A DNA stretch of 64,000 nt, from assembly GCA_017433245.1 (NCBI GenBank), contig JAFRHO010000005.1, positions 27,183-91,182 on the forward strand, given 5' to 3'. The notes beneath the pieces are model-generated. The model ran no database searches. It saw only the letters and a list, made by a program, of their open reading frames with translations, and was not told the origin of the DNA. Both the position numbers and the translations under genes were made by a program. This document shows, one piece after another, positions 1 to 64,000 of the stretch (the stretch's first letter is position 1; every line of letters begins with the position of its first letter). The DNA comes from Candidatus Saccharimonadota bacterium (GTDB lineage Bacteria; Patescibacteriota; Saccharimonadia; Saccharimonadales; Saccharimonadaceae).

Positions 1-975
1 GGCATTCGTCACAAAGAGATCGTCACCGACCAATTGGAGACGACCACCGAGGCGTTCGGTCATGATACGCCAATTAGCCCAGTCGTTTTCCGCGAGGCCA
101 TCCTCGATAGAAACCACCGGGTAATTATCGGCCATCCAGGTATACCAATTAATAAGGTCGTCAGCAGATTTCCAATCGCCGTTAGTCTTCAATACGTAAT
201 GATCCTTGTCGTAGAATTCTGAGGCGGCAATATCTAGCGCAATTGCCACGTCGGTACCTAATTGGTAACCAGCTTTCTCAATAGCGATTCTGATGCATTC
301 GAGCGGTTCGTTATTGCCTTCACGGACGCGAGGAGCATAGCCGCCTTCATCACCTACCGTGGTGGGGTAATCGCGTTCCTTTAAAACGTCCTTCAGGGCA
401 TGAAAGACCTCAGCACCTATGCGCACAGCGTCAGCGATATTACCGGCTCCGCGCGGAATAATCATATATTCCTGGAAATCCGTGGCCCAGGAGGCATGTT
501 CGCCACCATTCATCACGTTCATCATCGGCATCGGGATAGACATCTCGTCAGACGTGCCAGCGAGTTCGGCGACGTATTTGTAAAATGGAATTTTGCGAGC
601 GCGAGCGTTCGCCTTGGCATTAGCTAGAGAAACTGCAAGAATAGCGTTGGCACCGAGGTTGGATTTGTTGTCGGTACCGTCGAGGTCGAGCATAATGCGG
701 TCAACGTAATACGGGTCAGCGGAATTGTCGACGAGTACATCGGCGATTTTGGAGTTAACGTTCCAGACGGCCTTTAAGACGCCTTTACCGCCAAAATGGC
801 TTTTGTCACCGTCGCGTAGTTCCAGGGCTTCGCCAGAACCGGTCGAAGCGCCGGATGGCACGATGGCACGGCCGAAACCACCGTTTTCTAAAACCACTTC
901 GGCTTCTACAGTGGGGTTACCCCTTGAATCTAATACTTGTCTTGCTTTAATACTACTTATAATAAAATCATCCAT
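1..975 (-). CDS. eno: Enolase (C-terminal part runs off the window start)
   Basis: Minus-strand translation from CAT at 973-975 gives MDDFIISSIKARQVLDSRGNPTVEAEV...VPSGASTG...GANAILAVSLA...PMMNVMNGGEH...VGDEGGYAP, all enolase motifs; absent from the ORF track because it has no stop in the window. Confidence 0.97.
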   Translation of the reverse strand, partial: MDDFIISSIKARQVLDSRGNPTVEAEVVLENGGFGRAIVPSGASTGSGEALELRDGDKSHFGGKGVLKAVWNVNSKIADVLVDNSADPYYVDRIMLDLDGTDNKSNLGANAILAVSLANAKANARARKIPFYKYVAELAGTSDEMSIPMPMMNVMNGGEHASWATDFQEYMIIPRGAGNIADAVRIGAEVFHALKDVLKERDYPTTVGDEGGYAPRVREGNNEPLECIRIAIEKAGYQLGTDVAIALDIAASEFYDKDHYVLKTNGDWKSADDLINWYTWMADNYPVVSIEDGLAENDWANWRIMTERLGGRLQLVGDDLFVTNA

Positions 976-1050
976 GTCATAATTATATATCATTTTTAAA
1001 AAACTTGTGCTAAAATGATTTTAAGAGTTATTAATATAAGGAGTTATTTT

Positions 1051-2328
1051 ATGGATAACAATTCAGGGGAAACACCAAACCCCTTAAACCCAGGCGGTCA
1101 GTCGGCAGCACAACCAGCTGCGGCACCGAAGCCAAGCCCTACGCCTACTACACCGACAACAGAACCGGCAGCGCCAACTTCGGCACCAGTAGAATCATTA
1201 GATCCAACTGGTAGACCAATGGAACAAAACGTTGCGACCGCCGAGCCCGTCAAAAAATCAAAAGCAGGGATAATTGCAGCTATTGTTGCAGGCTGTGTAC
1301 TATTAATTGGCGGAATCATCGCAGCAATCATTATAATGATGGGGGCAAACAAGGGCGACGCCGTGGCTGCAGCTATGCAGAAAATTATGAATGGCGAGGC
1401 GCCGAAGAATGTTGCAATTGACGGCACAATTGATATTCTATTGAATAACGAAAATATTCCGTTCAAGCGCATTAATATTAACCTTGATTCTGATATTATG
1501 GTTGGTTCGATGATTAATACTTCGTCAGCGGTTCTAACTTTCACGGATAATAGCGACAATGATTATTCCGTCGAATTTGAAGAAGTCTATGCTGCAAATG
1601 ATGATTTGTATTTCAAGATTGAAGGTGCATCGGATGCGGTTAAAAACTCTGGGATATTAAACCTAATGGGCGGCGTTGATACCGATGATGAGGATACGGC
1701 CGCAGAACTTGATGCAGTCATAGGTTTAGTCAAGTCGGCAGAAGGCGTCTACCTCAGAATTTCATCAGACGAAATGAATGCGCTCAAACAACAATCAGTT
1801 GGTAATGAAAGTAGTATGAGCTGTGTAACTGATTTGGTAAGTAACCTCGACAAAAACACTAATAGCGCGATTCAACTTTACGGTAAGTATCCATTCATCG
1901 CATCTACTGATAAAAACATTCCGATTGCTAGCAAGCAGAATCCGATTTACCAAATATGGGTAGACAGCGAGCAATTCTATGGTTATGCAACCGAAATGCA
2001 AAACACCCAAATAGCGCAATCATTATATGAATGTATGGGACTAGAAGACAATGTCACAATCACTGAAGAAGATATTGAGGCATTCACCAGCAAGATGCCA
2101 AAGGTCTATGCAGAGGTAAATGCAGACAATAACTTCACGCGTTTATATTTTGAGTCGGACATCAGTAATGGAGCTGCAACTGCTACGGTTGACCTCGGTT
2201 TCAGCTACCCGACCAACATAAATGTCTCTGAGCCAGTTGAATACACGGATTTCTCTGAATTCTTGCAGACGATTTTCAAGAGTATGTATTCAGGTGAATC
2301 CGCCAACGTCGTGACTATAGATGAATAA
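1051..2328 (+). CDS. Hypothetical membrane-anchored protein (Pro/Thr/Ala-rich N-terminus, one TM helix, large acidic domain)
   Basis: ORF 1015-2328; SD AAGGAG precedes ATG 1051; hydrophobic stretch AGIIAAIVAGCVLLIGGIIAAIIIMM after KKSK. Confidence 0.8.
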   Translation: MDNNSGETPNPLNPGGQSAAQPAAAPKPSPTPTTPTTEPAAPTSAPVESLDPTGRPMEQNVATAEPVKKSKAGIIAAIVAGCVLLIGGIIAAIIIMMGANKGDAVAAAMQKIMNGEAPKNVAIDGTIDILLNNENIPFKRININLDSDIMVGSMINTSSAVLTFTDNSDNDYSVEFEEVYAANDDLYFKIEGASDAVKNSGILNLMGGVDTDDEDTAAELDAVIGLVKSAEGVYLRISSDEMNALKQQSVGNESSMSCVTDLVSNLDKNTNSAIQLYGKYPFIASTDKNIPIASKQNPIYQIWVDSEQFYGYATEMQNTQIAQSLYECMGLEDNVTITEEDIEAFTSKMPKVYAEVNADNNFTRLYFESDISNGAATATVDLGFSYPTNINVSEPVEYTDFSEFLQTIFKSMYSGESANVVTIDE

Positions 2329-2339
2329 CAGAGTATAAC

Positions 2340-2368
2340 TTGACAATTATACATAAGTGTGATATAAT
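2340..2368 (+). promoter_or_regulatory. Consensus sigma70 promoter of uvrC (leaderless)
   Basis: TTGACA 2340-2345, 17 nt, TGn-TATAAT 2363-2368, ATG 6 nt later at 2375. Confidence 0.85.
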
Positions 2369-2374
2369 TAAAAG

Positions 2375-3721
2375 ATGAATGAAGCGTTGAAACAAAAACT
2401 CAGTAAACTCCCGGTGGCTCCGGGGGTTTATTTTCATAAAAACACGGCGGGTGAAATTATTTATGTAGGCAAAGCTGCAGTACTAAGAAACCGTGTACGG
2501 CAGTATTTCCAAAAATCGCACAAAGACATCAAGACTGAAGCCTTAGTAGCTGAGATTGCTGACACGGATTGGATTGTGGTAGATACCGAGATGGATGCAT
2601 TGTTTCTGGAATCTGAAATGATCAAACGCTATATGCCAAAATGGAACATCTTACTGCGTGATGACAAAACCGTGTCGTATGTACGGGTATCGATGGGCGA
2701 CGAGGTGCCGTATGTGTCGTTCACAAGAACACCGATGGATGATAAAGCGGTGTACGTGGGGCCATTTTATGGTAAATCTGCGGTGGAGAAGGCAGTACGA
2801 ATTCTTAGGCGCGTTTTTCCATATTACAACAAGCCATATACAGGACGTAAGACTCTGGACACTGACCTGGGGCTGACTCCAGGGATTGAAATTGACAAAT
2901 GTACGCCACGCGATTACAAGCGAAACTTACGTAAACTAATTCGCTATCTGGAGGGTGACCGCGAGAAACTGATTCGCGATTTGGAAAAAACTATGAAGGA
3001 TGAGGCCGCAAAGGGGAATTATGAGTTAGCGGCGGAAGCGCGCGACCAATTATTTGGTTTAAAGGAATTAAAGAAGAAAATTGTGTTCTCAGACAAGGAA
3101 TTCTTGGATATTTCTTCCGATCAGGCCTTGAGGCAATTACAGGAGATACTAAGGTTAGCACAGCCGCCGCGTCGAATTGAAGGTTATGACATTTCACATC
3201 AGTCGGGAGAAAATACAGTAGGAAGTATGGTGGTATTTATTAATGGCGTAGCTGCACGAGACGAGTATCGCAAGTTCAAAATACGTACTTCGCGAAACGA
3301 TGATTTAAAAAGTATGAAGGAGATGATTTCGCGTCGACTCAAACACAGGGAATGGGATTTTCCGGATTTAATAATCCTAGATGGCGGCATTACACAAGTC
3401 AACGCGATTTTGCCCTTGGTGGAACCATACGGTATCCCAGTAATTGGTCGCGACAAATCGGGCGACCATACGCGCAACGCTGAGGTCAGGCTAGTAATTC
3501 CAAAAGTCCCAAATCGAGGTCATCCGGAGCCTGGCAAGGCGAGGTTAAGCGCCGAAACCCCTGTGGCGACAGGGGTTTCGGACGCGGGCCGAGATTGGGA
3601 GCTTTTGGAATTACCAGAAGGTTCTCATATTGCGCGGCTGGTCGCCCGGATTGACGAGGAAGCGCATCGGTTTGCAATTACGTACCATTCTTTACTCAAA
3701 AGAAAAAGTATGCTAAAATAA
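2375..3721 (+). CDS. uvrC: Excinuclease ABC subunit C (lacks C-terminal HhH2 domain)
   Basis: GIY-YIG motif PGVYFHKN..IIYVGKA..LRNRVRQYF, UVR motif YELAAEARD, RNase H-like RIEGYDISH, PDLIILDGG, IDEEAHRFAI. Confidence 0.96.
   Translation: MNEALKQKLSKLPVAPGVYFHKNTAGEIIYVGKAAVLRNRVRQYFQKSHKDIKTEALVAEIADTDWIVVDTEMDALFLESEMIKRYMPKWNILLRDDKTVSYVRVSMGDEVPYVSFTRTPMDDKAVYVGPFYGKSAVEKAVRILRRVFPYYNKPYTGRKTLDTDLGLTPGIEIDKCTPRDYKRNLRKLIRYLEGDREKLIRDLEKTMKDEAAKGNYELAAEARDQLFGLKELKKKIVFSDKEFLDISSDQALRQLQEILRLAQPPRRIEGYDISHQSGENTVGSMVVFINGVAARDEYRKFKIRTSRNDDLKSMKEMISRRLKHREWDFPDLIILDGGITQVNAILPLVEPYGIPVIGRDKSGDHTRNAEVRLVIPKVPNRGHPEPGKARLSAETPVATGVSDAGRDWELLELPEGSHIARLVARIDEEAHRFAITYHSLLKRKSMLK
3491..3617. 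repeat. Nested palindromic element in frame within uvrC
   Basis: Outer arms GTAATTCCAAAAG (3494-3506)/CTTTTGGAATTAC (3602-3614) continuing TCCCAA/TTGGGA; inner perfect 13-bp hairpin CCGAAACCCCTGT-GGCG-ACAGGGGTTTCGG (3552-3581). Confidence 0.8.
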
Positions 3722-3739
3722 GTGAAGATAGGAGATATT

Positions 3740-3967
3740 ATGCAAATCGGTAATTTTCTAGAAGTAGTAATATTTGTCTCAGCATTTCTCACGATTGTGT
3801 TGATTTTATTACAGCAAAGAGGTGCTTCACTTGGCGCAGGTTTCGGCAGTTCTGGGGAACTATATACCAAGAGGCGTGGCTTGGAAAAATCGATGTTTGT
3901 CACTACGATTGTTTTCGTAACGATTTTTGTTTCTTCAATTATAGGGATATTATTAATACCGGCATAA
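3740..3967 (+). CDS. secG: Preprotein translocase subunit SecG
   Basis: ILLQQRGASLGAGFGSS...RRGLEK motif with two TM helices; GGAG SD before ATG 3740. Confidence 0.93.
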   Translation: MQIGNFLEVVIFVSAFLTIVLILLQQRGASLGAGFGSSGELYTKRRGLEKSMFVTTIVFVTIFVSSIIGILLIPA

Positions 3968-3968
3968 T

Positions 3969-5705
3969 ATGGGTAACTCATTACAAAAGCGTGGGCAAAA
4001 ATTCATCCGAAAGTTTTCTCGTGCTACCACGAAGGCAAGCGAAGAGAGCAAAGAACACATCAAAGAGAATTTTTTTGGTCGCTGGAAGCACATTAGTGAT
4101 ATTAAGCTGTTGGTCTTAGAATGGTGCTTATTGATATCTGCTCTTATACTATTGGCGGTAGCGCAGACGTTCTGGTTTGCCGATTCGTATTCGCAGGATG
4201 TTTTTTCAAATGGCGGCAATTACATTGAGGCGACGCTGGGAGATGTGAACTCAATGAATCCTTTATTTGCCACGACAAATAGCGAAAAAGCACTCAGTCG
4301 ACTGATGTTTGGGACGCTGGTGACAGTAGATTATTCTGGGCATTCCAATATCGGGCTTGCAAGTGCTGTGACACCGAATGAAGATGGCAAAATTTGGACT
4401 GTGAAACTACGCGATGGTTTGACTTGGTCTGACGGTGAGCCAATTACTAATGATGACGTTCTGTATACAGCGGAGCTAATCCGTAATCCACGAGTATCAT
4501 CTATATATGATGCTAATCTATCAAACGTCAAGGTATCAGTCAATGAAAGCAATGAGATTGTCTTTACTTTACCGACAGCTTATGCGGATTTTATGTCGGC
4601 ATTGAATTTTCCGATTGTACCAAAACATATCTTGGCAGAAAACGACCCAGAAACTTTGATTGAAAATAGTTTTTCAACTGCACCAGTAACTTCGGGTGCG
4701 TTTTCTTTTAATGCATCGCAGGGTACTTCAAAAGCAGATGAACAGGTGATTTATTTGTCGGCTAATCCAGATTATTATAAGGGAAGGCCATTACTTAATA
4801 GTTTCGCGATTCATACTTATGAAAATAAAGAAGCGGTGGTTTCCGCCCTCAACGCCGGTACAGTAACCGCGACAGCAGAATTGACGGAGGCTGATCGAGA
4901 TTTGGTGGGCGCTGGCCAATTCTTAGAGAAGAACTCCAGTCTGAGTTCTGGTGCCTTTATCTTCTTTAACACTAAAAACGCGTTCGTAAAAAGTAAAGCA
5001 GTGCGAGCGGCGATTCGACAGGGAATCGATATAGCAAAACTACGTGAATTGGCGCCAGACACAGTGTCTCTAAACTACCCATTATTAACTTCACAGATTA
5101 AATTAACGGCTTATCCAGAGATACCGGGGCGAGACTTCGAGACAGCTAAGGCCAAGATTAGCGAAACGATGGGTGAGGAGTCAGTGACTTTGAATATCGC
5201 AACAGTTAACTCTGGTTATTTACCAGCTGTAACCAATGAGCTCGCTGAGCAATTAAAAAGTCTAGGGCTTAATGTTAATGTGTCGATTTATGAGGAGAAC
5301 CAGGAATTTATCACTAACATTATCTCAATGAGGGGCTACGATATTCTAGTGTATGAAGTAGAACTCGGGGCAGATCCCGATTTGCTCCCGTATTATCATT
5401 CTTCCCAAACTTCAAGTGGTGGGTTAAATCTTTCGAACTACCGTAATGCCTTGGTGGATGATTTGCTGCTTGGTGCGCGGGATACCCTCGACCAGGAACT
5501 ACGTGTGAAAAAATACGAGAGCTTCCTGGAATCCTGGATGGAAGATGTACCAGCAATTGGTTTATATCAACCAAACCTGACATACTATTATAATAAGAAC
5601 GTGCGCACCTTCAGCGATGGAGTAAAACTCGTGACTGCACTGGACAGGTTTTCGGATATCACAAATTGGGCGGTAACAAAAACTACCAAAAATAAAACTC
5701 CTTAA
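3969..5705 (+). CDS. ABC transporter substrate-binding protein, family 5 (peptide/nickel type), TM-anchored
   Basis: SMNPLFA, WTVKLRDGLTWSDGEPITNDDVLYT, PVTSGAF, VRAAIRQGID, YHSSQ..GLNLSNY motifs. Confidence 0.9.
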   Translation: MGNSLQKRGQKFIRKFSRATTKASEESKEHIKENFFGRWKHISDIKLLVLEWCLLISALILLAVAQTFWFADSYSQDVFSNGGNYIEATLGDVNSMNPLFATTNSEKALSRLMFGTLVTVDYSGHSNIGLASAVTPNEDGKIWTVKLRDGLTWSDGEPITNDDVLYTAELIRNPRVSSIYDANLSNVKVSVNESNEIVFTLPTAYADFMSALNFPIVPKHILAENDPETLIENSFSTAPVTSGAFSFNASQGTSKADEQVIYLSANPDYYKGRPLLNSFAIHTYENKEAVVSALNAGTVTATAELTEADRDLVGAGQFLEKNSSLSSGAFIFFNTKNAFVKSKAVRAAIRQGIDIAKLRELAPDTVSLNYPLLTSQIKLTAYPEIPGRDFETAKAKISETMGEESVTLNIATVNSGYLPAVTNELAEQLKSLGLNVNVSIYEENQEFITNIISMRGYDILVYEVELGADPDLLPYYHSSQTSSGGLNLSNYRNALVDDLLLGARDTLDQELRVKKYESFLESWMEDVPAIGLYQPNLTYYYNKNVRTFSDGVKLVTALDRFSDITNWAVTKTTKNKTP

Positions 5706-5735
5706 AAACTCAATTTTGTGTTATAATATATGCAT

Positions 5736-5826
5736 GCGCGCGTGGTGGAATTGGTAGACACGCTACCTTGAGGTGGTAGTGGCCACAATCACGGCTGTGC
5801 TGGTTCAAGTCCAGTCGCGCGCACCA
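5736..5826 (+). tRNA. tRNA-Leu(GAG)
   Basis: Acceptor GCGCGCG/CGCGCGC-A-CCA, D-loop GGAATTGGTAGAC, anticodon arm CTACC-TTGAGGT-GGTAG, long variable arm, T-loop GGTTCAAGTCC; TGnTATAAT just upstream. Confidence 0.97.
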
Positions 5827-5886
5827 TTTATTTGAATTGCAAAAAGTATGTGATATAATTGTTATAGTAAGTAAGTGGAGGAATAA

Positions 5887-6909
5887 ATGAAGAAAAAGCT
5901 AAGTTTCAGGAGTTTAATATTATGTTTGTCAATCATACTGTTAACTGGAATTATCGTACCATTTAGCGTACACGCCGAAGGTGAAGAGGCCGCAGAGGAA
6001 GAATATAGCCAGGCACCAAGTGGTGGCACTAGTATCAGCCTAATGCCAGTGAGTAAGGTACTGCAGATTTCACCAAGTTCCGAGTACGAAGATATAATGA
6101 CCGTGAATAATGACGGCAATGAAGAGATTGATATTGAAGTATTTGCTGCTCCATATGCTTACGTATATTCCGAAGATGAACAGATGTATAAACTAGGTTT
6201 TAACACCGAGACCAACTTTACCCAGATTACGCGTTGGATTTCTTTCAAAAAGAACGACGGTAGCTGGGGAAACAAGGCTCAGTTTAAGATTCCAGCACAT
6301 GATAAGCTAGAAGTCAAATACAGAATTTCAACCCCTGGTAAGATTCCATCAGGCGGTCAGTATGCAGTAATATTTGCACATACTTTGACTGGTGTAGTGT
6401 CTGCTAGCGGTATTAGGACTGAGGCAAGTCCTGGCATGGTGTTGTTTGGACGTTCGTCGGAAGGCGGTATCGAGACTGTCGCTAAAATTAGCAGCATGGA
6501 TGCACAGTATGGCCCTCACGGTGATGATACCCAGAAGAGTTATTTCTATGGTTCCGCAAAAGTTAAAAACGATGGCAACATCGACTTTAACGCGGTTGGG
6601 ACACTGAAGGTTGATCCAATTATCGGTTTTGGCAGTTATGAAACCCCTCAAAGCCAGGGTAGAGTATCGGTAATCCCAGAATCTGAGTTGGAAGTGAGTG
6701 ATAAGTGGGAAGATTCGCCGTCTTTTGGTTTATACAAGGTGACTTGGACCGTCAAAGCTGGTGAAGAGACAGAGACAATCGAAACGTTAGTATTCGTGAA
6801 CCCCATTCTAGCAATACTTTTTGTAATAATAGTCTTGACAATTATAACCATATGGACTATAATGATAGTCAGGAGACGTAAAGCCCGCAATTCTAGGTTG
6901 GCAGTCTAG
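5887..6909 (+). CDS. DUF916/WxL-interacting-protein-like surface protein with signal peptide and C-terminal TM plus basic tail
   Basis: SISLMP..., TVNNDGN, WISF, PSGGQYAVIF, VKNDGNID, VIPESE, GLYKV patterns typical of DUF916/DUF3324 beta-sandwich proteins; family call by eye. Confidence 0.65.
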   Translation: MKKKLSFRSLILCLSIILLTGIIVPFSVHAEGEEAAEEEYSQAPSGGTSISLMPVSKVLQISPSSEYEDIMTVNNDGNEEIDIEVFAAPYAYVYSEDEQMYKLGFNTETNFTQITRWISFKKNDGSWGNKAQFKIPAHDKLEVKYRISTPGKIPSGGQYAVIFAHTLTGVVSASGIRTEASPGMVLFGRSSEGGIETVAKISSMDAQYGPHGDDTQKSYFYGSAKVKNDGNIDFNAVGTLKVDPIIGFGSYETPQSQGRVSVIPESELEVSDKWEDSPSFGLYKVTWTVKAGEETETIETLVFVNPILAILFVIIVLTIITIWTIMIVRRRKARNSRLAV

Positions 6910-6984
6910 ATGCGATTAACCGTTGCGAGCGGTTAAGCTTTACAAAACCAAAACAAATATTAAACATAAACAAGAGTGTAGAGT

Positions 6985-7941
6985 ATGAAAAAGACACATA
7001 AAAAAATCTTAGGTCTTTTCGGACTTGTCTTCGTGGTTGCAATGACTGTTTTTGCAACCTTTTTGCCGAGTCCTGAGGCCTCAGCTTTATCAACCGTGAC
7101 GGATCATATCACTGTGGTGGTGATAGGAAGTGAACCGTCAGCAAGCATCAGTAATCCTGATTCAGGAGATAAGTTCTTAACTCCGGATCAAATTATTGAT
7201 ATAGAATATAATAATATTAAAAGTTATAAAATCATTTTGACGTATACCGACGAGGATGGAAATGAGACTACTGCCACCATCATTGAGAATAATACGCCCG
7301 CAGAACACGGTCCAGACAGTTACAATTTTAGATCAATTGCGGAAACGTATGGATATGGTACGTATGTATTTAGGTTAGAGGCGGTAGGCAATGATGATTC
7401 GGCTTTGGGAGATGCGGTCGAATTTGAGTATGTAGCGATTGAGGCGGATTCGTCATCAGAAAGTGAATCCGGCAATCCGTATGTGGATTTGGATTTTGAC
7501 GAAGATCAGGATAGTTTGACGGAAGATTTAAAGATTGATCAGGTGGTAATTACGGTGTACGATAAGGATGGAAACCCAGTAGAAGATATGCCACCGATTG
7601 TGGTAAAGCCACCAGTTGGGCAAGTTGAAATTCCATTTGATGATTACGGAATCCCTGCCGGTGAATATATCTTGGTGGTACAACCGTTTAACGTTGCTGG
7701 TGATAAGTTATTTGAAACAGTAGCTGTTACAGTAGAATATGATGGGAAAAAGGTTGAGCCAGCACCGGAGGAAGAGGATATTGTGGTACCATCAACAGCA
7801 GATACTGGTGGATTGTTTAAGAATTTGAATATTTCGAAGTCGGACTATTTGATAACTGGACTTGGCTTATTCTTAATAGTTGGGATTAGTAGTATTGTAT
7901 TTATCAGTAAACATAATCGGTCAAGTAAGCGTCGTAAATAG
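6985..7941 (+). CDS. Secreted acidic Ig-like surface protein with C-terminal VPST(AD)TG motif, TM helix and basic tail
   Basis: Signal peptide ending ASA; C-terminus IVVPSTADTGG...YLITGLGLFLIVGISSIVFISKHNRSSKRRK. Confidence 0.75.
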   Translation: MKKTHKKILGLFGLVFVVAMTVFATFLPSPEASALSTVTDHITVVVIGSEPSASISNPDSGDKFLTPDQIIDIEYNNIKSYKIILTYTDEDGNETTATIIENNTPAEHGPDSYNFRSIAETYGYGTYVFRLEAVGNDDSALGDAVEFEYVAIEADSSSESESGNPYVDLDFDEDQDSLTEDLKIDQVVITVYDKDGNPVEDMPPIVVKPPVGQVEIPFDDYGIPAGEYILVVQPFNVAGDKLFETVAVTVEYDGKKVEPAPEEEDIVVPSTADTGGLFKNLNISKSDYLITGLGLFLIVGISSIVFISKHNRSSKRRK

Positions 7942-7958
7942 TAATTAAAACTCTGCAC

Positions 7959-8001
7959 AAAAAATCGGTCACCCGTATAACTGCGAGGGGTGACCGATTT
8001 T
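7959..8001. terminator. Intrinsic terminator hairpin after the 6985-7941 gene (possibly bidirectional)
   Basis: AAAATCGGTCACCC (7961-7974)/GGGTGACCGATTTT (7988-8001). Confidence 0.75.
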
Positions 8002-8006
8002 ATAGT

Positions 8007-8038
8007 TTGGGGTTTCTTTTCGGAAAAAGAAACCCCAA
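8007..8038. repeat. Perfect 14-bp palindrome without a U-tract
   Basis: TTGGGGTTTCTTTT-CGGA-AAAAGAAACCCCAA. Confidence 0.7.
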
Positions 8039-8055
8039 CAAAGAAAACCATCAAG

Positions 8056-8091
8056 AAAAATGAGTTGGGAGTGAATTCCAACTCATTTTTT
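8056..8091. terminator. Bidirectional terminator ending rpsB-tsf
   Basis: AAAAATGAGTTGG...CCAACTCATTTTT. Confidence 0.8.
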
Positions 8092-8103
8092 ACTTATGAC
8101 TAA

Positions 8104-8694
8104 TTATTCTGTAACCCCTAACTCTATACGCTTGAATTGGCGAATAGTGATGTTTTCGCCAGTTTTCGCGATGGCTTCCTTAATGAACTGCTCGACAGTC
8201 TTGGTGTCATCCAAGATGTAAGGTTGATTCATTAGAACCTTGTCAGAGAAAGCTTTCTTGACTTGGCCTTCGAGGATTTTCTCCTTCATGTTCTCGGGGC
8301 CTTTGAAGTTGGCTTCAAGTTCTTTGATTTTAGCTTTACGGTCGGCTTCTGGAATATCAGCTTCCGAGACGTAAAGTGGGTTCATCGATGCAATCTGCAT
8401 AGCGATTTGGTGAGCGAGAGTTTTAAATTCGTCGGTCTTGGCTACGAATGAAGTCTCACAGTTGACCTCGACGATAGCACCGAGGCGACCATCATGGATG
8501 TAGGCTTCAATGAGACCTTCACGGGTCTCACGATCACCACGTTTCTCAGCCTTAGTGAGGCCTTTTTTGCGCATTGCTTCAAGGGCTTTGTCAAAATCAC
8601 CTTTGGCTTCGACGAGAGCCTTCTTCGCGTCGGTAAGCCCAGCGCCAGAGAGCTCCTTTAGTTTCTTGATTTGTTCGACTGTTACTTCAGCCAT
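8104..8694 (-). CDS. tsf: Elongation factor Ts (short form)
   Basis: IKKLKELSGAGLTDAKKAL, EGLIEAYIH, VEVNCETSFVA; SD AAGGAGG. Confidence 0.97.
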   Translation of the reverse strand: MAEVTVEQIKKLKELSGAGLTDAKKALVEAKGDFDKALEAMRKKGLTKAEKRGDRETREGLIEAYIHDGRLGAIVEVNCETSFVAKTDEFKTLAHQIAMQIASMNPLYVSEADIPEADRKAKIKELEANFKGPENMKEKILEGQVKKAFSDKVLMNQPYILDDTKTVEQFIKEAIAKTGENITIRQFKRIELGVTE

Positions 8695-8761
8695 TTTTGC
8701 CTCCTTATTTTATAGATAGTTAAATTAAGTTTATGTAATAAACGATGCTTATTCACGGTGA

Positions 8762-9448
8762 TTATTTCTTACCTTCTTTAATAGCAGCGACGAAGTAATC
8801 AAGAAAAAGCTGGGTAGCTTTCACGGAATCGTCGTTACCTGGGATTACATAGTCAATATCAGACGGGTCAACATTAGTATCGGTAACCGCGATGACTGGA
8901 ATGTGAAGAACATTGGCTTCCTTTACGGCGTTCTTATCTTCCATAGCATCCACTACAATGATAGCGGCTGGTTGGTCAGTCATATCCTTGATACCGCCAT
9001 AGCGCTCGTTTAGTAAATCAATCTCTTCCTGGAAGCGCTGAACCTCGAGCTTGGAATAGCGATTCTCAAGTTCACCTGAAGCCATGCGGCGCTCCAAATC
9101 TTTTAGTTTCTTAATTTGGCGGTTGACTGTATCAACATTGGTTAGAGTCCCGCCGACCCAACGCACGGTGACGTAAGGCATCTCGACTGACTCGGCGGCA
9201 GCTTTCACGATATCCTTGTGCTGCTTCTTGGTACCGACAAAGAGCACTTTCTTGCCAGACTTCACTATTTCAGTGAGCTTGGGCAAAGCCACTTCGAGAC
9301 CTTCGATAGTTTTCTCCAAGTTGATAATATGGGATTCACCGCGTTTGCTGTGAATGTACGGTGCCATCTTAGGATGCCACCGGCTGGTCTTGTGTCCAAA
9401 GTGGGCACCGCTTTCCAGCAGAGCTTTCATATCGACATCTACTGCCAT
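8762..9448 (-). CDS. rpsB: 30S ribosomal protein S2
   Basis: LLESGAHFGHKTSRWHPKMAPYI, RWVGGTLTN, IPGNDDS. Confidence 0.98.
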   Translation of the reverse strand: MAVDVDMKALLESGAHFGHKTSRWHPKMAPYIHSKRGESHIINLEKTIEGLEVALPKLTEIVKSGKKVLFVGTKKQHKDIVKAAAESVEMPYVTVRWVGGTLTNVDTVNRQIKKLKDLERRMASGELENRYSKLEVQRFQEEIDLLNERYGGIKDMTDQPAAIIVVDAMEDKNAVKEANVLHIPVIAVTDTNVDPSDIDYVIPGNDDSVKATQLFLDYFVAAIKEGKK

Positions 9449-9468
9449 ATATGATTTCCTTTCTCTTT

Positions 9469-9526
9469 GCCTCGAGACCTGTAATCAGGAAATCTCCCCG
9501 AGGCTGTTCCATTAAAACTATTAATG
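9469..9526 (-). promoter_or_regulatory. Structured rpsB 5' leader (candidate r-protein autoregulatory RNA)
   Basis: Minus strand GCCTCGGGG-AGATTT-CCTG-ATTA-CAGG-TCTCGAGGC nested stem between TGGTATAAT (9532-9540) and the SD. Confidence 0.55.
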
Positions 9527-9620
9527 ACATCATTATACCACATACGCTTGCAAAATGCAATATTCTACGCTAGAATTACGCTAGGAAACAGGGTGTCGTA
9601 CGTTAAAAGGAGGTGAAAAG

Positions 9621-10283
9621 ATGTCTGATAATGATATGACCGTAAGTAGACAGATAAGCGTAATTATGACTGTTAGCACGGGTTATTATGAATTCAAAAG
9701 AATTCTGGAGTATGAAGATAGAAGGATGTACTTGTATGGAACGATTGATTCGATTGACACTGAAGACAAAGGTCTCTACTATGATGCCTCAATGACATCA
9801 AATATCATCGAACGCATTTTTGATTATAACCGCATGGATAGCGACATACCAGTAGAAAAGCGTAAACCAATTCTGCTCTATATTAATTCGCGAGGTGGCG
9901 ATATAGTAGAGGGGTTTGCGTTGGTTTCAGCTATTGAACTGAGTAAAACCCCGATTTACACAATTAATGTGGGTCAGTGGAGTTCAATGGCGTTTCTGAT
10001 TGGTATAGCGGGTCATAAACGCTTTTCGATGCCCAATATGATGTTTCTGATGCACGATGGTTCAACGGTGATGTTTGGTTCATCCAACAAGGTGCAGGAC
10101 AGGATTGATTTTGAGAAACGATTCGAAAGGGATGTTGTCCGAACACATGTATTGAAACACAGCAAAATGGATTCCGTCGACTATGACGCGTTGGCGCGCG
10201 TAGAGCTGTACTTATTGCCGGAAGATGCTCTGAAGCGCGGTTTTATCGACGAGATTGTTACAGATATCGAAGACATCCTGTAA
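9621..10283 (+). CDS. ClpP-family protease (divergent, accessory type)
   Basis: PILLYINSRGG, TINVGQWSSMA (catalytic Ser), RFSMPNMMFLMHD (His), ALKRGFIDEI; promoter TTGCAA-17-TAGAAT (9548-9576), SD AAGGAGGTG. Confidence 0.88.
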   Translation: MSDNDMTVSRQISVIMTVSTGYYEFKRILEYEDRRMYLYGTIDSIDTEDKGLYYDASMTSNIIERIFDYNRMDSDIPVEKRKPILLYINSRGGDIVEGFALVSAIELSKTPIYTINVGQWSSMAFLIGIAGHKRFSMPNMMFLMHDGSTVMFGSSNKVQDRIDFEKRFERDVVRTHVLKHSKMDSVDYDALARVELYLLPEDALKRGFIDEIVTDIEDIL

Positions 10284-10289
10284 CCCTAT

Positions 10290-10315
10290 AAGGTGAGCCC
10301 TAGGCTCACCTTTTT
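10290..10315 (+). terminator. Intrinsic terminator of the ClpP-like gene
   Basis: AAGGTGAGCC-CTA-GGCTCACCTT-TTT. Confidence 0.85.
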
Positions 10316-10355
10316 CTTTACATTTTCGTAAATCTCTGGTATAATGGTGGCAATT

Positions 10356-10712
10356 ATGAGTAAAAAAGAGTTACATCCTAAAGATTATCGCGACGTCGTG
10401 TTTTCTGACGAAGCGGCTGGCTTTTCGTTTTTGACCAAATCCACGGCGAAGAGTGAGGAAACCATTAAGTGGAAAGATGGCAAGGAATACCCTCTAGTTA
10501 AGGTGCAGATTTCGTCTGCTTCGCATCCGTTCTTTACTGGCGAAGAGAAGATCATCGATACCGAGGGTCGCGTAGACCGCTTCAAGGCGCGCGCAGCAAG
10601 AGCAGCTAAGTTGAAGACTGCACTTGAGAACAAGGCGAAGAAAGCCGCCAAGGAAGCAGACAAGAAAGCTAAGGCAAAAGAAGAGAAAATCGAGGCCAAG
10701 GTCAGCGAATAA
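10356..10712 (+). CDS. rpmE2: 50S ribosomal protein L31 type B with Lys/Ala-rich C-terminal extension
   Basis: [16 protein letters not shown]...[18 protein letters not shown]...DTEGRVDRF; no Zn-binding cysteines. Confidence 0.95.
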
Positions 10713-10731
10713 TTTAGCGAGTAATCTTGGG

Positions 10732-10758
10732 GCCGACCTTGAGAAAAGGTCGGTTTTT
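10732..10758. terminator. Terminator after rpmE2
   Basis: GCCGACCTT-GAGAA-AAGGTCGGT-TTTT. Confidence 0.8.
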
Positions 10759-10771
10759 GTTACCTATTTGG

Positions 10772-11377
10772 TTATTGTTCTTTAACTATAGGAGCTAGGA
10801 ATGCGCCAATAGCATCCTCTTTTGTATCAAACTGGTAAACCTCACCCATATCGGACACTTCGTAACAGTTGTCGTCCGCATTATAATAGATTGCGTAACC
10901 TGCTTCACCGATGAAAAATAGGTATTCAATATCATAGATTATCTCGGTCGACGGATAGTCTGTGATTTCTGTGATGGTGTTTTGGACTATAGTATCATCA
11001 TCGAATTCCTCCAAATCCTCCTCGGACTCTTCTGTTCCTAGATTATGGTAAAACCTTATAATATCCGTTTGGTCGGACATAATCACTTCGCCATGACCAT
11101 CTTGGTAGAGTTTTATCGCCATTTCGGGGCTCAATGTCGTAGCCGCCTGAGAAAGATTAGCAATAGTCGTCTGGGGGTCTAAATTCTCATATAACTTGAG
11201 GATGGGCGTCTCCGAATGTTCGGTCACCAATTCCATGGATGGGGTGTGGTTTTTGCTGGTCGTGATTAGGGTAACAACAACTGTAATTACGACGGCAAGT
11301 ATCGCTAACATAATTAGTACAAAGATTACTGGCTTCTTTTGTCTATTTGCTTGAAAAAATATATTAGAGTCTTCCAT
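10772..11377 (-). CDS. Hypothetical membrane-anchored acidic protein
   Basis: 201-aa ORF with N-terminal TM; start overlaps the upstream gene's stop (TAATG). Confidence 0.75.
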   Translation of the reverse strand: MEDSNIFFQANRQKKPVIFVLIMLAILAVVITVVVTLITTSKNHTPSMELVTEHSETPILKLYENLDPQTTIANLSQAATTLSPEMAIKLYQDGHGEVIMSDQTDIIRFYHNLGTEESEEDLEEFDDDTIVQNTITEITDYPSTEIIYDIEYLFFIGEAGYAIYYNADDNCYEVSDMGEVYQFDTKEDAIGAFLAPIVKEQ

Positions 11378-12894
11378 TAGTTTATTCCATTTAAAGTTAC
11401 GCTCTGGTCAATATTCCATGGCCTGAATGCCCACCAAGATGTATACCATTTGTAGGGTGTGCCTTTCGGAAAACCTTTGCTATTGGTGCGTGGGGTGGGT
11501 ATTTTATAAATCATCCTCTTGGGGAATAAGGGACCACCGTCGTATAGCACAACCTTATCTGAATACACCTCACCCACCATTGCAACATGCTTCCAGTCGC
11601 CACCATTAAAGAAATGTACTATGTCGCCAACTTTCAAATCTTTCCATTTGGTAATTTTGCCGACTTTGGACATTTTGATATGCTCCGGTTTACCACTACC
11701 GACTCCACCAAGGCTTTTTAAGCTAGTGGTTTTATAGAAGGTACTAACTGAATAATTACAGTTCGTCCGAACAGTGTTTTTATTCTTAAGGAACGTGATA
11801 ATATCTGTATTAGAATAGCCACCGCCGTGTTTTCTGGGATAATAGAAGGCGTCGTTACCTTTCCATTCAGTATACGTCGTCCCAATATCGTAATCCACAC
11901 CCCAAATCATCATGAGACCATAAATAAATTCTGATGCCTTCTGCAAATCGGCTGCGGTTTTGACCGGTATTTTCTTGATTCCACCTTTGCCATTAATGCG
12001 GCTAGCATAAGTCCAGAATACGCCGTTTTTACTCTTATCCAAGTTCTGAATGTATTTGAGAAGACCACCGGCTTTTTTAAGTTTTGCATCAACGTTTTTG
12101 TAATAAAAATCTTTCTTGTGTTGATTGATTGTGGCTATCGTTTCGGCACGCAGATGTGCCTTGCCATTGAAGCGAGTATTTTCCATATTACCAGTGGTTT
12201 CTCTCTGCGAGCTACCCTTGCTACTTGGTTTAGATGATGGTCGTGATGGGCTTATACTCGAGCCAGAGCTCGATGAATCTTGCACACATTCGATGTCGGT
12301 TTTTGCTGTTTTACCTTTAGAAGAAACCGCGGTAATGCCACTCGTGCCCGGTGCAACACATTTGGCATACGTTCCAATTGTGGTGAGAATGTTGGGGTTA
12401 TTGCTGCTCAAAGAATACGTTTCGTCTCCGGTTTGACTAGCAAAAGTAACACTAGGCGAAAAAGTTTTGCCTACGACCGCAGTTCCAGAAAATGAAATCG
12501 ACAATTCGGAGGCTTGTTGGTTATTATTGACTGTACTGGAGCTCGAGTTAGGAAGCAGCCACCTGAGTCCAGCCCAAAGAACAACATAACAAACAACGCC
12601 GATTATTATTTCATACAAGCGACGTTTAGCCTTAGCCGTATTGGTTGGGTCACCTTTAGACGTAAGATATTGCGTTCCGGCAACAGCAATACCAATTACG
12701 GCTGTAATCCCAATACCTATCGAGAAAATATCTAAAAAAAGTGAAAGGAGATGAAATATACCGCCACTTCCACCTTCGTCACATGAAACCATAGAGGTCT
12801 CTACCCCACCACAAGAAGTCGCAGATGCAGATTTTGAGATAAATATGGCTAAGGTGACGATTATTAACAAAATCAGTGGTTTCTTTTTAACCAT
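11377..12894 (-). CDS. CPR pilin-like (TrbC/VirB2-type) N-domain fused to an Ig-like domain and a C-terminal NlpC/P60/CHAP-like Cys-His domain
   Basis: Signal peptide, CGGVETSMVSC, IGITAVIGIAVAGTQYLTSKGDP...AKAKRRL..IIIGVV; Ig-like SSNNPNILT...PGTSGITA; Ser-rich linker; TNCNYSVS...LKVGDIVHF...KHVAMV; start set at ATG 6 nt after TATAAT. Confidence 0.7.
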   Translation of the reverse strand: MVKKKPLILLIIVTLAIFISKSASATSCGGVETSMVSCDEGGSGGIFHLLSLFLDIFSIGIGITAVIGIAVAGTQYLTSKGDPTNTAKAKRRLYEIIIGVVCYVVLWAGLRWLLPNSSSSTVNNNQQASELSISFSGTAVVGKTFSPSVTFASQTGDETYSLSSNNPNILTTIGTYAKCVAPGTSGITAVSSKGKTAKTDIECVQDSSSSGSSISPSRPSSKPSSKGSSQRETTGNMENTRFNGKAHLRAETIATINQHKKDFYYKNVDAKLKKAGGLLKYIQNLDKSKNGVFWTYASRINGKGGIKKIPVKTAADLQKASEFIYGLMMIWGVDYDIGTTYTEWKGNDAFYYPRKHGGGYSNTDIITFLKNKNTVRTNCNYSVSTFYKTTSLKSLGGVGSGKPEHIKMSKVGKITKWKDLKVGDIVHFFNGGDWKHVAMVGEVYSDKVVLYDGGPLFPKRMIYKIPTPRTNSKGFPKGTPYKWYTSWWAFRPWNIDQSVTLNGIN

Positions 12895-13001
12895 ATGTAT
12901 ATTATACCGCATTCTTGCTAAATACAAGAATGTCAGTGTGACTGCGATTTGGTATAAAACTAACAAAGATGTTATAATTATTATATAAATAAGGAGTGAT
13001 T

Positions 13002-13547
13002 ATGTTTGACACCAAAGAAGACCGCAAAAAAATGGAGAGCGTGGTCGAACGATTTGATAGTGAGATGAAGAAAGTGCGTACCGGACGGGCTCATCCAGAT
13101 ATGTTAGCCGGCATTAAAGTGGAAGCTTACGGACAATTTATGCCACTAAACCAAGTCGCGAATGTTACTGCATCAGACGCAACATTGTTGGTTGTTACGC
13201 CATTTGACCCAACCAATATCAAATCTATCTCTGAGGCGATTCGGAATGATCAATCCCTTGGATTAAATCCAGCTGATGATGGCAGAATTATCAGAGTACC
13301 AATTCCATCTCTAACTGAAGAACGTCGCAAGGAAATCGTTAAAAACGCTTCAGCAAAGGTAGAGGAAGCCAAGGTTGCAATTCGTAACGTGCGTGAGGAT
13401 GCGCGTAAAGCTGTAAAAATTGCCGCTGAGATGGGTGAGGATGTCAAGAAACGAGCTGAGAAGGAAATTGACGAATTGACTAAAGAGTTTAACGACAAGA
13501 TTGATGCAGCGTTCAAATCTAAGTCGCAAGAGATAATGAAGTTATGA
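13002..13547 (+). CDS. frr: Ribosome recycling factor
   Basis: KVRTGRAHP, LGLNPADDG.IIRVPIPSLTEERRKE, AKVAIRNVR; SD AAGGAG. Confidence 0.97.
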   Translation: MFDTKEDRKKMESVVERFDSEMKKVRTGRAHPDMLAGIKVEAYGQFMPLNQVANVTASDATLLVVTPFDPTNIKSISEAIRNDQSLGLNPADDGRIIRVPIPSLTEERRKEIVKNASAKVEEAKVAIRNVREDARKAVKIAAEMGEDVKKRAEKEIDELTKEFNDKIDAAFKSKSQEIMKL

Positions 13548-14215
13548 GTTTGATACATCTAGGAGTAATTGCCGACGGAAATCGACGGTGGGCGAAAGAG
13601 CGGGGTCTGCCCTCAATTGAAGGTCATCGCCAGGGATTGAAGTCAATCGAGAAATTAGTGAATGGCGCAATGGATGCCGGTATTCAGTATATTACATTCT
13701 ATGTATTTAGTACCGAGAACTGGGGGCGAAGCGAGAAAGAGGTTTCATATATACTGAAATTAGCCGAGACGAAGATTTTAGGCTATGCTGAGAAAATGAA
13801 AGCACGCAATGGTCGCATGGTGATTCTGGGTTCGAAGGGAAGAATCCCACCGAAGCTCCTCACTATTATCGAGAAAGCCGAGAAAATAACTGAAGATTGT
13901 GATGGGATTACGGTCGGGTTCTGTTTTAATTACGGTGGTGAGTTAGAAATCGCTGATGCGGCTAATGTCGCCCTGGAAGCAGAAGGCAAAATCACGCCGG
14001 AGACTATTCGAAAACACTTATATCATCCAGAAATACCAGATATTGATATGGTAGTACGTACTTCGGGTGAGGAACGGATTTCTGGATTTATGCTGTGGCG
14101 TTCATCATATGCGGAATTTATGTTTATTAAGAAGTACTTCCCAGAGATGGATGAAGATGATATTAAAACCATCCTGAAAGAATACGATAAACGTAACCGT
14201 AGATTCGGAAAATAG
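13544..14215 (+). CDS. uppS: Undecaprenyl diphosphate synthase
   Basis: HLGVIADGNRRWA, FSTENWGRS, NYGG, RTSGEERISGFMLW. Confidence 0.96.
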   Translation: MSLIHLGVIADGNRRWAKERGLPSIEGHRQGLKSIEKLVNGAMDAGIQYITFYVFSTENWGRSEKEVSYILKLAETKILGYAEKMKARNGRMVILGSKGRIPPKLLTIIEKAEKITEDCDGITVGFCFNYGGELEIADAANVALEAEGKITPETIRKHLYHPEIPDIDMVVRTSGEERISGFMLWRSSYAEFMFIKKYFPEMDEDDIKTILKEYDKRNRRFGK

Positions 14216-14231
14216 TGCTATAATATAATAT

Positions 14232-15545
14232 ATGGATATAGTAATCGGTATTATTGTGGGGCTTGTCGTACTGATGCTACTCGTGATTGCACATGAGTTT
14301 GGGCATTTTTTGGCGGCAAGGCGGAATGGTGTTAATGTATTAGAATTCGGAATTGGATTTCCGCCACGAGCGATTGCTTGGCAGAAAGATTCGAGGACTG
14401 GCAAGTGGAAGCGATTACCACGGAGCGAGTGGAAAAAAGAACAGATGTCAAAAGTCGTCTACTTGAAGGAGGATGAGAGCCTCGCACAGAAAGGCATGAT
14501 TTTTAGTCTAAACTGGCTACCGATTGGAGGTTTTTGTCAGATGGATGGTGAATCGGCCGCCGATAAGCGCCCCGGAACTTTCGGTAAAGCGAATTTCTGG
14601 GCAAAGACGAAGATTCTATTTGCCGGTGTGACAATGAACTGGTTAGTGGCGTTTATTATCTTTACGATACTGGCATGGACTGGGATGCCAGAGTTCCTCG
14701 ATGGACAGTTTACGATACCAGATGACACCAAAAGGGATGCTGCACCAGTCCAGATTACTTCTGTGGCGGAAGATTCACCGGCAGAGCGCGCGGGACTCCT
14801 GGCTGGAGACTATATTATCGCGGTGGATGGAAATGAATTTGCTTATTCTGATGAGATTATCGATTACAACACTGCGCACGCTGGAGGCGAAGTGAAATAC
14901 AAGATAGAAAGAACTGAGACGGTTTGTGTCAATCAACCGAATTGTATTACAGCGCCGTGCCCATGTCGCGAAGAAGAGAAGCAAAGGAAGGTATACGAAC
15001 CAACTGTAACTTTAAATTCGGCGGATTCGGATTACCTGCTAGGTGTTACTATGGCTTCTTCCCAAACAATAACATATTCAACTTGGTCTGCACCGCTAGT
15101 GGGAGCGGGGCTGACTTTACAACTTACTGGAGAGACATTTAAAGGCGTAGGGCTAATGCTTGGCAACTTAATCTCTGGCACAGCACGTTTGTTTAGTCCA
15201 GATGATGCCGTGCGTGAGAGCGGGCAAGAGGCATTATCTGAAGTAAAGGATTCAGTATCTGGGCCAGTGGGAATTATCGGCGTGCTATTCCCGGCATTTA
15301 CAGCGGCGGGGCCATCTAACCTAGCATTCTTGGCGGCCCTGATTAGTGTGTCGCTGGCCTGCATGAACGTACTGCCGATACCAGCGCTAGATGGCGGACG
15401 ATGGTTACTGATTGCAATTTATAAGCTGCGCAAGAAAGAGCTAACCAAGGAGACGGAAGAAAAAATTGTTTCTAGAGCGTTCATGATACTTTTGGCTTTA
15501 ATTTTTATCGTGACGATTCTTGACATCGTAAGGATAGCGCATTGA
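14232..15545 (+). CDS. rseP: RIP metalloprotease (M50) with PDZ domain
   Basis: HEFGH, EFGIGFPP, LPIGGFC, AGVTMN, SPAERAGL..GD, NVLPIPALDGG. Confidence 0.94.
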   Translation: MDIVIGIIVGLVVLMLLVIAHEFGHFLAARRNGVNVLEFGIGFPPRAIAWQKDSRTGKWKRLPRSEWKKEQMSKVVYLKEDESLAQKGMIFSLNWLPIGGFCQMDGESAADKRPGTFGKANFWAKTKILFAGVTMNWLVAFIIFTILAWTGMPEFLDGQFTIPDDTKRDAAPVQITSVAEDSPAERAGLLAGDYIIAVDGNEFAYSDEIIDYNTAHAGGEVKYKIERTETVCVNQPNCITAPCPCREEEKQRKVYEPTVTLNSADSDYLLGVTMASSQTITYSTWSAPLVGAGLTLQLTGETFKGVGLMLGNLISGTARLFSPDDAVRESGQEALSEVKDSVSGPVGIIGVLFPAFTAAGPSNLAFLAALISVSLACMNVLPIPALDGGRWLLIAIYKLRKKELTKETEEKIVSRAFMILLALIFIVTILDIVRIAH

Positions 15546-16369
15546 TGACGGGTGTCGCCGAGGTTGACGTGGTCAAGGAAGCGCCTGATAATAAGCCGTA
15601 TAGACATGGGTGGAAAACGTTTTTCATCGTGCTCGCAATGCTGTTATGGACATATTCTTCAGTGATGGTATCCGAATATGTAGTAAGATACATAATGATA
15701 ATGATACTAGGAGCGGAAGCGTTCTCGCAGCCGGTTGTCATGGCGGTTTATTCAGCTTTGTCCTATATTATAGCAATGTTGTTGGTAGTTTTGGTTCCAG
15801 CTAAGATTATGAAGAAAGCCAAAGGCCAGAAAAAAAATACGATGCAAAAAGGAAGACTAATAAACTGGAAAACGTTAGGGCTACATAAATGGCCAACCTG
15901 GACAGATATTGGACTGGCACCGGTGGGATATGTAGTTTATTTAATATTAGCTGGTGGCCTAGTAGCATTGTTTAGTCTGTTTACTTGGTTTGATGCCGGA
16001 GAAACTCAGAGTATAGGATTTAGCTATTATGTAACTGGGGTGGATAGGTTGATTGCTTTTTTAACTTTGATAGTAATTGCGCCAATTGCCGAGGAAATTA
16101 TCTTCCGGGGGTGGCTATATGGACGAATGCGAGAAAGACTAGCAAAACAGTATTCGAATAAAGTGTCAATGATGGTATCGATTTTTCTGGTGTCGTTACT
16201 GTTTGGTATCATACACGGACAATGGAATGTTGGGGTCAATGTGTTTGCTTTATCGATTGTGTTGTGTGGGCTGCGTGAGATTACTGGTTCGATTCATGCT
16301 GGGGTACTGCTCCATATGTTAAAAAACGGCATTGCATTCTTCTTACTTTTCGTAATGGGTATGGGGTGA
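15545..16369 (+). CDS. CPBP/Abi (CAAX protease II) family membrane protease
   Basis: APIAEEIIFRG, LFGIIH, LLHMLKN motifs. Confidence 0.92.
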   Translation: MTGVAEVDVVKEAPDNKPYRHGWKTFFIVLAMLLWTYSSVMVSEYVVRYIMIMILGAEAFSQPVVMAVYSALSYIIAMLLVVLVPAKIMKKAKGQKKNTMQKGRLINWKTLGLHKWPTWTDIGLAPVGYVVYLILAGGLVALFSLFTWFDAGETQSIGFSYYVTGVDRLIAFLTLIVIAPIAEEIIFRGWLYGRMRERLAKQYSNKVSMMVSIFLVSLLFGIIHGQWNVGVNVFALSIVLCGLREITGSIHAGVLLHMLKNGIAFFLLFVMGMG

Positions 16370-16386
16370 TGTGATATAATGTACCT

Positions 16387-17613
16387 ATGAGATTATCGAA
16401 AACTTTTATCAAAACTTTACGTGAAGCACCGAAAGACGAGACAGCAAAGAACGGCGCATATTTGATCCGAGCGGGATATGTCCACAAAGAAATGGCGGGG
16501 GTTTATGACTATTTGCCGCTGGGGCTTAGGGTGATTGACAACATTAAGGCAATCATTCGCGACGAATTAAATAGAATAGGTTGCGAGGAATTATCGTTGA
16601 CGACCTTACAGAATCCGGAACCATGGGAAAAGACAGGTAGATTTGATGACCAGGAAGTAGATATTTGGTTTAAAACGGAGCTGACTTCGGGTGGCGTGTT
16701 AGGACTTGCTCCGACACATGAGGAGCCCGTCACGAATCTAATGAAGAGTTATCTTTCTAGCTACAAAGATTTACCGGTCGCGGTGTACCAGTTCCAAACT
16801 AAGTTTAGAAACGAATTAAGAGCTAAGTCAGGGCTAATGCGCGGACGGGAGTTCTTGATGAAAGATTTATATAGCTTCCATACTTCAGAGGAAGATTTGG
16901 ATGCGTTCTATACCAAGGTAGAGGACGCTTATCGACGGATTTTTGAACGGGCTGGAATTGGAGGTTGCACTTATGAAACGTTTGCCTCAGGCGGGATTTT
17001 CTCGAAGTATTCACATGAGTTCCAGACAATGCTGCCGGTAGGGGAGGATACCATATATTATAATAACGACAAATCAGTGGTACTGAATAAAGAAGTGTAC
17101 AATGACGAGGTGCTGGCTGACCTTGGTGCGAGTGGTGAAACATTTGAGGAAACCACGGCAGCGGAAGTAGCAAATATCTTTAAACTAAAGCATAAGTATT
17201 CGAAACCTTTGGGGTTAAATTTCATTGATGAAAACAATAAGCAACAGACTGTGTATATGGGTTGCTACGGAATTGGGATTTCAAGACTAATGGGGGTGAT
17301 TGCGGAGAAATACGCGGATGATAAGGGGTTGGTCTGGCCGGACACGGTGGCACCTTTCCAGTACCACTTGATTGGGATTGGTGAAAAAGGCATAGCGGAG
17401 GCGGAGAAGTTCTATGCCGGGCGCGAGAATAGAGTATTATATGATGACCGTGATAAGCGACCAGGAGAGAAGTTTGCCGATGCGGAACTAATGGGTATAC
17501 CGCTCCGAATTGTGATTTCAGACCGAACGCTTGAAGAGGGTATGGCAGAAATCACCGACCGCAAAACGGGCAAAAGTTGGACGATTGCGATTAGTGAACT
17601 ATTTGAGAAGTAG
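16387..17613 (+). CDS. proS: Proline--tRNA ligase (no editing insertion)
   Basis: LAPTHEE, YQFQTKFRNELRAKSGLMRGREFLMKDLYSF, MGCYGIGISR, GEKFADAEL. Confidence 0.97.
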   Translation: MRLSKTFIKTLREAPKDETAKNGAYLIRAGYVHKEMAGVYDYLPLGLRVIDNIKAIIRDELNRIGCEELSLTTLQNPEPWEKTGRFDDQEVDIWFKTELTSGGVLGLAPTHEEPVTNLMKSYLSSYKDLPVAVYQFQTKFRNELRAKSGLMRGREFLMKDLYSFHTSEEDLDAFYTKVEDAYRRIFERAGIGGCTYETFASGGIFSKYSHEFQTMLPVGEDTIYYNNDKSVVLNKEVYNDEVLADLGASGETFEETTAAEVANIFKLKHKYSKPLGLNFIDENNKQQTVYMGCYGIGISRLMGVIAEKYADDKGLVWPDTVAPFQYHLIGIGEKGIAEAEKFYAGRENRVLYDDRDKRPGEKFADAELMGIPLRIVISDRTLEEGMAEITDRKTGKSWTIAISELFEK

Positions 17614-17739
17614 ATTGCTCATGTTTATGATTGACTTGCTGCGTAGTGTGGCATAAATCCTGCTAATGTTTCTTAATAGTATTGACATAAGAATGGTTTT
17701 CGTGTAGACTTATATAAGTCTTAAATTGGAGTGACGGTT

Positions 17740-18186
17740 ATGATTAAAAAATCGATTAGTTTAACTGCCGAGGGCAAGAAAGAGCTCGAGGCCGAATTAG
17801 AAAGTTTGATTAAGAGTCGCCCGGAGATTGCAGAAAAGATTGCGACGGCGCGAGCTTTTGGTGATTTGTCGGAGAACGAAGAATACAGTTCTGCGCGCAA
17901 TGAGCAGAAGATTGCTGAGAGTCGGATTCTCGAAATCCAAGACATTTTGAAGAATGCGAAGGTAATTCGAGGCGGGAAGCGCAGTAAAATTGACCTCGGT
18001 GTGACTTGCAACCTGGACTTCGGTGGTAGGAAGGTAACTTATACGTTGGTCGGGCCAACGGAAGCGAATCCGCTCGAGGGGAAGATTTCGAACGAATCGC
18101 CGATTGGAAAGGCATTACTTGGTCGTAAGGCTGGCGAAGAGTTTGATTTTAATAACAAAAAGGTAAAGATTGTCGAAATCCAGTAA
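17740..18186 (+). CDS. greA: Transcription elongation factor GreA
   Basis: ARAFGDLSENEEY, ISNESPIGKALLG; promoter TTGACA-17-TAGACT 17682-17710. Confidence 0.97.
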   Translation: MIKKSISLTAEGKKELEAELESLIKSRPEIAEKIATARAFGDLSENEEYSSARNEQKIAESRILEIQDILKNAKVIRGGKRSKIDLGVTCNLDFGGRKVTYTLVGPTEANPLEGKISNESPIGKALLGRKAGEEFDFNNKKVKIVEIQ

Positions 18187-18204
18187 CATGATATAATATA
18201 TAAT

Positions 18205-19683
18205 ATGTTACTTGAAGATTATCGAAACGAAAGATTAAGAAAACTTGAAGAGATACGGGGGAAGGGCATAGAGCCTTATCCTTCTGTGACTGGGCGAAAT
18301 ACCAACATTTCTGATGTAGTCAATCATTTTGATGAGAAACAAGGCCAGGAAGTATGTGTGGCGGGACGTATTGTGGCGATTCGTTCGTTTGGTAAGTTGG
18401 TCTTCCTGAAAGTGCGGGACTATTCAGGTGACGTGCAAGTTTTCATGCGTGCAGTACCGGAAGAAACTCCGGAAGGGCTGTTTGGCGCAAAGGACGTGCG
18501 TCTGCTTGATACTGGCGACTTCATTGAGGCAAGAGGAGCCGTTGATAAAACGCAGACAGGTGAGATTTCGGTGTTTTGTAATTTTGTGAAACTGCTTACG
18601 AAGACACTGAGACCTCTGCCGGAGAAATTTACAAATAAAGAAGAACGCTACCGTCGACGTTATGTTGATATGAACGTGAACCCGGAGGTACGCGAGAGAT
18701 TGGTGAGACGTTCGAAATTCTGGCAGGCAACGCGAGATTATATGAATTCGCATGGATTTATCGAGATTAATATTCCGGTATTGGAACACACTACTGGTGG
18801 AGCAGATGCGCAGCCATTCGTGACGCATATGAATGCCTTGGATGAGGATTATTACCTACGTATTTCGCACGAGTTACCACTGAAGCGGTTACTAGGTGGT
18901 GGATTCGAGAAGGTTTATGATATCGGACCGAGGTTTCGTAATGAAGGCGTCGATGATGAACATTTGCCAGAGCATATTGCATTTGAGGCGTATGCAGCAT
19001 ATGAGAATTATGAAGATGGCATGAAGTTTTACGAAGAGATGATTAAGTACGTCGCCAAAGAGACGTGGGGAACCCTGAAGTTCAACGTGGGTGGATTCGA
19101 GATTGATTTAGACTGCGAGTGGCCACGTTATAAATATGCTGATTTGCTACGTGATAAATTCGACGTGGATGTGTTCGATCCAAACCGAGAGCAATTAATC
19201 CAGGTCCTACTAGAGAATTGGGAATCTAAGGACTTGAGGCGAGAGGAATTCGTAAAGAAACTAGAGAATACTTCTACACCACATTTGATTGATGACGTGT
19301 GGAAATTGATTCGGAAAACTTCGGCTGGGCCGTATTGGGTAATTGAGGAACCTTTGTCACTCTCACCCCTAGCGAAGAAGTCAACTGACAACCCGTTAGT
19401 AACGGAGCGGTTCCATCCGATTATTGCTGGTACCGAGATGGGTAATGGGTTCTCAGAGCTGAATGACCCGCTTGATCAATTGGCTAGATTCCAAGAACAA
19501 CAGGCGGCACGCGATGCGGGTGATGCGGAAGCGCAGATGCTCGATGTCGATTTCGTCGAGATGTTAGAATACGGCATGCCACCGGCGTGTGGTTGGGGCA
19601 ATTCGGAAAGGAATTTCTGGCTGCTCGAGGGAGTATCTGGGCGCGAGGCAGTACCGTTCCCATTGATTAAGAGTAAAGAGTAA
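18205..19683 (+). CDS. lysS: Lysine--tRNA ligase class II
   Basis: RYRRRYVDM, GGADAQPFVTH, YLRISHEL.LKRL, FRNEG, GNGFSELNDP, EYGMPP. Confidence 0.97.
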   Translation: MLLEDYRNERLRKLEEIRGKGIEPYPSVTGRNTNISDVVNHFDEKQGQEVCVAGRIVAIRSFGKLVFLKVRDYSGDVQVFMRAVPEETPEGLFGAKDVRLLDTGDFIEARGAVDKTQTGEISVFCNFVKLLTKTLRPLPEKFTNKEERYRRRYVDMNVNPEVRERLVRRSKFWQATRDYMNSHGFIEINIPVLEHTTGGADAQPFVTHMNALDEDYYLRISHELPLKRLLGGGFEKVYDIGPRFRNEGVDDEHLPEHIAFEAYAAYENYEDGMKFYEEMIKYVAKETWGTLKFNVGGFEIDLDCEWPRYKYADLLRDKFDVDVFDPNREQLIQVLLENWESKDLRREEFVKKLENTSTPHLIDDVWKLIRKTSAGPYWVIEEPLSLSPLAKKSTDNPLVTERFHPIIAGTEMGNGFSELNDPLDQLARFQEQQAARDAGDAEAQMLDVDFVEMLEYGMPPACGWGNSERNFWLLEGVSGREAVPFPLIKSKE

Positions 19684-19693
19684 TAATTTAGAT

Positions 19694-19737
19694 AAACCGT
19701 GAATAAATGCTAAAATGCTGTTCTTTTCACGGTTTTT
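19694..19737. terminator. Large-loop hairpin between convergent lysS and the DUF167 gene
   Basis: AAACCGTGAA...TTCACGGTTT followed by TT. Confidence 0.6.
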
Positions 19738-19749
19738 ATGTTTTTTCGA

Positions 19750-19968
19750 TTAGAATTCAATAATCTTAGTGCGCGACTTGGCGCCACGAGTGATGTTAAT
19801 TGAGGTTTTTGGGATATTGAAATGTTTTGAGAGGAGTTTAATAAGTGTAGCGTTAGCCTCGCCATCGTGAGGCTTGGCGCGGAGATAGATAATGAGTTCG
19901 CCTGGAGCGGATTCGACAATTTTTTCTTGCGTAGAGCCGGGTTTGACGGTGATGATATATTTATTCAT
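19750..19968 (-). CDS. DUF167 (YggU-like) protein
   Basis: VKPGS...AKPHDGEANATLIKLLSKHF.IPK..I.I.RG.KSR.K. Confidence 0.92.
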   Translation of the reverse strand: MNKYIITVKPGSTQEKIVESAPGELIIYLRAKPHDGEANATLIKLLSKHFNIPKTSINITRGAKSRTKIIEF

Positions 19969-20067
19969 AACACCATTATAACAGGAAGCCGCTCTTGACC
20001 CAAATAAGCGATGGTGGTATTATTATAGTGACGCAACGGGCGTGGAATTAATTTTGGAATAAAAAAC

Positions 20068-20787
20068 GTGAGTCAAAGTTCAGTACAACTACGAGATAGC
20101 TATCAAGTTTTTTTGGGCGAGAACTATAGTGGATTAAAGCTAGCGAGGCTAGTTTCTTTTGGCTGTTTTAAACGCGGTTTTGATCTTACGGTAGCATCGG
20201 TTTCACTTATTCTATTATCACCTTTGTTTTTGATAGTGGCCGGAGCGATTAAATTAGACAGTCCTGGACCAGTATTTTTCCGTCAGAAACGAACTGGCAA
20301 AAAAGGAAAAATATTCAACATGTACAAATTCCGCAGTATGGTGGCAGATAATGATATCCGGGACGCAACATGCAACGATAAATATACGCGCGTTGGCAAA
20401 TTCATTCGACGTACTTCGATTGACGAATTGCCACAATTAATTAATGTGGTACGGGGACAGATGTCATTTATCGGCCCGAGACCATGGATTGTGGAGTATT
20501 GGGAAAACATGAACGAAATTGAACGTGGTAGAGCAGCAGTACGGCCTGGCATCACGGGTCTCGCGGCGGCGAAGGGGCGCAATGGCTTGAATGTATTTGA
20601 GAAAATTGGGTACGATTTGGAATATGTGCGGAACTTTTCCTTCAGACAAGATGTAAAGGTAGTCTTCCTAACTATCGGTACGGTACTAAAAGGCGATGAG
20701 GTGGACGCTGGAAAGGGGAGAATCCACGACGATATTAAAGATTTAAAGAAGCGAAATAAGAGGGAAGCCACAAAGCTTAAGGGCTAA
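20068..20787 (+). CDS. Priming sugar phosphotransferase (bacterial sugar transferase family)
   Basis: KRGFDL, DSPGPVFFRQ.R.G, YKFRSM, RRTSIDELPQL, MSFIGPRP, RPGITG. Confidence 0.94.
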   Translation: MSQSSVQLRDSYQVFLGENYSGLKLARLVSFGCFKRGFDLTVASVSLILLSPLFLIVAGAIKLDSPGPVFFRQKRTGKKGKIFNMYKFRSMVADNDIRDATCNDKYTRVGKFIRRTSIDELPQLINVVRGQMSFIGPRPWIVEYWENMNEIERGRAAVRPGITGLAAAKGRNGLNVFEKIGYDLEYVRNFSFRQDVKVVFLTIGTVLKGDEVDAGKGRIHDDIKDLKKRNKREATKLKG

Positions 20788-20899
20788 AGCATGAGCGAAT
20801 TTCGGTTGACCTTTTGGCCAAAATGGGGTATAATTTAAGTATAAGAAAAACTGGCGCATGTGGAGCGTTGGTTGCTGAAAAAAGGAAACAACTGCGACA

Positions 20900-22018
20900 A
20901 TGTCTAACAAAACTATCTTGATGATTGCACCGAAGACAGATACCTTCGTGAATTTTCGCGGGGATTTAATTCGGGATATTCGGAAGAAAGGTTACAATGT
21001 CACAGTAGTCGTACCAGAAAATGATTGTCGGGAGTTTTTTGAGAAGAATGGCGTAAAGGTACGACTGATTAATCTTGATAAGAATTCTTTTTCATTATTT
21101 AATACCTCTAATTACTATAAAAATTTGAAGAAGATTATTGAGGAGGAAAAGCCAGACAAGGTGTTTTCCTACACGATTAAGCCAGTGATTTTTGGATCTC
21201 TGGCGGCGAAGAAGGCCGGCGTAGAGGAAATCTATTCACTGATATGCGGTCTAGGGATGTTGTTTAGTTCAAATTCTTTGAAAGTTAGACTAATCCGAAG
21301 CGGAGTTGGAGTACTATATAAGCGTGCATTAAAATGCAATACTAGAGTGATTTTTCAAAATATTGATGACGTGAAGGAATTTGTTAAGCGAGGCTATGTC
21401 AAGAAGGAACAATGCAGGTTGGTCAATGGCTCTGGTGTAAACCTAAAGAAATTCGTGCGCAACGAGTTGCCTAGCGGCAATTTATCGTTTTTGATGGTGT
21501 CGCGTGTTCTGAGAGAAAAGGGCGTAATGGAGTATCTTAAAGCGGCGAGCATAGTTAAGAACCAGTACCCTGAAGTTACTTTTAGATATATCGGGCCAAT
21601 TGATAAGAATAAAAATGCCCTGAGCATGAAAGCCATAAAACCATACGTAGAAGATGGAACCGTTGATTATATCGCTAAAACTGATAACGTTGCGAAGTAT
21701 ATATCGAAATGTGACGTGTTCGTATTACCATCGTATTACCGAGAGGGAATCCCGAAAACTCTGATTGAAGCAACCGCAATGGGACGACCGATTCTTACGA
21801 CTAATACACCTGGCTGCAAAGAGACAGTAGTTGAAGGAGAAAATGGGTTCTTCGTAAAAGTGAAGCACACCGATGATTTGGCTAAAAAAATGGTTTGGAT
21901 GATAGAGCACCGTGATGAATTGCGGGCGATGGGGGATAAATCATATAAGATGTGCCTTGAGAAGTTTACGATTGAGAAGATTGACAAGCGGATGATGGAT
22001 ATAATGGAGGTTAAATAA
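20900..22018 (+). CDS. Glycosyltransferase family 4 (CapM/PglA-like)
   Basis: NFRGDLI, SYTIKPVIFG, FQNIDD, NGSGV, LPSYYREGIPK..IEA.AMGRP. Confidence 0.92.
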   Translation: MSNKTILMIAPKTDTFVNFRGDLIRDIRKKGYNVTVVVPENDCREFFEKNGVKVRLINLDKNSFSLFNTSNYYKNLKKIIEEEKPDKVFSYTIKPVIFGSLAAKKAGVEEIYSLICGLGMLFSSNSLKVRLIRSGVGVLYKRALKCNTRVIFQNIDDVKEFVKRGYVKKEQCRLVNGSGVNLKKFVRNELPSGNLSFLMVSRVLREKGVMEYLKAASIVKNQYPEVTFRYIGPIDKNKNALSMKAIKPYVEDGTVDYIAKTDNVAKYISKCDVFVLPSYYREGIPKTLIEATAMGRPILTTNTPGCKETVVEGENGFFVKVKHTDDLAKKMVWMIEHRDELRAMGDKSYKMCLEKFTIEKIDKRMMDIMEVK

Positions 22019-22019
22019 G

Positions 22020-22529
22020 ATGTATACAATCATATCTAATTTGGAAAAAGCGGCTAGGGGGTCTAAGACATTTTGTAAACTCTTGTATTATAAAATGAAA
22101 TATGGCGATAGGCTAAAACTTGGAAAGAATGTGCATTTTAGGAAAGGTTTTATAATCAACATCGCTAAAAACGGACGATTGGAGATTGGTGATGGAACAT
22201 TTTTCAACAATTATTGCTCGATTAACTGTCATGATGAAATTGTTATAGGTAAGAATAATTTATTTGGTGAAGGTGTAAAACTCTACGATCATAATCACGT
22301 TTTTAATGATAAATCTGTTGATATGAAAAAAGCATTTAAGCGTGGTTCAATTAGAATTGGAGATAGAAACTGGTTTGGGAGCAATGTAGTTATTCTAAGT
22401 AAAGCAAAAGTTGGCGATAATAATGTATTTGGTGCAAATGCGGTGATTAATTCGGAGTACGGGTCAGACACTATCGTAAAAGTGAATAATAAGTTGGACG
22501 TCGACGAAATACGTTATAAGGTGGAATGA
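22020..22529 (+). CDS. Hexapeptide-repeat (LbH) O-acyltransferase
   Basis: LEIGDGTFFN, IVIGKNNLFG..V..YDHNH, IRIGDRNWFG repeats. Confidence 0.88.
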   Translation: MYTIISNLEKAARGSKTFCKLLYYKMKYGDRLKLGKNVHFRKGFIINIAKNGRLEIGDGTFFNNYCSINCHDEIVIGKNNLFGEGVKLYDHNHVFNDKSVDMKKAFKRGSIRIGDRNWFGSNVVILSKAKVGDNNVFGANAVINSEYGSDTIVKVNNKLDVDEIRYKVE

Positions 22530-22530
22530 G

Positions 22531-23667
22531 ATGACCGATTATATGGTTTTCATAATTACAGAAGTGAGAGTCTATAAAGTTAGCGACCACGTATATGCTG
22601 ATGCTTCTTTTGCGAAAATTCTTGAAAGATATCATAGAAATTTTAAGAAGATTGTTTTAGCTACAAGAATTATAGATGAGACTAAAAAACGAAATGGGTA
22701 TGTTCAGATTGACGATTATTGTTGTTGCTTTGATAATATAGGCTCGATAGGACGATTTTTGACGAAGAAAACTTCTCCTGGAATCATTAAACATGTAAGG
22801 GAATCAGGTCTGGTCATAATGAGATTGCCGTCATTAGTTTCTTTGAAAATTAACCGGTTGATGAAAAAAAACTCCAAGCACAATATGGTTGAGGTTATGG
22901 GGTGTGCATGGGACGCTTATTGGAACCACGGGATTGTTGGAAAAGTGATTGCTCCTTTTATGTTTTTTAAAACTCGAAGTATAGTGAAAAAAGCCGATTA
23001 CTGTGTTTATGTAACGCAGGCTTTTCTGCAAAGAAGATACCCAAATAACAACAAAACGATAGGTCTTTCCAATGTTGACATAGAGTCAGTGGAAAAACCA
23101 AAAGACTATAGCCATTTTGATAGCAAGAACTTTACCATGATGACTGCGGCTGCATTGGACGTATATTATAAGGGTCAGCAATATGTAATAAAGGCAATAA
23201 GTAAGCTCAAAAAGAAGTACGGCATCAATGTGAAATACTATCTCGCAGGGAAGGGAAATAGTGTAGAACTAAAAAGTGTAGCAAAAAAATATGGAGTTGA
23301 ACAAAATGTGATTATTTTAGGAATGTTACCACACACAGAATTACATAAGTATATGAGGCAGACAGATATCTATATTCAACCCAGTTTACAAGAAGGTTTA
23401 CCGCGTTCATTAATCGAAGCAATGAGTTGCGGGTGTGTTTGTCTCGGTAGCAACATCGCTGGTATTCCAGAGCTTCTGGATGATGATCAATTGTTTAAGG
23501 CAGGGAAGACTGCTTCGATGATTCATGCAATACTAGACACAATCTCATCAAATGCTTTGTCGGAAAAAAGTAAAAGAAATAGCGACAAGGCAAAAGCATA
23601 CTTGAATGATGAATTAGAAAACAAGAGAGATTCTTTCTTGCAAATGATAGTGAGGGAGACTAAATGA
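22531..23667 (+). CDS. Glycosyltransferase family 4
   Basis: YKGQQYVI, DIYIQPSLQEGLPRSLIEAMS.G, GIPELL. Confidence 0.92.
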   Translation: MTDYMVFIITEVRVYKVSDHVYADASFAKILERYHRNFKKIVLATRIIDETKKRNGYVQIDDYCCCFDNIGSIGRFLTKKTSPGIIKHVRESGLVIMRLPSLVSLKINRLMKKNSKHNMVEVMGCAWDAYWNHGIVGKVIAPFMFFKTRSIVKKADYCVYVTQAFLQRRYPNNNKTIGLSNVDIESVEKPKDYSHFDSKNFTMMTAAALDVYYKGQQYVIKAISKLKKKYGINVKYYLAGKGNSVELKSVAKKYGVEQNVIILGMLPHTELHKYMRQTDIYIQPSLQEGLPRSLIEAMSCGCVCLGSNIAGIPELLDDDQLFKAGKTASMIHAILDTISSNALSEKSKRNSDKAKAYLNDELENKRDSFLQMIVRETK

Positions 23668-24971
23668 GTAGGGCCCTAAAAGAAATTGACGGTAGAGTAA
23701 TTCTGTATCCATGTTTAATCTTTTTAAGCATATTGTTATTATTGTTTAACAATCTCTATTGTTTTGTTACTATCAATGTCGTCTTAGTTTTCTTGTTGGT
23801 ATTCTTGATGAAGTATGATATGAAAAACCCGGCCTTGTTATGGACGACCATCTTTATACTGTATCAAATATCGTATCCTATTTTAAACTCTTTAGGCATA
23901 AAGGTATTTGAGTTTTGTTCTCTTAACTCGCATTATTACTTGTTTAGTTGGGTCGCAACAGTTTCTTTCTTGGTTTTCTACGGATCATTTAAGAACGTTT
24001 CTTATTCTAATCATAAAATAAAGATGGAGCTGAACACGTATTTTTTGAAAATACTTTATGCGGTTTTGCTACTCTTATGCATAGGTTCCTCGTTATATAT
24101 TATCGCAAATGGTTATCAAAGCAAATACGAACTGGCGAGTTCTTCTAATATTATTCTGAGCATAGGTAATATGGCCTATATAGCTCTCGGTATTCTGCCA
24201 ATGTTTTTTGCTTTTTCCGACAAGACGAGTAGAAAAGAAAAGATTGCTATTGCTATCATAACATTCTTAATAATGTTGCTTGGAATGTTCACTTACGGTG
24301 AGAGGAGTTACGTTTTTAATTATATACTTGTAATGATGATATGCTATTCTGTTCTGAGAAGAGTTACGATTAAAAAACTAGCATTTATAGTAGTCAGTGT
24401 TGTATTATTCTTTTCGGTTTCTTCATCATTAAAAATGCTATTTACCAGCACTTCGTATTCTAACAGTAGCAATAGTAATGAAGGTATCATCGTTTCGTTC
24501 CTTAATTCAGACTTCGCATCAGCTGGATTTAATTTTAATTATCTATTAAATAAAGATGCTGGTGGTGTTCTAGGTGGAAGATCTTATGTTTATGATTTAT
24601 TAAGTCCGCTAGATGGCGTTATAGATCTAAGCAGTTTTAGTTCGACAAAATGGTACACGAATCAGTATTGGGGGACTAGAAAAACCGGACTGGGGTTTTC
24701 CATTATTGGAGAAGGTTATGTTAATTTTGGTTTCTTTGGCATAGTATTGCAGATGGCGATTATTGCCAGAATGCTTAAATACTTTTACCTCAGAAGCAGT
24801 AAAAATGGCTATTATTTTATTATCTACACGGGCCTATTAGCCTTATCGGCATATTCTTGTAGACAGGCCTTAGGTAATATAATAAGCCCATGGGTTAAGT
24901 ACTATGTCCTGATGACTTTTCTGATATTATTTGTCAATAAGCTGATTGTCAGCAAGAAGGCGAGCGTATGA
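23664..24971 (+). CDS. wzy: Polysaccharide polymerase Wzy (putative)
   Basis: About 10-11 TM helices, GERS motif, large loop, GLGFSIIGEGYVNFGFFG; locus context. Confidence 0.8.
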   Translation: MSRALKEIDGRVILYPCLIFLSILLLLFNNLYCFVTINVVLVFLLVFLMKYDMKNPALLWTTIFILYQISYPILNSLGIKVFEFCSLNSHYYLFSWVATVSFLVFYGSFKNVSYSNHKIKMELNTYFLKILYAVLLLLCIGSSLYIIANGYQSKYELASSSNIILSIGNMAYIALGILPMFFAFSDKTSRKEKIAIAIITFLIMLLGMFTYGERSYVFNYILVMMICYSVLRRVTIKKLAFIVVSVVLFFSVSSSLKMLFTSTSYSNSSNSNEGIIVSFLNSDFASAGFNFNYLLNKDAGGVLGGRSYVYDLLSPLDGVIDLSSFSSTKWYTNQYWGTRKTGLGFSIIGEGYVNFGFFGIVLQMAIIARMLKYFYLRSSKNGYYFIIYTGLLALSAYSCRQALGNIISPWVKYYVLMTFLILFVNKLIVSKKASV

Positions 24972-26239
24972 AAAAGAATATATTGAAGAACGATTATTTT
25001 CTATCGTTATGTAGTAAGTTTTTTATAATGTTTTTTGGTTTTATCTCCTTAATTTTTTTGAATAGATTTCTCGGTACGACACTGAAGGGTGAGTATTCCT
25101 CAATTCTGAATTATGTTACCATCGCTTCGGCAATCTTGCAGTTTGGTATTTCTATGATTTATCCGCGCTTTAAGCGCAGAAATATAAAGAACTGTTACGA
25201 AATCTTTATTTCTTTGTCGCTAATCCAGGCACTCATCTATACAGTTATTTCGATTGCGCTGATAATGATATTTGATTTACAAATTGATGGTATATTCGTT
25301 TGCATCATATCCACGGTTTCAGTTCTAACTACACAATTGCGTTATATTAATCTTGTTGAGAATATGAGAAGAAACACCTTTGTCGTTTTTGCTATGTCGG
25401 TGTGTAATTGTGTCGCTACTGTTTTAGCTTTTTTGTTCTTGGAGAGCAACCTAATAACAGCATTGTTGATTTATATTCTTAAGGATTGCGTAATAGTTTT
25501 CCTTTATGCGATTAGGATTGATTATTCGCAATTATTTAAAAAACGATATGCGAAGTATTATCTTTCAATTCTAAAAGAAGGTTTCTTACCAATGCTTTCT
25601 GGTCTACTAATAATGTTGAATTATAAAGTTGATATAGTTATGCTCGATTCATACTCAGTGGCTTATAGTGCAATTGGTATTTATTCTTTGGGGCTTTCTA
25701 TTTCAGAATACGTGTGGGTGATTCCGGATATCTTTAAGGATGTGGTACAAAAACGGACTGCTAAGGGGAATCCAATAGAAACTGTTAATTTTTCTTTACG
25801 ATGCTCATCTACTTTTGTAATCTTTGCTTTTATCGTCCTGGGATTATTGAATAAGAACTTATTCATAATGCTATTTGGTGAAGAGTTCGCTGATTCGTTT
25901 ACTCTCACAATGATTCTGCTTGTTGGAGCATATAGCATGGTTTATTATAAGATAATTGGACAGCTGTTTATTAGCGATGGAAAGTCAAAACAGTATTTTA
26001 TTGTATTATTGATTGGGGTGTTGGCAAATGTTGTGATTAACTGCCTCACAATCCCATATTACGGAATTTATGGCGCTTCAATTGCTTCGGTGGTTTCTTA
26101 TAATGGTATAGGGATTGTGTTTTTATCTTTGTATCTTAAGTACTATACTGTAAAATTAAAAGATGTTCTATTGATCAGAAAGACTGACATCTTGAAATTC
26201 AAACTACTCATAAAAAAGAAAGAGGAAGAAATACAATAA
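24968..26239 (+). CDS. wzx: Oligosaccharide flippase Wzx
   Basis: RFLG...KGEYS, LNYKVDIVML, IGIYSLG, LFGEEF, IPYYGIYGASIAS. Confidence 0.88.
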   Translation: MKKNILKNDYFLSLCSKFFIMFFGFISLIFLNRFLGTTLKGEYSSILNYVTIASAILQFGISMIYPRFKRRNIKNCYEIFISLSLIQALIYTVISIALIMIFDLQIDGIFVCIISTVSVLTTQLRYINLVENMRRNTFVVFAMSVCNCVATVLAFLFLESNLITALLIYILKDCVIVFLYAIRIDYSQLFKKRYAKYYLSILKEGFLPMLSGLLIMLNYKVDIVMLDSYSVAYSAIGIYSLGLSISEYVWVIPDIFKDVVQKRTAKGNPIETVNFSLRCSSTFVIFAFIVLGLLNKNLFIMLFGEEFADSFTLTMILLVGAYSMVYYKIIGQLFISDGKSKQYFIVLLIGVLANVVINCLTIPYYGIYGASIASVVSYNGIGIVFLSLYLKYYTVKLKDVLLIRKTDILKFKLLIKKKEEEIQ

Positions 26240-26259
26240 TACTCTTATAAATGAGCAAT

Positions 26260-26310
26260 AAAAAATGTCCCCTAATCTTGCGACTAGGGTGGACGGGTAT
26301 TCCCGAATAT
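26260..26310 (-). ncRNA. Candidate ~50-nt small RNA (promoter directly followed by two hairpins and a U-tract)
   Basis: Minus-strand TTGACT (26345-26340)-17-TATAAT (26322-26317, TG-extended), then CGGG-AATA-CCCG and GTCC-AC-CCTAGTC-GCAA-GATTAGG-GGAC-ATTTTTT. Confidence 0.5.
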
Positions 26311-26368
26311 GATTTCATTATAGCATATGGTCTTGAAAAAGTCAAGAAACTGATGTATGATATATATT

Positions 26369-27418
26369 ATGGAAAAAATAGTTGATTTTGATGGAAAAGT
26401 TATACTTATTACTGGTGCAGCGGGATTTATCGGGTGGTATTTAGCAAAGAGGGTATGCGAGGAGAACCCTAAGGCTACGGTAATCGGGTTTGACAGTGTC
26501 AATGATTACTATGATGTAAAACTAAAAGAGTATCGCTTGAAAGATTTGGAGCAATACGATAATTTCGAGTTTATCAAGGGCAACTTAGCTGATAAGAAAG
26601 CCGTGGAGGAGGTATTTGAAAAATATCATCCCGAAATCGTGGTGAATTTAGCGGCGCAGGCGGGGGTGAGATATTCGATTGACCATCCGGACGCATATAT
26701 CGAAGCAAACTTAATTGGGTTCTATAATATCCTGGAAGCTTGTCGACATTATCCAGTGGAGCATTTGGTATATGCGTCTTCATCATCAGTGTATGGCGGC
26801 AATAAGAAGGTGCCGTTTGCAGTAGAAGATAAGGTCGACAATCCGGTTAGCCTATATGCCGCAACCAAGAAATCAAACGAACTCTTAGCACACGCGTATT
26901 CGAAACTATACAATATACCGTCAACGGGATTAAGATTCTTTACAGTGTATGGCCCGGCGGGGCGACCTGATATGGCATATTTTGGTTTCACCAATAAACT
27001 GATTAAGGGTGAGAAGATCCAGATTTTTAATTTCGGTAATTGCAAACGTGATTTTACCTACATCGACGACATCGTAGAGGGTGTAATGCGCGTGATGGCT
27101 GGTGCGCCAAAGAAAAAACAGGGTGAAGATGGCTTGCCACTTGCGCCATATGCTGTATACAATATCGGCAATTCTAATCCCGAGAATTTGCTAGACTTTG
27201 TGCAGATTTTGCAAGAAGAGTTGATTCGCGCAGGGGTGCTGCCAGAAGATTATGATTTCGAGGCACATAAGGAACTCGTGCCAATGCAGCCGGGTGATGT
27301 GCCGGTGACTTATGCCGATACTTCGGCACTCGAACGAGACTTTGGGTTCAAGCCGCACACATCGCTACGTGAAGGATTAAGAAAGTTTGCAGAGTGGTAC
27401 AAAAGCTTTTATGCTTAG
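26369..27418 (+). CDS. NAD-dependent epimerase, UDP-glucuronate 4-epimerase-like
   Basis: ITGAAGFIG, NLAAQAGVRYS, YASSSSVYG, SLYAATKK, RFFTVYGP.GRPDMA, MQPGDV. Confidence 0.93.
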   Translation: MEKIVDFDGKVILITGAAGFIGWYLAKRVCEENPKATVIGFDSVNDYYDVKLKEYRLKDLEQYDNFEFIKGNLADKKAVEEVFEKYHPEIVVNLAAQAGVRYSIDHPDAYIEANLIGFYNILEACRHYPVEHLVYASSSSVYGGNKKVPFAVEDKVDNPVSLYAATKKSNELLAHAYSKLYNIPSTGLRFFTVYGPAGRPDMAYFGFTNKLIKGEKIQIFNFGNCKRDFTYIDDIVEGVMRVMAGAPKKKQGEDGLPLAPYAVYNIGNSNPENLLDFVQILQEELIRAGVLPEDYDFEAHKELVPMQPGDVPVTYADTSALERDFGFKPHTSLREGLRKFAEWYKSFYA

Positions 27419-27472
27419 TTGACCAAATGGCTTTGATAAGTTATAATATATAGAATTAATTATGGAGTTATA

Positions 27473-28657
27473 ATGAAAATTGCAGTTGCTGGAACTGGTT
27501 ATGTAGGTTTGTCGCTCGCGACTTTGCTATCACAAAATCATGAAGTAGTGGCGCTTGATATCGTACCAGAGAAAGTCAAAATGGTGAATAGGTTCATTTC
27601 GCCAATTCGAGATGAATATATCGAAAAATATTTTGATGGTGCAGTGAATGGTGAACGAACTTTGAATTTAAAAGCAACCCTAGATTGGGAAGAGGCTTTC
27701 CGCGACGCAGATTATGTAATTATAGCAACCCCGACTGATTATGATGAGGAGAAAAATTATTTCAATACTAGTTCAGTAGAAGATATTATCGAGAAGGTAA
27801 TATCCCTAGATAACCCTAAAACTACCATGGTAGTTAAATCTACTATACCGGTTGGATATATTAATTCAATTCGACAGAAATATGATATTGATAATATTTT
27901 CTTCTCACCAGAATTCTTGCGCGAAGGTAAAGCGCTGTATGACAACTTATACCCGTCGCGTATTATCGTAGGTTCGTATTCGGAGGAGGCACAGACATTC
28001 GCGAAGCTATTACAAGAAGCGGCACTTGCTGACGACGTGCAAGTCCTAGCTATGGATAGCAAAGAGGCGGAAGCGGTAAAACTATTTGCGAATACTTATC
28101 TAGCACTGCGAGTGGCATATTTTAACGAATTGGACACCTATGCTGAAGTGAAAGGAATCAATCCAAAGAGTATTATTAACGGTATCTCGCTTGATCCACG
28201 CATCGGTACACACTACAATAACCCATCGTTTGGCTATGGTGGATACTGTTTACCGAAAGATACTAAGCAACTACTAGCGAATTACAAAGGCGTACCACAA
28301 GATTTGATTAAAGCGATTGTACAAGCAAATATTACGCGTAAGCAATTCATCGCGGATGAAGTAACTAAAAACAATCCGCAGTTAATAGGCATTTATCGCT
28401 TAACGATGAAGTCGGATTCGGACAATTTCCGTGATGCGGCGATTCGGGACGTAATTAAGAATATCAAGGCCAAAAACAAGAAAATGCTAATTTATGAGCC
28501 GATGTGGCAGAGTGATGAAATCAACGGTATCGAAGTGACGCATGATTTAAAAAGATTCAAAAAGGAGTGTTCGGTGATTCTAGCAAACCGCGTCGAACCA
28601 GAACTTGAGGATGTAAGAGATAAAGTTTACACGAGAGATTTATTCTCGCGTGATTAG
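27473..28657 (+). CDS. ugd: UDP-glucose 6-dehydrogenase
   Basis: [54 protein letters not shown]. Confidence 0.97.
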
Positions 28658-28670
28658 AAAGGAGGCAAAA

Positions 28671-30179
28671 ATGGAAGGCAAAACTCAAGATGGCAAGGCT
28701 GTGAACTGGTGGTTGCAAGGTTTAAAAATCGCCTTAGTGATAGCCCAGGCTGCTACTTCAACGGTGCTGATTATTTCACTGTTAAATATGGGAATTTTGA
28801 GCGGTTGGATTGTAATAATGATTATACTAGGTCTAGTCGGGCTGCTTGCCATAAGCGTAGTGGAATTGGTTTTACATAAGCGTGCCTCCGTAGTAGCACA
28901 AATCATATGCGGTATCATCTCAGTGTTTTGTATTGTCATCAGCTGTTTCGCGATGTCGTATACTGGTGCTTTTAATAGTTTCCTTAGCAAAGTCACCGAG
29001 AAAAAACCTGAAACGAAGAGTTATAGTGTAATAGTGAATGAATCGAGTGATTATATTGCCTTGGATGACTTGCAGCAGAAAAACATTGGCTTTCTCAGTA
29101 CCGATTCAAAAGCTGGCAATGCAGAACAATATCTGAAAGAGCAAATTAGTTTCGATACGGATTCCTATGATGACATAGATTTGTTACTTGGTGTACTTAG
29201 TGGTAATTTAAGTGACGCGATTGTACTGGAGTCTGACCGAGTTGAGGCTCTGGAAGAAACCGAGAAAAACCCACTAGAAGACACTGAAGTAATATATACT
29301 TTTGAAATTGAGTTTGAGAGTGAAGATATTGAGATGACGCCCAAGGTTGTCACCGAAGAGCCTTTCATTCTTTATATTTCCGGTAGTGATTCACGTGAAG
29401 GTGTCAAGGCTACTGCAAGGTCCGATGTCAATATCGTAACCGTAGTAAATCCAAAGGATGCCAAAATACTCTTAGTTTCTATTCCGCGAGATACGTACGT
29501 ACAGCTACATGATACTACGGGAATTAAAGATAAGTTAACTCATGCTGGTGTGTATGGCATTAATATGAGCAAAAATACCATTGAGGACTTCCTAGGAATC
29601 AATATAGACTATACAGTGAAGGTAAGCTTCGATACGGTGATTCAGGTAGTTGACCAACTAGACGGGATTGATATTAATTCAGATACGGCTATGACTCTAG
29701 GAACTATGAATAAAAGGACTTGTGAATTCATAGTAGGCAAGCAGCATGTAGATGGCGAGTGCGCCTTGCGGTTTGCTAGGGAACGCAAAACTTATGAAAC
29801 GGGCGACCGCCATCGTGGCGAAAATCAACAAGAAGTGATTACTGGTATAATAAATAAATTATCAAGTTCGCGTGATTATATTTTGAAGTTGCCGGCAATA
29901 CTGGATATTGCGGCGGATTCGTTCGAAACTTCGTTGTCGCGCGAGGAGATTACGGATTTTATTCGCTTGCAGTTACAAGAACAGCCGAAGTGGAAGGTTG
30001 AGTCCATCGCGGTAAATGGTGCTGGTACGATGTTGCCAACTTATAGTATGGGTTCGAATTTGCCACTCTATGTAATGATTCCTGATGAAGCGACCATAGT
30101 GAGTGCCAAGAATAAAATCGATGAGTATCTAAGAACGCAAAGTGAAGAGATGGAAGATATTGAGGAAAATGAAGATTAA
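28671..30179 (+). CDS. LCP family protein, CpsA/Wzg-like (3 TM, accessory domain, LytR-CpsA-Psr domain)
   Basis: YISGSD, RSDVNI, LVSIPRDTYV, DKLTHAGVYG, ALRFARER, GDRHRGENQQ. Confidence 0.93.
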   Translation: MEGKTQDGKAVNWWLQGLKIALVIAQAATSTVLIISLLNMGILSGWIVIMIILGLVGLLAISVVELVLHKRASVVAQIICGIISVFCIVISCFAMSYTGAFNSFLSKVTEKKPETKSYSVIVNESSDYIALDDLQQKNIGFLSTDSKAGNAEQYLKEQISFDTDSYDDIDLLLGVLSGNLSDAIVLESDRVEALEETEKNPLEDTEVIYTFEIEFESEDIEMTPKVVTEEPFILYISGSDSREGVKATARSDVNIVTVVNPKDAKILLVSIPRDTYVQLHDTTGIKDKLTHAGVYGINMSKNTIEDFLGINIDYTVKVSFDTVIQVVDQLDGIDINSDTAMTLGTMNKRTCEFIVGKQHVDGECALRFARERKTYETGDRHRGENQQEVITGIINKLSSSRDYILKLPAILDIAADSFETSLSREEITDFIRLQLQEQPKWKVESIAVNGAGTMLPTYSMGSNLPLYVMIPDEATIVSAKNKIDEYLRTQSEEMEDIEENED

Positions 30180-30227
30180 ATCTTTAATTATTATGCTTAA
30201 TATGGTATTATAAATGGGAAGGAGAGT

Positions 30228-31583
30228 ATGGAAGAAATAAATATCAAAGAGTATTTTAATTATCTTAAACACTATATTTTTGCGTTTGTCATCGTTGCCG
30301 CTTTGGCAGTTGGGGGAATTATAGCATACGACACGATGGTAAAGAAGCCGTTATATCAGGCAAATACGACTGTAGTGATTGCGCAATCTGATAGTGTTGA
30401 AGGCACCGCAGTTTCCTTAAATGACGTCAACGCTAGTCAGAAATTAGCTAACACTTATAGTGAAATCGCTAAGAGTGAGTTAGTTTTAAACCGCGTAATC
30501 GAAGAATTAGAATTATCAATGTCTAGCAAAGAATTGAGTAAAGGCGTATCAATTAAACCAATCGAAAACACGTCTATTATTAGTATTGCTGTAAAAGATC
30601 AGAATGCAACACGCTCGGCCACCATCGCCAATGGTATTGCAAAGGTATTTGCAGAAGAAATTGCAAAGATTTATAAGTTAGAAAATGTTAGCCAATTAAG
30701 TGTGGCAGTAACACCAACTTCTCCAGCAAATAATACGCTGTCACGCGATATTGTGCTCGCACTTGCCGTAGCGGTGTTTAGTGTAGCAGGGTTTGCATTC
30801 TTAAGGTTCTACTTGGATGATAGCGTCAAACATACTGATGATATCGAGAAGTTATTTGGCTTGGCGGTTGCAGGCAGTATTTCGAAGAGCGATTCCAAGG
30901 TCAAGAATGGTAACGAGCTCATAGTAGCACGAGCGCCAAAGTCAATCGTTAGCGAGAATATTAAGAGTCTACGTACGAATTTGCAGTTTACGGCCGTAGA
31001 TAGGAATTTGAAAACTATTCTAGTGACCAGCACGAACGCAAGTGAAGGTAAGAGCTTCGTATCGTCGAACCTTGCTGTATCCTTTGCGCAAGCAGGCAAA
31101 AAAGTGTTGATTATCGACTGCGACCTCCGTAAAGGACGTTTGCACCGTATGTTCAAGATGTTCAACAACGCGGGTCTCTCGAATCTACTGGCAGACAATA
31201 TTAAGAATATGGCAAGTTATATCCATAATACCACAGTAGAGAAACTTGATATAATTACCTGCGGTACATATCCACCAAACCCGAGTGAACTTCTATCCTC
31301 GCAGCGCAACAAGAAGGTATTGGCAAGCCTGCGTAACCACTATGACATTATTATTCTAGATGGTGCACCGGTGGGTGGTTTGGCTGATTCGGTGATTCTA
31401 GCAAATCTTGTAGACGAAGTACTGATTGTAACGAATGACGGCGCTACCTCACGAAGCGAGTTGACTGCTACCAAAGAAGCTTTACAGAAGGTTAATGCTA
31501 ATATCGCCGGCGTAGTATTCAATAACGTAACTCATCGATCGGCAAAGTATTATAGCTATTACGGAGATCAGAACGAACAATGA
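30228..31583 (+). CDS. Fused chain-length regulator/BY-kinase (CpsC-CpsD fusion)
   Basis: Wzz-like N-domain (PLYQANTTVVI...TYSEIAKSELVL), LRTNL, Walker A EGKS, LIIDCDLRK, PPNPSELL, IILDGAP, Tyr cluster YYSYY. Confidence 0.93.
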   Translation: MEEINIKEYFNYLKHYIFAFVIVAALAVGGIIAYDTMVKKPLYQANTTVVIAQSDSVEGTAVSLNDVNASQKLANTYSEIAKSELVLNRVIEELELSMSSKELSKGVSIKPIENTSIISIAVKDQNATRSATIANGIAKVFAEEIAKIYKLENVSQLSVAVTPTSPANNTLSRDIVLALAVAVFSVAGFAFLRFYLDDSVKHTDDIEKLFGLAVAGSISKSDSKVKNGNELIVARAPKSIVSENIKSLRTNLQFTAVDRNLKTILVTSTNASEGKSFVSSNLAVSFAQAGKKVLIIDCDLRKGRLHRMFKMFNNAGLSNLLADNIKNMASYIHNTTVEKLDIITCGTYPPNPSELLSSQRNKKVLASLRNHYDIIILDGAPVGGLADSVILANLVDEVLIVTNDGATSRSELTATKEALQKVNANIAGVVFNNVTHRSAKYYSYYGDQNEQ

Positions 31584-32290
31584 TAGATATACACTCGCAC
31601 ATTTTGCCTGGGATTGATGATGGTGCGAGGACTTTGGGAGACAGTATAGATATTGTACAGGAATTGTCTAGCCAAGGTGTTACTGATATTGTCGCTACAC
31701 CACATTATATTACTGATACTATCTACACCTCCCCGCGCGAAAATAATACTAAACTATTAATAGAGCTTAGGCGTGTTTTAGCTGAGGCGGGCATTACTGC
31801 GAATGTTTTTCTTGGAAATGAAATCTTTATTGATATCACTATTGCTGAACTACTGAAGCGGAAGGTGGTATCTACGCTGGCCGAAAGCAAATACGTACTT
31901 GTGGAGTTTTCGTTGAATGAAGAGTATCCGAATTATGCGGACATCTTAGGCGACCTGATGGAACAAGGCTATAAAGTCATCCTAGCACATCCGGAAAGAT
32001 ATTTAATGACTCAGAGAGATTACGGAGTGATAGAGAATCTATGTGATATGGGCGTATTGATGCAATGTAACCTAGGCAGTTTTATCGATAAATATGGTAA
32101 AGCTGCTGAGAAATTGGCCGTGCGGCTAGCGAAGGAGAATCGAATTTTTGCGATGGGAAGTGATATCCACCATATTCGAGGAGATAATAGTGTACTTAAA
32201 GCGCAGAAACGGCTGAGAAAGTATTATAATAAGAGCGAGTTGGAACGCGTCTTAGTGAAGAACCCTGGTAAAATTATCAGCGTGGTATAA
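31580..32290 (+). CDS. PHP-family protein-tyrosine phosphatase CpsB/CapC
   Basis: [32 protein letters not shown]. Confidence 0.95.
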
Positions 32291-32298
32291 TAATAAAT

Positions 32299-34278
32299 AT
32301 GGCTAAATTTGAGTTAGTTTCCAAGTATCAACCGACTGGTGATCAGCCGTCTGCCATTAGACAATTGACGGAAGGGCTTTTGTCGGGCATACACGAGCAG
32401 ACGTTGCTCGGCGTTACGGGTTCTGGTAAAACCTTCACGATGGCTAATATAATTGCAAATGTACAAAGACCAACCCTAATATTGGCGCACAACAAGACCC
32501 TTGCGGCACAGCTATATGCGGAGTTTCGTGAGTTTTTTCCGAAAAATGAAGTACATTATTTTGTCTCATATTTCGATTACTATCAGCCTGAAGCCTACAT
32601 TGCATCTACGGATACCTATATCGAGAAAGATTCAGCAATTAATGACGAAATAGACCGATTGCGGCACGGTACAACCGAGGCGTTGCTCACACGTCGAGAT
32701 GTGATTGTAGTGGCGTCGGTATCTTGTATCTACGGTATTGGTTCGCCGGCAAATTATTTAGAAATGTCATTTGAGATATCTAGGGACAGTAGCCTGTCAC
32801 AGGTAGAGTTTATCAGAAAACTGGTGAATATTCAGTACCATCGGAACGATTTGGCGTTTGAGCGGGGAAATTTCCGTGTGATGGGGGATACAGTGGACTT
32901 ATATCCGGCGAATGGAGAATACGCATATCGGTTCGAGTTCGGCTTCGATACGTTAGAGGACATTAAAATTGTAGATCCGCTGACTTTTGAGGCACGAGAG
33001 AAGCCCGAGAGCGTACATGTTTTTCCAAACACGCACTACGCAACGCCAATGGAGCAATTGGAAAAGGCGTTGGTATCGATTCGAGCAGAGTATGAGGATA
33101 GACTGAAGTATTTCGAGAAGCACCAAAAGTATCTCGAAGCGCAGAGATTGTCGCAGAGAACTAAATATGATCTCGAGATGCTAAAAGAGACTGGTTTCGT
33201 GAAGGGAATCGAGAACTATTCGCGACACTTGGATGGGCGAAAACCCGGTGAACCACCTTCAACATTGCTAGACTTCTTCCCAGAGGATTGGCTGCTCATC
33301 GTAGACGAATCGCATATGACCTTGCCCCAGGTGCGTGGCATGTATAACGGTGATCATGCACGTAAAGTAACGTTAGTGGATTATGGTTTCCGATTGCCGT
33401 CAGCACTAGATAACCGACCACTAACTTATGGTGAATTTCAGAAACATATTAACCAGGCTATCTACGTATCGGCGACGCCGGGCGAGTATGAATTGGAAGT
33501 TTCGCCAGAACCAGCTGAGCAGGTAATTCGTCCGACCGGGCTCCTTGACCCAGAAGTAGAAGTACGTGGCTCGGAGGGGCAGATTGATAACTTAATGGAA
33601 GAAATCGACCGACGTATCGCGAAAGGGCAGAGAACCTTGATTACAACCTTGACTAAGCGTATGGCAGAAGATTTGACTGATCATCTGAAGGAGCGTGGGG
33701 TGAAGACTGCGTATATTCATTCAGATATCGATACACTGGAGCGAGGTGACATCCTGCGTGACCTTCGCGAGGGGGTATATGACGTACTCGTGGGGATTAA
33801 TCTATTACGTGAGGGACTAGATTTACCGGAGGTGTCGCTGGTGGCGATCCTAGATGCGGATAAGGAGGGTTTCTTGCGCTCTGAATCAGCCCTAATCCAG
33901 ACGATTGGCCGCGCAGCGCGGCATGAAGAGGGCAAGGTGATTATGTATGCTGATTTTATTACAGAGAGTATGGAAAAGGCGATTTCGGAAACAAATCGGC
34001 GCCGCGAGATTCAGAAAGAATACAATGCCAAACATGGCATCACGCCGCATTCTGTAGTGAAAGAGATTTCAGCGGGGCTTCGCGCGATTATTCCGGAGAA
34101 GGAAAAGATTGATAAGCTGGACATCAAGAGAATACCCAAGGATGAGCTGCCGGCTTTGATTAAACACCTGTCGTCTGAAATGCAGCTCGCGGCAGCGAAC
34201 TTGGAATTTGAACAAGCGGCAGCGCTAAGAGATGAGATCGAGAAGATTAAAGAATATATAGACGGGAAGAAAAAATAG
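32299..34278 (+). CDS. uvrB: Excinuclease ABC subunit B
   Basis: [56 protein letters not shown]. Confidence 0.98.
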
Positions 34279-34285
34279 CTTATTA

Positions 34286-34303
34286 TGTTCGGGAATTGTT
34301 CGG
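34286..34303 (+). promoter_or_regulatory. Direct repeat TGTTCGG-N4-TGTTCGG, candidate LexA box
   Basis: Contains GTTC-N7-GTTC with 11-bp periodicity, immediately downstream of uvrB. Confidence 0.5.
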
Positions 34304-34375
34304 TAATACACTAGATATAGCGGTTGGTGATATTCAAGGGTTTATTTTTATGCTTTGTTATATTATAATATTTAT

Positions 34376-35308
34376 ATGAACGTGGTGGGAATTGCGGAAA
34401 TTGATAGAATCAAGAAACGCGTACAGATTTGTGATTATCTGGTTGTGGCACAACTTTTTTTGCAAGATAATTTTTTGTTGGAACGGGAACTATCGTTTGA
34501 TGACATCAAAGCTAGACTATTAGGGCACTGGGGGACTTGTCATGGCATTAATGTAGCGTATGCAAATCTAAAAGCCCAATATGGTGAGAATATAAATTAT
34601 AGTTTCATTTTGGGACCGGGACACGGGTTTCCGGCGCTTAACGCTAATTTGTGGCTAGATGGAGAACTGGCCAAGATTGACCCGCGCGCGACAGTGGATC
34701 GAGCAGGATTAAAGTACCTATGTCGGAACTTTTCTTGGCCGGATGGTTTTCCAAGCCATGCGAGCCCATTGACGCCCGGCGTGATTACGGAAGGTGGAGA
34801 ACTTGGTTATGCGCTAGCAAATGCTTATGGAATGTGCCTAGGGCACCCGGAGAAAACCATCGCAGTACTAATTGGCGACGGTGAATTAGAGACTGCAACA
34901 GCAATTGATTCTCTAAATCTGAGAAATCTGTTTGATGGCTCTAATAATGGTAAGGTTTTACCGATTCTACACCTCAACGGTTACAAGATTTCTGCTCCAA
35001 CAATCTATGCACGCAAATCCGAACGAGAATTGAACGAGATGCTGCGCGGATTTGGGTTCGAGCCGTTTGTACTGAATGGCGACGATACAGAAACATTTCA
35101 GGCTGCTTTGCAAACAAAAGCCGGTTCACCGTTCTATGTTATGAAGACAAACAAGGGTGAAGGCGGCCCGAACCGTCATCAAGATGCGCATCAGATACCG
35201 TTAAAGAACCCCAAGACCGATGCGGAAGAATTAAAGCAATTAGAAGAATGGTTGAAATCGTACAATTTTACTGCATTATTTGATGTAGAAAAAGGGGAAA
35301 TGCTATGA
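34376..35308 (+). CDS. Phosphoketolase N-terminal (ThDP-binding) part
   Basis: RLLGHWGT, GPGHG, FSWPDGFPSH, EGGELGY, IGDGELET, LPILHLNGYKI, AHQIP. Confidence 0.92.
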   Translation: MNVVGIAEIDRIKKRVQICDYLVVAQLFLQDNFLLERELSFDDIKARLLGHWGTCHGINVAYANLKAQYGENINYSFILGPGHGFPALNANLWLDGELAKIDPRATVDRAGLKYLCRNFSWPDGFPSHASPLTPGVITEGGELGYALANAYGMCLGHPEKTIAVLIGDGELETATAIDSLNLRNLFDGSNNGKVLPILHLNGYKISAPTIYARKSERELNEMLRGFGFEPFVLNGDDTETFQAALQTKAGSPFYVMKTNKGEGGPNRHQDAHQIPLKNPKTDAEELKQLEEWLKSYNFTALFDVEKGEML

Positions 35309-36477
35309 TAGACGGTTTTTCAAATCCTGGCATAAAAAAGTATTCACCGGCTGATAGATTTGAAGAGCTTCTAATGGCCGAGTTTAAGAATAATCCACAT
35401 TTTTACTTCTTTTCGCCAGATGAGACTACTTCAAATAAATTTGAACGAATTTTTGAGGTAGAAAAACGGGCGTGGGGAAACTTACCAATAGAAGAATGGG
35501 ATTTACCTGAGTCGGCTAACGGCAGAATAATTGAAATGTTATCAGAAAATGTATTATTCTCTGTGATGACAGGGCATCTAGCCAATGGCGAGCCAGCAAT
35601 GCTGGGAAGTTATGAAGCGTTCCTACCGATTATTACAGCACAATTATTACAGCAGATGAAGTTTATTAAGCAATCCAAAACCGTGAGTTGGCGCGAACCG
35701 ATGCCAGCGGTGAATTTGTTATCTACTTCAACTTGTTGGAGACAGGATCATAATGGGTTTACTCATCAATCGCCAGCCCTGATATCTACCTTGTTGTCTG
35801 TACCCTCTAATCTTGCCAACTGCATTTTCCCGATAGACGATGTTGCAGCCGAAGAAAGTTTTTATTTCATGATGAATTCAACTAATGTTGTAAATCTTAC
35901 AACATTTGATAAAAATGAGCGGCCACGTTATATAGATTCGCATCATGCTAATTACGAGTTTGTGAACGGTGGGGCTTCAGTTTATCAGTTTATCTCTGAC
36001 GAAGAACCCGATATTGTGTTTGCAGCTTGTGGTGACATCGTAGCACATGAGGTAATTGAAGCGATTAAAATCTTGAGAGAAGACTTGCCGGGAATCAAAA
36101 TAAGGTTTGTTTATATCAATGCTTTATCTTACCGCGGGATTGGTACTACCGAGAACAAGCTGAGCAAAGAAAAGTTTATGGAATTGTTTACAGAGAACAA
36201 ACCCATCATCGCAAACTTCCACGGTTATCCGGAGACTTTAGAAAACATTCTAGAGAACTATACAGCACGAGGGAGACTACGCGTGCATGGCTTCAATGAA
36301 GAAGGTTCTACCACTACACCATTTGAAATGCTGAGGCGAAATGCCGCTTCACGATATGATGTTGCAATAGACGTGGCAAAACTAGTTGGAAATACAGACT
36401 TAGCGTCTAAATATCAGCAAATCTTGGATGAAAACCACACTTACGCTTTAGACAATGGCGTAGATATGCTACAATAG
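35305..36477 (+). CDS. Phosphoketolase C-terminal part
   Basis: FSPDETTSN, GRIIEMLSE, SYEAF, WRQDHNGFTHQ.P, FHGYP, HGFNEEGSTTTPFEM. Confidence 0.92.
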   Translation: MIDGFSNPGIKKYSPADRFEELLMAEFKNNPHFYFFSPDETTSNKFERIFEVEKRAWGNLPIEEWDLPESANGRIIEMLSENVLFSVMTGHLANGEPAMLGSYEAFLPIITAQLLQQMKFIKQSKTVSWREPMPAVNLLSTSTCWRQDHNGFTHQSPALISTLLSVPSNLANCIFPIDDVAAEESFYFMMNSTNVVNLTTFDKNERPRYIDSHHANYEFVNGGASVYQFISDEEPDIVFAACGDIVAHEVIEAIKILREDLPGIKIRFVYINALSYRGIGTTENKLSKEKFMELFTENKPIIANFHGYPETLENILENYTARGRLRVHGFNEEGSTTTPFEMLRRNAASRYDVAIDVAKLVGNTDLASKYQQILDENHTYALDNGVDMLQ

Positions 36478-36483
36478 TTTCAA

Positions 36484-37167
36484 ATGGAATACTTAATATT
36501 GACAATTTGTGCAGTTATTTTAGCGGAAACTACATTTTTGGTGTTTAAAAAACATGCGCCACTGCGGAGCAGTAAACGCAAAGTATTCGTGGATACTTCG
36601 GCACTAATTGACGGACGAATCGTAAATGTGGCTCGAACGGGATTCCTGGATGGAGATTTGATTATTCTAAAGAGCGTACTGCGCGAGCTGCAGCTTCTCG
36701 CGGATGGGAAAGATACTGATAAGCGTTTGCGAGCACGTGCCGGGCTAGATAATGTCGCCGAGCTTGAGCGCGTAATTGAAATAAATACAGAGGTTCTAGA
36801 TGACGGTGAGGACCCGAAAAAAGTCGACGATGCATTACTGAGGTTCGCACGTGAGTATGGCGGCGTGGTGTTAACTCTGGATTATAATCTTATCAAAGTA
36901 GCCGAAGCGGAGAAAATTGGCACATTGAATCTGAATGATCTTGCACTCGCTACAAAAACAGATTTTAAGGCTGGTGAAAGGGCTAAGCTTAAGATTACCG
37001 AAAAGGGTTCCGGGCGTGGACAGGGAATTGGGCATCTCGAAAATGGAGCAATGGTAGTCGTAGAACGTGCCGCTGGCAAAGTTGGCAAAGAGGTTACGGT
37101 AGAATTTGAGCGCCTACATGAAACCTCCGCTGGTAGAATTATCTTTGCCAGACTAGCCAAAGGGTAG
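36484..37167 (+). CDS. Membrane-anchored PIN/TRAM domain protein (YacL-like)
   Basis: VDTSALIDGRI, VLRELQLLAD, R.R.GLD, T.DYNL.KVA, QGIGHL..G.MVVVE. Confidence 0.9.
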   Translation: MEYLILTICAVILAETTFLVFKKHAPLRSSKRKVFVDTSALIDGRIVNVARTGFLDGDLIILKSVLRELQLLADGKDTDKRLRARAGLDNVAELERVIEINTEVLDDGEDPKKVDDALLRFAREYGGVVLTLDYNLIKVAEAEKIGTLNLNDLALATKTDFKAGERAKLKITEKGSGRGQGIGHLENGAMVVVERAAGKVGKEVTVEFERLHETSAGRIIFARLAKG

Positions 37168-37199
37168 GTTTAGCGCCTATTCCGCTTATGTTTTAGTGG

Positions 37200-39923
37200 T
37201 TAGTTATTATTGGCGTTAGTATTGGATGGCTTAGTATCAGTATCAGTAGAAGTAGGAGTCAAAGTCATCTCGCTTGTGGCTGTGCCACCGGCTGAATCAG
37301 AAATCACGAGCTTAATATTCTTTTCTTTACCAGTTAAAGTATAGCCATTAATCTTGCCACTACCACTAAGAGAAATACCAGATTTTTCGACACCGTCAAC
37401 GTATAAAGTATAGCCAGTTATATCATAGGTGCCCTTGCGTATATTGGCAACAATAGTATTTCCGCTGGTCGATAGAGCAAGCTGTGGTGGAGTGTAATCA
37501 CAAGTGTCGCTGCTATCTCGATTGTAAGGTTCTGGTACATTATAGATAGATTTACCAGTCATTGGATCTGTAACCTTGGTGACTTCAACTGCAATCTTCT
37601 GATCTTCAGGAGTACAATTGGCAGCAAGTAAGTGATTGTACTTATTGAACGTTAGGCTTTCCCTAGCAATACCAGAGTTTTTGGCAGCGTTAAACCAGCT
37701 TGGCCAGATGTCAGTCTTACCATTTACTGACAATACCTGGATACCGGCTGGGCGGGCTGGCTGGTCACCCGGATGCCATTTGCCGTCTGGGCCATAAACT
37801 TCGTGATGAACACGATCCATGAAGGTACCAACAACATAACGAACCGGATCACCAGAACCAACTGCAAAACCGCGACCATCGTGATTGCCGTTCCAAACGA
37901 AGGTCGATAAGGCAGTAGAATAGCTTTCGATTAGGGAGTCCTTAACCTCGACAGAGTTTGCGGTAGTAGTAGTACCAGTCTTAGTGGCAGTCCAAACATC
38001 AGGAATATTGAATCCAATTGTACTGTTGGCCCACCGTGCGCTGCGATCGCTTAAAATATCAGAGATCATGTAAGCAACCTGTTCGTCAACCACGCGAGTA
38101 GCTTCGGAATCAGTCCAAGATTCGATGACTTCACCAGAGGAGTTTTTGACTTCGAGTACGTAGGCTAAATCTTTGTAGGAGCCGCCGCGGGCAAGTGAGG
38201 CGTAGGCATTGGCATGCTCAACCATTTTGACTCCACAACCAGAACCAATGGCAATGGACAGACCATAGCCTTCACGACCGTCGCAGTAGGTTTTGTCGCC
38301 TAGAGCATGGGCAACTTCGAGGGAATTATCAATACCATTAATATACAGCGCTTTAACAGCGGCGATATTAAGAGAGTGACCTAGTGAGAAGCGAATCGTC
38401 ACGTTACCGTAGAAAGTGTTGGTGGCATTGGTTAGTGCGCAGGCACCGGAATAACCGGCACAATAGATACTGTTGATATTCTCGTCACGAAGGATTGAAC
38501 CTGGACCATAATTAATACCTTCTCGCTCTACGAAGAGTGGCGCATAATCAAGGATGGGCTTAATAGACGAGCCTGGTTCGATAAGAGAATCGGTCGTCAC
38601 ATTAAGCTCGCCGTAGGTAGGATTGAAAAAGTCAGCAGAACCAACCATGGCAATGACTTGCGATGTTTCTACATCCACTGAGACCATGGCGAGATTATCG
38701 GTGCCATTGCGATACAATTCGCCGACACCAACAGCAATGGAATCTTCGGCGATTTTTTGAGCACGATAATCGAGGGTGGTTTTGATGGTCCATCCCCCCG
38801 CTCGCATGGTAGAAATACCATACTTTTCTTCGAGCTGTTTCTTAACTTCAAGTACAAAGTGAGGCGCTAGCATGTCAGCATACTGACTAGATTCTGGCTT
38901 GATGGTGTCCAGAATCGCAACTTCCTTTGCAGCAGCAGCTTCTTCTGGGGTGATATATTCTTTAATAACCATGTCGTCAAGAACTTTGTGCTGGCGTTCG
39001 ATGAGCATTTCGTTACCATATATATTATATGGGTTAAGGACGGCGGGATTGTTCGGGATGGCAGCTAGAAGGGCGGCCTCTGGAAGGGTGAGGTCCTTGG
39101 CGGATTTACCGAAATAAGTCTGGGCAGCTGATTCGACACCGTTGCGACGACCACCGTAAGGTGATTGATTGAGATACATGGTAAGGATTTCTTCCTTGGA
39201 GTACATTTTCTCGAGCTCGATTGCGAGAATTAGCTCTTTAATTTTGCGCTGGAGACCACCACGGTTGGCACTGGCTGCTTCGTCGGAGAAGTAAACCTGC
39301 TTGATTAGTTGCTGAGTTAAGGTCGAACCACCCTGTACATCTTGGCCGGTGACCGTATATAATACCGCACGACCGAGAGCTACGAAGTCAACACCATGGT
39401 GATTGTAGAAATTCTTGTCTTCGATGGCCACGGTTGCCTGATACATGTACTCGGAAATATCTTCGCCGCTCACTACCAAACGATAATCGTCGTTGCCGGT
39501 ATCTTTCCAAAGTACTTCGCCGTTACGGTCAAGATAAGTATTAACAGTTTCGGAAATTGACATTTCATCAAGACGGATTTCATCGAGATCTTTCTTGTAA
39601 TAAAGGAATAAACCACCAATGAAGATAATACCGATTAGAATACAAGCCGCAAAGAACTTCAAAATGGCTTTCTGGCCACGCCAAGAGAACCACCATTTAA
39701 AGACGCGCTTAGGATGTAGCCTTGCAAAAAAGCGTTTGACTGGATTCTTGGGAAGCTTCGCGAGTTCTTCTGCGCGTCGCCTCGAGTTAGCCTCTTTCTT
39801 GGCTCGATGTCTATAGCTTAGGCTCGAGTAAAGGCTCATATTACTTTTCGCAGTTTTTGATGAGGACTTTTTGGCACGTTTTTTGTTACGTGGCAAAATT
39901 ACCTCGGATTTTTTCTTTACCAT
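37200..39923 (-). CDS. Class A penicillin-binding protein (transglycosylase/transpeptidase)
   Basis: AIEDKNFY.H.G, GGSTLTQQL, RKIKE, YLN, PGSSIKP (SxxK), SLN, KTGTT. Confidence 0.96.
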   Translation of the reverse strand: MVKKKSEVILPRNKKRAKKSSSKTAKSNMSLYSSLSYRHRAKKEANSRRRAEELAKLPKNPVKRFFARLHPKRVFKWWFSWRGQKAILKFFAACILIGIIFIGGLFLYYKKDLDEIRLDEMSISETVNTYLDRNGEVLWKDTGNDDYRLVVSGEDISEYMYQATVAIEDKNFYNHHGVDFVALGRAVLYTVTGQDVQGGSTLTQQLIKQVYFSDEAASANRGGLQRKIKELILAIELEKMYSKEEILTMYLNQSPYGGRRNGVESAAQTYFGKSAKDLTLPEAALLAAIPNNPAVLNPYNIYGNEMLIERQHKVLDDMVIKEYITPEEAAAAKEVAILDTIKPESSQYADMLAPHFVLEVKKQLEEKYGISTMRAGGWTIKTTLDYRAQKIAEDSIAVGVGELYRNGTDNLAMVSVDVETSQVIAMVGSADFFNPTYGELNVTTDSLIEPGSSIKPILDYAPLFVEREGINYGPGSILRDENINSIYCAGYSGACALTNATNTFYGNVTIRFSLGHSLNIAAVKALYINGIDNSLEVAHALGDKTYCDGREGYGLSIAIGSGCGVKMVEHANAYASLARGGSYKDLAYVLEVKNSSGEVIESWTDSEATRVVDEQVAYMISDILSDRSARWANSTIGFNIPDVWTATKTGTTTTANSVEVKDSLIESYSTALSTFVWNGNHDGRGFAVGSGDPVRYVVGTFMDRVHHEVYGPDGKWHPGDQPARPAGIQVLSVNGKTDIWPSWFNAAKNSGIARESLTFNKYNHLLAANCTPEDQKIAVEVTKVTDPMTGKSIYNVPEPYNRDSSDTCDYTPPQLALSTSGNTIVANIRKGTYDITGYTLYVDGVEKSGISLSGSGKINGYTLTGKEKNIKLVISDSAGGTATSEMTLTPTSTDTDTKPSNTNANNN

Positions 39924-39995
39924 GTTTCTATTATACACTATTTTGAGTTTTTGCAAAAAAACTATTGGTTTTGCCAAATTTGATATAATGAAGGT

Positions 39996-40928
39996 ATGGA
40001 ATTATCAATTATTATACCAGTATATAATAGTGCAAAATGGCTCGAAAGATGCGTAAAGTCAATCCTGAAATCCATTAGAACCGCTGGTGTGAAAACTGAA
40101 ATTATTCTGATAGATAACAACTCAACCGACGAGTCGCCCCAAATTATAAAGGCACTCCAAAAGCAAAGGCCGAAGACAATCAGAACCGCCGTTTGCAAAA
40201 CTCAAGGTGCAGCCGCAACAAGAAACTATGGCGCAGGAATCGCGCAGGGCAAATATATCTGGTTCGTGGATGCCGATGATACAATCAGCGCTGATGCTAT
40301 CACCAAACTACTAACGGAAGCTAAAAAGCAGAATGCAGACATCGTGATGCTCGGCATGCAACGCATTTATCCGGATGGGCATACGGATTATTTATCGGCG
40401 GTCTGTCCGAAGGAAGATGATTATAAGAGCCGCTTTGTGCGTTATGGCTTGGGACCAGTACAGTTGTTAATAAAAAGGAGTTGGTGGACTGATAATAATT
40501 TGTGTTTTCATGAGGGTATTATTCATGAGGACATGGAGTTGATGTCGTCGTTAATACTATATACAGATAAATATGCCTGCGTGAATGAGCCGCTATATTA
40601 TTATTATCAAAACACCGATTCGGTGCTACATAAAACCCAGTGGGACCCACATTGTTATGATATTTTCCCGGCGCTAGAGGGACTGTATAATAAGTTCCGA
40701 CAGAAAAACGCCACCTCGCAATATCATGACGAGCTGGAATGGTTTTTTATCTGGAATTTGCTCATTGATTCAGCCAAAGATTTCAGTAAATTCAAAGAGG
40801 GGAGACCTGGGTTTGCTAAGACACGTAAGATGCTAAAGACTTATTTTCCGAAATGGCGTAGTAATCAGTTTTTGAAACAAAAACCATTAAAACTACAAAT
40901 TTTAGTAAGACTTAATTATTACAAATAA
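39996..40928 (+). CDS. Glycosyltransferase family 2
   Basis: SIIIPVYN, IDNNSTD, RNYG, WFVDADD, HEDM. Confidence 0.93.
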   Translation: MELSIIIPVYNSAKWLERCVKSILKSIRTAGVKTEIILIDNNSTDESPQIIKALQKQRPKTIRTAVCKTQGAAATRNYGAGIAQGKYIWFVDADDTISADAITKLLTEAKKQNADIVMLGMQRIYPDGHTDYLSAVCPKEDDYKSRFVRYGLGPVQLLIKRSWWTDNNLCFHEGIIHEDMELMSSLILYTDKYACVNEPLYYYYQNTDSVLHKTQWDPHCYDIFPALEGLYNKFRQKNATSQYHDELEWFFIWNLLIDSAKDFSKFKEGRPGFAKTRKMLKTYFPKWRSNQFLKQKPLKLQILVRLNYYK

Positions 40929-40966
40929 TGGCGGTTTGGCATTTTGCCATGCTATAATGAATATAT

Positions 40967-42607
40967 ATGCGGAGATTTCGATTTAAATCAGTGGTAGCGC
41001 TGGCGAACATGAAGATGTCGGTGAAATCGGCGGCGATTGTACTTGCAAGCTCAACTTTGATTTCTGCTCTACTCGGATTATTCCGTGACCGCTTATTAAA
41101 TTCGTATTATTTGGGTACGTACCCGACTGGAATTGATGCTTATACTGCAGCATTTACGATCCCGGATTTCATGTTTTTTATTCTGACTTCGGGAGCTTTG
41201 GCAGTTTCATTCATTCCGGTATTTAACCAGAGATTAGCGACAGGCAACAAAAAGTCAGCATGGGAGATGTCGTCTAGTTTGATTAACCTACTGGCGTTAC
41301 TGACTTTATTGACTAGTGCATTAATCATGATTTTTGCGGACCCGTTGATTCGCTATATTGTTTCACCAGGCCTAGACGAATCGGGTATGGTACTCGCTAT
41401 CAATATGACGCGAGTGATTGCAATTAACCCGTTCCTGTTCTCGATTGCGACAGTCTTAACATCAATGCAACAAGCAGTGGGTCGATTTATCTTCTATGCG
41501 TTTGCGCCTGCTATATATAATATAGGCATTATTATTGGTATTACTTGGTTCACGGGTGGAATTAATCTGTTTGGGATACAGTTGTTCGAAGGTGGCATTA
41601 TGGGAGTAGCGATGGGCGTGATTCTGGGAGCCATTATGCAATTAATCGTGGCGCTGATTGGGCTATTTGGGCTGGGATTTGATTATGATTTTAAGATTTA
41701 TTGGCGCAACCAAGGATTTCGGACAATTTTGCGGCTATTGCCGCCGCGCTCGCTTGACCAGGGAATTGATTATGTTAATTCGCTAGTGAGCATGAATTTG
41801 TCTTCGCGGATGGGGGCGGGGGCGGTGCGTTCGTATGATCAGGCGACGACCCTACATACCGTACCAGTGAGTTTGATTGGTGTGGCGATTTCGACGGCAT
41901 TCTTCCCGAAATTAACGGAGGAACTGGGCGACGGCGATGACGGAAAATTTTACGAAACCTTCCGTCAAGCTCTTCGCATGATTATTTGGATTGCACTACC
42001 AATTTCGGTGATTGCATTCTTTACACGAGGCTATGTGACGAGTTTTATTTCAAATATCGGAAATAATGATAGTAACGGAACGATTTCATCGATTTTAGGA
42101 ATGTTATGCTTAGCGATTTTTGCAAAATCGGTATTTCATATTGCATCGAGAGGATTCTATGCTTATCAGGATACTAAGACGCCGTTTCGGGTATCAATTG
42201 TAGCGATTGGGATTACAATTGGCATGATGGTGCTGTTCTCGACGATGGGATTTGGTGTTGATGGTCTAGGTATGGCGCAGTCGATTGGAGCGATGCTTGA
42301 GGTGATTATTCTTTTGACAATTCTACAGAAACGTTCACATGGGAGAATCTTGAATCTCGAATTCTGGCGAGCCTTGTCACGAATGCTAATTGCGACGGCC
42401 GTAGCAGGGTGCGTCGCATTCTCGATGACAAAGTTTATTCCTTTAATGGCAACAGATAATTCGTTAGTCATAACTATACCGAAATTCCTAGTGATTTCGA
42501 CTATCTCCGTGGCTTCGTATTTTGCAGCAAGTTATTTCTTAAGCCTAAAAGAAGCTATGCCAGTGTTTAGGTATCTGAAGAAAAAACTGTTTAAGAACGT
42601 CAAGTAA
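40967..42607 (+). CDS. murJ: Lipid II flippase MurJ
   Basis: LLGLFRDRLL, DAYTAAFTIPD, GALAVSFIPVF, STAFFP, GFYAYQDTKTP. Confidence 0.93.
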   Translation: MRRFRFKSVVALANMKMSVKSAAIVLASSTLISALLGLFRDRLLNSYYLGTYPTGIDAYTAAFTIPDFMFFILTSGALAVSFIPVFNQRLATGNKKSAWEMSSSLINLLALLTLLTSALIMIFADPLIRYIVSPGLDESGMVLAINMTRVIAINPFLFSIATVLTSMQQAVGRFIFYAFAPAIYNIGIIIGITWFTGGINLFGIQLFEGGIMGVAMGVILGAIMQLIVALIGLFGLGFDYDFKIYWRNQGFRTILRLLPPRSLDQGIDYVNSLVSMNLSSRMGAGAVRSYDQATTLHTVPVSLIGVAISTAFFPKLTEELGDGDDGKFYETFRQALRMIIWIALPISVIAFFTRGYVTSFISNIGNNDSNGTISSILGMLCLAIFAKSVFHIASRGFYAYQDTKTPFRVSIVAIGITIGMMVLFSTMGFGVDGLGMAQSIGAMLEVIILLTILQKRSHGRILNLEFWRALSRMLIATAVAGCVAFSMTKFIPLMATDNSLVITIPKFLVISTISVASYFAASYFLSLKEAMPVFRYLKKKLFKNVK

Positions 42608-42627
42608 ATTGTGTTATAATAATGTGT

Positions 42628-42915
42628 ATGAATATAAAACGCGAGGATATTTTGCATTTAGCGAGTTTATCAAATTTGTCGCTATCTGATGAAGAGGTAA
42701 AATCGCTAGGCAAAGATTTACAGGATATTATTAAGTATATCTCTCAACTTGACGAGCTGGATACGAAGGACGTAGAGCCGACCTACCAAGTGTTTGAGAT
42801 GAAAAACGTGTGGCGGGATGATGAGATTGTAGACCAAGGGGTTAGTCGTGAAGAGCTATTAGCACTAAGTGCCGAGAGTAGAGATAACCAAATAGAGGTA
42901 CCAAAAGTATTATGA
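42628..42915 (+). CDS. gatC: Asp/Glu-tRNA amidotransferase subunit C
   Basis: ILHLASLSNL, IIKYISQLDELDT..VEPT, WRDD, VPKVL. Confidence 0.93.
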   Translation: MNIKREDILHLASLSNLSLSDEEVKSLGKDLQDIIKYISQLDELDTKDVEPTYQVFEMKNVWRDDEIVDQGVSREELLALSAESRDNQIEVPKVL

Positions 42916-44285
42916 AAACTGCCAATAAGAAAGTGACCGCCGAAAGGTTGGTAAGAGATGCTCTGGAAAAAGCGGAATTTTTCAGAGATTATAACATTTT
43001 TACATTTTTAAATAAGACTGGAGCAATTCAGAAAGCGCGCGAGATTGATGCTAAGATTGCTAAAGGCGAAAAGGTGGGGAGATTGGCCGGCGTGCCGTAT
43101 GCTCTTAAGGATAATTTTCTGAGCCCTGAAGGCGAGACGACCGCATCGGCGCATATCTTGGAGGGTTTTACTTCGCCGGTGACTGCTACTGTAGTGGAGA
43201 AGTTAGAAGCCGAAGGTGCAATCATGATTGGAAGGACAAATCTAGACGCCTTTGCGCATGGTTCTTCGACGGAAAATTCGTATTATGGTCCGACCTTAAA
43301 TGCCTTCGATCAGGAGCGTGTAGCGGGTGGTTCGTCCGGTGGTTCAGCGGTGGCAGTGGCGCTGGATATCGTGGAATTTGCGACCGGAACCGATACTGGT
43401 GGTTCGATCCGACAGCCAGCCTCATTCAACGGTGTATATGGGCTCAAACCAACTTATGGATGCAATTCACGTTATGGCGTGGTTGCGATGGCGTCATCGA
43501 CGGATTGTATCGGATTCTTCACGAAGACGACTGAGGATATGGACCTCTTGATGTCGGTGGCTTCTGGGCAAGACCCAAAAGACATGACGACATTACCGGA
43601 TTTTTATAATGATACCAAGCCCTCTAAGCCTCGTGGTCGAATTGGCGTAATTAAAGATTTTGACAACGAGTTGGTGAATAAGGAGATTAGAAGTGCATTA
43701 AAGAAGAAGTGCGAAGCGTTAGAGAAGAAGGGGTACGAGATTGTAGAACTTGAGATGCCGGCGTTAAAATATGCACTGGCAGCATATTATATTATTGTGC
43801 CAGCGGAAGTAGCGTCGAACTTGTCGCGCTATGATGGTGTGAGATATGCTCTACGATCAGATAAATCAGATGATTTGGACAGTTTGTATGAAAACACACG
43901 CAATGAAGGCTTTATGCCAGAGAATAAACGTCGGATTATGATTGGTAACTTCGTTTTGTCATCTGGATTCTACGATGCGTATTTCTTGAAAGCGGCGAAG
44001 GCTAGGACTTTAATCGTGAAGGAGTATGAAAAGGCCTTTGAGAAAGTTGACTATATCTTAACACCAGTATCACCGAGCCCGGCGTTCAAACTGGGCGAGA
44101 AGGTAAACGACCCGATTGCAATGTACCTGGAAGACGTAATGAGTGTATCATTGAACCTCGCCGGCGTGCCAGGTCTAGCAGTGCCGGTAGGGAAGACGAA
44201 ATCGGGTCTGCCGATTGGTTTGCAATTAGTGGGGCCAAGGCGCAGCGATAAAAACTTAATAAAATTTGCAAAGGAGCTTGAATAA
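42912..44285 (+). CDS. gatA: Asp/Glu-tRNA amidotransferase subunit A
   Basis: LAGVPYALKDN, GGSSGGSA, GTDTGGSIRQPAS, SNLSRYDG, KRRIMIG. Confidence 0.97.
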   Translation: MKTANKKVTAERLVRDALEKAEFFRDYNIFTFLNKTGAIQKAREIDAKIAKGEKVGRLAGVPYALKDNFLSPEGETTASAHILEGFTSPVTATVVEKLEAEGAIMIGRTNLDAFAHGSSTENSYYGPTLNAFDQERVAGGSSGGSAVAVALDIVEFATGTDTGGSIRQPASFNGVYGLKPTYGCNSRYGVVAMASSTDCIGFFTKTTEDMDLLMSVASGQDPKDMTTLPDFYNDTKPSKPRGRIGVIKDFDNELVNKEIRSALKKKCEALEKKGYEIVELEMPALKYALAAYYIIVPAEVASNLSRYDGVRYALRSDKSDDLDSLYENTRNEGFMPENKRRIMIGNFVLSSGFYDAYFLKAAKARTLIVKEYEKAFEKVDYILTPVSPSPAFKLGEKVNDPIAMYLEDVMSVSLNLAGVPGLAVPVGKTKSGLPIGLQLVGPRRSDKNLIKFAKELE

Positions 44286-44704
44286 TGGATGGTGGTGTAA
44301 TTACATTCCTTTTGGCTATTTTGATTGTAGCAGTTTTGGTTTTTGTGGCAATACTACTAACCGGCAAGCGAGGCCATCATTTCAATGTGGAGTTTTATCA
44401 GACGAGATTTCTGGAGATCGAAAACCGCTTAAAACAGGATAATCTAGCAAGTTATACCACGACGATTATTAATGGTGATAAGTTGCTTGATAAAGCATTG
44501 ATTGAAATGGGCGTATCCGGCAAAACCATGGGCGACCGCTTGAAACGTGTAGGTGATAGATTTACAAATACAAACGCTGTATGGCGAGCGCATAAACTGC
44601 GCAATGCGATTGCACATGAGTCAGATTTTGAAGTGGGTTACAAGCAGGCTTATAATGCTCTGCAGGTTTACAAACAAGCGTTAAAGGATTTAGGAGCAAT
44701 ATGA
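44285..44704 (+). CDS. Membrane-anchored hypothetical protein with HEPN-like RxxxxH motif
   Basis: N-terminal TM; DKLLDKAL...G.TMGDRLK...AHKLRNAIAHE; overlaps both gatA stop and gatB start. Confidence 0.7.
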   Translation: MDGGVITFLLAILIVAVLVFVAILLTGKRGHHFNVEFYQTRFLEIENRLKQDNLASYTTTIINGDKLLDKALIEMGVSGKTMGDRLKRVGDRFTNTNAVWRAHKLRNAIAHESDFEVGYKQAYNALQVYKQALKDLGAI

Positions 44705-46119
44705 GTAAATACGTACCGACGATCGGAATTGAATGCCACGTACAATTATGTACGAAGACAAAGTTGTTTTCGGAAGTGGATAACGACGCGCGTGGCAAAG
44801 AACCGAATTCGTGTGTATCACCAGTGGATTATGCTCTTCCCGGGATGTTGCCGAGACTAAATGGTGAAGCGATTCGGTTTGCAATTTTAGCAGGACGAGC
44901 GATGAATTGCGAAATTAATGCCTTTTCGCGATTCGATCGTAAACATTATTTCTATCCAGATTCACCGAAGGGATACCAGATTACGCAGTTCTACCAGCCG
45001 ATTATTGGGGCTGGTTATGTGGAGTTGCCATCTGGAACGAAGATTCGGATTGAACATGCCCACCTTGAAGGCGACGCAGGAAAACTGACGCATTTTGACG
45101 GATACTCACTCGTGGATTTGAATCGTGTTGATACGCCTCTTATCGAAATTGTGTCGATGCCGGATATTCATTCGGCAAAAGACGCGCATGACTACTGTAA
45201 GGAATTATGGAGATTGATGTGCTATGCGGGTGTGACGTATGGGGATTTATATAACGGCAATATGAGGTTTGACGTGAACACATCATTGGCGCCGGAAGGC
45301 TCTAAAAAGCTTGGCACGCGAACTGAAGTAAAGAATCTTAATTCTTTCCGCTCGGTAGAACGGGCAGTTGAATACGAAATCAAAAGACAAACTAAAGTGT
45401 TAGACTCTGGTGAGAAGGTCATACAACAGACTTTGGGCTGGTCTGACGCAACGGGAAAGACTACGCCGCAACGCTCAAAGGAGGTGGCGGCGGATTATCG
45501 TTACATGCCGGAGCCAGATTTGCCACCGATTCATTTGTCTACTGAATTCATAGAAACTGAATCAGCTAAGTTACCGTTGATGCCTTCGGACTATCGCGAG
45601 AAGTTTAAGAGTACGATTGCCGAGGATATCATGGAAGTATTACTCGATTATCCTGCATTAATGCAGAAATTAGGTGAGATCGATGAGAAATATGTAAAGA
45701 ATGTTTCGAATCTATTTGCGTCAGTGCTGCTGGCCGAAGAGAAATCGGCAGAATATTTGAATGGTCTGCCGTCTGCGAAAGATTTGAATGAATTAGCCGA
45801 GATGAATGAGAAGAAGGAATTATCTTCGACGGCAACGAAGGAAGTGTTCCTCCGATTATTCGATCCGCAAATGAAGGGGCATGGTGCGAAGAATATTGCG
45901 AAGGAATTGGGTTTAATTCAGGAAAATGACCTCGGGGCGCTCGAGAAAATTGTGGAGACAGTGTTAGCCAAGCCGGAAACTAAGAAGGCGCAGGAAGATT
46001 TCAAAGCAGGGCAAGAAAAGGTACTCGGCTTCTTGGTGGGCCAAGTCATGAAGGAATCACATGGCAAAGCAAATCCGTCGGTGGTGAGTGAAATACTACG
46101 CCATAAGTTGACAAAATAA
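44701..46119 (+). CDS. gatB: Asp/Glu-tRNA amidotransferase subunit B
   Basis: IGIECHVQL, FDRKHYFYPD.PKGYQITQ, HLEGDAGK, EVKNLNSF, DYRYMPEPDLPP, GQVMK. Confidence 0.97.
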   Translation: MSKYVPTIGIECHVQLCTKTKLFSEVDNDARGKEPNSCVSPVDYALPGMLPRLNGEAIRFAILAGRAMNCEINAFSRFDRKHYFYPDSPKGYQITQFYQPIIGAGYVELPSGTKIRIEHAHLEGDAGKLTHFDGYSLVDLNRVDTPLIEIVSMPDIHSAKDAHDYCKELWRLMCYAGVTYGDLYNGNMRFDVNTSLAPEGSKKLGTRTEVKNLNSFRSVERAVEYEIKRQTKVLDSGEKVIQQTLGWSDATGKTTPQRSKEVAADYRYMPEPDLPPIHLSTEFIETESAKLPLMPSDYREKFKSTIAEDIMEVLLDYPALMQKLGEIDEKYVKNVSNLFASVLLAEEKSAEYLNGLPSAKDLNELAEMNEKKELSSTATKEVFLRLFDPQMKGHGAKNIAKELGLIQENDLGALEKIVETVLAKPETKKAQEDFKAGQEKVLGFLVGQVMKESHGKANPSVVSEILRHKLTK

Positions 46120-46136
46120 TATATCTGTGGTATAAT
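46108..46136 (+). promoter_or_regulatory. Perfect consensus promoter with no downstream gene
   Basis: TTGACA 46108-46113, 17 nt, TGG-TATAAT 46131-46136. Confidence 0.65.
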
Positions 46137-46143
46137 ATATAAG

Positions 46144-46169
46144 ATAAAGCCCGAAGGGGCTTTATTTTT
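46144..46169 (+). terminator. Intrinsic terminator after gatB
   Basis: ATAAAGCCC-GAAG-GGGCTTTAT-TTTT. Confidence 0.85.
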
Positions 46170-46260
46170 ATGAAAACCTGTGGTAGAATTAGGGGAATCA
46201 TGTCTTGTTTTTGAGTGTAGAACTAAAAAACTGACGGAATAATAATTATTAAAGGAGCAT

Positions 46261-48360
46261 ATGACTGAAATTAAAGATTTAAGTATGCTGCGGAATATCG
46301 GGATTATTGCTCATATTGACGCAGGTAAGACAACGACCTCAGAGGCGATTCTTTATCGTACAGGTCTGAAACATAAAATTGATTTAGTAAAGGGTGGCAC
46401 AGGTGGTGCTGATACTGACTGGATGGAGCAGGAGAAGGAGCGTGGCATCACGATTACTTCGGCTGCCGTGACGGTATATTGGAAGAATCATCAGATCAAT
46501 ATTATCGATACTCCGGGGCATATCGATTTTACCGCCGAGGTGGAACGTTCGCTTCGCGTGCTTGATGGTGCCGTAGTAGTGTTCGATGGTAAAATGGGTG
46601 TCGAAGCACAGTCTGAGACAGTATGGCGCCAGGCGACAAAATATGGCGTGCCACGGATTTGTTTTGTAAATAAAATTAACCAAATTGGTGGTGATTTCTA
46701 TAAATCACTCGATTCGATTCATAAGCGTTTGTCTAAGAATGCAGTGGCGATTCATTTGCCGATTGGGTTTGAGAAGGATATTTGTGGTGTAGTAGACCTG
46801 ATTGATATGAAGGCCTACACTTACAAGGATTATGCTGACCATGAGTTGACCGTAGGTGAAATCCCAGCCGACATGATCGAAAAAGCCAAGAATGCTCGTT
46901 CAATGCTCGTAGAAGAGGCTGTCCAGGCCGATGAAGCTTTGATGGATAAATACTTCAGCGAGGGCGAAGATGCGATTACCGTGGATGAATTAAAGGCAGC
47001 ACTTCGTAAGCGCGTGTTGGACGGTGATTTCTTCCTCGTAACTGGTGGCGATGGTCGCGGTGTGATTGTCGAGAAAGTCTTAGACCTCATGACTGACTAC
47101 TTGCCATCTCCGCTCGATCGTGATCAAGGACAAACCGTTGGTACCGACCCGAAGACCGGCGATCAGATTGTACGCAAGGCTGACAATTCGGAGCCTCTTA
47201 CAGCTTTGGCCTTTAAGATTGCAACCGACCCGTTTGTGGGTAAACTTATTTTCATCCGCGTTTACGCTGGTAAATTAAAATCAGGCGATACAGTCCTCAA
47301 CGCTTCAACCGGCGATAAGGAACGCATCGGCCGCTTAGTCCGGATGCACGCAAATGACCGCAAAGACATTTCGGAAATTGGTGCCGGTGATATTGCGGCG
47401 GTTGTTGGGCTCAAGAACTGTACTACCGGTACAACAATTTGCAGCCCGGCACATCCGATTCTCCTAGAGTCAATTGAATTCCCGGATCCCCCTGTATCAA
47501 TCGCAGTGGAACCAAAGACCAAGGCCGACCAAGAGAAAATGGGTATCGGTCTGTCTAAGATGGCTGAGGAAGACCCAACTTTCCGCGTCCATACCGATGA
47601 AGAGACTGGTCAGACGATTATCTCGGGGATGGGTGAGTTACACCTAGAAATTATTATTGATCGTTTGAAACGTGAGCACGGCGTCGAGGCCAATACTGGT
47701 GCACCTCAAGTGGCTTACCGCGAAACCATTCGTGGTACTGCTGAGGCTCAAGGTAAGCATATCAAGCAGTCTGGTGGTCGTGGTCAGTATGGTGATGTTT
47801 GGATTAAGTTTGAGCCAAATGAACCAGGGAAAGGCTTTGAGTTTATCGACCAGATTAAAGGTGGCGTGGTACCTCAGGAATATCGCAAACCAGTACAGAA
47901 GGGTGTCGAAGATACGCTCGCTGGTGGCGTAATTGCTGGTTACCCAGTAGTAGATATTAAGGCAACCCTATATGACGGTTCATACCACGATGTGGACTCT
48001 TCGGAACTCGCCTTTACCTTGGCTGGTAGCCTCGCTACTCGCGAGGGTATCAAGAAGGCTAACCCAGTCTTACTCGAGCCGGTCATGAAGATGGAAATTA
48101 CTACCCCCGAAGATTTCATGGGCGACGTGATTGGTGATATCAACTCACGCCGTGGTCGTATCGATGAGATGGAGGATTTGAATGGTGGCGCTAAATTGAT
48201 TAAGGCGTTTTGTCCGCTCGCAAATCTATTCGGTTACACGGGTGATCTCCGTGGTATGACCCAAGGTCGCGCAGCTTCCTCGATGGAGCTTTACGCTTAC
48301 GAGGAAGTACCACCAAACGTAGCCGCTGAGATTATTGAAAAGCGTAATTCTTCGAAATAG
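46261..48360 (+). CDS. fusA: Elongation factor G
   Basis: RNIGIIAHIDAGKTT, ERGITITSA, DTPGHIDF, GMGELHLEI, KQSGGRGQYG, GSYHDVDSSE; own promoter TGG-TAGAAT 46181-46189. Confidence 0.98.
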   Translation: MTEIKDLSMLRNIGIIAHIDAGKTTTSEAILYRTGLKHKIDLVKGGTGGADTDWMEQEKERGITITSAAVTVYWKNHQINIIDTPGHIDFTAEVERSLRVLDGAVVVFDGKMGVEAQSETVWRQATKYGVPRICFVNKINQIGGDFYKSLDSIHKRLSKNAVAIHLPIGFEKDICGVVDLIDMKAYTYKDYADHELTVGEIPADMIEKAKNARSMLVEEAVQADEALMDKYFSEGEDAITVDELKAALRKRVLDGDFFLVTGGDGRGVIVEKVLDLMTDYLPSPLDRDQGQTVGTDPKTGDQIVRKADNSEPLTALAFKIATDPFVGKLIFIRVYAGKLKSGDTVLNASTGDKERIGRLVRMHANDRKDISEIGAGDIAAVVGLKNCTTGTTICSPAHPILLESIEFPDPPVSIAVEPKTKADQEKMGIGLSKMAEEDPTFRVHTDEETGQTIISGMGELHLEIIIDRLKREHGVEANTGAPQVAYRETIRGTAEAQGKHIKQSGGRGQYGDVWIKFEPNEPGKGFEFIDQIKGGVVPQEYRKPVQKGVEDTLAGGVIAGYPVVDIKATLYDGSYHDVDSSELAFTLAGSLATREGIKKANPVLLEPVMKMEITTPEDFMGDVIGDINSRRGRIDEMEDLNGGAKLIKAFCPLANLFGYTGDLRGMTQGRAASSMELYAYEEVPPNVAAEIIEKRNSSK

Positions 48361-48371
48361 TTGCTTCAATC

Positions 48372-48405
48372 AATAAAACTCCCCTATCAAAGGGAGTTTT
48401 ATTTT
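48372..48405 (+). terminator. fusA terminator
   Basis: AATAAAACTCCC-CTATCAAA-GGGAGTTTTATT-TT. Confidence 0.85.
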
Positions 48406-48411
48406 GTATGG

Positions 48412-48437
48412 AAAAACCAGGCCCAAAGAGCCTGGTT
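48412..48437 (-). terminator. Terminator of the 87-aa gene
   Basis: Minus strand AACCAGGC-TCTTTGG-GCCTGGTT-TTT. Confidence 0.8.
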
Positions 48438-48451
48438 AAAGATGCAGGTGG

Positions 48452-48715
48452 TTATTGTTTTACGTCGGTGTCCAAGATCTGATGTATAGTAGTTGATTCT
48501 TTGGTTTTGCTTGGTTTTCTATATCCATGGGCTAAAAGCTTTTTATAAATCGTTTTAATCAAGTATAAGATTAATGCTACAAGCAAAAATGTTATAATCA
48601 AGGTTAAAACAAATCGTGCAACTAATATCGCCCAAGTACTGTGTGTTATCAGCATAATCACAACCCCCCAAAACAAAACACAAGTTAAAATAAGAGCCAA
48701 ACTTACAAATCCCAT
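48452..48715 (-). CDS. Small two-TM membrane protein (87 aa) with basic cytoplasmic tail
   Basis: TATAAT (48756-48751), strong SD AAGGAGGTGG 3 nt before ATG, own terminator. Confidence 0.75.
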   Translation of the reverse strand: MGFVSLALILTCVLFWGVVIMLITHSTWAILVARFVLTLIITFLLVALILYLIKTIYKKLLAHGYRKPSKTKESTTIHQILDTDVKQ

Positions 48716-48873
48716 ATTCCACCTCCTTAAGGTACACCACCTAGTGTACTATTATACCTTAAAATTAACGTTTTGTCTAGAACATAAGAGGTAATGCTCT
48801 AGATTTTTTCTGCATTTTGTGATATAATTATAGGGTAGTAGCGTACTAGTAGTTTTACATATGGGGGATTAAT

Positions 48874-49389
48874 ATGAGTAGTAAAGGCATAAAAGACGAG
48901 ACCGCCGGTAAGGCGATTTCACTAGCTAAAAGGGATGTTGTCCCTATGGTTCTACGTTATGAATCGGAAAGACGAAGCGGTACATATGGTGATGAGTATT
49001 CGGTAACAGTGTTGTCAAAAATGATCGACTCTAAAGTCGGAGCCTCTGATGAAGAGGTTATTGCAGTGTTTACTTTCGACGAAGAAGACCTGCGCAATAC
49101 ACGGTTCGTCAAGACCGAGCCGCCATATGACGTCATGACGTTTAAAACAGCTGACAGGTTTTATCTTGTGAACATGTTAGGTAAAAGTAGAAACAGAGCC
49201 GATAAATTGAAGAAGAAAATCCATGAGTATCTTCAGATTAGCTTCGGAAAAAGCAACTACGCCAATGACCGCAATACATATGCGTCTGTGGTGGATGAAC
49301 TTAGAACCGAACGCTTTATTAAGATGTTTAGAATCATCGCAAGAAGCGAAGCCCTGCGAAGCATGGCGATAAAGCCGCCCGCGTGGTAA
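48874..49389 (+). CDS. Hypothetical protein (171 aa), stand-alone transcription unit
   Basis: TGA-TATAAT 48820-48828, GGGGG SD-like, terminator 49421-49449; no family recognised. Confidence 0.75.
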   Translation: MSSKGIKDETAGKAISLAKRDVVPMVLRYESERRSGTYGDEYSVTVLSKMIDSKVGASDEEVIAVFTFDEEDLRNTRFVKTEPPYDVMTFKTADRFYLVNMLGKSRNRADKLKKKIHEYLQISFGKSNYANDRNTYASVVDELRTERFIKMFRIIARSEALRSMAIKPPAW

Positions 49390-49420
49390 GCACAGTAACT
49401 ATCGATTAATGCTACTACAA

Positions 49421-49449
49421 CCCTCGACTTTAAAAGTCGAGGGATTTTT
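49421..49449 (+). terminator. Terminator of the 171-aa gene
   Basis: CCCTCGACTT-TAA-AAGTCGAGGG-ATTTTT. Confidence 0.85.
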
Positions 49450-49556
49450 AATTTTACTCTTTACAAAAGTAGAAAAATAGTCTAAAATAGTAGGGTAGAG
49501 ATTTGGAGCTGGTTTTTATTAGCGCTCCAAACGTAATAAATATAAAAGGAGAATGA

Positions 49557-50741
49557 ATGGCAAATTTTGACCGTTCCAAGCCGCACATTAACGTCGGCAC
49601 CATGGGCCACGTCGACCATGGTAAAACCACTTTAACAGCTGCGATTACGAGCGTTCTTGCGAAGAGACTTCCATCGGACGTGAATAAACCAGTTGCTTAT
49701 GATCAGATCGATAACGCTCCTGAGGAAAAAGCTCGTGGTATCACCATCGCTACTTCTCATCAAGAGTATGAATCTGAAAAGCGTCACTATGCACACGTAG
49801 ATATGCCTGGTCACGCTGACTACATTAAAAACATGATTACCGGTGCTGCGCAGGTAGATGGCGCTATCCTCGTGGTAGCTGCTAATGATGGCCCGTTGCC
49901 ACAGACTCGTGAGCACGTGCTTCTTGCCCACCAGGTGAATGTGCCAAAGATTATCGTGTTCCTCAACAAGATGGACCTCGCTGATCCTGAACTCGTCGAG
50001 CTCGTCGAGATGGATGTTCGCGAACTATTGAACAAGTACGGTTTCGATGGCGACAATGCTCCTATCATCAAGGGTTCTGCTACTAAGGCCCTCGAAGGTG
50101 ATAAGGAAGCTGAAGATGCTATCATGGAACTCGTTACCGCGATGGATGAATACTTTGACATTCCTGAGCACGATCTTGACAAACCATTCCTGATGCCAAT
50201 CGAGGATGTCTTCTCGATCAAGGGTCGTGGTACCGTCGCTACTGGTCGTATCGAGCAGGGTGTAGTCAAGTTGAACGACGAAGTTGAAATCGTCGGTCTT
50301 CGCGACACTCAGAAGTCAGTTGTAACTGGTATCGAAGCCTTCCACAAGACTTTGGATCAGGGTCAAGCTGGCGATAACGCAGGTTTGCTACTTCGTGGTA
50401 TCGAGCGTGATCAAATTGAGCGTGGTCAGGTGATTGCCAAGCCAGGTTCAATTACCCCACATACTGAATTTGAGGCACAGGTTTACATCCTTAAGAAAGA
50501 GGAAGGCGGACGCCACACTCCATTCTCAAAGGGTTACAAGCCACAGTTCTACTTCCGCACCACTGATGTGACTGGTGAAGTTGAGCTTCCAGCTGACAAG
50601 GAAATCGTGATGCCTGGTGATCAGGTAACCTTCAACGTCAAGTTGTTGGCCCCAGTCGCTATGAACAACAACGACCGTTTCGCTATCCGCGAAGGTGGCA
50701 AGACCGTTGGTTCTGGTGTCATTACTAAGGTTATCAAGTAA
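49557..50741 (+). CDS. tuf: Elongation factor Tu
   Basis: [57 protein letters not shown]; own promoter TTTACA-17-TAAAAT 49460-49488. Confidence 0.99.
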
Positions 50742-50755
50742 TAATTGATTCCTTC

Positions 50756-50784
50756 AAAAAACTCCCTACAAAGGGAGTTTTTTT
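50756..50784. terminator. Bidirectional terminator between tuf and the VPDTG surface protein gene
   Basis: AAAAAACTCCCT-ACAA-AGGGAGTTTTTTT. Confidence 0.85.
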
Positions 50785-50798
50785 GTTTAACGGGTCAT

Positions 50799-52136
50799 TT
50801 AGTCGAAGTTGACTTTCCTGCGAAGGATGCGAGGCAAGGCTCGGATTAATAGAGCCACCGATAGGACCGCCAAAATCGAGATAGTAACGATTTGTGCAGC
50901 ATCAGTACCCTTAGTAGAGGCACCGGTATCTGGTACAGCAATCTGCTCTTCTTCAGCAATATGAAGAGCCGTAAAAGTGATATCTTGATTCACGATAACG
51001 CTTTTGATTTGTGCGAGGCTTAAGGGGTCGCCGGCTTTAATAGTGGTTCCGTTGGCTAGTTTAACATCGACGTCCGCCACCCAGGCTTTGTCAGTGTAGC
51101 CTTCTGCTGGTTTTTGCTCAGATCCAGATGGGTTTTCTCCCGCAACAACTCGTTCGTTCTTAATACCAGTTACTTCACCATTTTCGTCAGATTTATAAGT
51201 AACTGTATACTGTTTTGCATAGTATTCGATTCCGCTACCGGCTGCGCCTACGAAACCATAAACCATATTTAGACCTTCTTCCTGTGTGGACTCGTCAAGT
51301 TTTACGTAGACATTGGTGATTTGGTCAGTCCCAATAATGTAAGGGGTACCGCCTTTTTCGTATTCAGAATAGATATAGTTGCCAGATGAAACGAATTTGT
51401 TCCGAAGTGTAGTGTCGGTTGGCTGTAAATCAGCGGCACTCTTGGCGAACATGTTGCTTGGCGATAATTCGTTGCCAGTGTTTAGTATTTTATATGACTG
51501 AGCGGCATCTATATCAGTAATGCCAAAATATAGTTGGCTTGAGGTAAATACTTGACTCTCGTTCTTTTTGTGAAGATTTATCACTGCATTAACAAAAATT
51601 CTGTCGTCGCTATTACTAGCAGATATAGCCTTAACGCCTTCAAGAGCATCCCCGCAAGTTTCGGGTGTGCCGGCACTACGTGGAACCCAACCACCATAGA
51701 TAAAACCATGTATTGGGACAAAACCCACAGCAGTAACTTTGGTGCCAAGATCTTCTGAAGTCACAGACTTGATTTGCACATCTGCTTGGTATTGTCCATC
51801 AGTTATTGTAAAACCAAGACCATCGCTTTCCACGACTGGATTATCTTCTGACACTTCGAAATAGTAATAGTCCTTACAACCAAAATCGCCATCTTGCATG
51901 TAAGCCTTTTTCCATTTAGTAGCACTATTTGGAGTTGACGCAACATTTGAAGAATTTATTAGAGGAGTGAGTCCTTCGACCAACTCTTGATTGATAGTAA
52001 CATTACTACTGCCGAGATCTTGCCCGCCAGAGTAGACAATGCCATAGTTAATGCTGTCGGCAAAAACACTAGTGGCGCATAACACAGGGCTCAGTAAGCT
52101 CAGCGCTATGATTGGTAGTTTTTTAGTTTTTTTCAT
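50799..52136 (-). CDS. Secreted adhesin-like surface protein with C-terminal VPDTG motif, TM helix and basic tail
   Basis: Signal peptide ending VFA; YFGITDID, YTVTY...P.EGY repeat-like stalk; IAVPDTG...ISILAVLSVALLI...RRK; promoter TTGACA-17-TATTAT, SD AAGGA. Confidence 0.78.
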   Translation of the reverse strand: MKKTKKLPIIALSLLSPVLCATSVFADSINYGIVYSGGQDLGSSNVTINQELVEGLTPLINSSNVASTPNSATKWKKAYMQDGDFGCKDYYYFEVSEDNPVVESDGLGFTITDGQYQADVQIKSVTSEDLGTKVTAVGFVPIHGFIYGGWVPRSAGTPETCGDALEGVKAISASNSDDRIFVNAVINLHKKNESQVFTSSQLYFGITDIDAAQSYKILNTGNELSPSNMFAKSAADLQPTDTTLRNKFVSSGNYIYSEYEKGGTPYIIGTDQITNVYVKLDESTQEEGLNMVYGFVGAAGSGIEYYAKQYTVTYKSDENGEVTGIKNERVVAGENPSGSEQKPAEGYTDKAWVADVDVKLANGTTIKAGDPLSLAQIKSVIVNQDITFTALHIAEEEQIAVPDTGASTKGTDAAQIVTISILAVLSVALLIRALPRILRRKVNFD

Positions 52137-52327
52137 TTTTGATTTTCCTTTTTGTGTATTAACCTGCTTATGTTTATAATAGCGTACTTATCCGCTTTTG
52201 TCAACATTGGTTCATCTATAATCTTGCAATCATGATAAAAGTATGATATAATTGCCCTTGTATTATTAATAATTATCAAGTCTGAAAAACTCGTGTCTTG
52301 GAGGTTATCGGGCAAAGAAAGGTAAAA

Positions 52328-52654
52328 ATGGCAGAAGCAAAGAAAGAAGAGGGGTTAAAGATTCGCATTCGCTTAAAAGCTTATGATCACCGCGTGATTG
52401 ATTTAAGCGCTAAGCAAATTGTGGATACCGCAATTAGGACTGGAGCCACCGTGTCGGGTCCAATTCCTCTACCAACCAAGAGGTCAACCTTCACAGTGGT
52501 AAAATCACCACACGTCTATAAGACCGGTGGTGAGGCTTTTGAGATGAAAGTCCACAAGCGCTTGATTGACATCTCAAACGCTTCGCCGAAGACGATTGAA
52601 AGCCTACAGAATCTCTCACTCCCGGCTGGCGTAGATGCTGAGATTAAGATGTAA
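52328..52654 (+). CDS. rpsJ: 30S ribosomal protein S10
   Basis: [41 protein letters not shown]; promoter TTGCAA-17-TATAAT 52224-52252. Confidence 0.98.
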
Positions 52655-52655
52655 G

Positions 52656-52682
52656 AAAATTCCCCCATTATGGGGGATTTTT
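52656..52682 (+). terminator. rpsJ terminator
   Basis: AAAATTCCCCCA-TTA-TGGGGGATTTTT. Confidence 0.8.
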
Positions 52683-52696
52683 GATATAATGGTTTT

Positions 52697-53965
52697 ATGA
52701 GTATTGCTGGTTTTAAGAAGCGTTTTTATTTCTCTGTGGCGAAGTATTTTCGATTCTTTGCGAATCTAGCTTTCAAGAGGTGGAATCCACGCGTAATAGC
52801 GGTGACCGGTTCGGCTGGGAAGACTACGATGATGAAGATGCTAGAGCATGAAATCGGCCCCAAGGCGCACTATTCGCATGATGCCAATTCGGCCTTTGGG
52901 ATTCCATTTGATGTTCTGGGGCTAACCGGGGTCAGAGGTTCGAAACTGAAGTGGATTTGGCTAATTTTTGCGGCACCGATTATGGGATTGTTTTTCTGGC
53001 GCCGTAAAGAATTCTATGTAGTAGAGATTGACGGGGAGCGTCCACACGAGACGGAATTCCTAGCAGAATGGCTAAAGCCAGAGGTGACGGTGTGGGTTTC
53101 GATTGGTTTATCTCACGCGGTACAGTTTGAAAAAGAGGTCGCAGCAGGGGAGTATAACGATGTGGGCGAGGCGATTGTGGCAGAGTTTGCGAATTTGCCA
53201 ACCAACACCACGAAACGAGTATATATCGATGCCGATTCGAAGATTATGGTCGAAGCCACTGCTAAGATTAAGGCAAAGGTAGTTCCGATTAAAAAACAAG
53301 ATATTAAGAAATATGTAGTTTACCCAGATTCGACCGATTTTACTTATGGGGATACGACCTTTCATTTCAACCACCCAGAGCCTAAAGATATAGCATTTAA
53401 TTTGTTCGTAGTGCAAGACTTGATGAAGTATTTAAAGCTGAAATTTAACCCGGATTTCACTGGAATGGAGATTGCGCCAGGGCGATGCTCGTATTTCGAA
53501 GGGAAGAAGGGTATTGCGATTGTAGATAGTAGTTACAATGCACATATGATTTCAATGATGTCTGTACTCGATATGGCGAAGCGGATGCATGCGGAGAAGA
53601 AATGGCTAGTGATTGGCGATATCGTAGATCAAGGATCTTTAGAAGAGGAGGAACACATTAAGCTGGCTAAGTTGATTGCTGCAGTAAAGCCAGATAAGGT
53701 GATTTTGGTAGGGCGACGAACTAAGGAATGGACGGCGCCGGAACTCAAAAAACTTGGAGTGTCAGCAGTGGCTACGACCGACCCGAGGAAAGCGCTTGAT
53801 TATATAGAGAAAAGAATTCACGGTAATGAAACTCTCATCTTCAAGGGGAGCCAGTATCTCGAGTGGATAATCGAGAAATTATTAGCACATCCGGAAGATG
53901 CAAAGAAACTTTGCCGACGCGAAAAAGCCGCCGTAATGCGACGTAAAAGTTGGGGATTAGAATAG
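52697..53965 (+). CDS. Mur ligase, MurF-like
   Basis: IAVTGSAGKTT P-loop, PGR, IVDSSYNA...SM, LVIGD, LIFKGSQ. Confidence 0.88.
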   Translation: MSIAGFKKRFYFSVAKYFRFFANLAFKRWNPRVIAVTGSAGKTTMMKMLEHEIGPKAHYSHDANSAFGIPFDVLGLTGVRGSKLKWIWLIFAAPIMGLFFWRRKEFYVVEIDGERPHETEFLAEWLKPEVTVWVSIGLSHAVQFEKEVAAGEYNDVGEAIVAEFANLPTNTTKRVYIDADSKIMVEATAKIKAKVVPIKKQDIKKYVVYPDSTDFTYGDTTFHFNHPEPKDIAFNLFVVQDLMKYLKLKFNPDFTGMEIAPGRCSYFEGKKGIAIVDSSYNAHMISMMSVLDMAKRMHAEKKWLVIGDIVDQGSLEEEEHIKLAKLIAAVKPDKVILVGRRTKEWTAPELKKLGVSAVATTDPRKALDYIEKRIHGNETLIFKGSQYLEWIIEKLLAHPEDAKKLCRREKAAVMRRKSWGLE

Positions 53966-53967
53966 AA

Positions 53968-54687
53968 ATGGCTAAAAACACCAGTGAAAAACAAGGAGCA
54001 ACGAAAACGATTGATTTATACATTATCCATGGTTGGACCTATACTGCAGAACCGTGGCGAACTACAGTGGGGATTTTGCGTGAAACTGGTATCAATGTAA
54101 GAATGCTGCCGGTGCCAGGGCTAACTGAACCATCGAAGAAGGTATTCACAATCGATGATTATATAAAATGGGCTGATAATGAAATTCCAGATGGGGCAAT
54201 TGCGCTGGGACATTCGAACGGCGGGAGGATTTTACTGAACCTTTGTGCGAAAAAGCCAGAAAAGTTGAAATATTTGATTCTGCTAGATAGTGCTGGAGTA
54301 TATGAGCCATCCCTGAAGAAGAAAGTAGTGGAGAAGGTGGCCAAGATGGGTAAGCCATTAAAGAAAATCCCGCTAGTAGATAAGGCATTTCATAAAGTAA
54401 CTGGTTCGACTGATTATTCGCGTGCACCGGAGAACATGAAGGTGACATTGACCAATATGTTGGCATCGGATAAGGATTTGGATTTCTCTAAAGTAACAAC
54501 GAAGACGTTTATTCTATGGGGCAAGAAGGATACCATCACGCCACCTAGGCAAGCAACAACAATGTATGAGAAACTACCGAATGCAGAACTAAAGTTTTAT
54601 GCAAATTGGACACATGCGCCTTATATTTCTGACCCTGAGGGGTTGGCGCGAGCACTAGTAACATTGGTGACGAGGATGAAACAATGA
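53968..54687 (+). CDS. Alpha/beta hydrolase
   Basis: IHGW, GHSNGG (GxSxG), LILLDSAG, WGKKDTITP, THAP. Confidence 0.9.
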   Translation: MAKNTSEKQGATKTIDLYIIHGWTYTAEPWRTTVGILRETGINVRMLPVPGLTEPSKKVFTIDDYIKWADNEIPDGAIALGHSNGGRILLNLCAKKPEKLKYLILLDSAGVYEPSLKKKVVEKVAKMGKPLKKIPLVDKAFHKVTGSTDYSRAPENMKVTLTNMLASDKDLDFSKVTTKTFILWGKKDTITPPRQATTMYEKLPNAELKFYANWTHAPYISDPEGLARALVTLVTRMKQ

Positions 54688-55820
54688 ATTGGCCGAAAAT
54701 GCGTAGACACTATTTTCTAGGCATGGCAGTGAACTACGCCAACGGCGAGTGGTTTAGACATTTGTTAACGGTCGGTAAACGAAAAGATTACGATGCATTG
54801 TCGAGATACTTAAGCCGTAAGTATAAGGGTGAGGCGATGCTATGCAAAAATGGGCGCTCAGCGTTAGCATTGGCACTGAAGGCATATTTTGAACCAGGAG
54901 ACGAGATTCTTGTAAATGGCTTTACCTGTTATGCGGTATATGAAGCAGTGGAGGCGGCAGAACTGAAACCGGTATTTGTGGATATTACGAAAGAGGATTT
55001 AAATTTCTCAGTAGAGACATTAGAGACAGCGATAGTGACCGGCAAAAACGTACGCGGTATTATTATTCAGAACACTTTAGGTAATCCAGTTGATATCAAA
55101 GCAATAGAGGCTTTCTCTAAGGAGCATAATTTAACGATTATCGAGGATTTAGCGCATTGTGCGGGCGTAAGATACAAAGACATGCGAGAGGTTGGGACCG
55201 TAGGTGCAGCATGCGCGTTATCGTTCGGTAAGGACAAAGCGATTGATACGATTTCAGGGGGAGCTGTAGTACTGCGTGACACTTGTAAACACGAGATTAA
55301 GGCACCTAGTCTTTTGCCGAAACTGTCCGACCATCTCAAGGCGAGATTCTACCCGATGTTTGGTGCAATGAGTCGAGGTTTGTCGTATATAGGAGTAGGT
55401 GGAGCCCTAATGCGAGGTTTGGTAAAAATCCATTGGGTGGAGAGGTCAGCCGACAATAAACTGGATTTGGAAAGACGACCGAGTAAGTTTGAAGCGAAAC
55501 TAGCGCTTGAACAGCTAAAGCGTCTGAGAAGAAACGGCGAGCCAATACTGAGGGATTTTTGCTTCGTGCACGATAGAGATAAAGTACTGAAAGAATTACA
55601 AAAGAAAGGTTATTATTTCAATGGATTCTGGTATGAAAAACCTGTTTCGCCGACGCGATATTATAAAAAAGTGCATTTCCCAGAATCCGACTGCCCGAAC
55701 GCAGTTTATGTGGCTGAGCATATTATTAATATACCAAATTATTATACGAGACGAGATTTAGTGGCAGCAAATAAAATAATAAAAGAATTCCAAGAGGAGG
55801 GAAATGGGCGGAAAGGATAA
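54684..55820 (+). CDS. DegT/DnrJ/EryC1/StrS-family PLP enzyme
   Basis: NGRSAL.LAL, PGDEIL, PVFVDI, IIEDLAH..G, SFGKDK, GGA. Confidence 0.85.
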   Translation: MNWPKMRRHYFLGMAVNYANGEWFRHLLTVGKRKDYDALSRYLSRKYKGEAMLCKNGRSALALALKAYFEPGDEILVNGFTCYAVYEAVEAAELKPVFVDITKEDLNFSVETLETAIVTGKNVRGIIIQNTLGNPVDIKAIEAFSKEHNLTIIEDLAHCAGVRYKDMREVGTVGAACALSFGKDKAIDTISGGAVVLRDTCKHEIKAPSLLPKLSDHLKARFYPMFGAMSRGLSYIGVGGALMRGLVKIHWVERSADNKLDLERRPSKFEAKLALEQLKRLRRNGEPILRDFCFVHDRDKVLKELQKKGYYFNGFWYEKPVSPTRYYKKVHFPESDCPNAVYVAEHIINIPNYYTRRDLVAANKIIKEFQEEGNGRKG

Positions 55821-56793
55821 CGATTGGAAAAAAGTAGTACAAAATCATCCTGAGGCGAATTTCTTACAGTCGCCGGCTTATGGCAAAATGAATGAGATTC
55901 TGGGTTCGCGGGTGATTTGCGATAGTTTTGGTGGGAAAGGTTATGCACTAATGGTGGTGCGTGATGCCAAACGAGGTCGTTATCTTGAGATACCATGTGG
56001 ACCATTGATTGATTGGAACGATAAAAAACTCGTGAAGATAGTATTTGATAAAATAAGAGAAATTGCCAAAGCGGAGAAATGTGTATTCGTACGGATTCGC
56101 CCACAATTAAAATGTACACCGGAAAATTTGAAACTATTAGCTGGACTAGGACTTACTAAATCGCCAATGCATCTTGCAGCGGAACATACAGTAATGATTG
56201 ACCTTAACGCCGATGAGGAACAATTACTAGCAAATATGCGGCGACAAACTCGGTACGAAGTGCGTAGAGCTGATAAGCTGGGGGTCCGAGTAATATGTGA
56301 TAATTCGCGCGAATTATTTAAAGAGTTTCACAAAGTGCAAGCGGCAACCGCTAAGAGGCAAGGTTTTGTGCCGCCGAATTTGGATACCCTGATGGCGGAA
56401 ATGGAAGCGTTTGGCAATAACGCTAAGATATATGTAGCAGAAACGACGGAAGGCGAGAAGATTGCGTATGGCTTGATTATTGCTGACGGCCTGGAAGGGG
56501 ATTATTATGAAGCGGCTTCAACCGAGCTAAACCGCAAGTTACCGGGAGCCTATGCTTTGCTCTGGCGCGTAATGCGGGATTTGAAAGAATCAGGATACGA
56601 GCGGTTTAATTTGTGGGGGATTGCACCGCCAAATCAGCCACAACATCGATATGCTAAAGTAACGACATTCAAGACTGGGTTTGGTGGAGAAGTGGTTGAA
56701 TATGTGCCGGCACATGATTTAGTGATATCTCGAGTGGGATACTTGAAGGATTTGGTGGTTGAAAAGGCTCGAAAGAAACGGAGACATTTATGA
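55804..56793 (+). CDS. FemABX-family peptidyltransferase (first)
   Basis: NFLQS..YG, LEIPCGP, FVRIRP, LLANMRRQTRY.VR, YYEAAS, FNLWGI, FKTGFGG. Confidence 0.9.
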   Translation: MGGKDNDWKKVVQNHPEANFLQSPAYGKMNEILGSRVICDSFGGKGYALMVVRDAKRGRYLEIPCGPLIDWNDKKLVKIVFDKIREIAKAEKCVFVRIRPQLKCTPENLKLLAGLGLTKSPMHLAAEHTVMIDLNADEEQLLANMRRQTRYEVRRADKLGVRVICDNSRELFKEFHKVQAATAKRQGFVPPNLDTLMAEMEAFGNNAKIYVAETTEGEKIAYGLIIADGLEGDYYEAASTELNRKLPGAYALLWRVMRDLKESGYERFNLWGIAPPNQPQHRYAKVTTFKTGFGGEVVEYVPAHDLVISRVGYLKDLVVEKARKKRRHL

Positions 56794-57806
56794 ACATACT
56801 TGATGCCACCGATAAGTCGATATGGGATGGGTTCGTTAAAGGTCGCCCGGAAGCAAATTTCTTACAGTCGTGGGATTTCTATGAGTTTCACTTGGCACGG
56901 GGAAAGAAGGTAGTGCGACGATTAATCTATGTTGATGATGTGATTGTGGGAGCTTATGCTGGGGTAGTTGAGACCGCTAAGCGCGGGCGGTACCTTGCGA
57001 TTGCGGGCGGGCCGATTATAGATTGGGATGATAATAAGATAGTTACGGCGATATTTGATGATATCAAAGAACAGGGCGCTGCGGCTGGATGTGTATTTGT
57101 GCGCGTGCGGCCACAATTAGAACTATCTGATAAATCGTTGAAGTTGATGTCTAGGCTAGGTTTAAAGCGGGCGCCAATGTACCTATCGGTAGAATTCGCT
57201 GGGGTATTAAATCTGGAAAAACCCGAAGAGGAGATTCTGGCTGGGGCATCGCAAGGATTCCGACGCAAGTTGCGCAAGGCTGCCAAAAATGATATTGAGA
57301 TTACTGCTGAAACGAGCAATACTGCAATTAACGAGTTTTGCAGATTGGAAAAACTGCATGCCGAGAGGCAGAAATACGTAGCGTTTTCGACATCATTTCT
57401 AACGAAACAATTTGAAGCGTTTCGCGAAGGTGGGGAAGTGTTGATTTATACAGCGCGTAAGGATGGTGAGACTCTGGCACAGAATTTTATGATATTCTAT
57501 GGGCCAGAGGCAAGCTATCATTATGGAGTGTCATCGGAACTCGGGACACGATATTCAGCAGCACCTTTACTGCATATGGAGGCAATGAAAGAGGCAAGAA
57601 AGCGCGGTTGTATTCGTTATAACTTATGGGGGATTGTGGAGCCGGACGAAACGTCACATCGGTTCTATGGAGTATCGGAGTTCAAGCGGTCATTTGGGTG
57701 CGAGGAATTACGCTATACGCCGGCGCATGATTTGGTATTAAAACCGGCCAAGTATCAGTTGACTTGGGTGGTGGAAACGGCGAGAAAGAAGAAGCGGAGG
57801 GTTTAG
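56790..57806 (+). CDS. FemABX-family peptidyltransferase (second)
   Basis: NFLQSWD, IAGGP, FVRVRP, SYHYGVS, YNLWGI, GVSEFKRSFG. Confidence 0.9.
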   Translation: MNILDATDKSIWDGFVKGRPEANFLQSWDFYEFHLARGKKVVRRLIYVDDVIVGAYAGVVETAKRGRYLAIAGGPIIDWDDNKIVTAIFDDIKEQGAAAGCVFVRVRPQLELSDKSLKLMSRLGLKRAPMYLSVEFAGVLNLEKPEEEILAGASQGFRRKLRKAAKNDIEITAETSNTAINEFCRLEKLHAERQKYVAFSTSFLTKQFEAFREGGEVLIYTARKDGETLAQNFMIFYGPEASYHYGVSSELGTRYSAAPLLHMEAMKEARKRGCIRYNLWGIVEPDETSHRFYGVSEFKRSFGCEELRYTPAHDLVLKPAKYQLTWVVETARKKKRRV

Positions 57807-57910
57807 GACATTTTTATGTTTTTACCGTATTCTTCGAAAAACCCTACTGTGAGGTTTTATTATAACATATTTGACTTGTTTACGCGAATACAATGCGCTA
57901 TAATGGAAGT

Positions 57911-58324
57911 ATGAAGAAAAAGGTGTCAGATTCAGTAACAGTAAACCGCAGAGCACATTATGATTATGTACTCGGCGACGAGCTTTCTGTCGGAATGGTA
58001 TTATCTGGACCAGAAGTGCGCTCAATCCGTGATCATCACGTGCAGCTGAAGGGCTCGTTTGTAACAATTCGCAACAATGAGTTGTGGCTGAATAATCTGA
58101 CTTTGGGGGCTGATACGGCACGAAATATTAAGTTACTCGCGACGAAGAAACAGATTGCAGCATTAGAGCGTGAAAAGATAGCTGGCTCTACAATTGTACC
58201 CGTAAAGTTGCTAGGTGGTAACCGCCATATAAAGTTAGTAATCGCCGTAGGTAAAGGTAAAAAGAAATATGACAAAAGAGAAACAATCAAAAAGAGGGAT
58301 ATTGAGCGAGGGAGATATGCTTAA
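57911..58324 (+). CDS. smpB: SsrA-binding protein
   Basis: NRRAHYDY, GMVLSG.EVRSIR, KLL, GKGKKKYDKRE.IK.RD. Confidence 0.95.
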   Translation: MKKKVSDSVTVNRRAHYDYVLGDELSVGMVLSGPEVRSIRDHHVQLKGSFVTIRNNELWLNNLTLGADTARNIKLLATKKQIAALEREKIAGSTIVPVKLLGGNRHIKLVIAVGKGKKKYDKRETIKKRDIERGRYA

Positions 58325-59102
58325 AATATATTCGTGGAACGTGAATGGGCTCCGGGCGGTGATCCGGAAGGGGGCCTTGCAGGATTTTATCGGTAAATAT
58401 GAACCTGATATACTGTGCCTGCAGGAGACTAAGGCGAAGCAGGGGCAGGCAGAGGTGGATTTACCGGAGTATGAGGAGCTGTGGAACTCGGCGGAGCGGC
58501 CGGGGTATGCGGGGACGGCGATTTTTACTAGAATTAAGCCATTATCGGTACGGTATGGTTTGCCAACCGAAGTGGTGATGGCGGATGAATACGGTGACCC
58601 TTTGACCGAAGGTAGGGTACTGACGGCGGAATTTGAGAAGTTCTTTTTGGTGGATGTATATACACCGAATTCCAAGAACGAATTGGAGCGGCTGGGGCTT
58701 CGGGAGGGAAAATGGGACCCGGAATTTTTGAAGTATTTGAAAGAATTAGAGAAGGTGAAACCGGTAGTGGTGTGTGGTGATTTCAACGCGGCGCATGAAG
58801 AAATTGATATCGCGCGGCCTCAGACTAATCATCACTCGGCTGGGTTCACAGACGAAGAGAGACGGGGAATTACGAATTTAGTGTCAGCTGGGCTACTGGA
58901 TACGTTTCGGGTTTTGCATCCGAAGGAAGTGCGTTACACCTGGTGGTCACACTGGGGTCATGCACGCGCGAACAATGTGGGTTGGCGGATTGATTATTTC
59001 TTTATTTCGAAAAGTTTGCGTGAGAATTTGAAGTCGGCGGAGATTTATGAGGACGTGATGGGGTCGGATCATTGTCCAGTGTCAATCGAATTGGAGTTTT
59101 AG
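58317..59102 (+). CDS. xth: Exodeoxyribonuclease III / AP endonuclease
   Basis: SWNVNGLRA, CLQETK, EGR, YTPNS, CGDFN.AH, YTWWS, GWRIDYF, GSDHCP. Confidence 0.95.
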   Translation: MLKIYSWNVNGLRAVIRKGALQDFIGKYEPDILCLQETKAKQGQAEVDLPEYEELWNSAERPGYAGTAIFTRIKPLSVRYGLPTEVVMADEYGDPLTEGRVLTAEFEKFFLVDVYTPNSKNELERLGLREGKWDPEFLKYLKELEKVKPVVVCGDFNAAHEEIDIARPQTNHHSAGFTDEERRGITNLVSAGLLDTFRVLHPKEVRYTWWSHWGHARANNVGWRIDYFFISKSLRENLKSAEIYEDVMGSDHCPVSIELEF

Positions 59103-59105
59103 ACA

Positions 59106-59900
59106 ATGGAGTATTTCGAGAAAATAGAGAAAAATCCTTACGAGGATTTGAAATGGAATGTGCCGGAGCGGAAGCAGGGCATCGTAAATGTGATTGGTGG
59201 GAACGCACAGAGTTTCCGGAGTGAGGTGAAGGTGGCGGAATTCTTGGCTGGTACTTATCCCGTGCAGGAAGTGCGCGTGGTGATGCCGGATAAGTTGAAG
59301 GGTAAATTGCCGCCGCTGCCGAATTTTGTATTTGCGCCATCGACGGATACGGGGTCGTTTGCGGAGAGCCAGGAATTATTGGATTTTTTTAGCGCCTCGG
59401 ATTATAATCTGGTGCTAGGAGATTTATCACATAATAAAGTAACCGGACGCGCCGTAGCGAGCGCCTGCAAAAGTGCCGAGAAAATGACTTTGGTGACGCG
59501 CGACGCGGTAGATATAATTGCTGAAAATATGCCCGAACGGGTGCTAATGAATGAGAATATCGTATTTATGGCGTCGGTGGCGCAGTTGCAGAAGTTGCTC
59601 CGGGCGGTGTATTACCCAAAGATGCTCCTAATGTCGTCATCTTTGGTACAAGTGGTGGAGGTACTGCATAAATTCACTCTGAGTTACCCGGTAAGTGTTG
59701 TGACGTTGCACAACGAACAGGTGCTAGTGGCACATAACGGTATAGTGAAGGCGATGACTTTGTCGGCTACAGGTTATTCGCCGATGATGTTCTGGAGTGG
59801 GGAAGCAGCAGCGAAAATAGTAGGGATGAATTTATATAATCCCAACCAGTTTGTTGAGGCGACGATTTGCGGGGTGAGTACTCAAGATCGATGTTGGTAA
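59106..59900 (+). CDS. Divergent YjeF C-terminal (NAD(P)HX dehydratase/ribokinase-like) protein
   Basis: DLKWNVPE..QG.VNVIGG pattern and overall layout; catalytic motifs poorly conserved. Confidence 0.55.
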   Translation: MEYFEKIEKNPYEDLKWNVPERKQGIVNVIGGNAQSFRSEVKVAEFLAGTYPVQEVRVVMPDKLKGKLPPLPNFVFAPSTDTGSFAESQELLDFFSASDYNLVLGDLSHNKVTGRAVASACKSAEKMTLVTRDAVDIIAENMPERVLMNENIVFMASVAQLQKLLRAVYYPKMLLMSSSLVQVVEVLHKFTLSYPVSVVTLHNEQVLVAHNGIVKAMTLSATGYSPMMFWSGEAAAKIVGMNLYNPNQFVEATICGVSTQDRCW

Positions 59901-59927
59901 CAGTGAAGTGGTTGGGTGCATGGGATA

Positions 59928-61424
59928 CTAATTGGTTTTGAGAAGGCAGCGGACGGAATAACCCATAGAGCGACTATCAGAGTAACTATTAACCCAAGAA
60001 TTTGAAATATGTAGCGCATTCATGAAGGAGCCAAAGGAATATGTAGAAGACCACCAATGGCCAATATAACCACGATCCTCAAAATTATACAAGCGGTAGC
60101 CCGATAGAGTAGCAGACCAATTATACTGTAGGCTCGCTACATTTGTCGCATCCTGCGTAGTGTTGTACTCATTAAAGAGTACTTCATACTCACTTTCTTC
60201 TCCCCCTGTCGGCATTCGCCAATTAGCTGGGCAGATATCTTCGGGGGCATCTATATTGGTATCTGGCAAATCTATGCTGTTGCCACTATCATAGCAATAA
60301 GTTCCTGCCGTAGCTGCACAATAGTTATAGTAGATGCCTGCCTCGGCTTGCCCATCGTTAGATGCTGGACCGTAACCCGTAATTGAAGTACCTTTATATT
60401 GATTATCAATCAATGGTTCGGTATAATCATTACTATTCCAGTGTACTAATGTGTTATTCGAAACCGCCATAGATGACCACCCAGCCATACCGCCGCCACC
60501 GTTTAAATAGTTGTATATAGCAACGGCTGAAGCGTTAGTGTTGGTTGCGTTCATATTGGCCGCAGTTGTGCTATCAGTTGGGTCTAAAGCGAGGTTCTCT
60601 ACCATCCAGCATTTGCCATCGGCCAGCTTGGCCACTTTGTATTCTTGCTGATCGCGGGAGTCTATAAGAGTGTAGATTTGGCCGCTAGTTAGGGTGTCTG
60701 GACAAGTATTAACTTCTTGCATGGTAGTTGCATTTGCAATTGTTTTCGGGATAATTGGTGTGGCGGCATCATATGGATGCACCATAGTATATTTAACTTG
60801 CCCTACATAAGTATCTGCGGCTTGGTTTGATGCAATATATGCAGCGTAGGTAGTTTCTAGTTTAACACCTAGTGTAGTGTCAGTTGTTGATGAACCAGTA
60901 TTGGCTTTATATTGGGCTACTTTGGTATAGGTTGCTGGTACTGCTATCCAATTATCATAGCCAGTTGAGATAGTAAGATTCTGTGGGTTATATGATTCAC
61001 TGGTATCGGTAACATTAGTGAGTTTCATGGACCAGTTAGATGTAGTATCTCCCGAAGCATAAGCTTTAGTAGCAATAGTACCGTTAGTGTTTGTTCCAAC
61101 TAGTTTAGTATGGTTTTCTGAGTCATATGAATTACCAGTATAGCCTATAGCATAAATCGCAAATCCATTATCATCATTACATATAGCAGTTAGCGTAGTC
61201 TTACCAATACCATTCTCATATTCTGAACCAGACTCACCCGAATAAGTACCAGGATTTAATGTAGCCGTATGTGTAGTACCAGTACCGGACATAGTACAGG
61301 CGACTGGGACGGTGAGTTCTACTGTATCAATGACTTCATTATTGTCTGCGGAGACTATAGTAGAGGAGAGGGCTATACCGCTAAGTATAGTTATGGCTAA
61401 TAATACAAGCAGATTTTTGTTCAT
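59928..61424 (-). CDS. Secreted protein with C-terminal Fib_succ_major (FISUMP) domain
   Basis: LIDSRDQQEYKVAKLADGKCWMVENL, GIYYNYCAATAG, DICPANWRMPT, GHWWSST, GYSVRC. Confidence 0.88.
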   Translation of the reverse strand: MNKNLLVLLAITILSGIALSSTIVSADNNEVIDTVELTVPVACTMSGTGTTHTATLNPGTYSGESGSEYENGIGKTTLTAICNDDNGFAIYAIGYTGNSYDSENHTKLVGTNTNGTIATKAYASGDTTSNWSMKLTNVTDTSESYNPQNLTISTGYDNWIAVPATYTKVAQYKANTGSSTTDTTLGVKLETTYAAYIASNQAADTYVGQVKYTMVHPYDAATPIIPKTIANATTMQEVNTCPDTLTSGQIYTLIDSRDQQEYKVAKLADGKCWMVENLALDPTDSTTAANMNATNTNASAVAIYNYLNGGGGMAGWSSMAVSNNTLVHWNSNDYTEPLIDNQYKGTSITGYGPASNDGQAEAGIYYNYCAATAGTYCYDSGNSIDLPDTNIDAPEDICPANWRMPTGGEESEYEVLFNEYNTTQDATNVASLQYNWSATLSGYRLYNFEDRGYIGHWWSSTYSFGSFMNALHISNSWVNSYSDSRSMGYSVRCLLKTN

Positions 61425-61486
61425 AGCATAAGTATAACATAGTTTTTATGTTTATATTAAAAAAACATTAAAAACTCTTAATACCG

Positions 61487-62131
61487 TCAGTGTTTCGTTT
61501 TAGCGGATTTGGCAAGTTTCCGTTCAACATCCACTGCATCACGGGAAACGTGCTTGCGGCGCTGGCGGAGGAAGAACCAGATAAAGACGAAGATGGAACA
61601 GCCGAAGATGAAGAGGCCAATTTTAACCGGCAGAGGCCAATTGGTAGCAAAGAGGATGAAGGCGTTGACGATACCTAGACAGATGGTATATAAGTAGCGG
61701 CGAGCTAGGACGATTTTCTTGGCGAGTGGGAAATTACGATTAGTGAGCGAATTCTTAGTACAATTATCGGGGTGACCGAAGAATTTGCCGTAGAGGATGA
61801 GCTCGAGCACACCACAGACCACTGCGTAGTAGATAATTACGATTAGACCGACAATCCAGTTAACGCGAAGCGTGCAGAATAGTACTTGCCCGGCAGCGAG
61901 TAGGACGTCGGAAACCATGTCAAATTGAGCGGCGTATTTGCGATATGCGGGAGTCTTATTCTTCGGGAAAGGCCATTTGCGCGCGCAAGTGCCGTCGAAA
62001 GTGTCCGTGAATTCGGCAGTGAGGAAGATAATAAAAGCCGCTTCGGGTGTGCCTCCCGTAAAGGAAATCACAATCAGAACAATGCTTAAGATTAGTCTGG
62101 TTAGTGTGAGTAAATCAGCTAAGTATCTCAT
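61487..62131 (-). CDS. CDP-alcohol phosphatidyltransferase family protein
   Basis: ADLLTLTRL, TDTFDGTCAR...FDMVSD signature, multiple TM. Confidence 0.85.
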   Translation of the reverse strand: MRYLADLLTLTRLILSIVLIVISFTGGTPEAAFIIFLTAEFTDTFDGTCARKWPFPKNKTPAYRKYAAQFDMVSDVLLAAGQVLFCTLRVNWIVGLIVIIYYAVVCGVLELILYGKFFGHPDNCTKNSLTNRNFPLAKKIVLARRYLYTICLGIVNAFILFATNWPLPVKIGLFIFGCSIFVFIWFFLRQRRKHVSRDAVDVERKLAKSAKTKH

Positions 62132-63360
62132 GACTTTATTATACTATAAAAGAGTTCGATTAACGGTTTGATGCGATTAGAAATTAGAACTTCGTCGCGG
62201 TGTTCTAGCATGATTTGGCTCATTTTAGCGATGCGTTCGGGGTGAGCGATTAAATCATTAAGCGCCACTGCCATGTCAGCAGGAGACTCGGATTTGCTCA
62301 AAACACAGCTACCTTTCGGAATTATTTCTTGCATATCTGGGTCACAAATAAAAACCGGTACGCCGCAGGCCTCGGCTTCAACTAGAGTCAGAGGGTAATT
62401 ATCGAAATTATAAGAAGCGAGCACATCGAGATGGGATTTCTGGATGGCGGCCTGGACTTTCTTGAATGGGGTGTTGCCATGGAAGGTGATGTCCAGATGG
62501 TGGTGAGTAGCGTAACGCTGAGCCTTCTTAAGATCTGGGCCATCGCCGTAGACGTCGAGGTGATATTTCCCGGTAACGCTATTGAGTGCTTTTAAAAATG
62601 GTAGGGCGCGTTTTTCGCCAAACAGTCTGGAATGCCAAATAATACATAGCGGCTCGTCCGATTCTAGGTGTTTGACTGGTGGATTGATTGGGAAATTGAC
62701 ATCTGGATAACCGTTTAGTACAGTATAGATCTTGTGTTTCACACCATAATGTTTGAGTTTGTTGGCAAAATGTCGAGATGGCACAATTACGTAGTCGGCA
62801 TAGTCGGCATGATTTACCATCAGAGTCCACATTTTGGCTTTCGCGATAGTATCGGCAAGATAATTGTCGCGAGGAACTGTAATCTTATGCGGAAGGCAGC
62901 GAGAATGTGCAAAGTTCAGTAGGGTCGCAACAGTGGTGCGACAACCGAATGGGATGATACTAGCGACGCCCATATCTTCGCGTCCGTGCATGACCTGAAC
63001 AGTGGGAATATGGAGTTTTTTACCAAGGCACAGTCCGGCGATGGAGCAACTAGCCTCGTAATGGACGTAAAAAATATCAAATTGTTGAATCTCAGGATGG
63101 TTTCTCAAAAGCCATTTTTCGATGATTTTAGGCCGATGCGCAACCGGTGTAATGCCTCGAAGAAAAAACCGACAACATGGGACTGGATAAATGTTTTGCT
63201 TGGCTAATTTTAGTAATTCCTCTGAAGATTTAGGGTAACTACTAGTAAAAATATAGGTGGTGTGACCCAGGGCTTCAAGAGCGGCTTTCTGGGCATCAAT
63301 AGAAGTTCTGATGCCCCCGGTAAGATCCAAATAACAATCCGTAAAAAATGCGATTTTCAT
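62128..63360 (-). CDS. GT4 glycosyltransferase, diacylglycerol glucosyltransferase-like
   Basis: MKIAFFTDCY....GGI.TSI, VIVPS, SRL..EK, GDGP, LVEAEACGVP. Confidence 0.85.
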   Translation of the reverse strand: MKIAFFTDCYLDLTGGIRTSIDAQKAALEALGHTTYIFTSSYPKSSEELLKLAKQNIYPVPCCRFFLRGITPVAHRPKIIEKWLLRNHPEIQQFDIFYVHYEASCSIAGLCLGKKLHIPTVQVMHGREDMGVASIIPFGCRTTVATLLNFAHSRCLPHKITVPRDNYLADTIAKAKMWTLMVNHADYADYVIVPSRHFANKLKHYGVKHKIYTVLNGYPDVNFPINPPVKHLESDEPLCIIWHSRLFGEKRALPFLKALNSVTGKYHLDVYGDGPDLKKAQRYATHHHLDITFHGNTPFKKVQAAIQKSHLDVLASYNFDNYPLTLVEAEACGVPVFICDPDMQEIIPKGSCVLSKSESPADMAVALNDLIAHPERIAKMSQIMLEHRDEVLISNRIKPLIELFYSIIKS

Positions 63361-63396
63361 ATGATATAATAATACCATAATTAAGTGGAGTTATTT

Positions 63397-64000
63397 ATGT
63401 TTTATCGAACGGCGGAGAGCGTTTCTCCAAAACACCCAGACAAACTATGCGACCGGATCTCGGACGCGATTCTAGATACATACTTAGCAGCCGATCCAGA
63501 TGCTAGGGTCGCAGCGGAGACTTGTGGCGGTCACGGCGTGGTGTTTGTGACTGGAGAAATTACCTCAAAAGCACCAGAAGTGGATATACCGGCAATCGTA
63601 CACCGAATCGCAGGTGATGATATGGAAGTTCATACCAAGATTGTGAAACAATCTCCAGAGATTGCCCAGGGCGTTGACACTGGCGGAGCAGGTGACCAGG
63701 GAATTATGATTGGTTATGCTTGTGATGAGACTGATGAGATGTTACCACTCGAAGTGGTATTGTCGCGGCGTTTAAATCAGTTTATTTACGAGAAATTTCC
63801 ATATGATGGTAAGACTCAGGTTACACTGCGCCCAGATGGCAAAGTCGATTCGGTGGTAGCAAGTTTCCAGAATGCTCCATCGAAAGAGCTTGGTGAAAGA
63901 GTGTCAGCATGGTTGGATAAGGAAGGATTTCTTAATAATCGTAGTGCTACCTATTTCTATAAAGCAATACTTGATTCCCCGAAGGATTTCGAATTATTGA
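63397..64000 (+). CDS. metK: S-adenosylmethionine synthetase (truncated by window end)
   Basis: Translation from ATG 63397: TAESVSPKHPDKLCDRISDAILD...GEIT...QSPEIAQGVDTGGAGDQGIMIGYA...DGKTQV. Confidence 0.96.
   Translation, partial: MFYRTAESVSPKHPDKLCDRISDAILDTYLAADPDARVAAETCGGHGVVFVTGEITSKAPEVDIPAIVHRIAGDDMEVHTKIVKQSPEIAQGVDTGGAGDQGIMIGYACDETDEMLPLEVVLSRRLNQFIYEKFPYDGKTQVTLRPDGKVDSVVASFQNAPSKELGERVSAWLDKEGFLNNRSATYFYKAILDSPKDFELL

Follow-up and report, generated by a model that had tools for sequence, protein, structure and literature searches.

Type I toxin mRNAs of the hok/Sok kind pair their very 5′ end with their 3′ end (the fold-back inhibition element of hok). Their products are toxins of about 50 aa, and the mRNAs depend on 3′ processing for activation and are under antisense-RNA control. 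In Bacillus subtilis, a 14-nt segment of the hbs 5′ UTR pairs, with −19 kcal/mol, to its full complement just upstream of the Rho-independent terminator (PMC5737220), and this 5′/3′-UTR pairing, tested by compensatory mutagenesis, inhibits cleavage by RNase Y (Braun, Durand and Condon 2017, PMC5737220). According to a review, the hbs 3′ UTR is not conserved in the orthologous mRNAs of close relatives (PMC7821165). The 3′ and 5′ UTRs of Staphylococcus aureus icaR also pair with each other (Ruiz de los Mozos et al. 2013, summarised in PMC7821165), and a UCCCC anti-SD motif in the long 3′ UTR leads to RNase III cleavage and repression (PMC7821165). 5′-proximal structures block RNase J1, and 5′-terminal stem-loops stabilise Gram-positive mRNAs (reviewed in PMC5737220).

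Here we analysed a stretch of 64,000 nt (the window) from a Candidatus Saccharibacteria (TM7) organism of the genus Ca. Nanosyncoccus from the ruminant gut, whose genome encodes RNase J, RNase Y, RNase III and PNPase. A first-pass annotation had listed seven units of the window in which the transcript start pairs with the segment before the terminator, and had proposed a recurrent closed loop as a general mRNA feature. The quoted arms all lie at the positions given for them and pair as described. The mRNAs of this organism have no general closed-loop architecture in common, but we consider it probable that a minority class, comprising about 5% of promoter-terminator units, is end-paired with an end-sequestering role. 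Three of the seven listed pairs stood up, namely those of the ClpP-like gene (9583-10319), the 6985 gene and, probably, the 171-aa orphan (48835-49450), and the other four are chance matches (Table 1).

Table 1. Positions of promoters, pairing arms, coding sequences and terminators in the window.
Feature	Position	Strand	Remarks
6985 weak promoter, TTTACA-16-TAAACA (relatives TAAAAT)	6939..6966	+	inferred from orthologue upstream sequences; predicted start ~6973
6985 mRNA 5′ arm, GAGUGUAGAGUAUGAA over start codon	6974..6989	+	unchanged in most of 27 orthologues
6985 CDS, 318 aa	6985..7941	+	hydrophobic N-terminal segment; no Pfam family; in 47/61 genus genomes
6985 mRNA 3′ arm, ACUCUGCAC, 3′ UTR	7950..7958	+	orthologues: (CAU)ACUCUACA or variants still pairing via G·U
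6985 terminator	7961..8001	+	14-bp stem, 13-nt loop with conserved ACUGCGAGG
ClpP-like promoter, TTGCAA-17-TAGAAT	9548..9576	+	predicted start 9583; orthologues have this promoter type at the same place
ClpP-like mRNA 5′ arm, AGGAAACAGGGUGUC	9583..9597	+	from predicted +1; covaries with 3′ arm in orthologues
ClpP-like CDS, 220 aa	9621..10283	+	Pfam CLP_protease
ClpP-like mRNA 3′ arm, GACAUCCUGUAACCCU	10272..10287	+	spans last codons and stop codon; terminator 2 nt on
ClpP-like intrinsic terminator	10290..10319	+	10-bp stem and U-tract
rpmE2 quoted 5′ arm	10377..10391	+	+26..+40, inside conserved coding motif; judged chance match
rpmE2 quoted 3′ arm	10717..10731	+	no counterpart in 13 other species; judged chance match
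greA-lysS unit, AT-rich arms	17718..19693	+	not above chance
87-aa gene unit, 8-bp pair UAGGUGGU/ACCACCUG	48445..48743	−	not above chance
171-aa −10 box, TGnTATAAT	48823..48828	+	predicted start 48835
171-aa mRNA 5′ arm, GUAGUAGCGU...UAGUU	48835..48854	+	from predicted +1
171-aa orphan CDS	48874..49389	+	no Pfam family
171-aa mRNA 3′ arm	49397..49418	+	terminator 2 nt on
171-aa intrinsic terminator	49421..49450	+	
VPDTG gene unit	50779..52169	−	not above chance against non-cognate arms

We tested 297 promoter-to-terminator units of four Saccharibacteria genomes (G000, G027, G075 and G004), leaving out the window. All transcript starts were predicted, 7 nt past the best sigma-70-like −10 box, and RNAduplex was used to pair the first 30 nt with the 30 nt before the terminator for cognate and non-cognate arms. 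This comparison, which the first-pass annotation had suggested, was positive outside the window, with p-values of 0.026 (G000 outside the window), 0.004 (G027), 0.02 (G075) and 0.2 (G004) and a Fisher combination of 2.6 × 10−4. In a shuffle test, run after two tRNA artefacts had been dropped, 30 of the 297 units reached shuffle-p ≤ 0.05 (14.9 expected, p = 2.4 × 10−4) and 12 reached shuffle-p ≤ 0.01 (3.7 expected, p = 4 × 10−4). The surplus of strong pairing over chance amounts to only about 5% of the units. The mean cognate energy was a little lower than the non-cognate mean, the median cognate rank among non-cognates was about 0.4-0.55, the median shuffle z-score was about 0 in G000 and the median shuffle-p was 0.31-0.40 over the four genome sets; in the window, 2 of 11 pipeline-defined units reached shuffle-p ≤ 0.01. 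The assertion that most transcription units are end-paired is contradicted by these values, the bulk of units resembling non-cognate or shuffled pairs, and selection on 5′-to-3′ pairing at the RNA level is upheld for a subset of units but not as a general feature.

When 30 combinations of segment positions were scanned in 287 units, a single one stood out, namely start +0..30 paired with the 30 nt directly before the terminator, the best 5% holding 9.8% and the best 1% holding 4.2% of units; some off-target cells had as many as 3% of units among the best 1%, a sign of some overdispersion in the null. The signal was weaker with the 5′ segment set on the start codon rather than on the predicted start. 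Shuffle-p ≤ 0.05 was found in 1 of 55 leaderless units, in 14 of 112 units with 20-60-nt leaders, and in 25 of 189 monocistronic versus 7 of 110 polycistronic units. The surplus gathers in monocistronic units whose leader is 20-60 nt long, 13 of 80 of which reached this threshold (p = 1.6 × 10−4); among monocistronic units with a Shine-Dalgarno (SD) leader of this length, the end-paired share is roughly 15%. Hairpins starting exactly at +1 were not preferred genome-wide, and just a weak rise was seen at +1..+12. The end-pairing surplus is real and position-specific, but small genome-wide. Strong pairs outside the window include 14 perfect base pairs beginning at +1 in G075, 17 base pairs beginning at +1 in ahcY of G000 and 22 base pairs in G027; the rpsL-rpsG unit gave a permutation p-value of 0.018 (23 orthologues).

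The pairs in the window were ranked against non-cognate arms of the same genome and against shuffles. With −17.4 kcal/mol, the ClpP-like pair lies in the best 0.6% of non-cognates and 0.9% of shuffles, and its 5′ arm sits in the closing helix; both the MFE and the centroid fold contain such a helix for each of the three full-length mRNAs of the window (ClpP-like, 6985 and 171-aa). Among 73 orthologous loci, end pairing reached p ≤ 0.05 in 23 and p ≤ 0.01 in 14, and the cognate energy was −11.6 kcal/mol versus −9.0 kcal/mol when orthologues exchanged arms; in 50,000 permutations the cognate mean was never reached. With a median identity of 27%, the orthologous 5′ arms show no sequence relationship, and the family upholds end pairing through compensatory changes anchored at C-terminal codons (ACU/AGU, ACC/GGU, GCC/GGC, GAC/GUC, CUU/AAG and UUG/CAA). 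The pairing is patchy across the phylogeny, being missing from the nearest relative (75% amino-acid identity), and 31 of the 73 orthologues show no long-range helix and no stable local hairpin either. Among the orthologues lacking the long-range helix, 38% carry a local 5′ hairpin, versus 9% of those that have the helix (Fisher p = 0.012).

The 6985 pair (−12.0 kcal/mol) ranks in the best 0.6% of non-cognates and below 0.1% of shuffles, with the 5′ segment set at the start given by the first-pass annotation. Both the start-codon motif GAGUGUAGAGUAUG and the 3′-UTR sequence complementary to it are kept in roughly half of 27 species; at least 8 contiguous pairs are found in 15 of the 27 orthologues and at least 10 in 9, where about 0.65 would be expected. 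The pairing is conserved in this family, with all 3′ variants pairing via G·U and one U·G turned into C-G. The 171-aa pair (−15.6 kcal/mol) lies in the best 0.6% of non-cognates and 0.3% of shuffles; this gene, present in 1 of 61 genomes, had no orthologue in the 60 genus genomes searched, and it is probably a member of the end-paired class. For rpmE2 (quoted pair −12.7 kcal/mol), the true first 30 nt rank at 32% of non-cognates and 22% of shuffles, and pairing was found in none of 14 orthologues. The comparison of orthologues, likewise suggested by the first-pass annotation, was strongly positive for the ClpP-like and 6985 families but not for rpmE2. As end pairings we also rejected the 87-aa pair (−11.1 kcal/mol; 15% of non-cognates, 18% of shuffles), the greA-lysS pair (−3.1 kcal/mol; 59% and 37%) and the VPDTG pair (34% and 4.5%).

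The complementarity exceeds chance, is specific to its position and is kept up in evolution. In the mRNAs of this class, the transcript begins, from the predicted start, with nucleotides complementary to the segment that separates the ORF end from the intrinsic terminator. Once the transcript is finished, the two arms would make a helix that closes off the entire mRNA right beside the terminator hairpin, leaving neither end single-stranded. We infer formation of this helix in vivo from the sequence. Its likeliest role, as in hbs, icaR or hok, would be to sequester the 5′ terminus and so keep RNase J, RNase Y or a pyrophosphohydrolase from starting 5′-end-dependent decay, as 5′-proximal structures and the hbs pairing do in B. 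subtilis. It may act as a 5′-end shield or, otherwise, as an RNase III substrate; in the 6985 family it would in addition shut down translation once the transcript is complete. Because ClpP-like orthologues without the helix more often have a local 5′-terminal hairpin, the comparison suggests that selection acts on pairing of the 5′ end, with whatever partner.

Pairing between the 5′ end and the segment before the terminator is extremely improbable as a property of most mRNAs in this bacterium: seven pairs could be listed within one window and the mean cognate energy is slightly lowered, but the medians are those of chance, just some 5% of units exceed it, polycistronic and leaderless units give no signal, and four of the seven listed pairs do no better than chance, with rpmE2 unpaired among its orthologues. 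We regard it as very unlikely that no end pairing is biologically maintained and that matches of 8-10 bp were merely to be expected. Arms, bulges and G-U pairs could be freely chosen, and because the window was picked out of a very large scan, the selection bias is strong; moreover, a Watson-Crick plus G·U run of at least 8 turns up in about 16% of random pairs of 30 × 30 nt, and the longest contiguous run showed no cognate surplus (Watson-Crick runs of at least 8 in 8 versus 4.2 expected, p = 0.06). Against this stand the surplus in independent units outside the window and in three other genomes, the ClpP-like complementarity between unrelated sequences with changes at homologous codons, the long runs of the 6985 family and the perfect 14-mer in G075.

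The arms might instead be inverted repeats at the DNA level that flank accessory genes as recombination or insertion sites, either left over from gene cassettes or still serving as their ends, which we also hold to be very unlikely. The strongest cases are indeed orphan genes or accessory genes of patchy distribution (16 of 61 genus genomes have the ClpP-like gene, 1 of 61 the 171-aa gene, 3 of 41 ahcY and 2 of 121 the G075 gene), and the sense strand is unmarked by a bias of G·U over A·C, with ratios of 5:5 in the units and 13:6 in the ClpP-like orthologues (p = 0.17); the earlier argument from G-U imperfections for sense-strand selection finds no support in these counts. However, the repeat includes neither promoter nor terminator, because the arms reach from the predicted +1 up to the terminator; this fits a transcript and not a mobile unit. 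In the ClpP-like genes the 3′ arm is coding sequence, and its codon changes are matched by the non-coding 5′ arm in species where synteny between rpsB and rpmE2 is kept; leaderless units lack the signal, the 6985 family and rpsL-rpsG are core genes, and 6985 3′ variants are confined to those tolerated as G·U on the sense strand. Less improbable, though still a minority reading, is real pairing that acts as a negative regulator by occluding the RBS or start codon and creating an RNase III substrate, or by keeping the full-length mRNA inert until processed. The 6985 helix takes in the AUG and the preceding 9 nt, some cases outside the window pair an SD-like GGAGG with CCUCC, helix and stacked terminator make up about 20-24 bp in the ClpP-like and 171-aa folds, RNase III is encoded, and icaR and RNAIII are precedents (PMC7821165). 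Yet the helix of the ClpP-like, 171-aa and ahcY mRNAs does not include SD and AUG, which follow it 10-25 nt downstream, the proteins are of ordinary size rather than small toxins, no antisense RNA is evident, and the exchange with local 5′-terminal hairpins in ClpP-like orthologues fits end protection better.

The proposed end-paired class resembles hbs in that a 5′ segment is complementary to a segment just upstream of the terminator in a host relying on RNase Y and RNase J, and in that the pairing would restrain ribonuclease attack at the 5′ side. The hbs 5′ arm, however, is internal, downstream of hairpin hp2, and the hbs 5′ terminus is guarded by local hairpins, whereas the arms described here begin at or a few nt from the predicted +1; hbs pairing was tested by compensatory mutagenesis and ours is predicted from sequence, but, unlike the hbs 3′ UTR, the complementarity is kept across many species. 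With icaR, the class shares an intramolecular 5′-3′ duplex in a full-length protein-coding mRNA, the presence of RNase III and, in the 6985 family, occlusion of the translation start; in contrast to icaR, the SD is not covered by the arms in the ClpP-like, 171-aa and ahcY mRNAs, whose 3′ arm overlaps either a very short 3′ UTR or the stop codon. As in hok, the helix would close the whole mRNA beside the terminal hairpin, but the products are enzymes and proteins of 171-413 aa, and neither activation by 3′ processing nor antisense control of the hok kind was seen. A base-paired 5′ terminus as the presumably selected property, together with the alternation of local 5′ hairpin and long-range helix among ClpP-like orthologues, recalls the stabilising 5′-terminal stem-loops, except that the strand it pairs with is located 0.6-1.3 kb further on, at the 3′ end and not in the leader. 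Rather than constituting a new general architecture, these few end-paired mRNAs join the known bacterial cases of 5′/3′ pairing, such as B. subtilis hbs, because related species keep the pairing.

The first-pass annotation had proposed that in most transcription units the 5′ end of the mRNA pairs with the stretch just before the terminator. All of the arms that it quoted are present in the window and pair as described, and when its seven examples were compared with non-cognate arms and with shuffled sequences, the ClpP-like, 171-aa and 6985 genes ranked in the best 1%; the 87-aa, VPDTG, greA-lysS and rpmE2 genes did not. Chance alone is expected to yield short complementarities like those listed; real cases can be told apart only by statistics and orthologues. 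The claimed geometry, in which the first nucleotides after the start face the segment just before the terminator, held for the ClpP-like, 171-aa and 87-aa genes and failed for rpmE2, where the quoted 5′ arm is +26 to +40, within the coding motif HPKDYRD and after a 4-nt leader; the rpmE2 pairing was absent in 14 of 14 species. The rpmE2 promoter is strongly conserved in 14 species, and because the leader is only 4-5 nt long in these species, without a Shine-Dalgarno (SD) sequence, the gene is effectively leaderless.

In the ClpP-like, 171-aa and 6985 units, a segment of the 5′ leader is complementary to the segment just upstream of the unit's own intrinsic terminator. The arms begin at +1 to +6 and end adjoining the terminator, with the 3′ arms stopping 1-7 nt before its stem; these transcript ends are predicted. 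When the full-length transcripts were folded (738, 616 and 1031 nt for the ClpP-like, 171-aa and 6985 genes, respectively), the closing helix was predicted to be followed directly by the terminator hairpin in the MFE and centroid structures of all three. Contigs of two runs labelled RNA-Seq, which are probably DNA and cannot prove transcript ends, include one piece that stops where the ClpP-like terminator ends and another that starts 5 nt before the predicted rpmE2 start. An Rfam search of the whole window at gathering thresholds returned one tRNA only and no sRNA match.

Coordinates of the genes, elements and artefacts discussed (window positions unless a genome or contig is named)
Feature	Position	Strand	Remark
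ClpP-like gene	9621-10283	+	
171-aa orphan gene	48874-49389	+	
6985 gene	6985-7941	+	318-aa CDS
ORF upstream of 6985	5887-6909		
Perfect consensus promoter	6835-6863		TTGACA-17-TATAAT, inside end of upstream ORF
6985-family RNA motifs	6835-6938, 7961-8001		
rpmE2 promoter	10317-10358		TTTAC(T/A)-17-TGnTATAAT
RNA-Seq-labelled contig pieces (probably DNA)	10068-10314, 10347-10573		
rpsL (S12) leader element	G000 C13:17475-17549		
Rejected top-scoring pairs	G004 C3 20856, G027 356020		
tRNA-flanked units	G004 C3 ~20856, G027 ~313,300		very strong false 5′/3′ pairs

For a genome-wide test, we called genes, intrinsic terminators and the best sigma-70-like promoters, set the transcript start 7 nt after the -10 box, and used RNAduplex to score how well the first 30 nt pair with the 30 nt that precede the terminator stem. 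In the source genome of the window (G000), this defined 91 units, 11 of them inside the window, and the mean energy was −8.26 kcal/mol for cognate arms and −7.42 kcal/mol for non-cognate arms (permutation p = 0.002). Because the window had been selected for the feature, we used the test that excludes it, which gave p = 0.026, with p = 0.007 for monocistronic and p = 0.45 for polycistronic units. The identical pipeline gave p = 0.004 in G027, a genome from another family of the order, and p = 0.02 and p = 0.2 in the Saccharibacteria genomes G075 and G004, resulting in a Fisher combination over the four genomes, window excluded, of 2.6 × 10−4. A promoter filter (ps of at least 10) improved the result in G000 and was not made the primary test because it brought no gain in G027.

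An excess of cognate over non-cognate pairing exists outside the window, and the part of the claim that placed it in most units does not stand: the median rank of cognate among non-cognate pairs was 0.4-0.55, the median dinucleotide-shuffle z in G000 was about 0, and the median shuffle p over the four genome sets was 0.31-0.40. With two tRNA artefacts removed, a shuffle p of at most 0.05 was reached by 30 of 297 non-window units (14.9 expected) and a shuffle p of at most 0.01 by 12 (3.7 expected), an excess over chance of about 5% of units. The genome-wide effect is thus a heavy tail that leaves the bulk of units unaffected, and a general closed-loop mRNA architecture is refuted.

The tail depends on the position of the arms. 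When 30 combinations of 5′ and 3′ windows were scanned over 287 units, window excluded, the pre-specified cell ranked first by all criteria, at −0.56 kcal/mol and with 9.8% falling among the best 5% and 4.2% among the best 1%; the remaining cells were near expectation, a few of them at 3% in the best 1%. With the 5′ window anchored at the start codon rather than at the predicted transcript start, the signal was weaker (pooled p ~0.05). Predicted leaderless units did not show the excess (1 of 55), which was concentrated in monocistronic units whose leaders are 20-60 nt long (13 of 80, p = 1.6 × 10−4). This picture is weakened by two negative results. The longest-contiguous-run statistic showed no significant cognate excess; the signal consists of longer interrupted helices, as scored by the energy model. 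G-U pairs had been taken as a mark of selection on the sense strand, and the ratios of G·U to A·C, counted around strand-symmetric Watson-Crick seeds, did not bear this out (5:5 in the units, 13:6 in ClpP-like orthologues and 204:216 in non-cognates). Local hairpins that start at +1 were sought across the genome, with only a weak, broad rise at +1 to +12 as the result, and general 5′ hairpins are therefore not claimed.

Two top-scoring pairs, in G004 and G027, were discarded because flanking tRNA genes had produced them. Where tRNA genes lie beside a unit, false pairs arose either between a T-arm and an antisense T-arm or between the 5′ UTR and a downstream tRNA, and such units form an artefact class for any end-pairing scan.

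The strong cases outside the window are all monocistronic. In the S-adenosylhomocysteine hydrolase gene of G000 (ahcY), 17 pairs join +1 with the stop codon and 3′ UTR; a gene of G075 carries a perfect 14-mer from +1 that ends 3 nt short of the terminator; and the cases in G004 and G027 comprise 20 and 22 pairs, the latter ending 1 nt short of the terminator. Among ahcY orthologues from other genera of the order, 17 of 18 loci lacked a terminator-bounded unit and were hence uninformative, and in two same-genus orthologues the 5′ UTR pairs with the end of the CDS at other positions. No orthologues were found for the 171-aa gene, and no usable ones for the G075 gene.

The ClpP-like family could be compared over 73 Saccharibacteria loci with a definable unit, of which 23 reached p ≤ 0.05 and 14 reached p ≤ 0.01. 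Cognate arms averaged −11.6 kcal/mol compared with −9.0 kcal/mol for arms swapped among orthologues, and none of 50,000 permutations attained the cognate mean. In sequence, the 5′ arms of different orthologues are unrelated, and the anticipated compensatory changes were found: with the 3′ arms aligned on the C-terminal codons, the non-coding 5′ end tracks changes in those codons (ACU/AGU, ACC/GGU, GCC/GGC, GAC/GUC, CUU/AAG, UUG/CAA and CUG/CAG). The pairing is patchy, and the closest ClpP-like relative is without it. A local 5′-terminal hairpin occurred in 38% of orthologues without the long-range helix versus 9% of those with it (p = 0.012); 31 of 73 had neither. The gene itself stands alone between rpsB and rpmE2, is patchily distributed (16 of 61 genus genomes) though present in many ruminant-gut Saccharibacteria (132 loci), and in every case comes with a promoter of its own, a strong SD sequence and a terminator.

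In the 6985 family, 27 species share only 27-44% protein identity, yet GAGUGUAGAGUAUG at the start codon hardly varies among them. Its 3′ complement, located 0-15 nt past the stop codon, forms at least 8 pairs in 15 of the 27 species and at least 10 in 9, and the variants ACUCUGCA, ACUUUGCA, ACUUUACA and AUUCUGCA all still pair through G·U. For this gene, 115 nt separate it from the best consensus promoter upstream, and a weaker promoter conserved among orthologues places the start 3-5 nt before the arm. The RNA motifs of this family, which have no Rfam match, are far better conserved than the protein: the leader hairpins have UUGCGAG or CUGCGAG in the loop, alongside a CUAGGUUGGCAGUCUAG hairpin, and the terminator has a 13-nt loop with ACUGCGAGG. 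The UGCGAG loop motif common to both ends of the mRNA may be a protein-binding site. In several species, the rpsL-rpsG unit has a conserved UUGCUG in its leader facing a CAGCAA ahead of the terminator (permutation p = 0.018). An AAGAGUUUCAGC...UUGCUGUAAG element in the rpsL leader, conserved across the genus, may be a ribosomal-protein leader or an autoregulatory structure.

Together, these data support a specific class of end-paired mRNAs that evolution has maintained, and we infer that the helix forms and has a function. An alternative is a cassette acting at the DNA level, which is favoured by the fact that the strongest cases are accessory genes; we disfavour it on three counts: the repeat encloses neither promoter nor terminator, the 5′ end and the coding 3′ arm change together, and the signal is missing from leaderless units. 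For the RNA helix, the likeliest function would be to sequester the 5′ terminus of the finished transcript. The analogies are that 5′-proximal structures block RNase J1 and that the 5′/3′-UTR interaction of hbs, just upstream of the terminator, inhibits RNase Y cleavage (PMC5737220). The alternation with local hairpins in ClpP-like orthologues fits this function. In the 6985 family, the putative helix spans −9 to +5, including the AUG, and occlusion of the start codon, as in icaR (PMC7821165), is just as probable there as sequestration of the 5′ terminus.

In Saccharibacteria, RNA decay is of the RNase J/Y type and leaderless mRNAs are numerous. The G000 assembly (688 kb, 15 contigs, 43% GC), in which the window occupies C13:27183-91182, encodes RNase J (TIGR00649, 444 bits) and RNase Y (TIGR03319, 613 bits), both above cut-off, as well as RNase III and PNPase with scores above curated cut-offs, and its decay machinery is of the RNase Y/RNase J type; Rho was not found in this genome, which is only 78% complete. 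DNA matching the window comes from gut metagenomes. Predicted leaderless units (start codon at most 8 nt from the predicted start) make up ~18% of promoter-terminator units in G000 and its relatives. Sequestration of the 5′ terminus might even be a lineage-wide requirement of leadered monocistronic mRNAs, provided interchangeably by a local hairpin or by pre-terminator pairing, with ~15% of these mRNAs closed end to end, although we consider this rather unlikely. The closing helix overlaps the stop codon, so that every ribosome terminating there would then reopen the 5′ end, which would couple decay or re-initiation to translation.

Examples of intramolecular 5′/3′ pairing in bacterial mRNAs have so far come from a handful of studies on individual genes (hbs, icaR, RNAIII and hok); our literature search found only such single-gene precedents, and nothing on this pairing in Saccharibacteria. 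A 2021 review left open whether the mechanism extends to other genes (PMC7821165). What is new here is comparative evidence that evolution has maintained the pairing in two or more gene families of a lineage that is uncultivated and has reduced genomes, a prevalence estimate (~5% of units and ~15% of leadered monocistronic units), and a defined geometry in which +1 is paired to the segment abutting the terminator. The cases also offer concrete constructs with which to ask if, in organisms that use RNase J/Y, closing an mRNA end to end controls its half-life or its translation.

Compared with known systems, the hok type is similar in that the extreme 5′ end of a full-length transcript pairs with its 3′ end (ends predicted here), but the ORFs here are 171-413 aa long rather than small toxic peptide ORFs with a cis-encoded antisense RNA; their products are a Clp protease fold, AdoHcy hydrolase and proteins without family, and the Rfam search showed no sRNA. 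The icaR type, in which a 3′-UTR motif blocks the SD or start, is matched in sequence by the 6985 family, whereas the SD and AUG of the ClpP-like, 171-aa and ahcY genes lie outside the helix; the icaR-type duplex is cut by RNase III, which is also encoded here and may cleave the helix. The hbs type, defined by a complementarity of about 10-14 nt or more, is matched by leaders complementary to the pre-terminator segment in the ClpP-like, 171-aa and 6985 genes and by an RNase Y/J host; for the mutation and compensatory mutation that serve to reveal an effect of the pairing on ribonuclease cleavage or stability, the nearest substitute here is natural compensatory change among orthologues. The end-paired mRNAs described here are further cases of known 5′/3′ pairing, to which this work adds a useful estimate of prevalence together with data on natural covariation.

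Follow-up and report, generated by a model that had tools for sequence, protein, structure and literature searches.

A MurF–hydrolase–DegT–Fem gene row in Candidatus Nanosyncoccus points to an undescribed way to finish the peptidoglycan stem peptide

Introduction

The canonical branch that finishes the stem peptide acts after MurE: Ddl, served by Alr or a D-amino-acid transaminase, makes D-Ala-D-Ala, which MurF ligates to UDP-MurNAc-tripeptide. Among the Fem enzymes, FemX of Weissella viridescens (1ne9, 4ii9; hereafter FemX(Wv)) is the UDP-MurNAc-pentapeptide:L-Ala transferase. It uses a catalytic lysine, Lys305, that is preceded by Phe304 (PMC12945691). Two further relatives of this family are instructive. 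The Fem-like C-terminal domain of DhpH uses Leu-tRNA to acylate an alanine analogue on its amine, so that a free dipeptide with Leu is formed (PMC12945691), and VanK, encoded in the vanSRJKHAX cluster of Streptomyces coelicolor, is a Fem paralogue that is needed since the housekeeping FemX rejects the altered terminus (PMC6001138). Here we analyse a gene row that encodes a MurF-like ligase, a hydrolase, a DegT-like PLP enzyme and two Fem proteins, of which we found no published description.

Results

The window, that is the whole stretch of DNA analysed, covers 64,000 nucleotides of a Candidatus Saccharimonadota genome (GCA_017433245.1, JAFRHO010000005.1:27183-91182) assigned to Candidatus Nanosyncoccus (Saccharibacteria/CPR) from the ruminant gut. 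This source genome (G000) is 78% complete; seven further genomes of the genus are 97–100% complete. Five tightly coupled ORFs on the same strand occupy 52697–57806 (+). The features of the locus are:

52661..52677, + strand: terminator-like hairpin at the end of rpsJ (S10), 7-bp stem with five GC pairs, then a T run
52682..52690, + strand: extended -10 element TGATATAAT, read from the sequence, 6 nt before ATG 52697
52697..53965, + strand: MurF-like ligase, 422 aa, with Mur_ligase_C and TIGR01143 profile matches
53968..54687, + strand: alpha/beta serine hydrolase, 239 aa, PF00561, Ser83-Asp188-His216
54684..55820, + strand: DegT-like PLP enzyme, 378 aa, PF01041
55804..56793, + strand: Fem1, 329 aa, PF02388
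56790..57806, + strand: Fem2, 338 aa, PF02388

The rpsJ stop codon lies just 5' of the row, and the hairpin parts the two. A promoter consensus scan found no -35 element before 52697, which is why TGATATAAT is missing from its output; the 6-nt spacing from this element to the ATG is consistent with a leaderless start. The same leaderless extended -10 layout precedes smpB at 57893. The ORF caller placed the hydrolase start at TTG 53950. We adopted ATG 53968 instead, which is in frame, 2 nt past the MurF stop, and is where most orthologues begin. With this start, 2 nt separate the MurF and hydrolase genes, the hydrolase and DegT-like genes overlap by ATGA, the DegT-like gene and Fem1 overlap by 17 nt, with GAGGAGG ahead of the Fem1 start, and Fem1 and Fem2 again overlap by ATGA. 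Judged by this layout the five genes are probably co-transcribed, and the first-pass annotation, which had described five coupled genes behind one leaderless promoter, is borne out on this point.

With its ATP/Mg residues intact, the ligase belongs to the MurF family and is encoded by the genus's sole MurF-like gene. It matches Mur_ligase_C (PF02875) with 44.7 bits, above the cut-off of 28.4, PF08245 with just 21.5 bits (cut-off 24) and TIGR01143 with 106.6 bits, far under the cut-off of 288.6, which none of the Saccharimonadaceae MurFs in the sample reach (best 214 bits). The N-terminal substrate-binding domain of ∼ 80 aa is missing: residue 38 is already the first of the P-loop, and the alignment with PDB MurFs, of which 3zl8 and 1gg4 are the best relatives, begins at PDB residue ∼ 80. 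The invariant residues comprise the P-loop (G38-S39-x-G41-K42-T43), E110, H140 and H320. In a tree the enzyme groups with MurF and not with MurC, MurD or MurE, and the row ligases form a clade of their own (C-type), sister to the short B-type MurFs. Compared by sequence, the C-type clade retains only 11 of the 24 columns that the A and B types of MurF have in common. MurC, MurD and MurE of the source genome are encoded away from the row, and no second MurF was found in the genus genomes of 97–100% completeness. By the genome inventory this ligase is the genome's own MurF rather than an enzyme added to a canonical mur set.

The gene order MurF–hydrolase–DegT–Fem(–Fem) recurs in all 25 other carrier genomes inspected, which belong to several families, so the arrangement is not due to chance and the doubt raised earlier, that the cluster might not be conserved, falls away. 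In the phylum as a whole, MurF, DegT and Fem genes adjoin one another at about 25 of the 29 top-scoring DegT-like matches. The flanks of the row vary among lineages. Two sets of relatives display an exchange of modules. Within the same LeuRS...LigA-HtpX context, MurF–Ddl–class IV aminotransferase is found in G030, G028 and G026, and MurF–hydrolase–DegT–Fem in G216 and G027; elsewhere, seven genomes have hydrolase–MurF–Ddl and G113 has hydrolase–MurF–DegT–Fem. In carriers, the DegT-like and Fem genes fill the place beside MurF that in relatives belongs to Ddl, alone or together with the class IV aminotransferase.

Ddl above the curated cut-off occurs in none of the 14 carriers in the family compared with 72 of the 107 other members (Fisher P = 9e-7), and in none of 58 carriers compared with 97 of 243 others in the phylum sample (P = 9e-12; the 97 include an unpublished genome, G184); these P values are uncorrected for kinship, and the counts overstate independence because the carriers are related to one another. 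In the genus, TIGR01205 had no match in the source genome or in the seven more complete ones (0/8). Weaker Ddl-like genes (E ≤ 1e-30) are present in 20 of the 58 phylum carriers. Seventeen of them, mainly from one family, score 115–146 bits, and the four such loci inspected are solitary, with no second MurF adjoining. The carriers G047 and G075 have a Ddl of 225–230 bits that sits in a second, separate hydrolase–MurF+Ddl cassette. About 28 family genomes have neither the row nor Ddl, and Ddl loss therefore also occurs without the row. Replacement of Ddl by the row is thus a lead, not proof. Few family genomes, even among Ddl-bearing relatives, encode Alr (11/121) or class IV aminotransferase (6/121), and neither was found in searches of the source lineage genomes. 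This rarity suggests that D-amino acids are probably scavenged in the family, so that absence of the two enzymes from carriers says little.

The DegT-like enzyme matches PF01041 with 124 bits over profile positions 40–192 of 360 only, and its 25–30% identity to NDP-sugar aminotransferases is confined to the N-terminal half. Lys185 (Schiff base) and Asp155 (which binds the pyridine nitrogen) are invariant. All top Foldseek matches of the model (pLDDT 89) are sugar aminotransferases (TM 0.62–0.65), and equivalog models are all far from reached, the best being PseC with 93 bits against a cut-off of 423. None of the ∼ 25 rows inspected encodes, within the row, a dehydratase or oxidoreductase able to make a keto sugar. 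Natural DegT::Fem fusions of 698–769 aa (P0121-P0130) exist in other genomes and tie the two proteins functionally.

Both Fem proteins match PF02388 in three stretches (Fem1 129.4 bits, Fem2 108.8 bits; cut-off 24), and score 29.7 and 48.1 bits against the FemX equivalog NF047883, whose cut-off is 500. Relatives of Fem1 are FemX (6snr), FemA (1lrz) and 9wqw (‘aminoacyl-tRNA-dependent peptide synthase’). Fem1, which adjoins the DegT-like gene, has no coiled-coil arm and is the faster-evolving paralogue. Each has an F-K motif where FemX 6snr has F-K; the match to Lys305 of FemX(Wv) is taken by motif. In the tree Fem1 forms an orthologous clade of its own, and the sister of the Fem2 clade consists of the single Fems of other families' rows. 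The two are old paralogues, each conserved separately, that would descend from one ancestral Fem and probably divide the work, either as two acyl-transfer steps or as two specificities for aminoacyl-tRNA. A third, housekeeping-type Fem is encoded elsewhere in the genome, and since carriers keep such a Fem outside the row, the row Fems are extra.

The hydrolase matches PF00561 with 47 bits and the BioH equivalog with 71.1 bits, well under the cut-off of 206.95. The triad Ser83 (in GHSNGG)-Asp188-His216 is invariant in 26 orthologues, an HGW oxyanion motif is present, and the nearest folds to the AF2 model (pLDDT 88.5) are BioH and small esterases (TM 0.6–0.7). It had been cast as an editor of scavenged precursors, but nothing ties it to that task specifically: homologues adjoin MurF in hydrolase–MurF–Ddl cassettes too, which makes it a general MurF partner. 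It accompanies MurF whichever supply module is present, and most likely edits or releases an ester or amide that is a substrate or product of MurF.

Discussion

The row is this lineage's MurF cassette and represents an altered form of the final cytoplasmic step in making the stem peptide. A sole MurF encoded with a hydrolase, a PLP enzyme and two Fem proteins, in a genus without Ddl, points to an undescribed way to finish the stem peptide. Catalytic residues, putative ones in the Fem proteins, are conserved across all four types of enzyme. We tentatively propose, giving the idea somewhat less than an even chance, that the DegT-like and Fem proteins supply or shape the unit that the row MurF adds. 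They would provide an amino acid or dipeptide for ligation to UDP-MurNAc-tripeptide instead of Ddl-made D-Ala-D-Ala. Since a Fem enzyme acylates an amine only with an L- or glycyl residue from aminoacyl-tRNA, its product would be aa-X, with X, a free amino acid, as the acceptor, just as the DhpH C-domain produces Leu-Ala(P). The PLP enzyme, which requires a free amine or keto group, could convert a keto acid to X or epimerize the dipeptide at its free N-terminal residue. However, classical transpeptidases require a D-residue at position 4, whereas the residues that Fem enzymes donate are either L-amino acids or glycine, so the proposed route would need a putative epimerase activity. The enzyme in question would belong to a family known for sugar transamination.

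The first-pass annotation had placed the row in a possible cross-bridge pathway, in which the PLP enzyme may make an amine or residue that the Fem proteins extend. The row does serve peptidoglycan precursor synthesis, and the pairing of the two activities still stands, in agreement with the DegT::Fem fusions and the DhpH precedent; the target is less well supported, as the evidence favours the stem C-terminus, at the MurF/Ddl step. In its fullest form, the cross-bridge model has an ordinary MurF using scavenged D-Ala-D-Ala, while Fem2 and Fem1 act on its product in the cytoplasm, like Weissella FemX, and extend the side-chain amine of position 3 by one or two residues, the DegT-like enzyme epimerizes or transaminates the alpha-amine of the branch and the hydrolase trims or proofreads. 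The DegT-like enzyme is then seen as pre-adapted to nucleotide-sugar-linked amines. We consider this less likely than our own proposal but still a serious rival. The row Fems are short and FemX(Wv)-like, with no coiled coil and the F-K motif kept, and Fem genes in 98 of the 121 family genomes mean that branched walls are normal in the family. A location after murF suits an enzyme that uses the MurF product, the structural relatives of the DegT-like enzyme all bind NDP-sugars, and the example of VanK shows a Fem dedicated to one stem terminus (PMC6001138). Genes for peptide uptake occur as well, and most relatives have no known D-Ala source anyway. However, the model leaves unexplained why DegT and Fem occupy the exact Ddl slot of two different MurF cassettes, and why no carrier has Ddl above the cut-off. 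The cassette also holds the sole MurF, and with a housekeeping-type Fem kept separately, two more branch enzymes are less needed. To our knowledge, no PLP-dependent modification of a branch residue has been described.

We regard as improbable a second model, in which the short ligase is Mpl-like and joins imported peptides or dipeptides, from host or gut, to UDP-MurNAc(-peptide), with the hydrolase trimming these imports and the DegT-like and Fem proteins repairing or re-tailoring them. The epibiotic lifestyle, the tiny genome and the lack of Ddl, Alr and class IV aminotransferase would fit, as would an Opp/Dpp-type peptide-binding protein, encoded in the window at 3969–5705 and found in all five genus genomes tested, which makes uptake of D-Ala-D-Ala or muropeptides possible. 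The missing N-terminal domain of the ligase could be read in the same way, but this genome's MurE is shortened in the same manner, which marks the loss as a trait of the lineage and not the sign of a new substrate. The ligase clusters with MurF rather than with Mpl or MurC, the presence of MurC, MurD and MurE implies that the stem is made stepwise, and the hydrolase partners MurF in Ddl-bearing genomes as well.

Less probable still is a van-like, protective remodelling to a terminus other than D-Ala-D-Ala that evades glycopeptides or the enzymes which actinobacterial hosts or competitors in the gut direct at the wall. The DegT-like enzyme would then make the substitute residue, Fem would act as ligase or VanK-like branch enzyme and the hydrolase as a VanX/VanY-like remover of normal precursors. 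Such cassettes stand, with their own MurF, beside a second MurF cassette in G349, G401, G407, G410, G047 and G075, as would be expected of accessory modules, the distribution is patchy with flanks that vary by lineage, and VanK offers a precedent (PMC6001138). Against this, the row is the only MurF cassette in every genome of the genus examined, as expected of a housekeeping rather than an inducible accessory function; it contains no regulator or sensor gene, and no VanH, VanA or VanX homologue was seen. In mechanism this model overlaps with the one we favour; purpose alone differs. Finally, that DegT-like and Fem proteins aminoacylate an NDP-amino sugar or other glycopolymer, with adjacency to murF a mere matter of gene order, is suggested by the NDP-sugar relatives of the DegT fold but is highly improbable given the tight translational coupling to murF retained across families and classes, the lack of a keto-sugar-making enzyme in the rows and the independence of the row from capsule genes.

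A DegT-like/Fem supply of the unit added by MurF, our preferred reading, can be set against the known systems. With the canonical Ddl branch, which in Saccharimonadia takes the form of the two Ddl cassettes described above, the row shares the MurF P-loop and Mg residues, the slot, the hydrolase partner and the place after MurE; it differs in a genus without Ddl, in DegT-like and Fem supply genes and in a divergent MurF clade that lacks the N-terminal domain. The DegT-like enzyme has the fold, PLP lysine and aspartate of QdtB (3frk), WbpE, ArnB and perosamine synthase, but matches them only in the N-terminal half, has no keto-sugar-forming partner and lies in a stem-peptide operon. The row Fems belong to the PF02388 double-GNAT family of FemX(Wv) and S. 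aureus FemX and FemA (6snr, 1lrz), and resemble FemX(Wv) in length (∼ 330 aa), in having no coiled coil and in an F-K motif at what is, judged by motif, the catalytic-lysine position. Unlike these enzymes, to which they score only 21–57 bits, they are encoded with MurF and a PLP enzyme, to which they are sometimes fused, and coexist with a separate housekeeping-type Fem in one genome. DhpH of Streptomyces luridus acts in a secondary-metabolite pathway (dehydrophos), without a Mur ligase as partner. A PLP enzyme that catalyses an earlier step of the same pathway makes up its N-terminal domain, and this PLP::Fem architecture would match the DegT::Fem fusions, a likeness drawn from its description. 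The VanK cluster differs from the row, which is constitutive, without VanH/VanA/VanX homologues or a regulator and the only MurF cassette of the genus, but is like it in uniting, in one cluster, a Fem protein with a ligase, a hydrolase and an enzyme that makes the substrate.

Organization and conservation of the row

Five genes lie on the forward strand at window positions 52697-57806. The first-pass annotation described them as tightly coupled behind a leaderless promoter, and the ORFs, junctions and upstream sequence bear this out.

52661-52677, hairpin closing rpsJ, upstream of the row
52682-52690, TGATATAAT, 6 nt before the first ATG of the row
52697-57806, + strand, the row of five genes
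first gene, + strand, Mur ligase (MurF-like), 422 aa, from profile search
second gene, + strand, small alpha/beta hydrolase, from profile search
third gene, + strand, DegT/DnrJ/EryC1-like PLP enzyme, matching only the N-terminal half of the profile
fourth and fifth genes, + strand, two FemAB-family proteins (Fem1, Fem2), from profile search

The hydrolase most likely starts at the ATG at 53968, 2 nt past the ligase stop; at the three later junctions the genes overlap, first by ATGA, then by 17 nt with GAGGAGG ahead of the overlap, and last by ATGA again. As read from sequence, the placement of TGATATAAT 6 nt from the ATG is a leaderless layout, which recurs before smpB, just 3′ of the row. At smpB (promoter and gene within window 57850-58324), a TTGACT-17-TATAAT promoter lies 6 nt 5′ of the ATG, likewise a leaderless layout. 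The listed xth ORF (window 58269-59102) overlaps smpB by 56 nt; its true start is probably further downstream, since the xth family match begins at residue 18. The source genome (G000; 688 kb, 15 contigs, 78% complete) and its close relatives, which bear the names Candidatus Nanosyncoccus or Candidatus Saccharibacteria, come from ruminant gut. A search of sequencing runs listed matching DNA in metagenomes from ruminant gut and from digesters, and no matching RNA run.

The relatives of the DegT-like protein number more than 3,000, and the close ones are 60-80% identical. An orthologue was found in 14 of the 121 Saccharimonadaceae genomes sampled, and a match in 58/301 genomes of the phylum sample. 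The first-pass annotation had named neighbourhood conservation as a check on its reading: the same genes are kept together in all 25 carriers (genomes with the row) that were fetched, among them members of two more families in the order and two from elsewhere in the phylum. The order MurF-hydrolase-DegT-Fem(-Fem) is found in 24 of these; G113 instead has the hydrolase 5′ of MurF. The flanks of the row vary by lineage. MurF, DegT and Fem genes are adjacent at most of the 29 best phylum loci, and DegT::Fem fusions of 698-769 aa occur in ten protein clusters. In one row (G003, L074 5725-8605) the DegT-like gene is duplicated in tandem, with both copies 43-44% identical to the window protein, and another (G010, L077 4970-6244) has ∼ 1.2 kb inserted between Fem1 and Fem2. 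Literature searches gave no published description of the row and nothing relevant on Ddl-less peptidoglycan in Saccharibacteria or Patescibacteria.

The row ligase is the MurF of the cell

The best models for the row ligase are MurF, with a TIGR01143 score far below cut-off (106.6 vs 288.6), and Mur_ligase_C is matched with 44.7 bits. The Mur set of the source genome consists of MurC, MurD, MurE and the row ligase, with no further Mur_ligase_C match in the 78% complete assembly, and the same set is found in genomes of the genus (Candidatus Nanosyncoccus) of 97-100% completeness. The row ligase is thus the cell's MurF. Among solved structures it is closest to MurFs, and the alignments begin at residue ∼ 80 of the latter, which indicates that the N-terminal domain is absent; the genome's MurE shows the same truncation. 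In the tree, the row type (MurF-C) forms a separate, long-branched clade. Its sister is the short B-type MurF found in other Saccharimonadaceae, and the long A-type stands apart. Comparison of residues by MurF class left so few columns in common that no pocket could be read. The predicted complex of MurF-C and the hydrolase scored 0.00 and was counted neither for nor against an interaction.

Several related genes were seen in passing. A 246-aa stand-alone protein consists of the Mur ligase middle (ATP-binding) domain only (PF08245, 60.7 bits), and at least eight genus genomes have similar ORFs (249-256 aa) next to murE:

G000 contig C5:19249-19989 (L015:14249-14989), + strand, 246-aa Mur middle-domain protein, adjoining murE and divergent from it

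The short B-type MurF of Saccharimonadaceae is followed by a conserved 384-500-aa protein and then LeuRS (L082-L084, L093, L094, L096, L097); the 384-500-aa protein matched no Pfam family and is absent from G000. Leucyl-tRNA synthetases of ∼ 960-1170 aa are encoded at L098, L096, L090, L083, L082 and L081, and the one member scanned (L098, 959 aa) has a NUDIX domain inserted after the editing domain (residues 383-500).

Distribution of Ddl and supply of d-alanine

Ddl above the curated cut-off was found in none of the 14 carriers in the family, whereas 72 of the other 107 genomes have it (72/121 overall); the genus has none (0/8). In the phylum sample the counts are 0/58 carriers and 97/243 others, or 96/242 without G184, an unpublished genome. 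Fisher p values for row against Ddl are 9e-7 (family) and 9e-12 (phylum), both uncorrected and inflated by kinship. About 28 family genomes have neither the row nor Ddl. Strict exclusion of Ddl by the row does not hold across the phylum sample, because a Ddl-like gene (E ≤ 1e-30) is present in 20/58 carriers. Seventeen of these 20 genes score 115-146 bits and belong mostly to one family; all four that were fetched stand alone. In two carriers, G047 and G075, the Ddl-like gene lies within a second hydrolase-MurF+Ddl cassette, which agrees with the modular view developed below. In the carrier G137, where Ddl scores ∼ 227 bits, the 10.8 kb fetched around the gene showed no MurF.

Few family genomes have Alr (11/121) or a class IV aminotransferase (6/121), whether Ddl is there or not, so that the idea of the row also replacing alanine racemase was discarded. 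Most of the 121 genomes have no recognisable d-alanine source, and the family at large probably obtains d-Ala from outside. A candidate peptide-scavenging route is offered by an Opp/Dpp-type peptide-binding protein, conserved in each of the five genus genomes tested; in the window, two ORFs (340 and 318 aa) come after it.

3969-5705, + strand, Opp/Dpp-type peptide-binding protein (PF00496, 160 bits)

The source genome has MurI and one penicillin-binding transpeptidase. At 78% completeness it yielded no YkuD and no MraY; the latter is present in 4/5 genus genomes.

Exchange of Ddl for DegT-like and Fem genes

Two comparisons bear on the relation between the row and Ddl. In one conserved context, between LeuRS and LigA-HtpX, three non-carriers have a short MurF followed by Ddl and a class IV aminotransferase, and in the same slot two carriers have a short MurF, the hydrolase, the DegT-like gene and a Fem. 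Independently of this, hydrolase-MurF(A)-Ddl is found in seven genomes of different families, and G113 has hydrolase-MurF(A-like)-DegT-Fem. The pair of hydrolase and MurF is therefore constant, and the third element alternates between Ddl and DegT+Fem.

In the seven Saccharimonadia genomes with the Ddl version (L017-L022, L099), the long MurF (∼ 480 aa) and Ddl (∼ 390 aa) are tightly coupled to the hydrolase. Some of these (e.g. G359, G384, G434) also have a short B-type MurF and so possess two parallel MurF systems; G359, at least, has a second Ddl too.

Hydrolase, DegT-like enzyme and Fem paralogues

Judged by their sequences, the hydrolase, the DegT-like protein and both Fems look active. 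Ser83 (in GHSNGG), Asp188 and His216 of the hydrolase are invariant; its AF2 model (pLDDT 88.5) is nearest in fold to BioH and small esterases. Lys185 and Asp155 of the DegT-like protein are invariant, and its model (pLDDT 89) matches NDP-sugar aminotransferases with TM 0.62-0.65. Fold searches with both models returned generic relatives only and no substrate clue. No keto-sugar-forming gene was found in any row examined.

Fem1 and Fem2 are short, FemX-like and without a coiled coil, and both have an F-K motif. In the tree they form two orthologous clades within the family, indicating that the duplication is old and both copies are maintained; single Fems from rows elsewhere are sister to Fem2. 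Fem genes occur in 98/121 family genomes. Carriers have an extra housekeeping-type Fem outside the row, which in the source genome is the 310-aa gene of a second Fem locus. This gene clusters in the tree with the extra-row Fem of other carriers and is the conserved type.

G000 contig C5:8018-10979 (L015:3018-5979), − strand, second Fem locus: 351-aa strongly FemX-like gene (PF02388, 288 bits), DUF3137 protein and 310-aa Fem

The 351-aa neighbour is without an orthologue in either of two other genomes of the genus, and was therefore rejected as the housekeeping bridge enzyme of the family.

Discussion

The data are best fitted by a MurF cassette with the DegT-like enzyme and Fem in the functional place of Ddl, a reading that we hold tentatively. 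Under it, a PLP enzyme could generate the acceptor or invert the free residue at the N-terminus of a dipeptide. More specifically, the row might complete the peptidoglycan stem peptide by a route that needs no Ddl and depends on aminoacyl-tRNA, which we estimate to be rather unlikely. In such a route, a Fem transferase would join a residue from aminoacyl-tRNA to a free amino acid. The DegT-like PLP enzyme would produce this acceptor or invert the N-terminal residue, and the short MurF would ligate the product. Fem1 and Fem2 might divide two transfer steps, and the hydrolase could be a proofreader. The stem terminus would then be made, and perhaps composed, otherwise than d-Ala-d-Ala. To our knowledge, Fem chemistry consists solely of acylating an amine with a residue from aminoacyl-tRNA.

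The main rival is the first-pass proposal that the row encodes an unusual cross-bridge, a branch pathway here fed by scavenged d-Ala-d-Ala. We consider it somewhat unlikely; in its favour, VanK is a precedent for a Fem that travels with stem-terminus genes (PMC6001138). A scavenging role for the row, van-like protection by it, and a function outside peptidoglycan are lesser rivals.

That Ddl makes d-Ala-d-Ala and MurF adds it is regarded as near-universal, and cycloserine, glycopeptides and, indirectly, beta-lactams target these steps. A conserved Ddl-replacing set beside MurF in many ultra-small bacteria would, if real, imply either a new tRNA- and PLP-dependent enzymatic way to the stem terminus or another terminus altogether. 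In either case, wall cross-linking, host dependence and antibiotic sensitivity of these epibionts would be affected. A more modest reading still defines an uncharacterised hydrolase partner of MurF and a PLP-enzyme/Fem unit that is sometimes fused, and still shows that most Ddl-bearing Saccharimonadaceae are without a known d-Ala source.

Among known systems, DhpH-N is a PLP enzyme. DhpH-C shows that a member of the Fem family can use an alanine analogue to form a free dipeptide (PMC12945691), a precedent for the tentative reading above, and VanK gives a reason why a Fem may accompany genes for the stem terminus (PMC6001138).
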